This document shows, in pieces, positions 1 through 64,000 of a DNA stretch of 64,000 bases; position 1 is the first letter of the stretch; every line of letters starts with the position of its first letter. This stretch comes from Malacoraja senta. Its lineage: Eukaryota. The stretch covers positions 25,358,001-25,422,000 of the forward strand of contig CM075982.1 in NCBI GenBank assembly GCA_038087875.1, given 5' to 3'. Position numbers and translations under genes: made by a program. The notes beneath the pieces were generated by a model. It was not told where the DNA came from. It did not search any database and saw only the letters and a program-made list of their open reading frames with translations.

Positions 1-669
1 TTGATGCATCAGCATTTAGTGGGATCTCAGCATTTGAGAAGAAGAAATTGAGGTGGACCAAATAAAAATTCTATAAAGAACTTTGCAACTCACTGTACCC
101 ATACACTGCATGACTTGTCCAGTCTGTCACTTCTCCAAAAATACACAAGAACTTTGACATTATCCAGGATAAAGTAGCCCACTTGATCGGAATTCCTTTC
201 AACCAATCTAAACATTTACCCCTTCCCCGCCACCAGTGCACTTTGCCTAAAATCTGTACCATCTGCAATGCTGTTACTCATCTTGGCTTCAACAACAGCA
301 ATGCCTAAATACACAACCTCAATAGGACAACAAGGCAAGAGTGCTTGGAATCCCATCACTCAATGGTTCCTTCCAAATTAAGCACCATATTGACTTGAAA
401 ATATATTGCTTTTCTTCATTTTTGTTGGGTCTAAATCCTAAACTCCCTCTCCAACATTGTGGGGATATCTCCACTTGGGGCACTCCACAAATTCTATGTT
501 TTCTCTCAACATCTTCTTAACAGCCTCTGTACAGTAAACACATGAATGTGGAAAATTCTAGCAAGGCTTGACAGACTATTTGCAGGAAGGTTGTTGCCCC
601 AGGCTATTTATCTAGATACAGGGGTCAGTCACAGAATATTTAGAGCTAAAATGGGGAGAGATTTCTTTA

Positions 670-1459
670 TTCAACTCAATTCAATTCAATGAACTTTATT
701 TTTCCGTTAGGAACTTTGGTTTCTGCAGCCATACAACAAAAATAAACAATTTTACAAGGCACACAACCAACTCAATTCACACAGGCATCCATCACAGTGA
801 ATCTCCTCCTCACTGTGATGGAAGGCAAAGTCTTGTCTCTCCCCTGCTCTCCATCCTCTCCCGATGCTAAAGCCCCCGGCGGACGATGGTAAGTCCCGCG
901 GCCGTTAAGGCCGTGCTGGCGATGTAAGGCCCTGCTCTGGGTCTTAATGTTGGAGGCCCCGGCGGGCGATGGCAAGTCCCGCGGCCATTAAAGCCGCGCC
1001 AGGCAATGTCAGGCCCCGCTCCAGGTCGTTTTTAGCCCCGCAACTCGGGCTCCGAAAAGCGGTCTCCCACCAGGGACCCGCGAGCTCCCGATGTCACCGT
1101 CCACAGGCCTGCAGCTGGAGCCTCCGAAGCTCCGGAGTCGGGTCACAGCCGCGCGCCACCACAGCTCCCCACGCTCCGAGGCTGGCCAGCCCCACGATGG
1201 TAAGTCCGCAGTCTCCGCGACTGGAGCCCCCAGGTCATTCCGGCTGGTGCTAGGCCCAACGGCAACGGAGACCCGACAGGGAAAAGGTCGGGTCTCCCGT
1301 GCAGGGAAGAGATTTAAAAGTTTCCCCCATCCCCCGCCCCCCACATATACACAGTTAAAAACAATATAAAAACCACAGCAAACTACACATTGAACGGGAC
1401 AAAAATTTTAAAAAGGACAGACGGACTGCAGGGGCCGCTGCCGCGAGGCGCCACCACTT
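670..1459 (-). mobile_element. GC-rich non-autonomous retroelement (possibly Rex1/Babar-related) inserted in a CR1 fragment
   Basis: On the minus strand it ends in AATAAA plus a (TTGAA)n tail. CpG-rich body with an internal ~85-bp duplication and two perfect hairpins. CR1 3'-end sequence on both sides (540-665, 1470-1655). Confidence 0.6.
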
Positions 1460-1915
1460 TAGATCCACCTAAAAAAGGTGATAACCTGTGGAAATTCTCT
1501 ATGATATAAGGATGTGGAGGCCAAGTCATCAAATATATTTAAGAAATGTATTTCCAGGCAAAAAGGCATCAAGAAAAATGGGGAAAGAATAGGAATATAG
1601 TATTGAGATAGACTTGATTTTCCTGAATGGCAGAGCAGGCTTAAAGTACTGCTCCTGTATGTTGTATAAAACAAAATAATGCAAGGTATTGCATTTGTAC
1701 TTCCCAGTTTAATGATCCTCTTTATTTTAAGATTCAAATTTGTGGGCTAAGCTAATGCAGGGTTTTTTCTGAGCATATATTTCCAGTTCCACACTACGCG
1801 TCTGTTACTGAACAGGTCATTGGGCTATACTAAGAAAATCTAGTTAGAACAAGAAAATGCAGGTGTTGTAAATCATAAGGTCCTTAGCCTGACATGTAAT
1901 CTCTGTTTCTTTCCC

Positions 1916-2124
1916 GAATATAGATATAAAATGCTGGAATAACTCAGCGGTACAGGCAGCATATCTGGAGAGAAGGAATGGGTGACGTTTTGGGTCGAGA
2001 CCCTTCTTCAGACCCGAAATGTCACCCATTCCTTCTCTCCAGAGATGCTACCTGTCCCACTGAGTTACTCCAGCATTTTGTGTCTATCCTCGATTTAAAC
2101 CAGCATCTGCAGTCCCTTCCTACA
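1916..2124. mobile_element. Penelope-like short element, foldback (inverted) pair with hammerhead motif
   Basis: 76-bp arms at 1921-1996 and 2011-2086 with 9 mismatches. 15-bp TSD ctctgYttctttccc at 1901-1915 and 2125-2139. Nested in an older copy of the same repeat type. Confidence 0.8.
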
Positions 2125-4111
2125 CTCTGCTTCTTTCCCCACTGATATTGCCTAATATGCTGAGTACTTTGAGCATCTGCGGCTTTGTTGAGGAGTTATT
2201 AAGAAATTTGTAATTTAAAGTTTGCAGACTTTAAACAGTAGATATTGCAATGCAAGTGAATTGTATTTTAATCTCCCTCTCTCTACCCCCCCCCCCCCCC
2301 ACCGATGCTGCTCTCCTTGTTCTAAGAACATCAGTTGAGAAAAAGCAGAATTTGTCAAAATTTCCCTCAATTCAAGCAAAATCAAGAAACCATGCATTTT
2401 TTGCTATTGGCTAGGATTTGGAAATGAATTCTGAGATGCCACTAAGGGCCTCTCTTTCTAAAAGAAACCATGTTCTTTCCAGATTACCAAGTGTTCCTCA
2501 CTCTAATATATTCCTCATAAAACACCACTGTTCTCATTTTGTTACCTGTTCCTGTGATTTATGGGTTTAGTGTCAGCTATGTTGTTTATTGCTACTTTAA
2601 CTTCCACGTTGCCTTCCATCGGGCCCAGAATAATCCCAGCTCCTACTTTTACCACCTCACTCTTCAGGAGGCACAGTCTGTAGGGTTCATCTCACAGCTG
2701 GGGTGCAAGGTCAAAGGGGTCAGGCTTGTGACATGGGCAAGATTGTAAAAAGGATAGGGGTAAGATCATCAGGCCTTTGTTTTCATCTTGGCCACACCAG
2801 CACTTGTATTTATGTGGCAGGTTTAGCTGAATTTCGGATCAATTGTAATCCACCCCAGGGCATTGAGAGTTGCGGACAAGGCTTTGAGTATTAATGGTAG
2901 GTAATCAATAAATATTGGAGATGGTCAATGTTTGACATATTTGTGGCACAAATGTAATTGACCATATACTATACAATGCCTGAATGTTAGAAACAAGGAA
3001 TTGCAGAAGCTGGTTTACAGAAAAAAGACACAAAGTGCTGCAGCAATTCAGTTGGTCATGCAGCATCTCTGGAGAACATGGATAGGTGACATTTTGGGTT
3101 GGGACCCAGGAGCCTGAATAGTATATAGATCCTGTTGCATGCAGGCACTGAATCCTTTATTAGCTGAGAAGCTGCAATTGAAATTGAATGTAGTTAAATC
3201 ATCAATGAATATCCCTGCCTCTGATGATGGATGTTGTAAGGTCACTGAAGAAGCTTATGACACAGTCCCAAGGAACTCTTGCTGTGATGTCCAGGGGCTG
3301 GTTTGATTGGTCTTCGACAACTACAATCTTCTTTTCCCCTTTTATGCGCATTGTTTCAGTTCAGCTATGGTATCCTGATCCCACATTTGGTCAAATGCTT
3401 CTATGATATTAAAGGAGGTCCCTTTAACCAACCCCTAGAATTCAGCTCTTTGGTCCTTGTTTTCATCAAGATTGCCATGAGGTCTGAAGTCATGTTCTCA
3501 GCAAAAGCTAAAATGGACATCAGTGAGTAGGTCAAGGAATAGGAGTAGAATTAGGCCATTCGGCCCATCAAGTCTACTCCGCCATTCAATTATGGCTGAT
3601 CTATCTCTCCCTCCTAACCCCAATTCTCCTGCCTTCTCCCCATCACCTCTGACACCTGTACTAATCAAACCATGTTATTGATGAATAAGTGCTATTTGAT
3701 TGCACTGTCAATTAAGGCAGTCATCACTTTGCTGATAAGTGTAGATGGAATGGGTGTAATTAGTCAGATTGGATTTGTCATGTATTTTGTGAAAATGGGA
3801 CATAATTGGTCAATATTCTGCATTGTCCAGCAGATTATCCTATTGGAACTGGAGTGCAGATCTTTAGTACTACAGTCTGGTTCCCTCATGTTTGCCGTAC
3901 TCAGTGCCCTCTTCATTTCTTGATATCATGTGAAATGGCTTGTATGATAATGTGGGGCTTTCAAGAGGAAGCAACATTTCTGTTCAGCATGATTGAATGC
4001 TTCATCTTTTCTTTAGCATTCACGTGCTGGATCCTACTGTTGTTGAGGATAGGAATGTTCTTGGAGCCTCCTCCTCAGGTTAGCTACTTAATTACCAACA
4101 ATCACAAATAG

Positions 4112-4330
4112 ACTTCTCCAAAATCAGGTAGTCCTTGCTTTCTCCCTCCTTCCCCTCCCCTTCCCAGCTCTCCCACAGCCCACTGTCTCCGCCTCTTCCT
4201 TTCTTCTACCCGCCCCCCCACCCCCACCCCCACATCAGTCTGAAGAAGGGTCTCGACCCGAAACGTCACCTATTCCTTCGCTCCATAGATGATGCCTCAC
4301 CTGCTGAGTTTCTGCAGCATTTTTGTCTAC
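4112..4330 (+). mobile_element. Penelope-like element 3' end (pyrimidine-rich UTR, hammerhead, tail)
   Basis: Begins with an ORF-end remnant (ttctccaaaatcaggtag, compare FSNFR*). Then a C/T-rich tract, gtctgaagaagggtctcgacccgaaacgtcacc, and the family tail. Confidence 0.8.
4238..4270 (+). ncRNA. Minimal type-I hammerhead ribozyme motif, intact core
   Basis: CUGAAGA (4240-4246), A, stem II GGGU-cucg-ACCC, GAAA, palindromic AC-GU stem III, GUC triplet ending at 4267. Stem I is only 2 bp (GU/AC). Confidence 0.7.
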
Positions 4331-6450
4331 CACAAATAGACGCAGTAGGACTGCTAAACTTTGATATGATCCGTTGCTTATGAAATGGGTTTGCTTTTTC
4401 TGTTGTTGCTCAGCACATGAGTGCTCCTATATTGTAGGTTCACAAGGCTAGCATTTCATCATTTTTAGGCATGTCCGGTGCTACTCCCGGAACTGCGTGC
4501 TTCACTGAACTAATGATGATTTTCTAGCTAGAGAGCAATGGTAGAATGAGGCCTATGCTCAACCATGAAGTTACAGACCATGACAGTCTATATTTCTGCA
4601 ACAACTGAATAAATGCCCAGTTTTGAGCTACCAGTTCTGTTCTGAATCTCTTCTATTTTTCACATCAGTAGTGCCATTAAAGTATCATCAGAGTGAAGAC
4701 AGGAATTTTGTCTCCACACTGGTTGACAAGATCTGATAACTTAGGATTCAGTGATTTGCTTTTAAAAGGCAAGTTCCTCAGAAATTCCTACTGGGTGGCG
4801 GTGGATTGTCAATGAGACAGGATTTATATTAAAGGAGTTTCTCATGATTGTGCTGGTCTCGCAGGTTAGCTGTGCCAAGAGCATGTTTTGCATCAAACCG
4901 ATAAGGTGCTTGCAATATATATCTTGTGATAGCATTGGCAGCAGCTTCAAACAGCCAGGAATGCTCAGTAAGTCTTCCACTACACTGTCACAAATGCCTC
5001 CAGTTAAGAACTTAATACTACATTACTTCCTAACCAGCTGCACAATTCCCTCTCAAAATGAGACCGTCCCCTCACCCCAGAATCAGGTCATGGGTTCAAG
5101 TATTGTGGAGCCTTGAGATTGATTCTTCTACAACTGTAGTGAATGTGCGAAATAGTGACTATGCCTCAATATTTCCTTCATAATACATAGGGAGAGTGTA
5201 ACTGGAAAAAAACTGAAAATCCTTAAAGTCTGATGAATTCTTAGTTTGAGTTGTCAGCTGTGTCTCAGTGGGCTTTTTCTTGTCTGAGTCAGAAGGGTGA
5301 TTCAATCTAATCCAGACTTGAGCGTGGTGCAGTAGTGAGGCAGAGGTGCCATCTTTCAGAAATGTTAAACCTTTTCTATTAACTGAGAGTAGTCTAGGCC
5401 CTCGTGACTTCTAAAACCAACGATAATTTTAGCTCACCTTTAAGTCTTAGTAACAGCAAAGCCAAACAAACAACCAACAGTCATTTTTAAAAAGCAATTC
5501 AGGGAAACTGGGTGCCTCTTTAAAACTGTATTCAACTGACAGAAAATGAAGCTTTTAAGCTGACAGCATCATGCCGAGTTAATTACTTCTCTCTTTGAAG
5601 TTATCAATGTGATTTCTCTATCTTTGCCACTTCAAATTTATTTAAATATCTTTATGCTGATTGTCTATTTTCCATCCTTTCGTGATCTTTTAGTTTATGT
5701 GACTATTTGTCAGGGAGATTGCCCAGAAGCTGGGTCTGGGAGCTTCACTGACGCATTTGTCTGCCTGGTTCATTAACATACATATTGCTGAGGTACCTCC
5801 AGGTTGTTGTGGGGGTGGAAGGCTCATTGATTCATACAACCACAGGCAATTGTTATGTGTCATCGTCATACTCAGCAGCATGCAACGTAAGCCTGGGGCT
5901 TTTACGCTTAATCCTGGGGTTGGTGAATGCATTGGGCAGCTCTGAGAGTGGTGGTAAGAGTAAAGACAAAGAGAGAGGTTGTCAGTTACATCCACTCTTT
6001 GTGTGCTAGTCCAAGAGGAGGATCTACTATCATCCGATACAATTGTCTTACCCTTAAATCTCTTTTCCACTTGTAAATTTGCTGCATACTGTATGTCTCT
6101 CTTCATTCTATCTTATTGTACTTGAGTTCAGCTTGATTGTATTATAGTCATATAACATGGAAACAGGCCCTGCGCCCAACTTGCCCATGCCAATCACGAT
6201 GCCCCTTCTACACTAATCTCACCTGCCTGTATTTCGCCCATATCCTTCCAAACCTATTCTGTCCATGTTCCTGTCCAAATGTCTTTTAAATGATGTGATA
6301 GTAGCTGCATCCTCTGGCAGCTCATTCTATATACCCATTAGCCTTTAAGTGAAAACATTGTCCCTCAGGTTCCCCACTCACCTTAAATCTATGTCCTTTG
6401 GTTCTTGATTCCCCTACACTGGATAAAATACTGTGCATTTACCCTATCTA

Positions 6451-6764
6451 GTTTTAATTTAGTTTAGAGATATATCATGGAAACAGGCCATTCTGCCCAC
6501 TGAGTCTGCACCGACCAGCTATCCCCGCACACTAATACTACCCTACACACCATAGAGACAATTTTACATTTATACCAAGCCAATTAACCGACAAACCTGT
6601 ACGTCTTTGGAGTGTGGGAGGAAACCGAAGATCTCAGAGAAAACCCACGCAAGTCACGGGGAGAATGTACAAACTCCGCACAGACAAGCACCCGTAGTCA
6701 GGATTAAAATCTGGGCTCTGGCGCTGTAAGGCAGTAGCTCTACTGCTACGCCACCGTGCTGCCC
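6451..6764 (-). mobile_element. tRNA-derived V-SINE (HE1-like)
   Basis: Minus strand shows a gggcagcacggtggcgtagcagtagag A-box head, a V-domain core, and a CR1-like 3' tail ending in (taaac)n. Interrupts the CR1. Confidence 0.85.
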
Positions 6765-7165
6765 ATCTATTCCCCTCATGATCTTATACACTTCTGTAAG
6801 ATCACCCCTCATCCTCCTGCGCTCCAAGGAATAAAGTCCTAACCTGCTCAACCTCTCCCTCTACCTCATGCCCACAACTCCTGGTAATATCATTGTCAAT
6901 TTTCTCTGCACCATTTTCAGTTTAACAACATATTTCCCATAACAGGGTAACCAAAACAGAACACAATACTCCAAATCAATATCTTGTACAACTGTCTCAA
7001 CCTCTAAATTCAATACTCTGACTGATGAAGGCCAATGTACCGAACACCCTCTTGACTTCCCTATCTACCTGTGACACCTCTTCTAAGGAACTTTGTATCT
7101 GAACTCCGAGATCCCTTTGATTTACAACAACCCCCCAGAGCCCTGTCATTCACTATGACATCTAA

Positions 7166-7882
7166 AGGGCCTGTCCCACTGACGCGACCTTTCAGCGACT
7201 GTCTTCGACCTTCAAGCTCGAGGGCACTAGCCTGGAAAACCTCAAGCTGGATCGACCGTCGGTGATGAAACCGCGAGCTGGATCGACCGACCACACACAC
7301 ACACAAACACATTGCAAAGGCGGGGGCTAGGGAAAGCGGGGGAGCGCTATTTGAAATTCACACCCGCGATGAACAGAAAGGTAAGACGGCTGCACAGTGT
7401 ACGGTAAGTCCTTTAGAGAGGGGGGGGGGAGAGGGGGAGAGAAGGGGATGTGGAGAAGAAGTGGAAACACTTTTAAGAAGACAACTTATAATAAAGTTTA
7501 GCGGGCATTTTACATTACCGGTCGGTTTTCCTTGGTCCTGAGAACTCCAATGAGCCAATTAAAATGCCCGGTCAGCGAAGGAGATTGCCTACGGCTGCCC
7601 TCCACTGCCTGTCACTACATTGCGACCCTACTCTACTGCACTACGAGTTCAAAAGAACCATGCCGACCAAATTTTACTCACGGAAAATTTTTCAACATGC
7701 TGAAATATTTTCCTCAACCAAACTGAGGCCGCGAGTATGCGGGAACTTCCCTCGAGCATGAAGGAGAGTTCCAGTGACCTCATAGGACCTCCTAGGACCA
7801 CGTGTCGACCATGCTGCGAGTTTGAGTTCAGGGCAAACTCTTCTAAACTCGCAGATTAGGTCGCCGCAGTGGGACAGCCCCT
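7166..7882. mobile_element. PIF/Harbinger-type MITE
   Basis: ~25-bp TIRs AGGGCCTGTCCCACTG...GCGACCT / AGGTCGC...CAGTGGGACAGCCCCT, flanked by TAA and TTA. No transposase ORF. Confidence 0.75.
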
Positions 7883-9364
7883 TTACACTCACAATCTGTA
7901 TTAAAATTATCTGTATTAACCATTCCTCAGCCCACCTGCCCACTGATCATGATCCTCCTGCAATTTTTGATAACTATCTTCGCGCCCTATGATGCCACCG
8001 AATTTAGTGTCATCTGCAAACTTACTAATCTTGCTTTGTACTTATTGATATACAATATTATTTGATTTGGAATGGAATGGAATACTTTATTGTCACATGT
8101 GACTAGGCACAGTGAAATTCTTTGCTGCATACCCAATGTATACAAATTTGATTGGATACCACATAAAACAAAGCTTTTCACTGTACATCAGTACACGTGA
8201 CAATAATAGACATAATCCCAAACACCCCACCAGTGCCCCTAATGAATATAGAGCCCTCAGCAACTTCTCATTTCTTCACTTTGCATCCGTATCTCATACT
8301 ATACCCATCTTTGTTCCTATCCTTTGGTCTCCTGATGCCGGAGTCCTGAAACTTGCTAGGTTCTATGCAAATAACATCAAATTGTACCTATCTGTCCACC
8401 CCAGTTCCAGGCTACTGCAGGTCTCTCTGACTTGAAATGCTTTGCACAACTAGTTTTTCAGGCCATGGATTCTAGTAGTTTACATGCTCAAGGTCACAAT
8501 CACTAGCTGTACACAATGTCCTGCAAAATCAGCAGACAGCAATGATAGAATGGGGACAGTGGAGCTTACTGTATGCATTTGAAGCTCATATACTTTGCAA
8601 TATACTTTGCAACTGCACTGTCATTCTGCAGTATATTAATAAAACACTTGTCAATCTCATCGTAATTACTCTAAAGTGTTAGGAGATGAATTTGCACTTC
8701 CCAGTCCCTCAAGCTTTGGGTTCCTGTTCTCTATTAGACAACATTGCACCAAAAAAGGTTAACTTTTAATAAATCAGAATGGAAGATCCTGCCAGATCGA
8801 TCTCTCTACTTCAAATGCCAATTTGCTGCATTTAGAATCATGGAGATAAAGAGTCATACAGTACAGAAACAGGCCTTTAGGCCGACCAATTCTATGCTAA
8901 CCATCAAATACCTAACTATATTAATCCCATTTGGTCCAATCTTGAAGATAGATCCCAACCTGAAACGTTGTCTGTCCGGTTCCCTCCAGATGTCGCCTGA
9001 CTCCTGAGTTCATCCATCAGTTTGTTTTGTTGCTCAAGATTACAAATCTGCAGTGTCTTGTGTTTCCAGTAACCTATTATGCCTTAGCGATTCAAGATGC
9101 TAATCCAAATGCTTCTTAACTCGTAACTTTTGTGAGAGTTTCTGCCTTCATCACCTTCTCAGGCAATGTGTTCCTGGTTGCAACCATCTAAGTGAAATAT
9201 TATTCTCCAGATTTCTTCTAAACTCCTCACAATTCTCTCTATCTTAGACATTTCTGCAATGGGGAAATGGTTCTTACTACTACTCAAACTATGCCTATCA
9301 TAATCTGGTATACCTCTCTCAGGTCCCCTATCAGCCTCCTCTCCTCCTCAGCTGATACCTCACA

Positions 9365-9612
9365 TTGACAGAGACAGGTTCCATCCTGACAACATATGCT
9401 GTCTGTGCGGAGTTCACAAGCTCTCCCTGTGACTACGTGGATTTCCTCCAGGTGCTACCGTTTCATCCTGCATTCCAAAGACATGTGGGTTTGTAGGTTA
9501 ATTGGCCTCTGTAAATTGCCCGATTGGGAGTTGATGCGAAAGTGGAATAACATACATAGTCAATATGGCCTCAGTGGGCTGAAAGCACCTGATTCCTTGT
9601 TATATTTCAATC
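9365..9612 (+). mobile_element. V-SINE (HE1-like), degraded
   Basis: Contains ggttccatcctgac...tgcggagtt...ccaaagacatgtgggtttgtaggttaattggcctctgtaaattgccc, homologous to 6451-6764 and 45501-45812. Confidence 0.7.
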
Positions 9613-9847
9613 AGAAAACAAATGAAACATAATAGGTTGGAAAACACAAACTGCTGGAGGAACTCAGCAGGTCGAGCAGCATCTGAGGAGGAAAAGGAAT
9701 GGTAGATGCTTCAGGTAGAAGCCCTGCAACAGGACTGAGAACGAAGAGGAAAGATAGTCAGCATGAGACAGGAACCACTTTATTCAAGACAGTAACTGAA
9801 AGACTTTTCCTTGGACCCACACCTAAAACTGTCTCTCTCACCTAATT

Positions 9848-11180
9848 AGAGTCATAGTCATATAGTACAGCATGGGAAACAAGTCCCCAGGCCCAACTCG
9901 TCTTGCAATAAGTTTGCCTACCTGAGGAAGAACCATTTGCTTGCATTTGGCCCATATACCTTTAAACCTGAGCATGTGCGTCTGTCTAAATGCCTTTTAT
10001 GCAATTGTACCTGCCTCTACCACTTCCTCTGGCAGCTCATTCCATATACCCACCATCGTTTGTTTGAAAAAATGCCCCCTCAGATCCCCTTTAATTTTTT
10101 CGCTTTCCTCGTCCGATTTAGGCTCCCCTACCCTGGGAAAAAGTCTGTGACCATTCACTTCATCAATGCCCCTTGTAATGATATAAGGTCACCCCTCAGT
10201 CGCCTTTGCTCCAAGGAGAAAAGCCCCAGCTTATCCAGACTCTCTTAATAATTCAAGTCCTGACAGTCTCAGCAGCAATTTTATTAATCTCTTTTCCACC
10301 CTTTCTAGTTTATTGTGTGACCTTGCTATGAGTCAATTGGGTTCCAGCTGCCTACATTATAATATTTAATGTATTTCAATATCACTTATTTTTTAGATGT
10401 TCTGACGCAATAGGCACGACTGAAATATGAGGTGTGAAGTGATCTGAGTGGGAGCTACTTCTGTGTTACTGTACTTTGGCACGCTGACTTAATCAGCTCC
10501 CTGATTACACCAACAAGTGGACCTGGCTGGAGTTTTGCTCTGACCAAATCAGACTTATCATGATTTTAAATTATCATGTGACTGTGAAGACATAATGAAT
10601 TGGGGGAGAAAGGAAAGCACTCTTTTTATACTAAACCTTTATTACCATGACAACTGCAATGCTGCTAAGATACCAGTGCTGCTTTCTGAAACCCTCAAGT
10701 GTTTACATTCAGGGCTGCAGGATTTTTCTCACTAGTGCTGCCTTTCCTATGGAGCAGTTGTCACACTCTCAGCACAGAAACAGGTCCTCCAGCGAATTTG
10801 TCCATGGGGTAAGTTGTCCAACTGAGCTGGTCCCAATTGCTTACTCCTGCCTCATTTCCCTCTCAACCTTTCCTAATCATGTAGTTGTGCAAAGGTCTTT
10901 TAAATGTCGGGATGTACCACTTTCTCTGGTAGCTCATTCCATATACCCGCCACCTTGAAAAAGTTGCCCCTCAGGTCCCATTTAAATTTTTCCCTGTTCA
11001 CTCTCTGCCTTCTAGTTTAGACTCTCCTAGCCTGGGGGAAAAGACCCTGGGTATTCACTGTATCTCTGCTCCTCTTGATTTTTATAGACATCTATTAAGG
11101 TCACTCTTCAACCTCCTACACTCCAGAGTAAAAAGACGCAGCCTATCCAGTCTCTCCTTATAACACAAACCCTCCAGACT
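9848..11180 (-). mobile_element. Two CR1 3'-end fragments (9848-10310 and ~10770-11180)
   Basis: Motifs tcctctggcagctcattcca and aggtcacccctcag...ctccaaggagaaaag are shared with the other CR1 copies. Confidence 0.7.
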
Positions 11181-11230
11181 TCAAATCATAAAAGGCACCT
11201 CAGAAATATATATATTTTTTACCAAAGGAT

Positions 11231-11321
11231 GTCTGACGAAGGGTCTCGACCCGAAATGACACCCATTCCTTCTCTCCAGAGATGCTGCCTGTCCCGCTGA
11301 TTCACTCCAGCATTTTGTGTC
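11231..11321 (+). mobile_element. Penelope-like short copy with mutated hammerhead
   Basis: gtCTGACGAaGGGTctcgACCCGAAAtgacacccattcc...; stem III and the cleavage triplet are altered. Confidence 0.8.
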
Positions 11322-11339
11322 CTCTGCGCTCTGATTCCT

Positions 11340-11707
11340 TCTCTGCTCTCATCAAGCAAAATGTACAGAAGCTTGAGAGCGAGCATCATCAGATTCTGGC
11401 ACAGCTTCCACCAGACTCAGGTACAGCTTCCTCCCCTCTGTTATCAGGCTTCTGGACAGTCCTTCCATAAGCTAGGGTACGGTCTGATTCAGCTCTACCC
11501 CATTGCAGACATTGGACCTTCTCTGGCAACTTATGCGCTACAATGATGAAATTCTGCACTCTGTATCTTCTCCTGTGCTCCATCTATTGTACTTGAGTTT
11601 GACTTGATTTTATTTGTGTAGTATTATCTGATTTGATTGGGTAACATGCAAAACAACGTTTTTTACTGCACCTTGATATACGAGTCAATAATAAACCTAA
11701 ACCTAAA
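11340..11707 (+). mobile_element. Rex1/Babar-type LINE 3' end
   Basis: YRSLRA...RF and SFLPSVIRLL C-terminal remnants. 3' UTR ends aataaa(cctaaa)2. Confidence 0.6.
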
Positions 11708-12224
11708 AGGATGCTAGTAGGGAATTCTACTCAATTCATTGTTTGTGGCATCTTTCTGTGCATAAACAGTTAGAGTTCATTGGTACATGTCTGTGAAGGC
11801 AGAAGTGTAGTGGGAGCTTTACAATATATTTGATTAGCATTTACAGCTCAGACACATGCTGTTTGGCTTAACTGGTCCCTGCTTGTGTTTACACAAGATC
11901 CTCTTTCTACTATCCTTCATTTATCTTGTAGGTCAATAAGCTCCAGAATTCTCAACTGGTTTTATTGATGGAAGCCTTCTGCTAATGCCTAGTTCTGATC
12001 TACATCATCCAACCTCCATCATCCCAACCCCTTCAACATACAAACATCATCACCCTGCCTCTCTGTGTTCTGCATGTTTGGACATTATTGCCGCACTAGC
12101 TATCCTGGCCTCTTTGCTGACCGTGATCTATTTAGTTCATCCTGATTTTAACCGTGCTGTCCAGGCAGATGCAGATTTTAGTCTATATTTCCCTTGTGAT
12201 TTCATCTTGATCTTGATGTAACGC

Positions 12225-12675
12225 TGGTGTGCTCATCTGCTCATTGTTATAATGTGAAAAATCAGCACCTGACAACTGGCTGAGGAAAGCACTTAACCCA
12301 CGCTGGAAGATCATCTACTGTGTGAAAGATATACTTTGGTCTAGATTACATTTTATTGGCCTTCAGTGTAAGATGTCTGCAAGTGAATGCTGCTGACTGG
12401 CACACTCCAGGGTGAAGGAGTACATTGTGAAGGATGCACTGAAGCCTTGCAAAGGCTCAGTCAGGAGGACCACAGTCCAAAGTCCTGCTGAAACCGAGTA
12501 CTGAGGGATTAGGCCCTATGTAACAGTCTCTCAAACACTTCACGGGTGCATTATTTTAGGAGGAAACAAGAATGGAATTGATGCATTGTGAGAGAATGTA
12601 TTGAATAAATGGCAAAATAAACGTACAGAAAGACTTGCTCCGATTGTTTATACTGCATTATGAATAAAGTTTTAA
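12225..12675 (+). mobile_element. Tx1/L1-clade LINE 3' end, degraded
   Basis: Manual translation across frameshifts: WKIIYCVKDILWS...ECC*LAHSRVKEYIVKDALK...AKAQ..RTTV, resembling recalled fish Tx1 ORF2 C-termini. Followed by a tgaataaagtttt tail. Confidence 0.6.
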
Positions 12676-13907
12676 ATTAACCTAATCATAGAAGAGATTT
12701 TCCAAGAAAGCTTGTTAATTTGCAGTTTCAGCCTGTTGAATGAAGAATGAAGAATGAAGAATGAAGAACCTTTACTCCCAACAAATCTCAGCCTCCTACT
12801 GAATCTGAACCACCTCATCTCCTCCTCCACCTTCAAACACCATCTTCTCCCACATCTGATTTTAGCACTCCCATCCATCCAATGGTGGTGATTATATCCT
12901 CTCTCCCCTCCCCATTCCATCTCCCAACCTGCTAACCTGCATTGTTAAAGGCTAAAGTCTATAAACATAGAAACATAGACATAGAAATTAGGTGCAGGAG
13001 TAGGCCATTCGGCCCTTCGAGCCTGCACCGCCATTCAATATGATCATGGCTGATCATCCAACTGGCCAAGCCACTGAGTTCAATATAACCTACGTGCGTG
13101 TCCAGGTACATTTGGTGCTCTTATTGTATAGTCCTCTGGAGATCCAATGTGGGAGATGAATGGGAAACTTCAATGTTGAGTCTGTCAAGTTTAGCTACAG
13201 TTTATGTTAACAGACTCTATTTTACAGGTTAACTTCGTCATTATCCAAACATTACTTCAAAGTGCCAAAGACTTAAAGCACATAGTATGAATGCTGACGT
13301 AGTTTATTCCGTGGCAGCAATCTAATTCTCTGTGAAAGTTAGTGAGTGGTGTCAGAAGAACCTTTTAACCATGATTGAACACTCTATTTTAATGCTGTCA
13401 AAGTCAGAACTACCAGCCAAAGATCAGTATCTGCTCTTTGCTCAGTAAAGGAAGATTTGCATTTATATAGCATATTTTAGAACCGCAGGAGATTCTATAA
13501 TGCACCTACAGCCACTGGAAACCCATCAGTAGTTATATGATAATAGCCAGATAGTTTATTTTTGAGATATTGACCGAGGGATGAACATATGTTTGAACAC
13601 CAAGGACTCTTGGTCCTTGACAAAGTAGCATCTGAAAAAGCAGATAGGTTTTACTGTAATGTTTTAATTGAAAGATGATTTTTCTGGTCTTTTTATATTT
13701 CTCCTCTCTAAATCTAATACTATCCCCAATTTATTTTGAAATCCATGGTTAAGCCACCTTTCTGATTTTATTTACATTATGGGACTACTTTTATTACTTC
13801 ATCCCTCTTGCAAGAAATGCCAACAATGTAATGATTATTTACTTAACCATGTTTCTTATAAGAAGACATGCAGATCCCACAACCTCACACAATTTGACCA
13901 CTACTTT

Positions 13908-14400
13908 GGAGACACAAGGACCATAGATGCTAAAATCATGAGCAAAACACAAGCTACTGGAGGAACTCAGCGGATCAGGCAGCATTTATGGATGGAAATG
14001 AACAGGCAATGTTTTGGATGAGGACTTTTCTTCAAGACTGGAGTAGAGGGGAGATAGCTGGTAGAAAGAGGTGAATAGAAGGGGTCAAGGGCTGGCAAGT
14101 GATAGGTGGATCCAGGAAACAAGGGGTTGGTTGGCAGATGAATCAGGTGGTGGAGATGATGGAGGTGATGATCACAAAAGATTAAAGTGCAGAAGATAAA
14201 AGGATGCAGAGGGTGAAATCTGAGAAGAAAGGAATGCGAGTAGTGAAATGTAAAAAGCAGGGGGGAGGGATAGTTGCTTGGAATAGGAGGAATAGAGGAC
14301 TGGTGGGGGGGGGGGAGGTAGGGGTGGGTGATAAGCAGAAGGAGGAGGTGGAGGAAGTAAAGGAAACTGGGATGACAGAGCAGGGGGAGAGTATAGAAAG
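13908..14400 (-). mobile_element. Penelope-like element 3' end, older
   Basis: Family tail, degenerate hammerhead at ~14010-14038, and a long purine-rich tract that is pyrimidine-rich on the minus strand. Confidence 0.65.
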
Positions 14401-15400
14401 TTGTGTGTGAGGACCTCACATTTTTATTTCTACTCCTCCTGCCAAAATGCACAGACATTTTGTAAATATGACTTGTTTCCAGCCAAAGTTTACTACTTGA
14501 AAACAATTAATCTCACCTTGGGTTGCATGTTAAGAATCCTCTATCGATATATTTCTCTCAACCATATGAACTTTTACCTTATGGAGTAAGTTTTATCTGG
14601 CACCATATCCACTTGCTCCCTTTATCCATCCTGCTAGATACATCCCCAAAGAACTTAATTAATTACTAATGTCTAATTTCTCTTCCATAAAGCCGAATCA
14701 TGTTTAGTTTCAATAAATGATCTATCATAATTTCCTTAATTCCAGATTTTTCCGACAACTGTTTTGGTGGTAACTGATATAGCTCTTATTTTATCTCCCT
14801 TGTTGAACAGCAGTGTTGCATATATTGCTTACTGATCTGCTAATACTTTTATCAGAACCAAGGCATTTTGAAGGTCACAACTAATGCACACACTATCTCT
14901 ACGGCCAATTATTTTAATCACATTAGGAATAAAGATCATAATTTATAGGAGATCAGCCATCCTTCACCCTATTCGTTCTTCTGGTAAAATAATCACTAAT
15001 TTATGAGAAAAACTTGGATGTTTTTCAGTTTTTTTCCCCTTGGTTAATTGCTATTTTTAGCCTGCTTTCAATGTTACAAAAATACCTGGTTAGTGTCTCG
15101 GCCATTTCTTTATTCCCTATTAATAATTCCAGTCTCATCTACGAAACCAATGCTTTTAGATTACGACTCACTTCCTCTTTACATATATGTCTATCTTTAT
15201 CCTTCTTGTTGTTTTATGCCTATATACTTTTTTTCTCAATTCTTAAGGTGTTTATTTTGGTCAGTTGTGGCCCGAATACCATGAATAGGCCCTTTTGCCC
15301 AAGATATTTGTATCGACAATGATGCAAATTAGACTACTCTCATCTGTCTGCACATGGTCTATATCCCTTCATTCTCTGCATGTTCATGTGCCTGTCCAAA

Positions 15401-15903
15401 TCCTTATAACTATAAAACTCTGATCTTGGATGTCTATTTATTTATTTATTTATTTGTGTGTGATCACCTCTTCTCGAAAAACGACACGGTAACGGTAACA
15501 TTTTTACATATTTCGATGGAGATTTATCCCGTGGAGTCCAAAATTGCCTTATCTGAAAAATGAATGCATTATTTCTCGAGTTATTAATCAAAATGTTCAA
15601 AAATCTGAAATAACTTAGAAAATAAAACCGGCTGGCTTTGGCTGATGACGTCACAATGGGTATGCACGCTGTGTTCCACTCGCTGCGAGTGATGTCACCC
15701 GGCCGCCGCTCGCTGTCGCTCCCCTCCCCCTCCTCACTCCCCCATCTACCCCCCTTCTCTCTCCCCCCCTTCTCTCTCCCCCCCTCTCTCCCCCCCCTCT
15801 GTGTGTGTGGGGGAGGTTAGTGTGTGTGTGTGACGCCGCAGGCCCCCCCTCCCCACAACCGCGCGTTGAGGGGATGGGACGCAACGGGTCCCACTTGGTC
15901 TAG
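15401..15903 (+). mobile_element. Non-autonomous Helitron
   Basis: Starts TC and ends CTAG. Subterminal hairpin TGGGAC-gcaacgg-GTCCCA at 15875-15893. Inserted between A and T with no TSD; removal restores the CR1-tail sequence cctgtccaaa|tatctcttaaa. Confidence 0.85.
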
Positions 15904-16245
15904 TATCTCTTAAAAATACTGAGGAGCTTAGGATGATGATAAGCCACCGTAATTAAATTTGGTCTACTGTTTTCTGGGATATTGCTGTTTACAGTGCCTT
16001 TATAAGTAGATTAGAACCCCTGGGACAGAGTGCGGAAGAACGTTATTTATTGAGTTGCTTGTCTCAAGGCACCTTGTTGTTTCTATTCAAATCAGTGAAT
16101 GCTGCTGTGTGCTGGAATAATTAGACCGGACATGATGTGTTGATGCATCTGACGTTTCAATCATTTGTTTTCTCTGAAATAAAATTGCTTGGTTTGCAAT
16201 CAACTTGCAACCACATTGTGCTGTGGATTAAGGTAGAGGTTAGAA

Positions 16246-17745
16246 TCTGAGCCATACAGCACAGAAACCAGCCCTTTGGCCCAGCTCATCCATGTCGACC
16301 AAGATGCTAGTCCCACTTATCCGCATTTGGCCTATACCTCTTCAACTCAATGGTATGAACATTGAATTCTCCAATTTTAGGTAACTACAAAACTCTCACC
16401 CTCTCTCTTCTTCCTCCAACTCCTCCCCCTCCCCCTCCCCTGTGCTACTGGACTTGCACCTATTTCTTCCCTTCCCCTCCTCTTCCCTTCCACCTATATT
16501 CCTTCCTCTAGCTTCACAATTCACAACTCTTCAATTATTTTGTCTCACACCTTCTGTCTCTTCACCTCTGGTCTTACTCCACCATCTGCCGATCAAGAAA
16601 ACCCCACCTGTTTCAACATAACCTGCCAGGCTTTGTCCTGCCCTTCCTCTCTTCCAGCTTTCTTCCTCCCCCTATATTCAGTTAGAAGAAAGGTCCTGAC
16701 CCAAAAGGTCACATACATGCTTTCCAGAGATGCTGCCTGACCCGCTGAGTGACTCTAGCATTTTGTGTCTTTTTTCTTACCCAGCATCTTCAGTTTCTTG
16801 TATCAAAATCTCCCTCTAAACCTTTTCTACCTTTATACCTATCCAAATTTCTTTTAAATATTGTTTTATATACCTGCCTAAACTATTTCCTCCGGCAGCT
16901 CGTTCTATGTGAAAAAGTTGCCCCTCATGTTCCTATTAAATCTTTCCCTCTCACCTTAAACCTGTGCCCTGTTTCTTGATTCCCCTACCCTGGGAAAAAG
17001 ACTCTGCACATTCACCCTATGCATTCCACTCATGATTTTATTCACCTCTAGAGGTCACCGCTCAGCCTCCTGCATTCCACGGAATAAAGTCCTAGCCTGT
17101 CCAAATTCTCCCTATAGCTCTGGCCCTTGTGTCCGAGCAACATTATTGTAAATCTTCTCTGTACACTTGCCAGCTTAATGGTATCCTTCATATACCAGGG
17201 TGTGCACAATTGAACACAATACTCCAAGTGCAACCTCACAAATATCTTGTACATCTGTAACATAATGTCTCAACTTCTATACTAATTTCCCTGACTGATT
17301 AATGCCAAAAGCCTTCTTCACCACTCTATCTATCTATTACACCACTTTCAGAGAATTATACACTTGTATGCCTAGACTTCTTTGCTCTCGAATGCCCTAC
17401 TGTTCACTGTAAAGGTCTTGTCCTGGTTTGACTTCCCATAATACAACATCTCATACTTATCTGCATTAAACGCCACCAGCCATACCTCGACCCACTTGCC
17501 TCACTGATCAAGATCCCCTTGTATTTCTTGATATCCTTCCTCAGTCTACGAAACTACTTAAGTTAGTGTCATCAGCAAACTTACTGATCATGCCTTGTAC
17601 ACTCTCATCCAAATCGTTGATATGGATGACAAACAGCAATGGGCCCAGCACTGAAGCCTACAGTTCGTCACAGATCTCCAGTTCGTAAAACAATTCTATA
17701 CCACCACCCTCTGTTTCCTACCACAAAGCTAGTTCTGTATCCAGT
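16246..17745 (-). mobile_element. CR1 LINE 3' fragment interrupted by a PLE
   Basis: ORF 17048-17263 reads LHLEYCVQL...LGLYSVECRRLSGDL. Minus-strand FADD near 17570. Confidence 0.85.
16338..16803 (+). mobile_element. Penelope-like element 3' end
   Basis: aatggtatgaacattgaattctccaattttaggtaa encodes NGMNIEFSNFR*, the same ORF end as at 25334-25369. Then pyrimidine UTR, degenerate hammerhead at ~16681-16712, and tail. Confidence 0.8.
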
Positions 17746-17899
17746 TGAGGCACTTCTGGCTCCTCTCAGGTTATTGAGTAGAGTCTGTATAACCACCGGT
17801 GCCAACAGGCCCTTATAAACAAGAAACATTATTATACATTTCTGAATGCCGAGCTTAAAGGCCCACCAAGAAATTGAGACTATTTCTTCACTTGCATAT

Positions 17900-18635
17900 A
17901 TTTTGATTTGGGCGCAGAGCAGTACGGAGGGAATGGTACACCGTTGTATTGCCATCTTTCTGTTTATTCTCAAATTTGAAGGAGAGCAAGGAGTTCTTCT
18001 TGTGTAGGAAAGAACTGCAAATGCTGGTTTAAATCGAAGGTAGACAAAATGCTGGAGTAACTCAGCGAGTCAGGTAGCATCTCTGGAAAGAAGGAATGGG
18101 TGACCTTTCGGGTCAAAAGCCTTCTTCAGACTGTCTGGGTTAAGACGTGGTCGGAGAGTCGGAGAGAAGGAGGATTCACAGAGGGGGAGCAGTGAGAGAG
18201 GATGTTGCTGAACTCTCATCGGAGAGAAGAGGAGAACTTCTTCAAAGTAGACATACCTTGAGGAGATTTTGCAGTGGAGCAGACAAAATGTGTAGGAAAG
18301 AACTGCAGATGCTGGTTTAAATCGAAGCTAGACACAAAATGCTGGAGTAACTCAGCGGGTCAGGCAGCATCTCAGGAGAGAAGGAATGGGTGACGTTTCG
18401 GGTCGAGACCCTTCAGTTCTTCTTGATGTCCTGGGTATTATTTATCCTTTCATCAAACATCACGAAAAATTAATTATCAGGTCATTATCTCTTTGTCATT
18501 ATGAGAGTCTTCTGTGCAAAACATTGACGCTGTGATTTTTAATATCGCACAGTAAACACACTTAATGGGCTATTAAGTGTTTTTGAATGTCCTGATGTGA
18601 TGAAAGTTACTATAAAATACAAATCTGATTTCTTT
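17900..18635 (+). mobile_element. Old Deu-domain SINE (SacSINE1-like) hosting a PLE insertion
   Basis: Contains gagcaaggagttct...atgtcctgg...atttatcc...aacatcac...ttatcaggtcattatc...tataaaatacaaatct. Related fragments occur near 5260, 13450, 19915, 23560, 29550, 31110, 38200 and 47460. Confidence 0.6.
18003..18414 (-). mobile_element. Tandem Penelope-like mini-element with two hammerhead-bearing repeats
   Basis: Two ~125-bp direct repeats whose hammerhead cleavage sites are 290 bp apart. Perfect 11-bp TSD agttcttcttg at 17992-18002 and 18415-18425. Confidence 0.85.
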
Positions 18636-19443
18636 TTTATTAAAGGAACATCGATCAGAAATGAAAGATAAAGATAACATGAGTCAATGTGTGAATCCTT
18701 TGAGTGGCCAAGTTTGAAAGATTTCTCTTGGTCTGGAGCTCTCATTTGGCATACCCAGTTATACATCCCAGAGACAGGGAAAAATGTGAGACCAGTAAGA
18801 CTGACCCACTGCCAAAATGTAACCAGCCATTTCCCAATCCCTTCAATTTCCATGTAACCTGCTCTGGGAGAGAAAATAAACAGGTCTCCAACATTCAGAC
18901 AATCAAACCTAAGTCACAAGATCATGTTGACTGTGCACATTTGATTGTGAACTAAATACATCCATTTGGTTTTCATGGATTTCTCCAGCCAGTAGATGTG
19001 TGGATTGCTTCTTTTTGTAGCTACACTAGGTCAGTGTTCACTGTAGTGAGGGAAGCACTACTTATGGCACCAGCCCTGTATCAAATGAGCACTAGAAGAT
19101 TATGGTCAGGGCTTCAGATATTCCCACATTTCACTCAAAACCTAACATGCATTCCATTTTGTCCTGTTGGCTGACCTACATTTCTAATATCTCTATGCAG
19201 TCAATTTTAATATATCTAGTGTCCCAATTATCTCCTCCTTCACTATTACTTTGGAAACCTCTTACTTCCCTGGTGAAGCCAGACGTAGACTGTTTATTTA
19301 GTATCTTAATAGTGACTTCAGCATTCATAAGTAAGTTCCCATTTTTGGGTACCGGTACTTGCACTATTGTTTGTTTTAATTTTGAATTCCCATTATGTTA
19401 GGAACTCATTTTTTCTCCTATGTTTTTTTCCCTTGTCTTTCAG

Positions 19444-19565
19444 TAATGCCCCCTTCTCATTGGCTGCAGCGTTGGCAAGGGCAACAACAAATGAAATCCT
19501 TCAGAGTGACCTTTCTCTTCTTCATTATGTGCCGAAGCTCTTGGATGGCACCGATGGGATTACAC
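19444..19565 (+). CDS. PPM1E: PPM1E (CaMKP-N/POPX1) coding exon 2
   Basis: Acceptor ttgtctttcag, donor gtaagt. Encodes [24 protein letters not shown]...DGTDGIT, resembling recalled PPM1[21 protein letters not shown]. 122 nt, phase 2 to 1. Confidence 0.9.
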
Positions 19566-19699
19566 GTAAGTAGTATGAAAACCAGGAGAGGGAAGATTGA
19601 ATCAATTCCTCCCTAAAGCTCCTATGGAGACACTTGGATTGTTTTACTCGAAGAGACTATCATTTATCTCTTAATTAGCATCAATAAAAATGAAGGCAG

Positions 19700-19900
19700 T
19701 ACAAAATACTGTAGATGCATCTGTAGCAAAATAGAAAACTGCTGGAGGAGCCCAGTGGGTCAGGCAGCATCTGTGGAAGAAATAGTCGACGTGGAAGAGT
19801 CTATGTATAGGGTCTCAGCCTAAAATGTTGGCTGTCCATTTCCCTCCAGAGGTACTGCCTGATTCACTGTGTTCCTCTAGCAGCTCTCCCTTTTTGCTCA
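19700..19900. mobile_element. Penelope-like foldback pair, degraded
   Basis: tgctggaggag...tcaggcagcatctgtgga followed by its reverse complement tccagaggtactgcctga...cctctagcag. Confidence 0.6.
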
Positions 19901-20909
19901 GTAAAAATACATTTCACTTTGCTAATTGTGGAAGCTTGCTGTGTGCAAATTGCAGCCATGTTTCCTAAATTGTGATTGCACTTCAGAGATACTTGATTTG
20001 CTGTGGAATATTTTGAGATGTCTTGAAAATGCAAAACTGTACAGAAATTCAGGCTTGTCTCCATTTAAGAATGTGTTGCTGCTGAACTAATGAGGGAGAG
20101 GAATCCAGGAAGAAGCATTTTATCTTGGGAGATAGCTACTGCACATTGAGGTTAGTTATAGTCTATGTTTCTCTGTTGGGTCTTTTCTGAAACAGTCCAG
20201 CTGGTGCTCTTTGCGGAGAAAGAGTGGGGGAGGGGGAAGAGATCTATTTGTAACCTAGTAGTTATCACCCAAGTGACAACGAGTCTCATCATATCTTTAC
20301 TCAACACCCCCCTCACACATAAAGCTGTGTGATACTCATATAGGTGCCTACACTTCCACCCCTCTCCTCACTAAAGATATACCCAAATGTTAGTGATAGA
20401 AACAGGACCTGGTTGATTACACTTCCCTGCACCATTAACCCAAGGTTTTGATGTCAATTGACTGACTCAATACACATATTAGAAATTCAGTTTGGGAATA
20501 CCTTATTTTTTTAGTTTGACATTGCATCAGTTTGGTGCTACCTGTGAGAAAACTGTTGAAAATGGAAATCTGCCAATTGCACAACCGTACCTAGTTGAAG
20601 GACATGTAGGGTGTGGATAAGTTTGATAGCAACGCAGATAAGCAGGCAAGCAGTGTAGTAGAATGAGAACAGAAAAGAGAGAATTTTATTTTATTGCTTT
20701 ACAAGCACCCTTGATTACTCAAACACGCTCACTGCAGTAACTTGACTTTTAAAATGTAGTCGTCGCACATCACACGTCAATGTGTTGTGGTCAAACACAG
20801 TAGCCTATTTGTGTACAATAAAGATTTCACAAATAACAGTGAGACAATCTATTTTGTTGACTTATTCACTGTTAAGTCAACAAGAAAAGTACATAAAGTT
20901 GCATCAACC

Positions 20910-21960
20910 ACTGTGCATGAATTATTTTGATCTCGGAAAGTCTTATGACACTATCAATCAAGTGGGCCTATGAAGAATCCTTCTTAGATGTCAAAAATTC
21001 ATTTCTATTCTGTGTCTGTACACAACAAAATTCTAATCTGTCTCTAGTGTACAACATCACTGGTCCGACAATAAAATCCACAATGAGACCCTGGAAAAGT
21101 TAGATTATTTTCCAGATCTCAAGAGCTACTTCTTGGCAAAGGCTGATGATGAAATTAACTACCACCGTAGTCTTTGCTATCCGAAGAAGAGGCTTCAAAG
21201 ATCAAGATATCAAGGGGCCAAAGTTCATAATCTAACCCAGGCGGCACAGATCTCCACTTTCCTGTATGGTTCAGTTACTGCAAACTAGAACTCCCTACTC
21301 AACAGCATAATAGGACCATCTTCACCAGAACAGTAGCAGTTAAAGAAGGTGTCTCACCACCACCTTTACAAGGGCAACTGGAATAGGCAATAAAGTACCT
21401 ATATCCATTAAAAAATGTAAAATGAAAAAGCTGATAATGAAGTCATACCACAAAATATCCCCAATCCACTGGCATAATAAGTAAACCAACATCAGCTTCC
21501 ATACCCAAATCAACAGCCCAACTTTAAGCCCCATATTACACACAGCTAGATTCAAGGGGCAGATCACATCATGTGCATGCCCAACACATAACTCCTGAAA
21601 CAGGCAAAACACAAAATGCTGGGGGAACTCAGTGGGTCAGGCAGCATCTGTGGAGGGAATGGACAGGTGATATTTCGGTTTGGGATCCTTCTTGAGACCT
21701 AATCCGAAGCATCACCTGTCCATTCCCTCCACAGAAGCTACCTGACCCTCTGAATTCCTCTAGCAGTTAGTGTTTTGCTTAAGATTCTAGCATCTGTAGT
21801 TTTTGGTGTCTCCTGAAATAGGCACTTTAGTTTTAGCTCTGTCATGGTAAGCGAATACCAGACAAACAGAGAGAATAACTAAACTTTGTTCTCAATGTCT
21901 CCAGAAGAAAATTTAATATTCTCCCCAATTTACAAAATTCTGTTATGCATGACTGTTCAA
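20910..21960 (+). mobile_element. Old RTE-like LINE remnant
   Basis: FDLGKSYDTINQVGL resembles the RT motif DLxKAFDxVxxxxLW. LEK..YF...ADDEI remnants also present. Heavily degraded. Confidence 0.4.
21607..21809. mobile_element. Penelope-like foldback pair
   Basis: Inverted arms meet just past a degenerate hammerhead. 15-bp TSD ctcctgaaaYaggca at 21592-21606 and 21810-21824. Confidence 0.8.
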
Positions 21961-23171
21961 AATTGCGAAATTCAGAATGGCAGAGAACCATGGGTCCCTC
22001 TATCAGTATGTGGATTCCCAGTGAGAATGGTGAAAGGAGCACACCTTATTCCACCCTAACCCCTCAGCTGCCTCATCGAACACTGCCTTTCCCATTTGTC
22101 AGTCTTTGGAGCCCACAGTGGCTTCATGAACCACCTCAGAACCCATGGATGGAAGCAAGTTATTATCAAACTGCAAGGAAATAAAAATATTTTGTTGGCT
22201 CTAGCTGATGGGTCACCATGTTGGCTCCACCATGTCCATTGTTCATTGGTGCTGTCAGATTCTTTACATTCACCTACAGCAGGAATTAGTGCATGTGTTT
22301 TTAACTTCAAAATATAAATATATATTTGCAAGTTTTATGAATAGGCACCAAATATCAAATATCACCATTCTCAGTACACGCCATAATCATTCCATTTACA
22401 TTAAGGCAACAAGACAACAGTTGTGACAGCTGCACCTCTTGACACATGGTTCTGGACCATGGTATGTGCCGATTTGGTTGTGGGCAACTTCTTGCAGCAG
22501 AAGACCTGCAGGTTTCAGACAAACTAGAGGGCACTAAGTTAATAATCATCAAGTAGCAGCTGTTTCAGTGTGCATACCTGGGAACAGCCCTCAGCCATTG
22601 AGTGCTGTGTAACACAGCTGTTGGGGATGGAACTCCACGGAGATCACTTCACCTCTTTCCAGACCTTCTTTGTAAATGTACATTCCAGAATTTGATGGAT
22701 GACGGTCTCATCCCCAAACAACCATCTTGAGGGCAGCCTGTGGGGAACTGATTCACTCTACCTCTCAACCGTTGCTAGCAGCATAACCAAGTGTTCTGAG
22801 AGAGCTTTATCCTCTGTGATCAAGGTCCAGAAACCTTCACCCATAGAGTCAATTGTTATTCTGCCTAATCTCTCCCTCACTGGGTTAATTGAGCTGTGAT
22901 GTAGTGATTGAGTACGGTTAAATACATGCCAAGTACACAGCTGGGGTGGTTTCCAATTAATGTATTCATAGTTTCTTTGAAGAGCTTTATTAAGCTACAG
23001 TTATGGATCCCCTGATGACTCTCAGTGAATCAGTTAAAAAGAAGAAATACATAAAGCTGGCTGGTTCCTTGAATAGCTCAGCTAGTTAAAATGCATGGCC
23101 AGTGATTCAGACCAAAGGGAATATGGTACCGGTTCAAACCTTGGCAAAGGAAGACTTTCATTTGTAGTGCG

Positions 23172-24520
23172 TCATAGAACAGGACAGCACAGGAACAAGC
23201 CTTTCGGCCCACAATGTCTGTGCCAAACATGATGCCAAGTTAAACTAATCTCCTCTGTCATATCCATCCATTCCTTGCATATTCATGTGCCTTTCTAAAA
23301 GCCTCTTAAGTGTCACTATTGTATCTACCTCTGCCACCTCTCCTGGCAGAGCTTTGCAGGCATGCACCATTCTTATGTAAAAAAACTTGCCTTACTTATC
23401 CCCATACGTTGCCCCTCACATCTTTAATCTATGCTCTCTAGTGCTTGATACTTCTACCCGGGGAAAAAGAGTCCTGACTGTACCCTATCTATGTTTCCCA
23501 TAATTTCACACACTCTTATCAGGTCTCTCCTCAAATTCCAAAAGCAATCTGCGGCCAATTAAGAACTTTTAAAGTGGTCAATGCAGAAAAGGGTAGCTAG
23601 TTGTGCCCAACAAGGTCCCATGATATTTGATTTGATTGAGAGATCAAAATCAGTCAACTTGTTTGGAAATGTTTTCAGGCTTTATTTCATGCAGGGAGTA
23701 GACAGGGTCTCAGTTTATCATCTTGCCAAAAATATGATGCCTCCTGACTGTGCGGCCCTCCATGAGTATGGCATTCTCAGTTCCACCCTGGGAGCATCAG
23801 CCTGGATTATGTTGTGACTTGAATTCACACCCCCAGATTAGACCACTATGCAAAGTCATAACAGATGGGCAATGCTCACAGGCATAGTTCATTGACAGTG
23901 GAGGCCTCTGATCTACTGTAATACACCTTTCACAAATGCTTCCCACCCCCCCCCCCCACCCCCCTTTAAAAACGGAAGCCTGGGACAAATCAAACTTATG
24001 GTTTCAAACCCATACCATGTCACTAAATAATACCATGGCAGTGCATAAAATACAGCCACTATAAGGCAACAAAGTTTTGGGCGTGATGTGCTTAGCAATT
24101 GTAACCCTTTCCTGAGACTAACCAACACCTGCACTCCTCCCTCACTCTGCTACTTGAGATTCTCCCTAAGCTAAATGATAGCAAAGCTGACCATTCATCT
24201 TAGAACATAGAACAGCACAGCACAGGTACGGGCTCTTTGGCCCACAATGTTTGTCCCGAACATGATGCCGGTAAACTGATCTGCCTGCACATGACCCAAA
24301 TCCTTCTATTCCCTGCACTTCCATGTGCCTATATAAAAGTCTCTTAAATGCCACAATCGTGTCTGCCCATAAAACCACCTCTGGCAACGCGTACCAGGCC
24401 CCCACTACTCTGTAAAAAACTTGCCCCACACATTTCCATCAAACTTCCCCCCTCTCACCTTGTAGCTATGCCCTCTAGTGTTGGAAATTTCCATCTTGGG
24501 GATAAAAGATTCTGACTGTA
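23172..24520 (-). mobile_element. Two CR1 3'-end fragments (23172-23540 and 24200-24520)
   Basis: catagaacag.acagcacagga/t tails with cggcccacaatgt...aacatgatgcc. Confidence 0.65.
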
Positions 24521-24535
24521 TAGATAGGTTATGAC

Positions 24536-24667
24536 GTGTAGGAAAGAACTGCAGATGCTGGTTTAAATCGAAAGTAGATCACAAAATGCTGGTGTAACTC
24601 AGCGGGACGGGCAGCATCTCTGGAGAGAAGGAATGGGTGACGTTTCAGGTCGAGACCCTTCTTCACA
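24536..24667 (-). mobile_element. Penelope-like short solo copy (132 bp)
   Basis: Perfect 10-bp TSD aggttatgac at 24526-24535 and 24668-24677. The element edge cuts the hammerhead core (TGAAGA...GAAACGTC). Confidence 0.85.
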
Positions 24668-24739
24668 AGGTTATGACCTTCGATTGACATGCCCCTGGTT
24701 CTTTTTTCCATTCAAGTTAGGCACCCAATTATCTTGGAC

Positions 24740-25875
24740 ATATAGTTTCTTTGGTCCTCACCTTCCATCCAACCAGCCTTTGCATCCAGCACATCATTAT
24801 TCAACATTTTCACAAGCTGCAACGTGATCCTATTTTCTGTCCCATCTTCCCCTCCCACTCCTTTCTGCTTCGCGCAAGGACCGCTCTCATCTTAACTCGC
24901 CTCTAACCTTTGCAAAGGCTGGTTTGCTCATCCATCCCCACCCTTCACTCTCCCTTTCCTTTCGCTCTAGCACTTTCCCCTGCAACGCTAGGAGAAGCAA
25001 CATCTGTCCCTATATCTCCACTCTGACTAACATCTAGGGACCCAAACAGCCTTTCCAGGTGAAGCAGAGGCACCTTGTCTAGTCTACTGCATAGGATATT
25101 CTCGATGTGGCCTCCTGCACATCGGTGAGATCAGGTACAGATTATGCGATCGCTTTGCGGAGTACCTTGCTCCATCTGCAATGCAACTGGAGATCACAAT
25201 TACTAGCCATTGCAATTACCCGCCCCATCCCCACACTGACCTGTCTGTCCTTAACCTCCTCCACAGCCAGGGCGAGGCTAAACGCAAACTATAAAAACAG
25301 CACATCATATTCTATCCTGGTAGTCTAGATCCCAATGGCATGAACATTGAATTCTCTAATTTCAGGTAACCTGCTCTCCTTCGGTCAATCTAGCCATCCT
25401 GATCCTCCCACTCACATTGTTCGTTCCTATGATACCCCACCCCCTCGAACCAGCTTCTTCCCCGTCCATCTCCAAATCATTCCTCTCATCAGTTCTCTTA
25501 CCTCTGCCATGCTTCCATTTGCTCACCTTACATCCTCAGTTGATCCAATGCTCAACTTTCCTGTCTCATCAGATTCCATTAACTGTAGCTCCTGGCTACC
25601 TCCACCTATCATGTGCCAACTCGGTTGTTATCTCCACCCCTCTCTCTCCCACCTGATTCCCATCCACCAATCCACCCCTCCTCACCAGGAGTGTACGAGT
25701 CCTTGGCCCAACCCCTCACCTCTTTATACTAGCTACCTCCATGATATTATTTCAGTACAGAGGAAGGGTCTCGAAATGGCAATTTACCATTTTGCTCTGT
25801 TGATGATGTCTGACCTGCTGTTCCTCCAGCAGTTTGTTTTTCCTTCCAGATTCCAGCATCTGTGGGTTTTTGTAT
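24740..25875 (+). mobile_element. Penelope-like (Neptune-type) retroelement 3' fragment with GIY-YIG endonuclease remnant
   Basis: Manual translation across stops and frameshifts: LVLTFHPTSLCIQHIIIQHFHKLQRDP; TFPCNARRSNICPY (Cys linker); GPKQPFQVKQR; LVYCIGYSRCGLLHIGE (GIY-YIG); DRFAEYL; GSLDPNGMNIEFSNFR* (TAA at 25367-25369). Then pyrimidine UTR, degenerate hammerhead and tail. Confidence 0.85.
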
Positions 25876-27179
25876 ACACAATTATTCTATCATAATTTAT
25901 AGTATCTCAGTAGTCAGTTGCAGAATCCATTTATTTGACTGATGCTGGGGATTTATTCCTATCTTGGTCTATGTTTTGTGGTCTTGTTTTGTTCTATGTT
26001 TCTTGGTTTATTGGTCCTCCAAAATATTCCAATATTATGTTGTGGGCTTTGAATGGTTAGTCAAGTGAAAGTAAGTCATGTCCTGCGCAATTCTGCCTAT
26101 TTCATCATTGCTGGATTCAGGTGAGAATGCACATTCTTTCCAGTTAGGAGCAGGAGCCCAAGCACTGGGAAAATAGTTCCATTGCCAATTGTAAAAATCA
26201 ATCTTTACCTGGGCTTCCACGCTGGAGATTAGGAAGATTGGCATCAAAGCCACAGTGCAAATTTCACTAATCAGCTTACTGAGGAAAATAGCTTGCTCTC
26301 ACAAGAAATCTAGAGATCTGAAAGCAAATAGATGTTCCATTTGGGGGAAAGGCAGGTCCAAAATGATTTCAAGAAATGCTAGACAGTCCCAGCGAATTCA
26401 AGAGAAACCCAGACAGTGGTAAGGTGAATAGCAGAGATATTTTAAGGTGGATAAACCCCAGGGAGAATTGAAAGAAACAAAATAATAGTCAGTGGGCAGT
26501 GACAGAAGAAGATCGAGGAGGAAGATTATGCACGTCATGAACACCTGCAAAAACCAGTTGGGTTAAATGGCCTGATTCTGTACAATACTGAATAATAAAC
26601 ACCATGCTAAATAAAAATCTGAAGAAAATGTTCCATATAAAAATGGATTATCCATTTGGAGGTCATTTTATTAACAGTGACGACGAGACCATGTCCTAAT
26701 TCCGGCAGAGAAAATTGACTGGCTAGTTAGTTAGCACGTGTTACTTAGACGTGATGGTTGAGTGCTTGTTGCATCTTGTGCTTTTTCACCCAGACTTGTA
26801 AATCCATTTAGTTTCTGGAGACATTGCTATTAATGCACTTTAAAAAAAAGTTGCATCTGACCAACAAAAACATAGGCTCAGGTGGGAAGGGGAACGAGTG
26901 ATCGAAGCGGGTCAGAGAGCTGAGAACATCCGCTCTATAATCCTTGGTCTCAAGGGTGAGTTTACGGTCAGATACCTCCTTGCCTCATTGCATTGTTGGA
27001 GTAACTGTTGGAGTATTACCCTTCTGTACCTTCGGATGATGAAATAAAAACAAAGACTCCACACGCTTGTCAGGCCGAGTATACATAAACTGTTTCTACG
27101 GCCAAAGATGTGCGTTAAAAACTTATCGCTACCCCATTCTCCCGACGTCATTAAAATGGACACGTTTGGGATGGGAGGC

Positions 27180-27650
27180 CTAGTGGGGTGACAGCCACGG
27201 AAAGAGACACATGCAGTGTCTCCGTGGCCGCCACTAGCTGTGACTTCATCGAACGAGCAGTCCGAGTCCCCGACTTCAGCATTTAAGGCCCTCCCCATTA
27301 ACCAGTTCCACTTACCGTCCAGAGCGACTGTCCCCCATCTTTGGTACATCGATTGTGGGGATGGGGATTGGGGGGGGGGCGAGCACGGAGCGCGGGCACA
27401 CTCCGTGACGACAACCAGGTGACAGTCCACGTGGTGCACGTGGGTCCTCGAGACCCCCACACACCTCTCGCGTTCGAGACCGCCGACACCCCACGTGACA
27501 GTTGGGCCAGACGGCGGGTACCACGGGGTGGGTGGGTGATCTCGTGACGCTCGATGCGCCCCCACGTGATCGTGGCCCTGGCAATATCTCACGTCTCCTG
27601 CCCTCGTGACAGCCGGCACATCGCACGTGACTGGATAGGGCACCGTGTAG
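27180..27650. promoter_or_regulatory. Intronic CpG-rich patch with clustered E-boxes (candidate enhancer or alternative promoter)
   Basis: Five CACGTG sites (27428, 27437, 27492, 27563, 27624), two CTCGTG, one CAGGTG. High CpG content with no recognisable TE ends. Confidence 0.5.
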
Positions 27651-28077
27651 CTGACCTTTATTTCTGAATGAATGGGAATTGACCAATTTGTGTTTCTAAT
27701 TTAATTAATTTAAAATATATATTGATTAGTACAGTTGGGGAGAAGGCAGGAGAATGGGGTTAGGAGGGAGAGAATAGATCAGGCATGATTGAATAGCGGA
27801 GTAGATTTGATGGGCGAATGGCCTAATTGAATTCTACCACTACACCTTATGACTGTCCCTGGGGGGGCACGGAGGGTAACGCGCTCCCCCACACGATGCG
27901 CTGCTGTCTGACATGAGCGCGAGGCCCGGTGTTGACACAACGCCGGTGGGGGTGGGCGGAGTCCTCCCTTCAAGAATGTTCGGCCTCGTCCGCCAGTCCA
28001 GTAGGGTGGGAGAGTCTGGGCGGCCTTACTCCCCGTTACCGTTTTATGGCGACGGTGGGATGCCCATCACATATTTC

Positions 28078-28365
28078 GGGCTTCACAGCGGCGCAGTTGC
28101 TGCCTTACAGCACCAGAGACCCGGGTTCGATCCTAACCTCGGGTGCTGTGCGTGTGGAGTTTGCACATTCTCCCTGTGACGACGTGGGTTTCCTCCCACG
28201 TCCCAAAGATGTGCTGGTTGTAGGTTAATTGGCTTCTGTAAATTGCCCCGAGTGGATGAGAAAGTGGGATAATGTAGAACTGAGAACGGATGATCGATGG
28301 TCGGCACGGACTCGGTGGGCCGAAGGGGTTGTTTCTAGGCTGTGTATTTCAATCAAATCAAACAA
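28078..28365 (+). mobile_element. V-SINE (HE1-like)
   Basis: B-box gggttcgatcc, V-domain, CR1-like tail and (aatca)n end. Confidence 0.85.
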
Positions 28366-28925
28366 ACATTTTTATAGTTGCCCAACAGTGAGGAATATTG
28401 CAGACCTCGAGGAGGTTCATGTTATCAGGATGCATAGGATTTCCTTTCAGGTAGATAGCCAGGTGCAAATATTTGTTTTAATGCAGATGCTAGAAATCTA
28501 CAGTAGATATTGGAAATACCCAGCAGGTCAGGCTGCCGCTGTGGGAAGAGAAACTTCCATTAAACTTTCAGGTCCACGATCTTTGGTCAGTGGGAGCTCA
28601 AGGAGGAGCTGTCCATTCAGCACCATGACTGTATGAAAACAAACCTGAGCGATAGTTAGCAGCCAGATTGGGCTCCAGTTCCCAATCAGGCTTCAGTAGT
28701 GGCTGGGTCAATGGACCAACAATCCAGACATGGACCAATGTTATTTTGGACACAAAGGATTTGAATACCACAGAACCTGGACCATATAAAAGGCTTCTGG
28801 ATAGGCACATGGATATGTGGGGAATGGAGGAATATGGATCATGTGTAGGCAGAGGAGATTAGTTTAACTTGGTATTATGTTTGGCCCAGACATTGTGGTC
28901 CGAAGAGCCTGTTCCTGTGCTGTAC

Positions 28926-28928
<3 letters not shown>

Positions 28929-28964
<36 letters not shown>
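28929..28964. repeat. (TA)n microsatellite at a CR1 tail
   Basis: About 18 TA units following cctgtgctgtactat. Confidence 0.95.
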
Positions 28965-28968
<4 letters not shown>

Positions 28969-30256
28969 GCTATTTATTCTGGATTATAAAACAATGGTAT
29001 ATATTAATACATTATTGTAAAAATATTAACAATTTTTGTGAAGGGCCCATAGGTTAACCAAAAGGTTTAATCCACATTTCCACATACATTAGCTGGACCA
29101 GAATCCCCTACAAACATTGACCTGTTCTCATAGGTCTGATGTGGAGATGCGATGGACAGTGTCCATGTGTGGAAGTGATGGGTTGAGTCCAGAGGAGAGT
29201 TGGAGATTTGGGTGCTCTAACGCACTAAAATGTTGGACTTGAATAAAAGCAATTGGGACTTTGAGTAACTTTGCTATCAGAGAAAGATGATCTCTTCATG
29301 CTCAGTCACTGATACAACTCAACCTGCTGACAAGGGTGAAGAGATAAGGTTCAGCACAATCACTGTGTGCTGTAGGCTGACTCAGCGGCCTGTTGTCAGG
29401 TCCCTCTGTGAATGATTGATGAATAATACTCTGCACTGCTGGCCGGGTTAGACCAAGAGATCTGTTCCATCTGTTCCCCATGGCCTGTCAGTAATTATTA
29501 ATGTGGTGTGGAAATATTGTATGCCTGGTGGGGGAGGGTGGCAAATACACTTGACTTGCATTTCATGACCTCAGGATGCCCCAGAGTGTGTTGAAGTGTT
29601 TATTTGAAATGTAGTCAATATTACAATGGATGGAATGTAGAAGTCAGTTTACACAACATAAGCTGCCACAACGGACAATATGATACAAGCCAGGCAATCC
29701 GTTTCTGTCACATTGATTGAGGGATAACGACTAGGTGTGACAAAAGGATAACTCCCCTATTCTTCAGGGTATTTTGACAAACCAACATCCTGTGATGTTT
29801 GACAGGTCTCAGTTTAAAGCCTCACATGTGAGGCAGCTCCTATGTCAAAACACCATGGCCCCTCATTACTTTTTTTGTGCGTCCTTGAGTGGGTTAGAAT
29901 CCAAAATGACTTGGAGGCAAGTATTCTGCCCACTTAACTACTGCAGGTCAGGTTATTTCCCTGGTTTTTATTTGCAGAACTGTCATTGTTTTATGCTCCC
30001 TTTTTCTGCCCTTGAAAACCTTTTGTGTGAAGAAGTGTGTCATCCGGCCAGTGAAGTCAGGCTGTAACATTCACCTCTTGATAGCTATAGTGTAACCGCA
30101 GCTGGCCTGGCATCGCAATTGTCTGGCACTGACTTTCCGTTAAATCTTCCACAATTTAAAAAATATATTTATTTGCTCGTGGGTTGTGCACATTGCTGAC
30201 TTGACCTGTCTTTGTGCAACAGAGAGTTGAATGGTTTAACCCTTATGCTTTTCCAG

Positions 30257-30456
30257 AGTTTGACTCAACGAAGCTAGCCCGAATGGTGTTCACCAAGCTC
30301 CACATGGTCTGCTGCAGCTGGGTGAAGGACCTGCCTTTAACAAGAAGATCACATCCCTATTTCGAAACATCAATTCATGCCATCAAAAACATGCGCAGGA
30401 AAATGGAGGATAAACATGTTTGCCTGCCTGATTTCAATACTCTCTTTAATCTAGAG
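30257..30456 (+). CDS. PPM1E: PPM1E coding exon 3
   Basis: ttttccag / gtaggt. 200 nt. Encodes [11 protein letters not shown]...[31 protein letters not shown] with the PP2C RxxMED motif. In frame with exon 2. Confidence 0.95.
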
Positions 30457-32151
30457 GTAGGTAGATATAGGCTGACATAACATGATATGAACTTTTCTTA
30501 GCCTATCCCTACATTGCTGGCCTTTTAAGCATCCATTGACTCCTCTGGGCTCCTTAAAAACTACAAACATCAACCATTTATTTTATAAGTTGCTTGAAAT
30601 TTCTTAAATTCCCATTCATCTATTCTTTAAAAGATAGTTTATTTCTATTTGATGGGTTTATGAGGAGATCTCTTGGTATCTCTCCCCTTAAGATTTGTTG
30701 AACACATTTCAATGTATTTTATTCTCTTACTCTAACTGCCTCTCCTTCAGTCCTCTGTTGAAGTCAAGGTCTTGCACCAAGGCAACCAGTACCCATGGAT
30801 CTGTCTCCCATTCATCCTATGCTAGGCTGAGTAGTGAGAAATCTGATTGCAGAGTGCATCAGGTTTAAGTCCCACCCAACAGCTGGAAGCTGAAATTATT
30901 GACTATCAGGCCAAGGATTGAAATGGGACTTTCTTATCCGTGGCTTTACCTGATGCATACTTTCACCTGCACTTATTTTCTTGGTTCAATTTTAAATACA
31001 GAAACCCAGAGAGAGCTAATCTCTCTTTATCCACAAGTCAACAGGGTACAATCTCAGAAAAAGTGAATTAATGCAGCAGTGCTTTGAAGACACTTGCATT
31101 TCAGCAGTGTTTCACCAACTCAAGTCCCAATGCATTTTACAGCTGTGTAGTCATTGCTGTAATGCAGGAAATGCAGCAGCCATTTGTACACAGAAAGCTC
31201 CCAATAAGTGAAATGATAACCATATCATCCGGTTTTAACTTTTGAAAAAATAGTGTTGGCCAGGACACAAGAGAACACTCCCTTGAATTATTTCAAAAGC
31301 TTCATTAGATCACTTCTACGCATCAGGTTGGACAAACAGGACCTTGTTTAACATTTCATTGGAAAGGTGGCATCTCCGCGAATGTTGCACTACCTCAATC
31401 TGCTACTGGGAGGTTAACTTAGGATTTAAGGCTGAAGGCCACAACTGATCCTCAATTGACACATTCTTCATCAAGATGAGCTGCCATTTGAGTCGGCAAT
31501 ACTTCAAATCAGAGTGTATCCTGAGAATAGGCAATGAATCTGGTGTTGCTTAGAAAGATGTGGCAATAATAGCTGTCATAGACAATTATTTCATTAAACA
31601 GCTGCCTTGTCTGTCTGTATCTGAATAGTTAGCATTTGTTGATGGAGGATGGCAAAAATGAAAGTAAATGAGATGGATGAAGGCAAGTTTGCGATTGGAA
31701 AGATGGTGGGAAACAGAATAACAAAGGCTATGAAGAAGGGTGGAAGAAAATTAGGCATGGAAGTTGGTGGGGGAGGCTTAAGTATAAGTGAGTGGAAATG
31801 AGGCAGCAAGTCAGTGAGAAGACAAGAAAGGGGGAAATAAGAAAATTAATGCTGAGTGGAAAGGGTGGGGGGGCGGGAGAAAAGACAAGAAGAGGCAGAT
31901 GACCAATAAATGGCAAATTAAAAGAAGGTATAAGAGTGGTGAGGGGATGAGGAAGAGAAAATGGTGATTATTGGAAGCAGGAATTCAAATGAGTCTGCTT
32001 TTGGAGAGGAATTTATATAGGAAAATTGTATGCATGTGATGTACCCCTGATGCCCATTATTCTTTTGTTGTTTGTGGATTGCATGCGATCCAAAGTGTTC
32101 CCCATTTACAAAGCAGGCTGGCTACTCCTCAGGAATTCTTAGCTACAAATT

Positions 32152-32462
32152 ACTTTAGTAATGCAGTGAGGTGTTGCACTTTGGGAGGTCGTATGTAAGG
32201 GGAAAGCATAGAGTTAATGGCAAGATCCATAACAACATTGATGTATAGAGGGATCTTGAGGTCCAAGTCCATAGCTCCCTGAAAGTGGTAACACAAGTAG
32301 ATAGAGTGGTGTTTTGGAGGCATTTAGTTAGGCAGATGGATATGCAGTGATTGGAGGGATATGGATCACAAGCAGGCAAAGGAGATTAGTTTAACTAGGC
32401 ATCATTGACGACACAGACATTGTGGGTCAGAGGGCCAGTTCCTGTGCTGTATTGTTCTATGT
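32152..32462 (+). mobile_element. CR1 fragment ending just upstream of the exon 4 acceptor
   Basis: EVLHFGR...QRDLxVQVHSSLKVxTQVDRVV-type remnant joined to a CR1 tail. Confidence 0.75.
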
Positions 32463-32509
32463 CAACATCTTTGTTTCTCTGCCTATCTGTAACTTTTTTC
32501 TCCCAGCAG

Positions 32510-32698
32510 GACCAGGAAGAACAATCATTTTTTGCTGTGTTTGATGGACATGGAGGGGTGGACGCTGCAATTTATGCCTCCATCCACCTTCATGTGAACC
32601 TGGCCCGTCAGGAAATTTTCCAGCATGACCCTGCTGAGGCCTTGTGTCGTGCCTTTCGTCTCACGGATGAACGATTTGTCCAGAAGGCTGCCAGAGAG
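32510..32698 (+). CDS. PPM1E: PPM1E coding exon 4
   Basis: Acceptor tcccagcag (NAGNAG), donor gtttgt. 189 nt. Encodes [28 protein letters not shown]...KAARE with the DGHGG metal-binding motif. Confidence 0.95.
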
Positions 32699-33673
32699 GT
32701 TTGTGATCAACATCTGAAGAAACCTCGCACTGAATATGTCCAAGAGGGCTGTCTCTCACTTGTATATGATTTCTGTCCCACATGGAAGGCCATTTGTTAC
32801 CATTGTTCTGCCTGAATCAACATCTCACCGAGTGAGGTGGTAACTAGAAGCTGTTGCCATGCATGTGATGGATTGGTGCAATGAGACAATGAAATGGGCT
32901 GCCAACGTAATCTGAGTACAGTGTTCACCAAGTGATTAAGAGCAACTCTGCTGGGCCAAATAAGTTATTTGGCCTTTACTATCTCTTTGGGAAGGCTATC
33001 CAATCTCCCACTCTCCTGTTTTTAACCTATTCAAGTTAAATGTCCAAAATACACTTAAAAGATGGAGTCAGATTTTGTTTACCTATTTGGGCACCTTGCA
33101 TACCTTGCCACCCCTCTTTGTTGAGAAATGCACCCTCATCTTTTCTGACTCTTGTGCCAGTTATTACCTATTGACCACTCTTGATTTAATCCTGTACAGA
33201 CTAATGCCAACCTCTGCTCTCCCCAGAGTTCCCGATGGTACCTCCAGCCACTCACTCACCAGCGCATAAGCAGCTGCGAGCAGAAAGTGAGAAATGTTTA
33301 TAATTGTGAGTGGCGAGTAAGGGGGTCAAAGATTTATCCCCAATTTCTCTAATTCTTCCAGCTACCTCTACGATACCACCAAAAATGGGGAAGAGATTTC
33401 AGGAAACTTCCACCAAAGAACCATCACAGTGATCACGCAGCATCACACTCCATGCAGCACAACAGGATATTTTAGTATGATGTGAAGGGGTGAATGGCAG
33501 ACAGCCTAAATTGTAAAGTGATCTTCCTCCACCTGATGAATCAGGCTAGGATAAATTTGTGGAGAATCTCACATGTCCTGGTCAGGAAGCTCTGAGCAGG
33601 GAGGGGTCAAGCGGGTGTATGGAAATGCTGATAACTTTGATGATAACCTACAGTTTCATTCGGATTCCCTCAG

Positions 33674-33817
33674 AACATGCGATGTGGCTCAACTGGAGTG
33701 GTGACCTTTTTGCGGGGCAACATGCTGCACATAGCCTGGCTTGGGGACTCCCAGGTAATGCTGGTCCGAAGAGGCCAGGTCGTGGAACTGATGAAACCCC
33801 ACAAACCTGATCGAGAG
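33674..33817 (+). CDS. PPM1E: PPM1E coding exon 5
   Basis: ccctcag / gtaatt. 144 nt. Manual translation [48 protein letters not shown] (GDS and HKP motifs). This frame is not in the ORF track. Confidence 0.95.
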
Positions 33818-34047
33818 GTAATTGGGGCACAGTGACAGCATGTCGAATTTTCTTGACACAAATGTGCACTTTTGATGATGGGGATCATACATGGCTTTAT
33901 GGACTGGAAATTGCCTCAAACTCTCCATCACAACTCCTCTGCTAAGGGAAATATATCCTGCCTTCCCTTAGGTCAATCATAATTTTATACACTTCAGTCA
34001 TTGTCCCTCAATCTTCTCTGTCCTAAAGAAAACAGACTTAACCTATC

Positions 34048-34146
34048 AAGTCTGAAGAAGGGTTTCAACCCGAAACATCACCTATTCTTTTTCTCCAGAG
34101 ATGCTGCCTGACCTGCTGAGTTACTCCAGTTTTTTGTGTCTATCTC
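34048..34146 (+). mobile_element. Penelope-like short copy with near-intact hammerhead
   Basis: CTGAAGA-A-GGGT-ttca-ACCC-GAAAC-ATC at 34052-34079, with a G to A change at a CpG. 8-bp direct repeat aacctatc at 34040-34047 and 34147-34154. Confidence 0.8.
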
Positions 34147-34666
34147 AACCTATCCAATCTTTCCTAGCCATAAATTTTCAGCCCTTGTTTTTTTTTCTCT
34201 TCTGCACTCTCTCTAGAAAAGACCAAGACTAACATGTATTAGCTTTGTAACCATCTATTTTCAAACTCCTAGGATACATGTAATCAGATCCAGAGGAATA
34301 ACTGTACTTAAATAAACATCTTTGTCACTTGCCGTAAGGGTGCTCAAGTTTACAAACACAATTAAGAACAAGGAGGAAGAGTAGGCCACTCAATACCTCA
34401 TTTAATAAGATCATCGCTGATCTGATTGTAAGCTCAACATTTCCATGTTACCTTAAGTTTGCCGTAAAGAAAATCAAATACTTAACTTCCACTGCCTTTT
34501 AAGGAAGAGTTCCAAAGTATTGTGATCCTCTTGAGAGAAAAGCAATTCACCCCAACTCTGTCATAAATGGACAACTCTTGTTTTTAAATAGTGGCCTTTT
34601 GTTCTGGATTTTTCTTGTAAAAGAGATTATTATCTATGTATTCACCCTGTCAAGAGAATCTTCAGT

Positions 34667-34857
34667 GATACTGCAGATACTGTTATGTTGAGCAGAAAAA
34701 AAAATTGCTGCAGGAGCTGAGTAGGCCAGGCAGTGTCTGTGGAGGGAGATGAATAGATTGTGTTTCGGGTCAGGACCCTTCTTAAATCTGAGGATGGGTA
34801 CTGGCCTGAAATATTGTCTCTCCATTTCCCTCCATGGATGATGCCAGACCTGATAAG
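34667..34857. mobile_element. Penelope-like foldback pair with back-to-back degenerate hammerheads
   Basis: gtttcgggtcaggacccttcttaaa|tctgaggatgggtactggcctgaaa; the arms are complementary. Confidence 0.65.
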
Positions 34858-34936
34858 AACCTTTAATGTCTTATTTGTCTTAATCATGTGACTTCCCACT
34901 CTGCTAAAATCCATACAGATACAAAAGGTTGAAACA

Positions 34937-35160
34937 AAGGGTGGTGGGTGTATGGAACAAGCTGCCAGAGGAGGTTGTTGCGGCTGGTACTATCCCAATG
35001 TTTAAGAACAGTTAGAGAGGTACATGGATAGGACAGATTTAGAGGGATATGGACCAAATGAGGGCAGGTGGGACTAGTGTAGCTGGGACATGCTGGTCGG
35101 TCTGGGCAAGTTGGGCCGAAGGGTCTGTTTCCAAGCTGTATCACTCCATGACTCTATGAC
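34937..35160 (+). mobile_element. CR1 3' end, young
   Basis: Nearly identical to 63857-64000. Ends catgactctatgac. Confidence 0.85.
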
Positions 35161-36182
35161 AAGCCTAGCATACCCATCCTTTCTCTGTAAGATAACCCAT
35201 CCATTCCTATTATTAGTCCAGTGAGCCTTCTCTGAGCTTTGAACACATAAACATTAAGAATGATATTATACATAGTACTCATAGTGTGATCTCACCAATG
35301 CCCTTTCTAACTGAAACATAATCTCTCTATTTCTGTATTCAATTTTATTAGTAATAAATGATAACTTGTTACTTAATTTCTTGAGGTGCCTACACACTGG
35401 CCTTTTACTATCCTTTGCCTATTTACATACTTTGCAATCTTTAATAATTTGTTTTGATGTTGGTTTCTAATTTATTCAGTTTTTCTTTATTCTCCCACCA
35501 TCAATTTCTTGCCACCCTTTTCAAAGTCCTTGCAGATTCCAGGTTTCCTGCTCTTTTTTCAACATTATCGGCTTCTTTCTTGAATATAACTTTAACTTCT
35601 CTTGTTAGTCCCAGTAAGACTTTTGTTTTTGTCTTTGTTAAATTTGTGTTTGTTAGAAATTGTTAATAATTTATTTCAATATGTGCCATCATTGAATCAA
35701 GTTTCCCAGTCCATCTCAGTTCATTCTGTCCTCATAATAACATTGTTTATTTGGTAGGTTCAGATTAGAGTTCCCAGTTTCAAAATTATCACAATTCCCT
35801 TTCAACCTCTTTATAAAGCTCATATGATGACTCTTACCCAGAAGCTATTTTACTGTAAGGTTATTAATTAGCTCTGTTTCATGGCACAATATTAAACCTG
35901 TTCTCTGTATGGTTCCTCCACATACTGAACTGTAAAACTATTTTGAATATATTCCATGTAATCATTCTCCACAGCAATACTGCAATTTGCTTTGTCCAGG
36001 ATGATTGTATTACCCATGTTCCATGTACCTCTACTGTAGTTGTCCGATGTATACTCAACTCAAGAATTAGGAGACTGTTTCTGCACCTTGATTTTTCTAG
36101 GCTAAGTGCTTCGCTCTACTTTCTTTATCCTGCTTTATCCCCAGGCATATCCTCCCAATCTGCCGAACTCTTCTAAAAGCCA

Positions 36183-36295
36183 AGTATAGAAAGAAGGAAC
36201 TGTAGATGCTAATTTACAAAAAAATACACTAATTACCAGTGTAACTCAGCATCTGGAGAGGTGCTGCCTGACCCGCTGAGTTACTTGGTGTTTTT
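36183..36295. mobile_element. Penelope-like foldback remnant
   Basis: Perfect 14-bp TSD tcttctaaaagcca at 36169-36182 and 36296-36309. Family tail sequence in both orientations. Confidence 0.75.
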
Positions 36296-36625
36296 TCTTC
36301 TAAAAGCCATATTTCTTAACCTTTTTAATTCACAACATTAATCATTATGCAACTATGACTCCAAATTCTTGCTTAGCTGTGAATGTTTTATGCATTCAGT
36401 TATCATGACTTTAGCTTTGACTCATTTCCCTGATGTCACCAGAGTCATTATGCCTAGGACTTTTGTTAAGTTTTCTGTCACATCCGGACTGACTATTACT
36501 TCTACTCAGGTCACTTCCCTGCTTTATAACATTGAAACACTGAATCTGAGGTTACTCTTTCCTATAATCGGATCAAAGCCAATCCACCACACTATTCATT
36601 CAGTTATCCAAGACACAGGTCTGCA

Positions 36626-36890
36626 TTTAGTTTAGAAATACAGCTTAGAAACAGGCCCTAGTTCTACGTTATTCTACTTTCTCATCCACTCCCAACACAC
36701 TAGGGGTACTTTACAGAGGTCAATTCACCTACAAACCAGCATGTCTATCGGATGTGGGAAGAAACCAAAGGACTCCCACAGTCACAGGGAGAACATGCAA
36801 ACTCTACATAGGCAGCACCCGAGATGAGGATCAAACTCGGGTCTCTGTCGCAGTGAGGCAGCAGCTCTACCAGCTGCACCACCATGTGCC
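36626..36890 (-). mobile_element. V-SINE (HE1-like)
   Basis: Homologous to 6451-6764. Confidence 0.8.
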
Positions 36891-37213
36891 AAATTTAGTG
36901 TAGATCTTTCCCCTGAATCAATACCCTACCATCCACTCCACTCATCTAGTTAGATCCTCCTGCACCACTCTGGTACTGTAACAATCCAGAAATTATTCAC
37001 TGTGATCCTCTGCACTATTTGGACTTGTGCTCCTCAACCTCTCACAGCAGAATCTCATTACTATTTTTTATCTGTGACACTGATTCTTGGGTGAACCAAG
37101 CAATTGGATCACCTCCAACCCTGCTCCCACTCAGCCCCCTATATCGCCAACTTCAAGGTCTTGTAACAGTGCCGCAACAGTTTTCCAACTCTTCCTTTTT
37201 TTTGTTCCTTCAG

Positions 37214-37307
37214 GATGAAAAGCAGAGGATTGAGGCACTCGGAGGCTGCGTGGTCTGGTTCGGGGCCTGGAGAGTTAATGGAAGCCTTTCCGTCTCCAGA
37301 GCGATCG
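37214..37307 (+). CDS. PPM1E: PPM1E coding exon 6
   Basis: ttccttcag / gtgagg. 94 nt. Encodes [31 protein letters not shown](G). Confidence 0.95.
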
Positions 37308-38640
37308 GTGAGGTTTTTTAAAATTTAGAAACTGATTTTCAGCATTTCCTGTTGTCCACCCACTTCATAGCGACACCCAGAGATACGCAGAATTTCCTGC
37401 TGCTAAGAAGGTGCAGGCCATTTTGTCCAACTGATCTATGCTCTGCAGGATAAGCTTCCCACTCCCTTTCACACCATCAACATATTTTCCTAATTCCTTT
37501 CCATCTGGTTCCCCCTTAAAGTGATCTCTTCTACTTGTCTCAACCACTAAATATAGGAGCAAGTTCCACCTTTTCACCACTTTCTGGATGGAGAAATTAC
37601 ACTTGAATTATGCATTACATTTATTATTGATTCCCATGTCCTTAGCCCTGTGCTCAGCCACGTGGAGATATCTTCTCCACGCACAACCCAATCAAATTGC
37701 TTCAGGATTTAAAACCAGGTGACTCCTCATCTTTGTCAGTCATTCCCGATTTTAATCAATGTAAATCTTTTCTTCACTATCTCCAACATTTTTGACAGAG
37801 ACAAGAACTGTGCCAATCACTCTGAATGTGACCTGGTGAATGGATACTGTGGATTATCCAAGCTTCCTGTTGGTTCGAGGGTGGCGGGTATATAGAACGA
37901 GCTGCCAGAGGAGGTAGTTGAGGCAGGTACTATAACAACATTTAAAAGCCACTTAGGCAGGTACATGGATGGGAAAGGTTTAGAGGGATATGGGCCAAAC
38001 GCGGGAAAATGGTAAGGGCACCTTGACAAGTGTGGACATGTTGATAACGATTCAAGGCAGATTTCTCCTCCAGTATTTTCAGTGTTGACCTCCCTCCCCT
38101 AACTAACTATAGAAACAGTGGGAGTGCAAGCGTCACTTGTAATCATGGTTGGTTTTGTCGAGCTTGTGTATTGCTATATTGGCAGCCTTGGCCTTCTGAG
38201 ATTACTCATTCCAGGCTAACACTCCAGTACTGAAAGAAGGCTGCACCTTTAAGGTGAGACTACTCCGCGCCTTTGTCTGCATGTTCAAGTGTATGTAAAA
38301 GGCATAAAAGCACCAGCACAAGAGCTCCACCCAGCATTTATCTCTGAATGTTTGCCAAAAGCAATAGATTATCTGTTCATTGTGGAAACTTGTTGCTCTC
38401 AAATTGGCATTGTCTTTCTTACAATTAACATATCAGGAATGTGCTTTGAAGTGCTTTGGGATGGTGTGCAGTAATGAAAGGTGTTCTCTATGATGCCTGG
38501 CCTTTATTTGTCTCAGTCGGACGAATGCTGTGCTGTGTGGTTGTTTCTGACCCTCTTGTTGCTGATATTAATGGAACAGTAATGCAGCTTGTTCCCATGA
38601 TCTCTGTTTTCACTAACCCACCATTCTTTGATTGCTTCAG

Positions 38641-39644
38641 GGGATGCTGAACACAAACCATACATCTGCGGTGAAGCAGACAGTGACACAATCATGCTGG
38701 ACGGGACCGAGGACTATCTCATCCTCGCCTGTGACGGCTTCTACGATACCATGGAACCGGAGGAAGCAGTCAAGGTGGTGGCCGACCACCTTAAGGAGAA
38801 CAACGGTGATAGTAGCATGGTGGCGCACAAGTTGGTGGCATCCGCACGAGACGCTGGTTCCAGCGACAACATCACTGTCATCGTGGTCTTCCTGCGGGAC
38901 CTGAACGCGCCGCTGGAAGAGGAGGAGGCCAACGGAGACTCAAAGTGGTCAGGCAACTCTTTTGACGGGGCACAGGGCGATGACAGGGACGATAAAGAGA
39001 ATCAAGATGACTTCCAAGGACCTCGGACCCAGCCTCACTATGGGACTGGCTCAGAGCTAGCCCAAGATACTCGCGAGGATTCACTCACCGACAGAACTAG
39101 TCTGACTTTAGGCCCTCAGGTCATCCTCCCTAGCGACCAAGGTTCGCAGGGTCACCAAGCGCTGGCGGCCAGTGCCAAGGACTCCCCTCCGCCACAATGT
39201 AGACCAAAGAGGACCGATCCACCCAGCGTGGAACTGCCGTTCTCAACCTTGCAGGAACGAGGGGATTTTGAGCTGGACGAGGTCCGGCCTTGGAAGCCTT
39301 CGCTAGCCGGCCGGAGCAAAAGCCGGAGCAGCAAGGCAGAGAGGCCGGCTCCCCTCTGTCCCGCCGCCCAGGATAATCCCACTGCGGCCCACAGAGTCTC
39401 CTGCGCAGTGAATCCGCAAGGACAACAATCAACCCCACCGCCACAGCACGGCGCATCCCTCCTCACACAGAGACACAGCAGCAAAACCAGCGCCGGGCCA
39501 AGCAGTCGGAATCGCAGGGGGGCAACTCACTGGGAATCACGGCAGAAAAAAGTGGGCAGTATATGTCACCTGGGCTGGGCTGGCGTCAGCTGGCACCAGC
39601 AGTTGGTAACTAGTTTACGTGGCGTCTGTCTACTGCAGCAGTAA
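38641..39644 (+). CDS. PPM1E: PPM1E last coding exon (end of PP2C domain plus divergent C-terminal tail)
   Basis: Acceptor ttgcttcag. Encodes [11 protein letters not shown]...[10 protein letters not shown]...[13 protein letters not shown], then a tail with DDKEN and DSLTDRTSL that I recall as PPM1E-type. TAA stop at 39642-39644. Confidence 0.93.
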
Positions 39645-41920
39645 ATAATTAATGTAGTTCCACCATTACTAGACCAACACCCCTGCCCCCTTTCCCAGGC
39701 TTTCTTCACTAGATTACTTACATTTCAAATGAATAGTCAGCATGCTATCTTATATTCCAGCCTAAGAGTAGCTTAGCCACATCACCCATACGAGAGTCTA
39801 ATCTGTTTTTTTCCCCAAAACAGAGCTGGCTTCACCATGGTGCCTTTTGTGACTGAGGACACCTCACTGATATTGACCAGGGGTATGAACAGACCTGGGT
39901 CAGAATGTGAAGCAGAGGATATTTGTGTAGGGTCCTCATTCACATCAGGCAAGAGGTTCCCTTTGCACTCTTGGATGGGGATCATCCCTAGCTATGCTGA
40001 CCATTTATAAGCCCCGATTTGACCTGCTGGTCAGATACCACATGCTGGGCCACCTCAGTGGGCAGCTGAGAACCAGCCTCGTTGGTGTTGGACTGGAGGC
40101 ACATTTAGGTCATTTGACATGTTTTATTCCTTAAAGGAAACAATAAAATAGGTTTTTGTGGCAGCAAGGGTCACCTTCACACATTTATTTCCTATGAGGT
40201 GATTGCAAATTCTTAAATTGCCCAAGATGCGATTAGATTATTGTCTGGATTATTGGTCTGGTAATAACTACAATAGACATTACTGAGTCTTTAATATCTT
40301 TCTCCCACCCGAATCTAGTGTTCAGTTTCATTTTACTATGGACTATCTCCAGCTGGTCTGGTGAGTGACTCTCATGTGACTATCACCCACTCCCCAGAAC
40401 TGGGCAATCGCCAGGAAACAACTGGAAGGTCAAAGAGACCTTTGCTCAGATATTCACTTCTAAAATTTAGTCACAGTAAAAAAAACTGGCCTGAGGGAAA
40501 CGATCCAATTGTGAAAGGGGAAGTGGAGTTTTGAGTTAGTGTGGCAGTGAATCTTTCTGAAACTGTGGAGCTCAAAGAAGTACAGTAATCATGACGCTGT
40601 TAGCATTCAATAGTGAAAAGTATATAAATGTATCTTGCTGTAGATTTCATTTGAAACTAATCAAATCCATTTTCAAACTAATTATTCTCACATCTATAAA
40701 AGCTTTCCCTCAAGGATCCTGTAATAGTTACACATTGAATAGTTGTTCTTTAATATACAGTAATAAACTAGTCTTCTGATCAGGTCAATTCACACCAAAT
40801 ACCAATAGTAGCAACCCCATGAAAGCAATGATTCACTGTAATAGTTAAAATTTATCACGTATCTCCTCAATAAACTAAAAGTAATTCTGTAACATGTATG
40901 ATGCATTAGTAGTTCTGATCCGAGTATATACCTGTACTGGTACCTGTACCAGTCTGATTATTAACTGAGCTAATACACTGTTCATATGCAATGGAACATG
41001 TGCCACTTTCTGTAGCAGCCCAACTGTGATCAATGTACCAGCATGGGCAGCGAGGTCTCACAATATAATTTCACCTGTATTGGTAACCTGTAGTAATCCA
41101 GCCATTCAACTGAGCTATTACTGGTCTAACTGTGCATCTATCTGGCATTTGTGGTCTGACTGTAGTCCACTGCAGCATTGATACTTACAACAGTCCAATG
41201 ATATACGTGTACAGGTACTCACAATGGTCTGACACTACCTGTTCGTATTCCTGTGCTGGTACCTGTAGCAGTCTGATTACAGAAGTATGTGTAGGTACTG
41301 ACTCTGTACACCTGTAGCAGCTCAACTGTACTGCTCTAACTGCATACCTGTTCTGGTACTCGTCATTCTACAGGGACTAATCATACTTGTACCAGTCTCA
41401 CTGCATATCTGCGGCAGTTTGACTGTGCTACTTCAAATGCAGCGTTCCTTGTAGTTGTGGAGGTACTGACTACACTTATAGCAGCATGATAGTGCAGTTC
41501 TGTTCATGTGTACTAGTTCCACACTTTAGAGCAATCTCGTTTTGTAAAACGCCGTGTTTAAATTAATGCAGCTGGTAGTAGCAAGTAGTCTTTAACTTGG
41601 TTTGAATTTCTGTACCCTTTTTTGTTGCTTGCTCAAGTAACAAACTCAGTTCCAATCTATCAATATTTCATGTTGAGTATCTTGTAATTTTTAATGGTAT
41701 TTCTGGTGATTATAATGTAAAAATTATATATATAAAAATAATCATAACTCAACAATTTCAAGAGGTGACTATTGTAATTATCTGTTTAATGCTGTTTTGT
41801 CTGTGTACATTTTGTGTTCTCTATAATATGTGATGTGTATTGAAAATGATGGAGCACTTTGTATTATCAGAAACAAAGTTAACAAGCCTTTAATGATTAA
41901 AGGAACTGGACCAGTTTGAC
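39645..41920 (+). other. PPM1E: Probable PPM1E 3' UTR
   Basis: Largely free of young repeats after the stop. AATAAA at 40142-40147 and 40869-40874. AU/U-rich block 41600-41900 ends in ATTAAA at 41896-41901. True end not determinable. Confidence 0.5.
40915..41530. repeat. Degenerate minisatellite-like region in the PPM1E 3' UTR
   Basis: Recurrent motifs cctgtNNtggtacctgtaNcagtctgatta, aactgagcta and aggtactgact. Confidence 0.55.
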
Positions 41921-42129
41921 GAGCCCTTATTTACTTGCTGGGCTGCAATGTTGGTGGGGAGGGATTTTCCACAATGTGCTACCTCTGGTTTTAATATAAA
42001 ACTGTCATATGAAATTTCAGTCACACAAATAATAGCCACTCTTTCATTGGCACATGGTCCGTAATTTTATGGATAGAAATCTTGTAAAACCTTATCCAAT
42101 GGTCTTGGAGGAACACCTTCACCATTTAT

Positions 42130-42270
42130 AATAACAAGGGACTGCAGATGTGATGTGATGTGTTTATACCAACAACAGACACAAAATGCTGGAGTAACTC
42201 AACAAGTCAGGCAGCATCTCTGGAGAAAATGGTTATGTGACGTTTCGGGTCAGGACCCCTCTTCAGACTC
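42130..42270 (-). mobile_element. Penelope-like short solo copy
   Basis: Family tail plus intact hammerhead. The element ends about 4 nt beyond the core. Confidence 0.8.
42237..42268 (-). ncRNA. Minimal type-I hammerhead ribozyme motif, intact core
   Basis: Minus strand reads gu-CUGAAGA-G-GGGU-ccug-ACCC-GAAAC-GUC-ac, core at 42239-42266. Confidence 0.7.
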
Positions 42271-43029
42271 AACCGTCATCATAGTTTGGGAAGCAATTTG
42301 AAGATGTCAACCACCACCTCAAAGGGCAATAAAGATCACCCTCCTATATCCCAAGAACAAACAAAAACAAATCCATTACCATTTCTTTGCCAGAGCTCTC
42401 CTGCTGCTGCCACGTGGTAATTCATTCCAAGCGATTTCCAGGAGGTTGTTTAATTATAGAAGCCACCCAAGCTGGTTAGCTTCTGTGCTTCTGGAAAGTT
42501 TAATCTGATTTTACAAGGTTATATAAAATGCTGGTACCATCACGATGATCTACATGCCTCGAGACAGCCCATTTCTATGGATTCTCTAAAGTAGAATTGG
42601 TAGAATAGTCTTGAATTGCAGCTCAATCAATTGGATTATTGATAGCTGTATTTACATCATGAGATATTATCCAATGACAGCTTTAATAAATGAATGCAAG
42701 AATCCCAGGGTAGAGTTCCTGTTTGTCATGATCAAGAGGTTGCAGTACTTGAGTTATGCAGCATGGAAACAGGCCCTTTGGCCCAACGCACCATGCTGAC
42801 CACTGTCCTTATACCCATGTCCTGTTTTCTTTTCAGCTACTCTGGGCAAAAAGACTACATTCACCCTATTTATTCCACTCATTATTTTTATACTCTTCTG
42901 CAAGAAGTCTCCTGATCTCCAAGGAAGCCTCAGCATGCCCAACCATTGCCTCGAGTCTTGGAAACATCCTTGTAAATCTTCTCTAAATCTTTCCAGCTTA
43001 AATACATCTTCCTATTACAGGGTTTACTT

Positions 43030-43532
43030 CAGCGTTTCTCAACATTTTTAACCTTGCGGAACCCTTGAAATAATTTTTATGTCTCAGGGAACCCTTACAT
43101 AAAAATTACTAAATAACATGGGTGAATGAGGGACTGTACCTGCACGCCAGGAAGTACAGACAGGACTGATGGAGACCGTGCATGCGTCTACTCGAGTGAG
43201 TCACTTGATACACAAATCCGTCACGTGCAGCTCCTGTCCACTGACCACTGAAGGCCGTTTCACACTGGCGCCGTATAGATGTCGCTAAATATATTCCTTA
43301 TGATTATTATATTTTTAAATGATATAACAGGTTGAAGACTATTATAATACCCAAGAATTTTCCAAGAATATGCCATACGTGTATAATAAAATTACGAATA
43401 TGAAATTAAACATAAAAATGACTCAAATGCATTTACATATGATTAGCCTATTTATCACTATTCCTCTCGGATACCCCTAGCTACCTCTTGCGGAACCCTA
43501 GCGTTCCGGGGAACCCCGGTTGAGAAACCCTG
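43030..43532. mobile_element. hAT (Charlie-like) MITE
   Basis: TIRs CAGCGTTTCTCAAC / GTTGAGAAACCCTG. Perfect 8-bp TSD gtttactt at 43022-43029 and 43533-43540. Subterminal ggaaccc repeats. Confidence 0.9.
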
Positions 43533-43689
43533 GTTTACTTGATTTACTCTTCAAGTTTCTACTAAAATTTACTTACATAACCACAAATATAAAATCTTTG
43601 GACTAAAATACCAAGTTGGTGTAAACTGTTTGGCACAACTATTGAGGATGTGTGGCTCAATAAAAATAGGTCAAGGCTTTTAAGAAAAA

Positions 43690-44112
43690 AGCCTTGCAGC
43701 TCCAGAGACCCAGGTTTAACCCTGACCACAGGTGACAATAATAGACAACAGGTGCAGGAGTAGGCCATTCGGCCCTTCAAGCCAGCACCGCCATTCAATG
43801 TGATCATCCACAATCAGTACCCCATTCCTGCCTTCACTCCATATCCCTTAACTCCGCTATCCCTAAGAGCTCTATCTAACTCTTGAAAGCATCCAGAAAA
43901 CCACAACTCTCCGTGTCAAAAAGAGACTGTACATTCTCCTCGTGACAGCGTGGGTTTTCTCTGGGGTTCCAGTTTACTCCCAGATCCCCAAAACGTGCAG
44001 GTTTGTAGGTTAACTGAATTACGTAATTTGTCCCTGGTGTGTAGGATAGAACTAGTGATCATGCGCAGACTCATTGGGCTGAGGGGCCTTTTTCCACACT
44101 GTATCCCTAACT
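43690..44112 (+). mobile_element. V-SINE interrupted by an antisense CR1 3' end (~43735-43915)
   Basis: SINE head ccagagacccaggtttaaccctgacc, then a minus-strand CR1 tail (aatagacaacaggtgcaggagtaggcc), then the SINE body resumes. Confidence 0.7.
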
Positions 44113-44518
44113 AGTGCATAAAGTTATAAAAACAATGTTTTTGCCTCTTTCCATTTAAAGATTAAAGTGGTAACCAGATGTTTTATTAAAACAGCTGAAA
44201 AATGGTTTAACTCTCCAAAATACATCCCAAAATGTATCCTTTCTATCACCTTAACATGCCAATTATTTTGAGTACCTTTGTCAACCACACAACAAATTAA
44301 ATGTTTTATAATTAAAATATTTTAATAAAACGTTCCTACTCTAGTCTGACCTTACAAAGGGCATAATTTGAAAGCCTTGCAGGATTCAATAATGCTGACA
44401 TGAGCGGATAAATCTGCTTGTGCCTACAGATGTAGACTCTAAGGAAAAAAATGGAATAGAACGTTACCGCACAGGCCCTTCAGCCCAGTATCTGTGCCTA
44501 AACATGATGCCAAGTTAA

Positions 44519-44568
44519 ACTAATGTCTGCCTGCACGTGATCCACTAATGTCTGCCTGCACGTGATCC
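44519..44568. repeat. Perfect 25-bp tandem duplication inside a CR1 tail
   Basis: actaatgtctgcctgcacgtgatcc occurs twice in tandem. Confidence 0.95.
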
Positions 44569-45500
44569 ACATCCCTCCATTCCCTGCAAATCCATGAGCC
44601 CATCTAAAGCTTCTTAAACATCACTACTGTATCTGCCTCCACCACCACTCAGTATGTTCCTTGAAGGTTCCAGGGAGCTTTAAGACTCCATCAGCCAGCT
44701 ATCTACAACTAGGCACCCACACTGAAAATTTTAAGGTGTAAAATGAACAAGAGAAAAAGAAAAAAGGTAATAATTATGGATGATACATGTTAAAATAGAA
44801 CTGTTCTGTCCCATGCATGGTTACTGCCAAACTTAACTGTCAGGTGGGAGATCAATGCTATATAATTTCCGCCCATTAAATTATACATAATGACATTCAA
44901 TTGCTCTTCTGCTTTAAATACGAGTCATCACCAGCAAGGTGACTCAGATTTCAGACTGCAGCAATAGGTCTAAAATAAAATCAGCTGGCATCAATTCCTT
45001 GGAAGTAATTATTTAAAAAAAAGTCTGCAATTCCCAATATTCCAGATAATAGCTACACATGATAGGGAATGATGAATGGACAAGGCAACAGGTAGTCCAA
45101 CAAGGTCGCTACCCCAATTCTGATAGATTGGCAGTCATGTCAAATACTTTCATCTGCCTTTTAATCATTAAAAAATAAAGAGGAATTTCAATGCCTTTAC
45201 TTCTAAGAACACACTCTTTCACACCACCTCGAATTGTCTTTTTTTTTTAAAGAAAAGATTCATTCCTAATTATGGAAGTCAGCAAGTTAGTGAACTACTC
45301 CAGATTTGTCAACTCCAAAACAAATAGCTTATTATTAAGAACTTGGCTTTTTGTCATATGCTTACCACTGAACTCGGAGTACACTTCGAAGGCAATTCAA
45401 CAACAAAGTATTAAATATCATGACAGAAAAACAGGCACAGTCCTAAGAGACCTGGATTTGAGAGATTTTGGATGGACACATGGATATGTGGGGGATATTA

Positions 45501-45812
45501 AGGGCGGCACAATGGCACAGTGGTAGTTGCTGCCATACAGCGCTTTCAGTGCTGGAGACCCGGGTTCGGTCCAGACTACGGGTGGTCTGGATGGAGTTTG
45601 TACGTTCTCCCAGTGACCGCGTGGGTTTTCTGAGATCTTTGGTTTCTTCCCATACTCCAAAGACGTACAGGCTTGTAGGTTAATGGGCTTTCTAGAAATA
45701 TATATTGTTCATAGTGTGTAGGATAGTGTTAATGTGCGGGGATCGCTGGTCGGTGTGGACTAGGCGGGGCTGAAGGGCCTGGTTCCACGCTGTATCTGTA
45801 AACTAAACTAAA
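45501..45812 (+). mobile_element. V-SINE (HE1-like), near full length
   Basis: gggcggcacaatggcacagtggtag head, gggttcg B-box, V-domain, (aaact)n tail. Confidence 0.85.
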
Positions 45813-46606
45813 ACGAAAATATGCAGGGAATCAAGGATTATGGGTTATGTGCAGGTAGGTGAGAGTTGATTTTGGCTTCATCTTCGGTAGTTCTTGTGGG
45901 GCGAAGGGCCTGCTCTTGTGCTGCACAGTTCTATGTTCCATAAAAGGAAAATATTAAAAACAAATGAACATGGGCAATTAAGGCTATGTTGGGGGAAATA
46001 AACTCCCCTTTAAATTGGCAATATTGCTCTCACAATAACACTCCGGCCAAAAAGTAACACTAGTTCAATATGCTAATGGTGTAATTTCCCCGTGAATAAT
46101 TTACACTCCATGAGCCCGCATCAATGCCATGGAAAGGCTCAACAAAGCAGCGGACTTGCTCACATGCCATTTGCCCGATCAGACAGTGGTTTGAACATAA
46201 ATGTTCAAGTTGCCTTTGGTTCTACTTCATTCACACTGCCATCTCCAAACAGTGCAATTCTGGTCTCAAAGCAACTCCCTGACAGTGCTGTCAAGCAGCT
46301 TGCTATGAGTGGGATGGAGGAGGATAGTTTGTGCCAATTTCCTTCAACTTAACCTTTACTTGGAAGAAACAGCATCAGAAGTGTGTATTAACATGCACCA
46401 GCCCATCGTACTATTCTGGGCATACTCAACATACTCAGACTCAATCGCATGTTTATTAGTAAAGACAGACCTTGTCTTTATGTTGTTTAGGATATGTAGT
46501 AATTTGCAACATAGGAAAAATGGTACAATTATACATACATTTATGCTACCAAATAATGAAAGGCATAGCGGATGAGGAGAAAATATTTCCAGTAATGGGA
46601 GAGTCT

Positions 46607-47182
46607 AGGGCCTGCCCTACTTAGGCTATTTTTTAGGCAACTACAGGATGTCGCCACGTGGTGTCGCCTGTATGGTCTTGAGTAGTCTTCTCAGTCGCCC
46701 AAAGAATCGTAGCGTCTTTCTGGTTGCCGCTGGATTTTCAGCATGTTCAAAATTTATCAGCGACAGTTGGTTGATGCCATGAACGTAGCTTGACTTCTCC
46801 TGACGTAGGTGCTGTCGTAGGTTGTCGACAGGTGATGTAGGTTGTCGCCTGTGCTGACTTTGGTTAATTCCATTGGCGACTACCTACGTCAACCGGCGAC
46901 TGAATTGTCTTCAGTTGTCGCCAACTGGGTCGTAGCTTGACGTCGGTTGAGTTCGGTTGTCGCCTGTGTGGTCGTAAGTTGTCGTAGGTGTAGTCGTAGG
47001 TGGACGTCCTAATGGGTCGCCGGTTGTCGGTAGCTTGCCGTCGACTAGATGGTAGGTTGTTGTAGCTTGTCGTAGACATTGACATAGGGGGGGTCCTGTC
47101 ATCGTTTTTTCAGCAACCTGCTACAACTATGACAGTCGCCGGCAGTTGCCTAAAAAAAAATCACGTAAGTGGGACAGGCCCT
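46607..47182. mobile_element. PIF/Harbinger-type MITE in a CR1 3' end (host ~46560-47450)
   Basis: ~40-bp TIRs starting AGGGCCTG and ending AGTGGGACAGGCCCT. 3-bp TSD TCT; removal restores the CR1 sequence gagagtctaggaccagaggg. Interior built of gtcgtaggttgtcg motifs. Confidence 0.8.
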
Positions 47183-49879
47183 TCTAGGACCAGAGGGTTC
47201 AGCTCAGGACATCGCTTAAGAATGGAGAAGAGGAATTTCTTTAGGGTGGTGTATATGTTGGAATTCATTGCTACAGACAGCTGTGGAGGTTAAGTCATTG
47301 GGTACTTTTAAAGTGGAGATTGATACATTCTTGATTAGCAAGCGTGTCAAACATTATGGGGGAAAGGCAGACTAGGATTGAGAGGGAAAACAGATCAGCC
47401 ATGATGGAATGGGCCAAATGGCCTAATTCTGATCCCATGTCTTATGATCTTACACATCCACCATGAAATGCCCAGAAGTTATTTTTAAAACCAAACTTGC
47501 TGTTAATTATGGGGCACATTTTGGTCCAAACCCCTCACCCTCCCCACCCCTTCAAAATAGTAGCATAGGATATTTAAATGTCTCTGAGATGATAAGCAAA
47601 GGTCTTATCTATCCTTCCAGCTGAAAGATAAAGCCAGCACAGCACTCAATTTCTGGTATTACATTGCCTGTTTTATCTGGCTTAGTTTTTGAAGTAGGAT
47701 TTTACCCCATAGATCCTACCCAGCGAGTCACAGGCTGCTATTAATGTACAGAAGTACTGAGTCTTTGCTTTGACAACTTGGAACACCACAGTATTGATTC
47801 ACTTTCTCTGCAGCTTGTTACGGGTACCTCTTGATACTGATGGTAAAAGTGAGGTACACGCTTTCTCTTTTTTGACAGGTGGGGCAATTACATGCTAACA
47901 GCTACTTCGAGCGTTATGCAACAGCTCCAATGTACACTGGCATCATCCCAGCACAGAAAAATGCACTCAGATTAAATTTATAGTCAGAATGCAGGATAGC
48001 CTTGGGGAGACTGGCTCTGGCTCACGTATAACCACATGGCAGTTGCCATGTGTTGATTTGTAATCCTTGTAATAATAATCTACACCATGTTAGATTGACA
48101 GCATCAATCTCACACACCCACACAAATAAAACCAAGATTGTACCAGCTTTGGAAGAAAAAGTGTCCAAAAAAAAAGGGTCTACACTGAGCATCCAGGTCC
48201 ATCACTGGAACTCTGGCCCATTCCCACTCCGACTTCAGTCTACATTGCTCCAGAGCACCTGGAAGAAACCCACGGTTACTGGGAAAACATGCATCAGGGG
48301 TCAGGATTGAACCAGGGTCTCTGGCATTGTGAGCAAGCAGCTCTGAGCTATAATGTCAACTTTGTTTCTCCATTGAAGCCGCCCAACCTGCTGAGTCCTT
48401 TTAACATTTTCCATTGTTTCAGATTTCCAGCACCTGCTGTTTTTTGCTCCAGGCTCTCGTGGTCCTGACAGGGTGAATGTGGGGAAGAAACCTTTCATAG
48501 AAGACTACAATAAAAAAAATGTTAATTTTTCTTTACCTTTCCGGAGGATCATAAGTTTTTGAAATTCTCACAATGCAGTGGAAGCACGTCACTGAATGTT
48601 TTCAAAATGGGTGTAAAGATACGTGAAAGACTCAAAAGTAAACAGGACTGTGGAGTTGATGATCCATCATCTTATTAAATGATAGAGCAGGCATGAGGGA
48701 CTGAGTGGTCAAGTCTTGCTCCTGATTCTTATGTTTATATCAGATGTTTAGTGACACTTCTCTCAGCTAGATGCAAAATATCTCATAGTGATAATTAAAA
48801 GCCATGGAATTCACTACACTGTAATCTAGCTATGTCAGTAAAAGAAAATACAAAACTTTGTTAATACAAGTTAACTACCACTCTAACTTGTGGCTCTCTC
48901 AAATCCATACAAACACAAGAATTAGGATAGAACAGTAGGGTAGTTCTGGTTACCAGACTACAGCAAGGATGAAGAATTATTCTAAAGATGGGTGCCAATC
49001 TAAAACATCATCCATCCATGTTCTTCAGAAATGCTGCCTGACCCGCTGAATCACTCCAGCACTGTGTGTTTTGTCAAGTTGCACCTGCAGTTCCATGTTT
49101 CTACATGATTCCATGATACTTTATGGACTGTTACATGACAGCCCCTCCCCCCGTACATTATTTGTAAATAAAAGAACGAGAGACTGGATTGAGTTTAAGG
49201 TAAATGAAAAATGTAGGATTAAAACATTTCCACATGCACGCATACTTTCCTGTAGGAGGGGCATTCTGACCACAAACAGGTATGGTACACACCATGTTTT
49301 GTTTAAGAGTGAAACCCAGGCATGATTTATAATTACATCCAAACGGTCCAAGTGCACAGTGGCTAGGACCACACCCGCTATTAGAGCTCAATGCCTATAA
49401 AAATGTGTGGCCACATTACCTCAGGTCCGTAAGGAAACATCTGGCTCCACTGGTATATTTATCTGCAAATAGTTCCAAAGATTTCTGGAAGCCAGAACAA
49501 ATTACTGATTTCCATCTCCATTTTGTGATTACAAGAGGCTGATGATTTCAGTGTTGCATTTCCATGCGAGGTCTTGCTTTGAATTCAATGATTCAGAAGT
49601 AATGTGCTGTCAGGGTGCCATGTTGGCCAATGTTCTCGCCAATTCTGCTCACCTACATTATTGCTGTTTTGTGGGATTTCTGTGAAAAGTAGCTGTTCAT
49701 TTGCAAACACAAAACAATTTTCCCCACAAGCCACTGAGGAGTTCTCTGCGGACACAAAGCCTCACACAAATAAAATGTTTCCTTTCTTAAAACCCATTAA
49801 CCCTTCATTTTGAGCTAAAAATGTTCCTAGGTCCACTGGAAATTATACCCACCCCTTCCCAGAAACAGCAGACTCGTAA

Positions 49880-52200
49880 GTTTGTATCTTACAGTTTTAT
49901 TAACAAAAGTGCAGAAATGTGATCATGTAAACACAATGGAGACAGTATTTAAAATGCAACAGTGAATACACATTACAAATAAAGCACAACAATTCTAACT
50001 GTACTTCACAGTACAAGGTACATCACATTTAGACAGGATGTTGACATGCTCAGGAGAAGCTGTGTCCACAATGAAAGTTCAGTACTACCAAATCAGTACT
50101 TTACTTTCTAATACATGGATAGACTGCCTGCAGTGGTTTAACAGACTTGATGATAGAATTCCAAGTTCCATCAAATGGGGAGCATCCTCAAAGCACAGCA
50201 TTGAAGAAATTCACAAAACCTAATATATTCTAAAAGTACTCTTTAAAGCAAAAGAAAAAAGCTTGGCGAAGTTATATACATTGCAGGCACATAATAGTTG
50301 TGGGGGAAGCAGGAGAAAGGTGGACAGGGCTGTTGAATTGCAGAAAAGGGTAGCGCTGCTAGAGGAAGCTAATCACTGGTTACCCACACACTGCCTTTCA
50401 ACAAAGAAAGGCTTGCAAAATACCGAAAAACCAAAGCAAGAACATTAAAAACACACCAGACCAGTAAGTAGAGATGAAAGGAAAGGGTCCCACAAAGAAT
50501 CGTCTTTTGTTTTGTACACGTTGACCAACCTAATAGAAAAGGTTGGAAAGACTAGTTTCTTGTATCAGCACCCAATCAATATTGAATGTTTGACGTGACA
50601 ATACAATTAAAGACTGGTCTGCAGCAGAGATGTTGTCAATTATGAATTTAAAGAGGCCTACAAATTCTCCCAACTCAAAAATAAACCACAATCACAGAAG
50701 TTATAAGTGCTGTTTATATAAAGGATTTTGGATGGGAGCATCAAGCAGACCGGTAAGTAAAACCTGGGCAGGCATTTGCTGCTGATCGAAAGCCATGAGC
50801 TCTTAACTTTACTAATTGATTCAAATTTGGGGAATACTCAAAGGAAGGTATTGTTTGGCACTACTGGGGTGAATTTGCAAAAGGAAACCTGCAAAATCAT
50901 GGGACCGACTGCACAAAAATTATTTGACAGAGTAAGTTAAAATAATGGTTCACAAAAAGCTGCTCAAAAGCAGAAGTTGAATAAATAAAAATGGTACTTA
51001 ATCTGGAAATAAATAATTTTATTGGGATGTTTTGCTTCAATCTTGTGCCAGAAATTATAACTGAAACAATCAAGTGTAAAATTGACCAAATTAACAAGTG
51101 CACCTGCAAAACATACCCAACTTCGGTACAGTCTGCTCATTTTTTGAGGACATCAGTTTACTTGATGTTATAACACTACAGAGCAGTAGGCCACGGTTTC
51201 CCTACTGGGCTTCACTCCACACAAATGATGAAAGTGGCGAACTAGAAGCCGGAAGTTTGAAATGAAAATATGTACAAAGCACACCACCATGCATCATCAC
51301 AAACAATCTATTAATTTCATGTTAATGTTGAAGACAAGGCAGCAAACGAACTTGCCCACTGAACTCATATTCACTCTGTGCAGCTTTAGTGGGGTCAATG
51401 GGGCAGGACTTAAATACACCATTTAGTTCATGTTATAGCAATCGTACAACGTCACTCGTGCTCAAATAACCTTGATAAAATACATATTAGGTCAAGGCCA
51501 GAAAGCAAAGATTTGACATGCATAGATTAGATGGACTACTTTGGAGCATTTATTCAACTATTGCGTCCACCAAGTTTGAAGAATGAAATCCAGGGGCAGG
51601 GATAATACATAACACCTTACTGTACACACGTCTAACCATGAATCTAATACAATCCGAGTTACAGCGCACACAAAATGTAGACTCAGCTTTTACCAACCAA
51701 TAATCCCACTTATTGTTTTGTTAGTCTGCTACAGTCGATCAGTCCAATGACACAGGGCACAAAATGATCAGTAGTAAAACACCATGGCCATAACAAGCAA
51801 GTTTTCCTCTTGGGTACACAAGAGCAAGGCTTGCCGATTACCCTTTGGCAAATTCACAATCTCAGCTACTACTCACAACCGCTACCGACCCACCATTCAC
51901 TCATCTATCCCAGCTCAGCCTGGCCATGTGCCAACATGGATCATTGCTCAGCTTCTACAAAACAGGGGCAATTTAGAAGAGGGCAGGGTCTGTACATATG
52001 TTTGTGTCAATGGCTCTGGGAGATAGGCACAAAAGCACAGATTGAAGAGGACGTGACCTATAACAACTTGGTTCTCAAAAAACAAACCAAAGCTTCATGA
52101 AATGTAACTCGCAAGTTGCTTGAAAAAGGTTTCAGAAGGAATGTTAGGGCAGAACTGCTGACTGCAGCCATGCAAAACCTCAAGGCTGAAAATGAATCAT
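49880..52200 (-). other. TRIM37: Candidate TRIM37 distal terminal exon / 3' UTR
   Basis: Minus-strand acceptor tcttctttag|ATGA at 52200. About 2.3 kb that is repeat-free and U-rich on the minus strand, ending at a minus-strand AATAAA (49896-49901). Confidence 0.5.
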
Positions 52201-52699
52201 CTAAAGAAGATATCATTAAAGCCAGGATGGGCTACACAGAAGAGGTTTCTAAATGTATAACCAAATACTGGGTGATGTGATTAACTTTGCCCCATTGAAG
52301 AAAATAAAAGTCAGTGCAATGTTTACTGGGATCAGCACACAGCTGGTATAGTAGTGTATGAGTGACAGACGAGCATCAGTTTCACATAGGACGTTACAGG
52401 TTATTTCCTTTAACCTACTATTAAAGATGGAAAAATCTTTAGCAGGTCCCCATTCTCTTCCCACGTCTCCGCTGCAATTTGGATACAAAATATTTTCCAA
52501 GGTCCTTATGATCTGTGGAGAAAAAGAACAAACATCTCTCATGGAACATTTAGTGGTTGGATTAAGTAGCCCACTCTACTTCCTGCCCCATTGAAAGGGC
52601 TGTCACCACAGCTGTACAGTAATTGTCACTACATGTGCCCAATCCGTCACAAGTACTGATCTCCCCACCAGCAAAAGGGATCTGACTCAAAAAGGAAAT

Positions 52700-53225
52700 C
52701 AGTATCAGAGACCCATACCACCCTCTCATTTCACTTCTACCATTGGGAAGAAGGTATAAGAGCATGAAAACCGACCAGCAGGTTCAGGAATAACTTCTCA
52801 ACAACCATTGGGCTCACCCAGAGTTGTAAATCCGTGGAATTCTCTGCCTCAGAATGCAGTGGAGGCCAATTCTCTGGATGCCTTCAAGAGAGAGTTAGAT
52901 AGAGCTCTTAAAGATAGCGGAGTCAAGGGATATGGGGAGAAGGCAGGAACGGGGTACTGATTGTGGATGATCAGCTATGATCACAGTGAATGGCGGTGCT
53001 GGCTCGAAGGGTCGAATGGCCTACTCCTGCACCTATTGTCTATTAAACACTACATACACTATAATCTGTGGGTGCACTAAGGACTTTGGAGTTTTGGGGT
53101 TATTAATTTATTGAATTTTTGCTTATTATATATTACTTATGTGTATTGCGTGTACAGGCCTGTTGTGCTACTGCAAGAACTTCATTGTTCAGTTGTCGGC
53201 ACATATCGCAATAAACACTTGACAA
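52700..53225 (+). mobile_element. Rex1/Babar 3' end with a young CR1 3' end inserted (~52815-53043)
   Basis: LLPLGRRYKSMKT remnant. The CR1 tail ends cctactcctgcacctattgtctatt. Confidence 0.65.
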
Positions 53226-56200
53226 TTCAACCCCCACTTCTGTTCCCCCTCTGCAAAGCAGCGCTGAGCCTCCACGGTTGCTTTACTGCTGCAGATCCCC
53301 AGGTCATGCCCTTGAACATTAAGCAAATGTTACGAATCACCAAGCATTTACCCCAAAATTGAACACCAAAAGAGCCAAATGCAGCAGGTCACAAACTAAT
53401 GTTCACTGAATTGCCTCTTTTTTTAATGTAATAAATAACATTGTCCAAGTTTACACACACTTTGGGCCAGATACAATAGTGTGAAACATCCATGGAACAG
53501 GATCTCAGCAAGTACAGAGTTTCTTCAGAGGTGGGACGTGCAAATCAGCTTTCACATTTGCCTACATTAATACTGAATGTACTGTCCAAACAATAGACTG
53601 CAAAATAATTTGCATTTATAAAGTGAATCCCCCACAGGAGTGTATTCAGAATAAAATGGCCATTGAGCTAAGAGAAAAACAAAACTTGTTTTAGGTTACA
53701 GTCATTTGACCTTCCGGGTCCATGCCAGATCCCAGTGGAGTAGTTTTCTTGTAGCACCTTTCACAACCTTAACACATTATACAGCCTTTGAAGTATTTCT
53801 GAAGGATAGCCACTGATGTAATCTTGGAGAGAGAGAGGTAGATTTCAAGGAACCTTACAGAGACAGATGTTGTTATATGGGGATCTTGTGGGATAAACTC
53901 AAAGTATGTTAAAACTGGTATGAAGGAGATCAGGTCAGAGATGACGAAAATTTTTTAGAGGATGGAAGGCTAGCAGTAAATTACAGGGAAAATGAATGGG
54001 AATGAGAATTTTATAAACATTGACATTAGCAGAATGGGATTCACTATAGGCCAATAAATAAAGGGATGGCACGAGTAGGATTTGGCGAGTTATGATAAAC
54101 GGCAGCAGAGTTACATGACTTCAGGCCAGACCCCAAGGCCAATGTTAGAGGCACTGATGAGGGTTTCAGCATCAGATACAAGGAGCAGGGATACAGCTGG
54201 GTTATATCACTGGATAGGTAATTGAAGCCCAGATCCTGCTCAAATAGGAGAGCATGGTTGTGAACCAATTTGATCTAGTTTGGTTGGAGCAGCATGAAAA
54301 GTGTGTGGCAGAGGCTTTAATTTGTGTGTAAATGAAGGAGATTTTGAAACATTCAAAACCAAGGTTGACAAATAAAAGCCTCAAGAAACTGCAGATGCTG
54401 GAATCTTGTGGGTCAGGAATCTGTGGAGTGTCTGGACAGGCTATGCTTCAGGTTGGGGCTCAAGTCTGGGACAATTATCAGCAAACATGTGGAGCATGAG
54501 GAGTTTTCTGATGATGCTGCCAAAGAGGAAGCATGTTGATGGGAAATGAGAAAGCAGCAATGCTAGGGCCTGGGCAGATACTGCAGGAGTGGGAAAGGAA
54601 CCATTGCTGAAGATTCACTGGCAATGAACAACTAGATAAGAACGAGAGCAGTTCTGAAGAAAGCTTTACACTCAAAATGTTTCTCCCTCTACAGATGCTG
54701 CCTGACTTGCTGAGTATATTCTATTTTCATTTCAGATAAGATAGAGCTTGTATGGACAGTACAAACGCAAGCTGGAAGATGAGCTGCATGTCAGGAGAAC
54801 AATGTCAAGTCGAGAGGCAATGAGAGCATGGGCTCACACAGTGCCACTCAGCTGGAAGACATTGATCCAACTAACAGAAAAGTAGGGAACAGGGAAAATT
54901 ATACGCCTCCATCATATTTGCAGGTAGATTATGCTATTTGGATGAGGGCCATTTCCATACCGTAGCTGGGTAAAAACTATACTGAAGTGATTTAAACCCA
55001 CCATTGTAAGAAATATTGGTCAATTTAGGAGGCTACAACAAATTCAAGGCTGTTGTTTGAGGAAGAGGATGGAAAGGGCAGATACCAAAGTGGGAGCCAC
55101 AGGGAAACAGAATAGGGAACCACAAACATCAGCTAGCATGGGGGAATTTTCATTGGTGGCAGACTACAGGAAAGGTTGGCAGGTGATCAATAGTTTTGTG
55201 ACAAAAGAAAGTGGGATCTCACCCGATAGGTGAAAAATCTCAAACTTGGTGACTGATGCTCATGAGATTTTCCCATTTCGGAGTTGAGGATGCAAGGGAA
55301 GGGTGTAAAAGGACTACATACAGGGACAAAAAAAGATGGTTATCTTTTCACCATTTCAAGGTTATGATGGATTGTGTGTAATTGTTTAGCTTGAGTGCAA
55401 GAACGTGTTTGGAAAGACCTGGCTATGCAACACAAGTGCTTGAATGCGAGTTTGTTGGTGTTAAAAAGCATTATTATGGGGTATTTACCAAGGGCAACAA
55501 CTGGTAAAGGAGAGCTTAAGGATTTGACTGAAGACAAGACAAAGCACAAGGCCAAAAGTCACATCATTCGAACTACAAGCAGTGCGCTGCATTTGAAAGT
55601 GCTATCAAAGTGTCTTGAAGGAGCAGTTTTCTCCACTTTTTAAATGCATTTCTAAATGTTACAAAAACATCACAAAATCTTTTTTCAGCATGTTGGATGG
55701 TGTTGGGCAGTACAGGAGCTTAAAATAATCATGAGGAGCTGTCACTTACCGCTCCATTTTTTCTCCAATGACAAAATTGGCACTTTCAGAAATACCCAAG
55801 TCACCTGGTTAAAGAAAAAAAATCTCAATTTTCTTCCGGAGACACAAACTTCACTATTCATCAGGCAGGTAGATAGAGAGGAAAGTGGGTCATGAGCACT
55901 CCTGTAGCTCGAAAAGGTCAGCACAACTTGGAGGCACATCCCATGGGGGCAAGGACACAGCCAGAGACACTCACTGCTCACACAGTAGCAGCAGCCTCTG
56001 TTCCCACTTTTTTACATTTACACAAAATGCTGAATTGGTCAGCAGAAAATATTAAATCCCCCTCCTGTTTCAATCAACCTTTTACTTCTGTACAGCTGTC
56101 AAGTAACCAGGACAGCAGCTTCCCAGCAAATTGTGCAAAATGACTCCAGTAAATCCACCTTTTATAACATCTTCCCATGCTAAGCAGAGCTGCTGCAGGT

Positions 56201-56868
56201 CTGTTGGGAAGCAGTTTGCATGTTTAACGAAAGATCAGGATAACAATCACTCCCCTCCCATCAGCCTGAGAGCACCAATTGATTAGGATTTTCATGTATC
56301 AAAGTAGCTTCTGCATCAGTATTGACCAACGCCTTTTCCCTCTGTACATTTCCTCCTCTACCAGAAGGTCAACCAGTAATGCTTTCTCAGATAATACACT
56401 GGTGATGGGGGTTGCTTACACTTGAGCCTTGGAGCACCATACCCATCCCTAGTCTAAAGGAACAGGCACTCTACAATGGATCAAGCTCTTTCAGATCGGG
56501 GTAGAGCTGGACCACAGGGACGTGCAGAGGGCTTCACTGCCTCCTCTTCCTATCTTGCTTTTTCTGACTGTGTGGCCTGTCCCACAATGATGATTCCAAA
56601 GTGGATAAAAGACCACAGTCAGAAGGCAAGCCTCTGTTTTTACTGATTTGCCCTAATTTTCCTTTTATTTTCAGACTTGCTTTGCCCAGATTTATCTTGG
56701 CTGTTTTAATCTTCCATCTAGTAAGCATGGTCGAACCTACTCTGGCCTTTTGATGGCCATTCCTTCAGTTAAGGCAGAGCAGGACACTAGCCTCCAGGAT
56801 CTTCCAACACTTTATATCCTACTGCGGACATTCTCTCAGCACGGTGGGGTGTGCTGGTCGATGAGGTG

Positions 56869-56936
56869 TCAGTCAAGTGAACTGCTTAATCCTGATCGTG
56901 TTTGACCTTTTTGAATATTGCTGGAGCTGCACTCAT
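56869..56936 (-). CDS. TRIM37: Candidate TRIM37 last coding exon
   Basis: Acceptor ctgtttttccag. Phase-1 join gives DECSSSNIQKGQTRSGLSSSLD*. Length is similar to the recalled human tail, but sequence similarity is weak. Confidence 0.5.
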
Positions 56937-58208
56937 CTGGAAAAACAGTATTCTATTGCACAGAAGGTGGTTAGGTGTTTTGGAAGACAGCATTCTGAAG
57001 ATACACCACTCTGCATGAAGATGTTTTTCCTGCTCATCCTAACCAATCTACTCATTATTTTGATACCATGGCTCCCTATTTATTAGGTCTTCAGTCATGC
57101 ATTAGGAAGCATCCTGCCTTTATCTCTCTTGTTGAGCCTTTTAACAATTCTGTATGTTTTAGCAATACTACCATGCATTTTTCCAAGCTCTGACAAATTG
57201 AGGTCTAGCCTCCTCAGTCGATAAGCCCACCATTTTAGGTAACTAAGCTAGTGAATCTATGCAACACTCTCTCTGTAGCAAATATATTTTCTAAGCAGAG
57301 GTCAGAGCTGAATGTAATCTACCACTGCATCTTATTTTCTGAATAACTAGAAAAATTGATGTGGATATGACGATCATGGCACATTCTGTCCTTATTACAG
57401 GGTATTGAACTTTGTTTTCAATCATATCCTGGAGACAAGATTACCAATCTCCAACTATTTTCATTTATGCCAAGTAATTATTCCAACTACCCACCCCCAC
57501 CCTCCACTCCATCCCACCCTCCCTCCAATTCCCACTGACTTCAATTTTACCAAGACACTTTGCCATCAAACTTGGACAGCAATTCGCAGCTTGCTACTGG
57601 AATCCACCTTTCTGGTCCCTGGATAAATTGAGCCATCTTGGCAAAACCCAAACAATAGCATTAGAGAGCAATTTATTAGCAAGTGCACCCTGACATCAAT
57701 GTTAACATCCATCACTTTACTGACGGAGAGGAAAGAAGCAAGCTGGACTTGATTTATTCTGCTTTTATGTGGAGTGATTCACCTCGACAATTTTCTAGAT
57801 TGTTGCACAAATTTCAGTGTTGTAATTAAACTGTACCAGTATGGCTAGAGACTTGGCTCCAGAGAGCAAAGCTTTGAAACTAGACAAAATGGTAGGTCAC
57901 AGATCAGAGTCATACAGCACAGAAACAGGCCTGTCGGCCCAACTCATCGATGCCTACCAAGATGTCTAAACCCATGTTCCTCTTAACATTATCCATCCAT
58001 GTACCCAAATGCTTATTAAACATTGCTCTACTTCAGCTTCCTCTGGTAGCTCATTCCATCTATACACCGCCCCATGTGAAAAGGTTACCCTTAAGGTTCT
58101 TTTTAAATCTCTCCCCTCTCACCTTAAATCTATGACCTATAATTTGTAGACGTTGGGTCACTTAGTTTTGTCGCTTGGTTCATATGGAGACCCAAGTTGC
58201 AATTTTAA

Positions 58209-58770
58209 AGATACAAGGGACTGCAGATGCTGGAATCTTGAGTAAAATAGAGTTCTGGACGAACTCGGAATCAGGCAGAAATGTCTGTATCCATCCATAG
58301 ATGCTGCCTGACCTACAGAGTTCCTTCAGCACTTTTTTTTGTTGCTCATTTTGCAGATTCAGGCAGTCACCACACCTCCTTTTAAAGAGTGATGCTCTAT
58401 TTTCATTGATATGTCTGTCTTAATATGGGAAAAAAATTGCTGCACACGGCCCTGTTGTTAACCATTGAAAGGCAATTAGAAATCCACAGTGAAAATTAAT
58501 CAAGTTCAATCCAGTGCAGAAGCCTCCGAGCAGCTTGGGTCACACTCCCACAATACTATAACCTATCTGTTCTCATTACTGCCACCAACTGACCTTCGTG
58601 CACATTCAAAATGTAGAAACAAGGAACCACAGATGCTGGCTTACGCAAAAGGACATAAAGTGCTTGAGCAACTCAGCAGGTCAGGCAGCATCTCTGGAGA
58701 CAAACTGCTGCAGTAGCTCAGCAGGTCCAGAGATGTTGCCTGACCCACCGAGTTACAGCACTTTGTGCAA
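58209..58770. mobile_element. Two Penelope-like foldback remnants (58209-58347 and 58612-58770)
   Basis: Family tail in both orientations (tcaggcagcatctctgga ... tccagagatgttgcctga). Confidence 0.7.
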
Positions 58771-58947
58771 TATTTCGTGCATTAATCCCACTTTCTTGCT
58801 CGTGCACACAACCAGAGCGAGCCATATTCCCAATTATTTCAATGTGCAAACTTAAAAAGATAATTGAAGGGTAATTAAAATAGATTATTGACTGTGTCCT
58901 CTCCAGAATGAAAATCAAGATTCCAGTGTGTAACTTTGCTTCCATAC

Positions 58948-59091
58948 CTTCAGAGCTCTGAACTGCAGCATTATGAGTCACCACCTCTGTGGATATGCTT
59001 TCTTCCTGCTCATTCTCAGTATCACATTCGCTCTCACTATCAGTACTCATTCCAGGTAATAAACGAAGGATTGTCTTCTGAAGTGACACAG
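58948..59091 (-). CDS. TRIM37: TRIM37 penultimate coding exon
   Basis: Strong acceptor (T-run then cccccag), donor gtatgg. 144 nt, phase 1 to 1. Encodes AVSLQKTILRLLPGMSTDSESECDTENEQEES..., matching recalled human GMSSDSDIECDTENEEQEE. Confidence 0.88.
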
Positions 59092-60781
59092 CTGGGGGAA
59101 AAAAAAACAACGTTATGCATCGAGACTTCCCACCTGTGCAAAAGCAAGAGTCACCAAATACATAGATAATCAGGTACTAATTAAACTTTTGATTGTTGGT
59201 GTTAATAAACTCACAATTAGCTTACAGCTGTACAATGTACACATAAGCTGAAGCATCTGTAAGAAATGTTGTATGACAATAATGTGAATCAGATATCAGA
59301 GTAAATTAACAGCAAGACTCATAGTTTACATCCTCAAAATTTGACACGGTTACTCCAAAACAATTACATATCAACACAAGGTAGTTGAACCAACGGGTGC
59401 TCCACCTGCAGCGTTACATGACTTATAATCAGCTTATAGCTACAAATTATCTTCTGTCACATGGTAATGATTAATGATTAATGATGGCAATAATTAATAT
59501 GAATTACTATCATATTAATCAACTGAAGTTTTTTTTCACGTTACTTTTTGATGCATTGTCATTGAACATCGATATATCTATGAAAATTCTGACAGAATAT
59601 AGTAAACACCAGTTTCCCTGCATTAAGGTTATGTTCAAGAGGCCATGCTTAGTTGACAATTCATGGGAATTTATTGCCCAATCTGTGCGCAATATTAACA
59701 TAGTACAAGAACAAAAAAGCTACATTTTTATTTCCTGTAACATGTACAACATGAGCAATTTGCTTAATGCAATCAGCCTGAAGTGCCGGTGGAACTACTT
59801 GAACGGTTGCAAATTTCAAGGTGACATTTCCATATCCATTATGTTTGTGTTCTCCCTGCACAGGACAAGATGTTTTGGACATTTCAACCATGCTAATCTG
59901 AATGAGCAGTTGTTTACACCAGCATTGTTGTTTAATCAAACCCAGAGGACCAATGTGTAATAAATATGTCAAACCTTGGGACATATGGTGTGATGCATAG
60001 AGTTTTGGAAGAGGCATGTACAACCTAGCACTGATGGTGTTCAAAAGAGGCAATGGTGTGATTAGTGCAGGGTAAGTGTTTATGTTGAGTTAATTTCGCT
60101 TCCATACACTGTTACCTTCCAAGACAGCTTTTCTTCTGCACATCAATTTGCAAAGTAACTTTTAAATGGTTCTCGATTTCCTGACAGAAATTGTGTTATA
60201 ACGAATTTGCCCTAATACGAAGTGTTCCCCAATTTAGTCGTCTTACATCCAATTTGTGTAACATAGCAGAACTACCAGTATTTTAAAGAGGAACCTGGAT
60301 AACTGCTGGTCAGTCGGTCAAGAGGATTACAAGTTGCTTCAGGAAGGAGAAAACAGAATTAAAACATAGGATTTATGGGCATTTTCTCAGATTAAAAATT
60401 AAAATGGGTAGCTGATTCCCTTAAAAGTTCTGTTCTGGAAATGCTTCTGTTGAATGTGCGTTGTGAAGTGGACATGGAGCCTTGGGCAATAGCACACAAA
60501 TGTACAGACAATTCTGAAATAGAAGTCAGGGAATAATTTAAGACAAAAAGGAAGAGGAATGGGTAAAATTGTGTCAGATGCATTTCCATGTCAGAGCTTG
60601 AGGTTGCAACTCAGAAAATAATAAAAGCAATAAATATACTTGGAATGGAGGAAAGCTGCATGTTGCAAGGCTGTAGGGATTTACAGGCTCAGAGTCATAA
60701 TATCTTAAAAGCATTATCTGAATAGCCATTTAAACAGCCAAAAGAATTGACATTCTATAACAATAGGCCCTGAACATTGAA

Positions 60782-60935
60782 TGTTTAGGAAGGAACTGTA
60801 GATGATAGACACAAAATGCTGGAGTACTGCAGCAAGACAGGCAGCATCTCTGGATAGTAGAAATTGATAGAAGGAAAGTCACCCATTCCTTCTATCCAGA
60901 GATGCTGTCTGTCCCACTGAGATACTCCAGCATTT
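60782..60935. mobile_element. Penelope-like foldback pair
   Basis: aaatgctggagta...gacaggcagcatctctggatag paired with ctatccagagatgctgtctgtc...tactccagcattt. Confidence 0.75.
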
Positions 60936-61144
60936 AGCTCAGCAAAATAAAGCGTCATGATGACACTATGTGTAGATTGAGATCTAGTTGCACCTCACGA
61001 TGGAATGCTTGCAAAATTGCCCTTAAGACGCTTCCTGTTACATTGTGCAAGGAACACTGCTGCTTGGCCTGACTTCCACAAAGTCTGATGTTAAAAGGAC
61101 AAGCTCCTTGACATTTCCTCAATAATTTCCCAGTGAGACTTTAC

Positions 61145-61260
61145 CTTCTTCTGGCCTGGTTGAGGCACACTCAAGAGTTGAAGCCTGCATTGCCAAAGCG
61201 ATTGCACTCTCCGTGTCGGAATGTTGCTGTCTATCCGTGAAAGAGCACTGGGACATTGAT
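61145..61260 (-). CDS. TRIM37: TRIM37 internal coding exon near the C-terminus
   Basis: Minus strand gttccag / gtaaag. 116 nt, phase 2 to 1. Encodes SMSQCSFTDRQQHSDTESAIALAMQASTLECASTRPEE, compare recalled human ...EGASAAPEE|G. Tail-to-tail PPM1E-TRIM37 synteny is known in vertebrates. Confidence 0.75.
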
Positions 61261-62174
61261 CTGGAACCACATAATCATAGGGAAGGTTAATAAAATAGCT
61301 TTTAAACCAATCAGTAGCAATTTCACTCCAAAACTAGTCTTGTTGGGAAAATACTACTTTTGTGCATACCATACAAGATCCTACTACAGGAGCATGATAA
61401 AGAGTTCTATCGAATCTCATGTTGACCACCAGTAAAATAACAGCAGCAGAAACGGAGAGCACAACCTGCCCCCTCCATGTTGCACAGAAGCATTGATATC
61501 TCACAGAAAAGGCCCGACCTTTGAGCACCAACCTTTGAGCACCCATTTTTACACTAATCTTATCATGACCCATTTTATTCTCCCTATATTCCCATAAAAT
61601 TCTACCATGTCATCTAACACGAAGGGTAATTTGCAGTGATCAATTAACCTACCAACTCACAAATTTGTTTTTGGAGATGTGGGAGGAAACCAGAGTGCCT
61701 CGAAGAAATCCACACAATCACATTGAGAATGTGCAAACTACACAGACAGCCTTGAAAGTCAGGATCAAACTCAAGTCACTACCCCTTCATTGTCAGTGGA
61801 TCCAAGTCCTGTCATTCATTTGCCAGTAGTATTATTGGAGGACCTTCACTAAGATGGCAGCATTGCATGAAGATAGTTCACCACCATCATGAGGACAATT
61901 ACAAATGGATGTAAAAGTTTTCCTATACACGAATGACAAAAGGGCTAGGAATGGTAGGCAATTTAAATGACATTTACACTCACACACAATTCATTGCAAA
62001 TTAAACATCATCTTGGCTCAATTGATAATATTTGCTGAACTATCCAGATTGAATGGTCCTTTATGGTCAGCTGCAGCTTGGACTAAAATGACACCAAACC
62101 TGGCAACTCCTGCATGGGCTATTTCTATACACGTTGCACTTAATCTGGGATTGTATTTATGTACAATAGTAATT

Positions 62175-64000
62175 TATAGGAGTAAACTGAAAAAGGAGAT
62201 CAGATGGGCAAAAAGGGGCCAGGAGATAGCTCTGGTGAGTAGCATTAAGGACAAACCCAAAATAGTTTATAAATACAGAAGGGGGAAAGGGGTAACTAGA
62301 GAGAGAGTGGGACCTCTCAGGAATCAAAGCGGTCACCTCTGTGTGGAGCCACAGGAGATGGGCAAGGTCCTCAATGAGTATTTCTCCTCTGTATTTACCG
62401 AGAAGATATAGCCAGTAGGACGGAGGAACTTGGGGCAGTCAATGGAAGTGTCTTGAGAGTAGTCAGTGTTACTGTCGAAGAAGTACTGAAGGTACTGACA
62501 TGTATGAAAGTAGACAAATCTCCAGGACCTGATCAGATACTGTATATCTGAGGACATTGTGGGAAACTAGAGAGGAAATTGCGGGAGCCCTGGATGAAAT
62601 TTACGAGTCGTCCTTAAATACAGGAGAGGTGCCAGAAGACTGGTGGCAAATGTTGTGCCTCTGTTCAAGAAGGGCTGCAGGGAAAATGCTGGGAACTATA
62701 GTCCGGTGAGCTTAACATCTGTAGTTGGAAAGTTGCTAGAGAGTATTCTGAGGGATAGGTTATACAGGCATTTGGATGGGCAAGGTCCGATTAGGGATAG
62801 TAAGCATGGTTTTGTATGTGGCAGGTCGTGTCTCACAAATCTGATTGATTTTTTTGAAGACGTGATCAAAAAGGTCGATGAGGACAGAGCTGTCGATGTT
62901 GTGTACATGGATTTCAGTAAGGCATTCAACAAGGTTCCGCATGGTAGACTGCTCTGGAAGGTTAGATTGCATGGGATCCAAGGATAGATAGCTGAATGGA
63001 TAGCAAATTGGCTCCATGGAAGGAAGCAGAAGGTGATGGTGGAAGGTTGCTTCTCGGACTGGCGGCCTGTGACTAGTGGTGTGCCTCAGGGTTCGGTGCT
63101 GGGCCCGTTACTGTTTGTCATCTACATCAATGATTTGGATGAGAACATACAGGGCAAGATTGGCATGTTTGCTGATGATACAAAAGTGAGTGGTTTTGCA
63201 GATTGTGAAAATGGTTGTGAAAGATTGCAGCAGGATCTGGATCGATTGGCCGGGTGGGCAGAGGAATGGTTGATGGAATTTAACACAGGAAAATGTGAGG
63301 TGTTGCATTTTGGGACGTCGAACAAGGGCAGGACCTACACAGTAAATGGTAGGCCTCTAGGTAGTGTTGTGGAGCAGAGGGAACTAGGAATACAGGTGCA
63401 TTGTTCCTTGAAGGTCGAGTCGCAGGTAGATAAGGTGGTCAAAAAGGCTTTTGGTATTTTGGCCATCATGAGTCAGAGTATTGAGTATAGAAGTTGGGAG
63501 GTCATGTTGCAGTTGTATAAGATGTTGGTGAGACCGTATTTAGAATATTTTGTTCAGTTCTGGACTCCATGTTATAGTAAAGATATTGTAGCTTGAAAGG
63601 GTTCAGAAAAGATTTACGAGGATGTTGCCAGCACCAGATGGTGTGAGCTGTAGGGAGAGGTTTAGGCCGGGTCTCTATTCCATGGAGCACAGGAGGATGA
63701 GGGGGAATCTTATGGAGGTGTACAAAATCATGAGAGGAATAGATTGGGGTAGATGCACAGTCTCTTATCCAGAATAGGGGAATCGAGAACCAGAGCACAA
63801 AGGTTCAAGGTGAAGGGGAGAAGATTTAACAGGAATCTGGGGTAACTTTTTCCACACAAAGGGTGGTGGGTGTATGGAACAAGCTGCCAGAGGAGGTAGT
63901 CGAGGCTGGGACTATCCCATTGTTTAAGAGACAGTTAGACAGATACATGGATAAGACAGGTTTGGAGGGATATGGACCAGGCACAGGCAAGTGAGACTAG
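62175..64000 (+). mobile_element. CR1 LINE, 5'-truncated, disrupted ORF2 reverse transcriptase, in a TRIM37 intron
   Basis: ORFs 62643-62987 and 63033-63596 contain ANVVPLFKKG, NYSPVSLTS, YMDFSKAF, GVPQGSVLGPLLF and FADD. Stops and frameshifts present. Confidence 0.95.

What the first reader, a model, noticed from the sequence alone, without database searches (positions are those of the whole stretch)
1916..60935. Abundant hammerhead-ribozyme-headed mini-retroelement family derived from a Penelope-like element
Seen: about 20 copies of one ~130-140 bp repeat. One end reads CTGANGA-N-GGGT-nnnn-ACCC-GAAAC-GTC-ACC. Cores are intact at 4240-4267(+) and 42239-42266(-). Cores with 1-2 changes lie at 1984-2011(-), 11233-11260(+), 18102-18129(-), 24638-24665(-) and 34052-34079(+). 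Stem II GGGT/ACCC is mostly kept while its loop varies (CTCG, TTCA, CCTG, TTTG), as expected for structural constraint. The same repeat terminates a GIY-YIG-coding fragment at 24740-25875. Established: PLEs carry minimal type-I hammerheads with a loopless palindromic stem III (ACGU) that cleave best as dimers. Inference: this lineage has a very high-copy, SINE-like, ribozyme-bearing non-autonomous family (about one copy per 3 kb here) mobilised by a Neptune-type PLE.
Basis: partly seen in the sequence, partly recalled or inferred. Interest (0 to 1): 0.85.

Follow-up and report, generated by a model that had tools for sequence, protein, structure and literature searches.

The report
Hammerhead-bearing tail ends of Penelope retroelements
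The window's commonest short repeat is the last 95-135 bases of a Penelope-like jumping gene, which carry that element's known minimal hammerhead ribozyme motif; this is an unusually abundant case of a described phenomenon, not a new kind of element.

Summary
The motif CTGANGA-N-GGGT-N4-ACCC-GAAAC occurs 8 times at up to 2 mismatches, against 0 expected. A profile search finds 33-36 repeat arms in about 25 insertion loci.

The repeat is not a separate SINE. On the + strand at 24721-25875, a Penelope-like element (PLE) reading frame is followed by a CT-rich 3' UTR, a decayed hammerhead and the same tail. Copies at 4114-4330 and about 16343-16802 also start in the last codons of that frame.

The loci show the published PLE insertion signatures:
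- variable 5' truncation;
- two alternative 3' ends about 40 bp apart (the "tail");
- 8 head-to-head inverted pairs, each a single insertion where duplications could be read;
- target-site duplications of 8-15 bp.

Eleven of 27 arms that do not run on into the UTR start within a few bases of (A)GTCTGAAGA, just before the ribozyme. Contigs of related species show the same hot spot and some head-to-tail tandems. I read this point as the 5' end of the element's transcript; a self-propagating mini-lineage is not excluded.

Only two hammerhead cores are fully intact, and there is no covariation. Cleavage could not be tested. First readers noted the same family in other windows of this genome. Overall this is a known kind at very high copy number.

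The parts
24721..25369 (+). Decayed C-terminal part of a PLE reading frame: the RT-EN linker with PCNARRSNICPY, then the GIY-YIG endonuclease, ending ...GMNIEFSNFR with stop TAA at 25367-25369. It has frameshifts and stops.
   Evidence: Three-frame translation. The 87-aa piece finds 39 relatives. P0016 and P0036 carry RVT_1 plus a C-terminal GIY-YIG. The pieces are collinear with P0016 residues 579-646, 679-701 and 721-793. tblastn finds no other PLE coding fragment in the window. Pfam itself does not hit the window pieces.
25370..25875 (+). The same old element's CT-rich 3' UTR (25370-25755), followed by its decayed hammerhead and tail (25756-25875).
   Evidence: Sequence read; nhmmer hit at model positions 4-132, E 9e-12.
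24537..24667 (-). Young mini copy of the long form, nested in the old PLE fragment. Its hammerhead has C3>G and C11.1>T.
   Evidence: 10-bp target-site duplication GTCATAACCT abuts both ends; nhmmer E 3e-39.
4114..4330 (+). 5'-truncated PLE copy. It starts in the last reading-frame codons, runs through about 120 nt of CT-rich UTR to a fully intact hammerhead at 4240-4267, and has the short 3' end.
   Evidence: 11-bp duplication CACAAATAGAC at 4103 and 4331; motif with 0 mismatches.
16343..16802 (+). 5'-truncated PLE copy: reading-frame end (motif at 16355-16383), about 300 nt of CT-rich UTR, a decayed hammerhead at about 16683, and the long 3' end. The 5' limit is approximate.
   Evidence: Reading-frame-end motif with 2 mismatches; sequence; nhmmer.
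18002..18415 (-). Single insertion of more than one unit: hammerhead to tail, then a 154-nt body (18133-18290, with AAG|GTATGT and a CT-rich end), then hammerhead to tail again.
   Evidence: 9-10 bp duplication AAGAAGAAC(T) at both ends. The body is itself high copy in the contigs of three runs.
1916..2124 (.). Head-to-head inverted pair inserted as one event. The left arm (-) has the short end and its hammerhead at 1987-2011 has G12>A. The right arm (+) carries the roughly 40-bp tail.
   Evidence: 15-bp duplication CTCTG[T/C]TTCTTTCCC; nhmmer arms 2014-1907(-) and 2008-2128(+).
36183..36295 (.). Head-to-head inverted pair. Both arms are truncated downstream of the hammerhead, and the tail is on the left arm only.
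   Evidence: 14-bp duplication TCTTCTAAAAGCCA.
34048..34143 (+). Mini copy of the short form that starts AAGTCTGAAGA. The hammerhead boxes are intact but helix III reads ACAU.
   Evidence: 11-bp duplication CT[T/C]AACCTATC; motif with 0 mismatches.
42125..42269 (-). Mini copy that starts AGTCTGAAGA, with a fully intact hammerhead at 42239-42266.
11230..11320 (+). Mini copy of the short form that starts at the hammerhead in an AT-rich flank. In the core, C15.2>T and U16.1>A.
2986..3111 (-). Copy truncated inside the CUGA box, long form.
   Evidence: 8-bp duplication ATTCAGGC; nhmmer.
28453..28564 (-). Copy truncated downstream of the hammerhead, with tail.
   Evidence: 9-bp duplication CTTTCAGGT.
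8940..9061 (+). Old mini copy that starts at the hammerhead.
   Evidence: nhmmer E 4e-13; flank read.
9636..9735 (-). Old copy with CT-rich UTR upstream and the short end.
13904..14038 (-). Old copy with CT-rich UTR upstream and the long end.
19700..19884 (.). Head-to-head inverted pair.
   Evidence: nhmmer arms 19791-19700(-) and 19809-19884(+); sequence.
21567..21807 (.). Head-to-head inverted pair.
   Evidence: nhmmer arms 21700-21567(-) and 21696-21807(+).
34657..34857 (.). Head-to-head inverted pair. The hammerhead-like site at 34762-34786(-) has 2 mismatches.
48343..48450 (+). Old truncated copy.
   Evidence: nhmmer E 5e-5.
48981..49103 (+). Old mini copy that starts at the hammerhead.
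   Evidence: nhmmer E 2e-24; flank read.
54386..54461 (-). Old truncated copy.
   Evidence: nhmmer.
54642..54733 (+). Old mini copy that starts near the hammerhead.
   Evidence: 8-bp duplication AGATAAGA; nhmmer.
58212..58379 (.). Head-to-head inverted pair; its tail is a sequence variant.
   Evidence: 9-bp duplication TTTTAAAGA.
58613..58767 (.). Complex locus: a partial head-to-tail joint on the - strand plus an inverted + arm.
   Evidence: nhmmer hits 58727-58698(-), 58699-58613(-) and 58726-58767(+); sequence.
60786..60935 (.). Head-to-head inverted pair with the tail on the left arm only.

Best explanation
The repeat is the 3'-terminal segment of an endonuclease-bearing, Neptune-like PLE. 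It runs from the element's minimal type-I hammerhead to the place where its reverse transcriptase starts copying.

**Shown here.**
- The order on one strand is reading frame (GIY-YIG end), CT-rich 3' UTR of 110-385 nt, hammerhead, about 65 nt, an optional tail of about 40 nt, then the end of the insertion.
- Copies are separate insertion events with duplications of 8-15 bp.
- 5' ends vary, with a hot spot 2-3 nt before the CUGA box.
- 3' ends fall at two sites.
- Many loci are head-to-head inverted pairs with the tail on one arm.

**Inferred from published PLE work.**
- The element is transcribed from its terminal repeat (pLTR).
- Its endonuclease nicks A/T-rich DNA on one or both strands.
- Reverse transcription starts internally at either of two neighbouring sites on the RNA. 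That would give the short and long 3' ends, and priming on both strands would give inverted pairs.
- cDNA synthesis either stops early (truncated copies) or runs to the RNA's 5' end.

**My own inference.** The hot spot (A)GTCTGAAGA is that RNA 5' end. TCAGTCT fits an initiator consensus.

**Role of the ribozyme.** Copies that begin at the hot spot keep the whole hammerhead, so their templates had not been cleaved. The ribozyme therefore rides along rather than defining the ends of the copies. It would act, if at all, as a dimer or with protein help on multimeric transcripts. Genomic copies then decay neutrally.
For: **PLE identity.**

**Collinearity of reading-frame end, UTR, hammerhead and tail.** It is seen in three window copies and in a little-skate-assembly locus, L001.

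**Target-site duplications.** Ten insertions have them, three of them inverted pairs and one a copy of more than one unit.

**Inverted pairs.** There are 8 adjacent head-to-head pairs and no tail-to-tail pairs, p = 0.004. In 6 of the 8 the tail is on one arm only.

**3' ends.** Relatives' contigs end at two places, 18329-18332 and 18288/9. Flanks beyond the short end are A/T-rich.

**5' hot spot.** 11 of 27 arms that do not extend into the UTR start within a 5-nt window, binomial p = 1e-9. Loose ends at 4237/4238 with random AT-rich flanks appear in four runs. The same start occurs in L001.

**Published matches.**
- Minimal hammerheads in pLTRs, mostly as single truncated copies and also as opposite-strand pairs (PMC4209133).
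- 5' truncation, an adjacent inverted copy and a 30-40 bp tail at one end (PMC8557442).
- Two internal RT start sites that explain the tail, both strands cleaved and extended, and a hammerhead not needed for insertion (PMC11167929).
- Transcript start inside the pLTR (PMC6765202).

**Conservation between subfamilies.** Two subfamilies show 0 of 25 fixed differences in the hammerhead against 8 of 52 downstream, p = 0.036.
Against: - No full-length element is in the window, so the reverse-transcriptase domain and the 5' half of the unit are unseen. The position of the transcript start is inference only.
- Helix I is weak: 2 contiguous pairs in the sense context, and 55% of cells paired.
- There is no covariation.
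- The monomer's lowest-energy fold is not the hammerhead.
- No Rfam hammerhead family matches, even at E = 10.
- No RNA data were available, so neither cleavage nor the transcript 5' end is shown.
- The hot-spot class, the head-to-tail tandems of 82-94 and 126-127 bp units in relatives' contigs, and the 154-nt-body insertion could instead reflect a self-propagating non-autonomous lineage.
Confidence: 0.8

Rival explanations
1. One reading: the 95-135 bp units that begin at the hammerhead are a dedicated SINE-like non-autonomous family. They would be transcribed from their own copies through a promoter lying downstream of the start site. The PLE's reverse transcriptase would copy them in trans because they carry its start site.
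For: - There is a sharp 5' end hot spot at (A)GTCTGAAGA in the window, in L001 and in relatives' contigs.
- The youngest, most similar arms in the window are mostly minis or pairs.
- No reading-frame-bearing copy of the young subfamily is in this window.
- Penelope is reported to have a promoter internal to the transcript (PMC8557442).
- Non-autonomous PLE derivatives are described (PMC8557442, and bioRxiv 10.64898/2026.07.22.740005).
Against: - The young subfamily includes a UTR-bearing copy (18132).
- The same segment ends reading-frame-bearing copies.
- About half of the hammerhead-reaching boundaries in relatives' contigs continue into CT-rich UTR.
- The truncated, inverted and tail-variant forms are what the autonomous element alone would give.
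- There is no pol III head and no evidence of transcription.
Confidence: 0.17
2. A retrozyme-like cycle. Tandem mini-units would be transcribed, cut by dimeric hammerheads into RNAs of about 90-130 nt, circularised, and copied by rolling-circle reverse transcription. The dispersed monomers would be dead offspring.
For: - Head-to-tail joints are seen in relatives' contigs: 4331>4238 (94 bp), 18414>18325-18333 (82-90 bp) and 18414>18288/9 (126-127 bp), in tens to over a hundred contigs per run.
- Non-LTR retrozymes are reported to derive from PLE pLTRs, with consensus lengths of 51-972 bp, and to occur in one chondrichthyan species.
Against: - The window holds no tandem array of the unit.
- Unit boundaries lie at the hammerhead start and the RT start sites, not at the GUC cleavage site.
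- Such joints amount to only about 2-3% of the contig ends (3' ends) listed at the same sites. PLEs also insert next to one another.
- No RNA data were available.
Confidence: 0.08
3. The hairpin-shaped loci are fold-back DNA transposons (MITE-like) that merely contain a hammerhead-like string.
For: Several loci are near-palindromes flanked by direct duplications.
Against: - The arms are unequal, and their junction falls at different model positions in every pair.
- The outer ends are always the two RT start sites.
- Duplication length varies from 8 to 15 bp.
- Single arms far outnumber pairs.
- The arms are collinear with a PLE 3' end.
Confidence: 0.02

Closest known systems
Minimal hammerheads in the terminal repeats of Penelope-like elements (Cervera & de la Pena 2014, PMC4209133; Lunse, Weinberg & Breaker 2017, cited in PMC6765202)
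   Same: - The CUGANGA and GAAA boxes, the extra base after A9 and the G10.1-C11.1 pair.
- A loopless palindromic helix III (ACGU), so dimer action is expected.
- Location in the non-coding end of a PLE.
- Thousands of mostly solitary copies attributed to truncated PLEs, plus pairs on opposite strands.
   Different: - Stem II is 4 bp here, against 7-8 bp in the schistosome families.
- Helix I is very short.
- Copy number appears far higher than the 4,000-9,000 reported for coelacanth and Xenopus: a window density of about one arm per 2 kb, and contig depth about 1e6-fold over single copy. Both figures are rough.
Neptune clade of endonuclease-bearing PLEs (as summarised in PMC8557442)
   Same: - A C-terminal GIY-YIG.
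[quoted passage not shown]
- A vertebrate host.
- The hammerhead near the 3' end.
   Different: - Only a decayed C-terminal fragment is present here.
- The middle cysteine of the linker motif is mutated.
- No phylogeny was done.
Poseidon PAc of Anolis (Frangieh et al. 2024, PMC11167929)
   Same: - Two neighbouring internal RT start sites downstream of the hammerhead would explain the two 3' ends and the optional 30-40 bp tail.
- Cleavage and extension of both DNA strands would explain head-to-head pairs.
- The hammerhead is dispensable for insertion and uncleaved RNA is the main template. This fits copies that keep the whole ribozyme.
   Different: - In PAc the hammerhead overlaps the start codon. 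Here an ATG 20-odd nt after the cleavage site is conserved, but the frame is closed in the commonest subfamily.
- It belongs to a different clade.
- Nothing was tested biochemically here.
Non-LTR retrozymes of animals (Cervera & de la Pena 2020, PMC7229834; Li, Clavereau & Pollet 2026, bioRxiv 10.64898/2026.07.22.740005)
   Same: - Short non-coding units with a type-I hammerhead.
- Derived from PLE terminal repeats.
- Occur as monomers and tandems.
   Different: - In this window the copies are dispersed or inverted, not tandem.
- Their ends are the RT start sites and a putative transcript start.
- No circular RNA evidence.
Schistosome Sm-alpha / Sj-alpha SINE-like elements with hammerheads (cited in PMC6765202)
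   Same: A short, abundant, dispersed retroposon that carries a hammerhead.
   Different: - Those have a pol III promoter ahead of a canonical hammerhead with helix III.
- Here there is no such head, and the hammerhead is the minimal PLE type.

Membership tests
Penelope-like element (endonuclease-bearing) | C-terminal GIY-YIG endonuclease in the single reading frame | tested here: met
   The window piece 25031-25291 aligns to the GIY-YIG region of P0016 (41% identity, E 9e-15 pairwise). P0016, P0036 and P0027 hit Pfam GIY-YIG. Pfam does not hit the decayed window piece itself.
Penelope-like element (endonuclease-bearing) | Telomerase-like reverse transcriptase upstream of the endonuclease | tested here: inconclusive
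   The window fragment is truncated before the RT. tblastn with five relatives finds only residues from about 680 onward. The relatives P0016 and P0036 do carry RVT_1.
Penelope-like element (endonuclease-bearing) | Insertion signatures: 5' truncation, partial tandems (pLTR), an adjacent inverted 5'-truncated copy, and a 30-40 bp tail at one end | tested here: met
   There are variable 5' ends, 8 head-to-head pairs with the tail on one arm in 6, an insertion of more than one unit at 18002-18415, and two 3' ends about 40 bp apart.
Penelope-like element (endonuclease-bearing) | Hammerhead motif in the terminal repeat, on the sense strand | tested here: met
   The hammerhead lies 110-385 nt after the stop codon on the reading-frame strand, in 3 window copies and in L001.
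Neptune clade | [quoted passage not shown] | tested here: inconclusive
   The window reads PCNARRSNICPY (C-x4-S-x2-C), aligned to PCGRPRCKTCAH of P0016. P0036 has PCGRPRCNTCDY. The motif is shared with Nematis.
Neptune clade | Placement in an RT/EN phylogeny | not tested
   There was no reference set of named clades and no RT in the window.
Minimal type-I hammerhead ribozyme of PLEs | Core boxes CUGANGA and GAAA, U16.1-H17 cleavage site, correct spacing | tested here: met
   8 matches against 0 expected. The cores at 4240-4267 and 42239-42266 are fully intact. Per-position conservation: G8 1.0, A6 0.94, A13 0.96, A14 1.0, N7 0.72.
Minimal type-I hammerhead ribozyme of PLEs | Bulged base after A9, G10.1-C11.1 pair, palindromic 15.2-16.2 without a loop | tested here: met
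   The consensus is CTGAAGA-A-GGGT-N4-ACCC-GAA-ACGT-C. At 10.1-11.1, 11 copies have G-C and 3 have G-U, of 18.
Minimal type-I hammerhead ribozyme of PLEs | Helix I of about 4-6 bp between the flanks | tested here: not met
   Only U2.1-A1.1 and G2.2-C1.2 pair in sense-context copies. 55% of cells are paired over 4 positions. A 4-bp helix I appears only in inverted-pair copies.
Minimal type-I hammerhead ribozyme of PLEs | Covariation that supports the helices | tested here: not met
   Covariation score 0.100 against 0.103 in shuffles; 78.2% of cells paired against 77.1%. RNAalifold predicts no hammerhead. This is a small sample of decaying copies.
Minimal type-I hammerhead ribozyme of PLEs | Self-cleavage after GUC | not testable with these tools
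   Only assembled contigs were available, with no RNA runs.
Rfam hammerhead families | A score against a curated covariance model | tested here: not met
   No hit at gathering score in the window and none at E up to 10 on 4190-4310. This is plausible for a motif without a helix III hairpin.
SINE | Pol III promoter head derived from tRNA, 7SL or 5S | tested here: not met
   ARAGORN finds no tRNA-like sequence in the window. The 5' end of the unit is the hammerhead itself. 7SL and 5S heads were not searched for separately.
SINE | Discrete 5' end and a 3' end shared with the partner autonomous element | tested here: inconclusive
   11 of 27 arms that do not extend into the UTR have a discrete 5' end. 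The 3' end is the PLE's own. Other copies are truncated or extend into the UTR and reading frame.
Non-LTR retrozyme | Tandem units that each carry a type-I hammerhead | tested here: inconclusive
   There is none in the window. Head-to-tail joints do exist in relatives' contigs.
Non-LTR retrozyme | Unit-length circular RNA | not testable with these tools
   No RNA runs were available.

The most novel reading that the evidence does not exclude
The units of about 95 or 135 nt that start at (A)GTCTGAAGA may be a self-sustaining mini-retroelement. Each would carry a transcript start with a downstream promoter, a dimer-dependent hammerhead and the PLE reverse-transcriptase start hairpin. It would have amplified to the order of 1e5-1e6 copies in skate-like genomes, partly through tandem, retrozyme-like intermediates. 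That would make this the most hammerhead-rich genome known and the smallest PLE-dependent non-autonomous element.
Probability: 0.17. Interest if true: 0.6.

Novelty: new member of a known kind. Interest (0 to 1): 0.3.

Why it matters
- **Annotation.** The family should be labelled as PLE (Neptune-like) terminal fragments. It is not a SINE, a MITE or a new ribozyme class.
- **Abundance.** If the rough figures hold, this lineage carries far more minimal hammerhead motifs than the genomes in which they were first counted. The figures are about one arm per 2 kb here, similar counts noted by first readers in other windows, and roughly 1e6-fold contig depth.
- **Mechanism.** The large number of TSD-delimited insertions gives a natural record of PLE biochemistry: two RT start sites, priming on both strands, and run-off at a fixed 5' end. 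This can be compared with the single in vitro study.
- **Ribozyme role.** Run-off copies keep an uncut hammerhead. That argues the ribozyme does not make the template ends, which bears on the open question of what PLE hammerheads are for.

Tried and rejected
- **Rfam.** No hammerhead family hit at gathering score on the whole window or at E up to 10 on 4190-4310. I take this as a limit of the models, which may need a helix III hairpin, not as evidence against the motif.
- **Pfam.** The three decayed reading-frame pieces gave nothing. Identity was obtained through relatives instead.
- **Structure prediction.** RNAalifold and pair counting on 19 copies gave no predicted hammerhead and no covariation. 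Single-sequence folds had z-scores from -1.5 to +0.6. The lowest-energy folds pair the CUGAAGAAGG box with the downstream CCUUCUYUCCAG instead.
- **RNA evidence.** No run on record as RNA holds the stretch, and all runs laid were contigs. Cleavage sites and transcript starts could not be read.
- **First reading of 24537-24667(-).** I first took it for the inverted partner of the reading-frame fragment. I rejected that after finding its own duplication and its much lower divergence.
- **Joints from 3620-3668 to 4234-4239 in relatives' contigs.** I judged these to be cross-matches of CT-rich sequence, not part of the element.
- **"Opposite strands" joints between 18288/9 and 18329-18333.** Left uninterpreted. 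The tail is partly complementary to the AGATGCTG segment.
- **Search for a full-length relative.** L002, a 3.3-kb contig with the 816-aa frame, is from a distant organism and shows no clear hammerhead. The P0011 locus had no DNA available. In L001 the gene model P0002 is a chimera of a LINE-type RT and a truncated PLE endonuclease.
- **MITE or fold-back transposon reading.** Rejected; see the rival explanations.

Full report

Yes. The pattern CTGANGA-N-GGGT-N4-ACCC-GAAAC has 8 matches at up to 2 mismatches on both strands, against 0.00 in 100 dinucleotide-preserving shuffles.

- blastn of 4100-4400 against the window gives 19 copies that share about 95 bp, starting just before the CUGA box.
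- A profile built from 15 copies finds 36 hits, 33 of them at E below 1e-3, in about 25 loci. That is roughly one arm per 2 kb.
- The unit is about 95 bp or about 135 bp long, depending on which of two 3' ends is used.
- Sixteen of the 33 arms are truncated inside the repeat and lack part or all of the ribozyme.
- Only 4240-4267(+) and 42239-42266(-) keep every core position.

**2. What the repeat belongs to**

On the + strand, 24721-25369 is a decayed reading frame with frameshifts and stops. It ends ...GMNIEFSNFR followed by TAA.

- Pfam does not recognise the decayed pieces.
- An exhaustive HMMER search with the 87-aa piece finds 39 relatives.
- Two of them, P0016 (816 aa) and P0036 (891 aa), carry RVT_1 followed by a C-terminal GIY-YIG.
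- The three window pieces are collinear with P0016 residues 579-646, 679-701 and 721-793.
- tblastn with five relatives finds no other coding fragment in the window.
- The linker reads PCNARRSNICPY against PCGRPRCKTCAH in P0016. That is the CX2-5CxxC motif that marks the Neptune and Nematis clades (PMC8557442), with its middle cysteine mutated here.

Downstream of the stop on the same strand come a CT-rich UTR (25370-25755) and then a decayed hammerhead and tail (25756-25875). The same order of reading-frame end, CT-rich UTR, hammerhead and tail recurs three more times:

- At about 16343-16802, where the reading-frame-end motif has 2 mismatches.
- At 4114-4330, which starts in the last codons and has an 11-bp target-site duplication.
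- In a locus of assembly GCA_028641065.1, L001, with an intact hammerhead whose stem II keeps pairing through a U.G wobble.

So the repeat is the element's own 3' end.

**3.

The well-preserved copy at 24537-24667(-) does not terminate the GIY-YIG fragment.

- It lies on the other strand.
- It is much less diverged than the fragment's own tail.
- It is flanked by its own 10-bp duplication, GTCATAACCT.

It is therefore a young copy nested in an old one.

**4. Insertion anatomy**

Target-site duplications of 8-15 bp delimit ten insertions:

| Insertion | Note |
|---|---|
| 1916-2124 | inverted pair |
| 2986-3111 | single arm |
| 4114-4330 | single arm, reaches the reading-frame end |
| 18002-18415 | more than one unit |
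| 24537-24667 | single arm, nested |
| 28453-28564 | single arm |
| 34048-34143 | single arm |
| 36183-36295 | inverted pair |
| 54642-54733 | single arm |
| 58212-58379 | inverted pair |

Eight loci are adjacent inverted pairs.

- All are head-to-head, with the 3' ends pointing outward, and none is tail-to-tail (p = 0.004).
- Where duplications are readable, they flank the whole pair, so a pair is one event.
- The junction falls at a different model position in each pair.
- In six of the eight pairs, only one arm carries the extra 40 bp or so (consensus CCTTCGATTTAAACCAGCATCTGCAGTTCTTTCCTACAC).

Locus 18002-18415(-) is one insertion with a 9-10 bp duplication. It holds hammerhead to tail, a 154-nt body, then hammerhead to tail again, so it is more than one unit.

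These are the published signatures of PLE insertions:

- Heavy 5' truncation, partial tandems that form pseudo-LTRs, an inverted 5'-truncated copy next to the 5' end, and a 30-40 bp tail at one end (PMC8557442).
- The in vitro work on an Anolis Poseidon element found two neighbouring internal RT start sites whose spacing is the tail. It also found that both DNA strands are cleaved and extended, and that AT-rich DNA is preferred (PMC11167929).

I infer that priming on both strands produces the head-to-head pairs.

**5. Evidence from other genomes**

Contigs of the source organism's run and of related organisms were laid on two stretches. All organism names are coded.

- Single-copy flanks have summed depths of about 20-60, while the repeat core reaches 17-65 million. 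The tool warns that this is not a copy number. I use it only as a rough sign of 1e5-1e6 copies, which agrees with the window density.
- Contig similarity ends at 18329-18332 (short 3' end, followed by A/T-rich unrelated sequence) and at 18288/9 (long end).
- At the 5' side, loose ends pile up at 4234/4235, where CT-rich sequence continues. These are UTR-bearing copies of other subfamilies.
- In similar numbers they pile up at 4237/4238, where random AT-rich sequence follows. These are true ends.
- Head-to-tail joints of 82-94 bp and 126-127 bp units occur in tens to over a hundred contigs per run.
- The 154-nt body of locus 18002-18415 is itself repeated. Its depth falls from 1.9 million next to the tail to 30,000, against 33 for single copy.

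**6. The 5' hot spot**

In the window, 17 arms reach the start of the model.

- Six continue into CT-rich UTR.
- Eleven stop within a few bases of (A)GTCTGAAGA.
- The other 16 arms start at scattered internal positions.

Eleven of 27 non-extending arms inside a 5-nt window has binomial p of about 1e-9. L001 shows the same starts.

My preferred reading is that this point is the 5' end of the element's RNA.

- PLE transcripts are known to start inside the pseudo-LTR (PMC6765202; PMC8557442).
- The conserved TCAGTCT fits an initiator consensus.
- Reverse transcription that starts at the nearest start site, 95 or 135 nt downstream, and runs off the 5' end would give exactly these units.

This is inference, and no RNA data were available to test it. 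The same CT-rich tract plus CAG also resembles a 3' splice site. In Drosophila virilis Penelope an intron ends at helix I of the hammerhead. However, mini copies carry no upstream exon.

**7. The ribozyme itself**

The motif has the features listed for PLE minimal hammerheads: a bulged base after A9, a G10.1-C11.1 pair, and a palindromic ACGU with no loop (PMC4209133).

Conservation across 33 arms:

- The core is high where not CpG: U4 0.88, A6 0.94, G8 1.0, A13 0.96, A14 1.0.
- N7 is 0.72 and loop II is 0.52-0.70.
- The CpG positions are low, including the catalytic G12 (0.67) and the helix III CG (0.54 and 0.65).
- The downstream block at model positions 48-92 is as well kept as the core, mostly 0.87-0.97. 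Its AGAGAUGCUG/CAGCAUUUU stem is paired in 84% of cells.

Structural tests:

- There is no covariation: score 0.100 against 0.103 in shuffles.
- Helix I is only 55% paired.
- RNAalifold predicts no hammerhead.
- Monomer folds are no more stable than shuffles.

So genomic copies decay neutrally.

At the level of source elements there is a weak signal. Two subfamilies show 0 of 25 fixed differences in the hammerhead against 8 of 52 downstream (one-sided p = 0.036). N7 is A, U or C in different copies.

Copies that begin at the hot spot keep the whole ribozyme, so their templates were uncut. No 5' ends at the cleavage site appear among the best-supported contig ends. This agrees with the in vitro finding that the hammerhead is not needed for insertion and that uncleaved RNA is the main template.

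**8. Comparison and verdict**

Everything structural matches a canonical endonuclease-bearing PLE, probably Neptune-like, and its known minimal hammerhead.

- The 2014 paper already reported thousands of such motifs per vertebrate genome. Most were solitary and attributed to truncated PLEs, and some were pairs on opposite strands.
- Non-autonomous pLTR derivatives (non-LTR retrozymes) are also described, including in one chondrichthyan species.
- What may be new is quantitative: the extreme abundance of this lineage and the sharpness of the 5' hot spot.
- I could not consult Dfam or Repbase.
- First readers noted the same family in at least eight other windows of this genome. Those notes are leads, not evidence.

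I file the finding as a new member of a known kind and rate its interest as modest. A self-propagating mini-element is the most novel reading still open, at about 0.17.

Noticed in passing
window 3520-3668: This is a different very high-copy repeat (AGGCCATTCGGCCCATCAAGTCTACTCC...CCTGTACTAATCAA). It is cut off at 3668 here, and its summed contig depth is about 3-5 million against about 46 for single copy. In other genomes it continues as GAATCTATCTATCTCTGCCTTAAAAATATC.
   Followed up: no
window 18133-18290 (-): The 154-nt body between the two hammerhead units has splice-like signals: AAG|GTATGT 33 nt after the tail, and a CT-rich tract ending CTTAACCCAGACAG just before the next hammerhead. It is itself repeated at least about 900-fold in relatives' contigs. 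It could be a retained intron or an internal-deletion derivative.
   Followed up: partly
window 4241-4290 and other copies: The catalytic box CUGAAGAAGG is complementary to CCUUCUYUCCAG about 30 nt downstream. Lowest-energy folds pair them, which would hide the ribozyme core in monomers.
   Followed up: partly
L001 7806-8711: The public gene model P0002 is a chimera. A LINE-type reverse transcriptase (…FADD…) runs in frame into a 5'-truncated PLE GIY-YIG end, so its RVT_1 hit is not the PLE's RT.
   Followed up: partly
protein P0001: This 5,520-aa predicted protein matches the 87-aa endonuclease piece in 36 separate stretches. It is probably a gene model called across an array of PLE fragments.
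   Followed up: no
window 15726-15800: A CT-rich tandem tract (unit CCCCCTCTCTCCC) resembles the PLE's 3' UTR, but no hammerhead arm follows it within several hundred bases.
   Followed up: no
window 16260-16342 and 16803-16860: The PLE copy at about 16343-16802 sits inside another dispersed repeat (…CATCCATGTCGACCAAGATGC…CCGCATTTGGCCTATACCTCT / …CTCCCTCTAAACCTTTTCTACC…).
   Followed up: no
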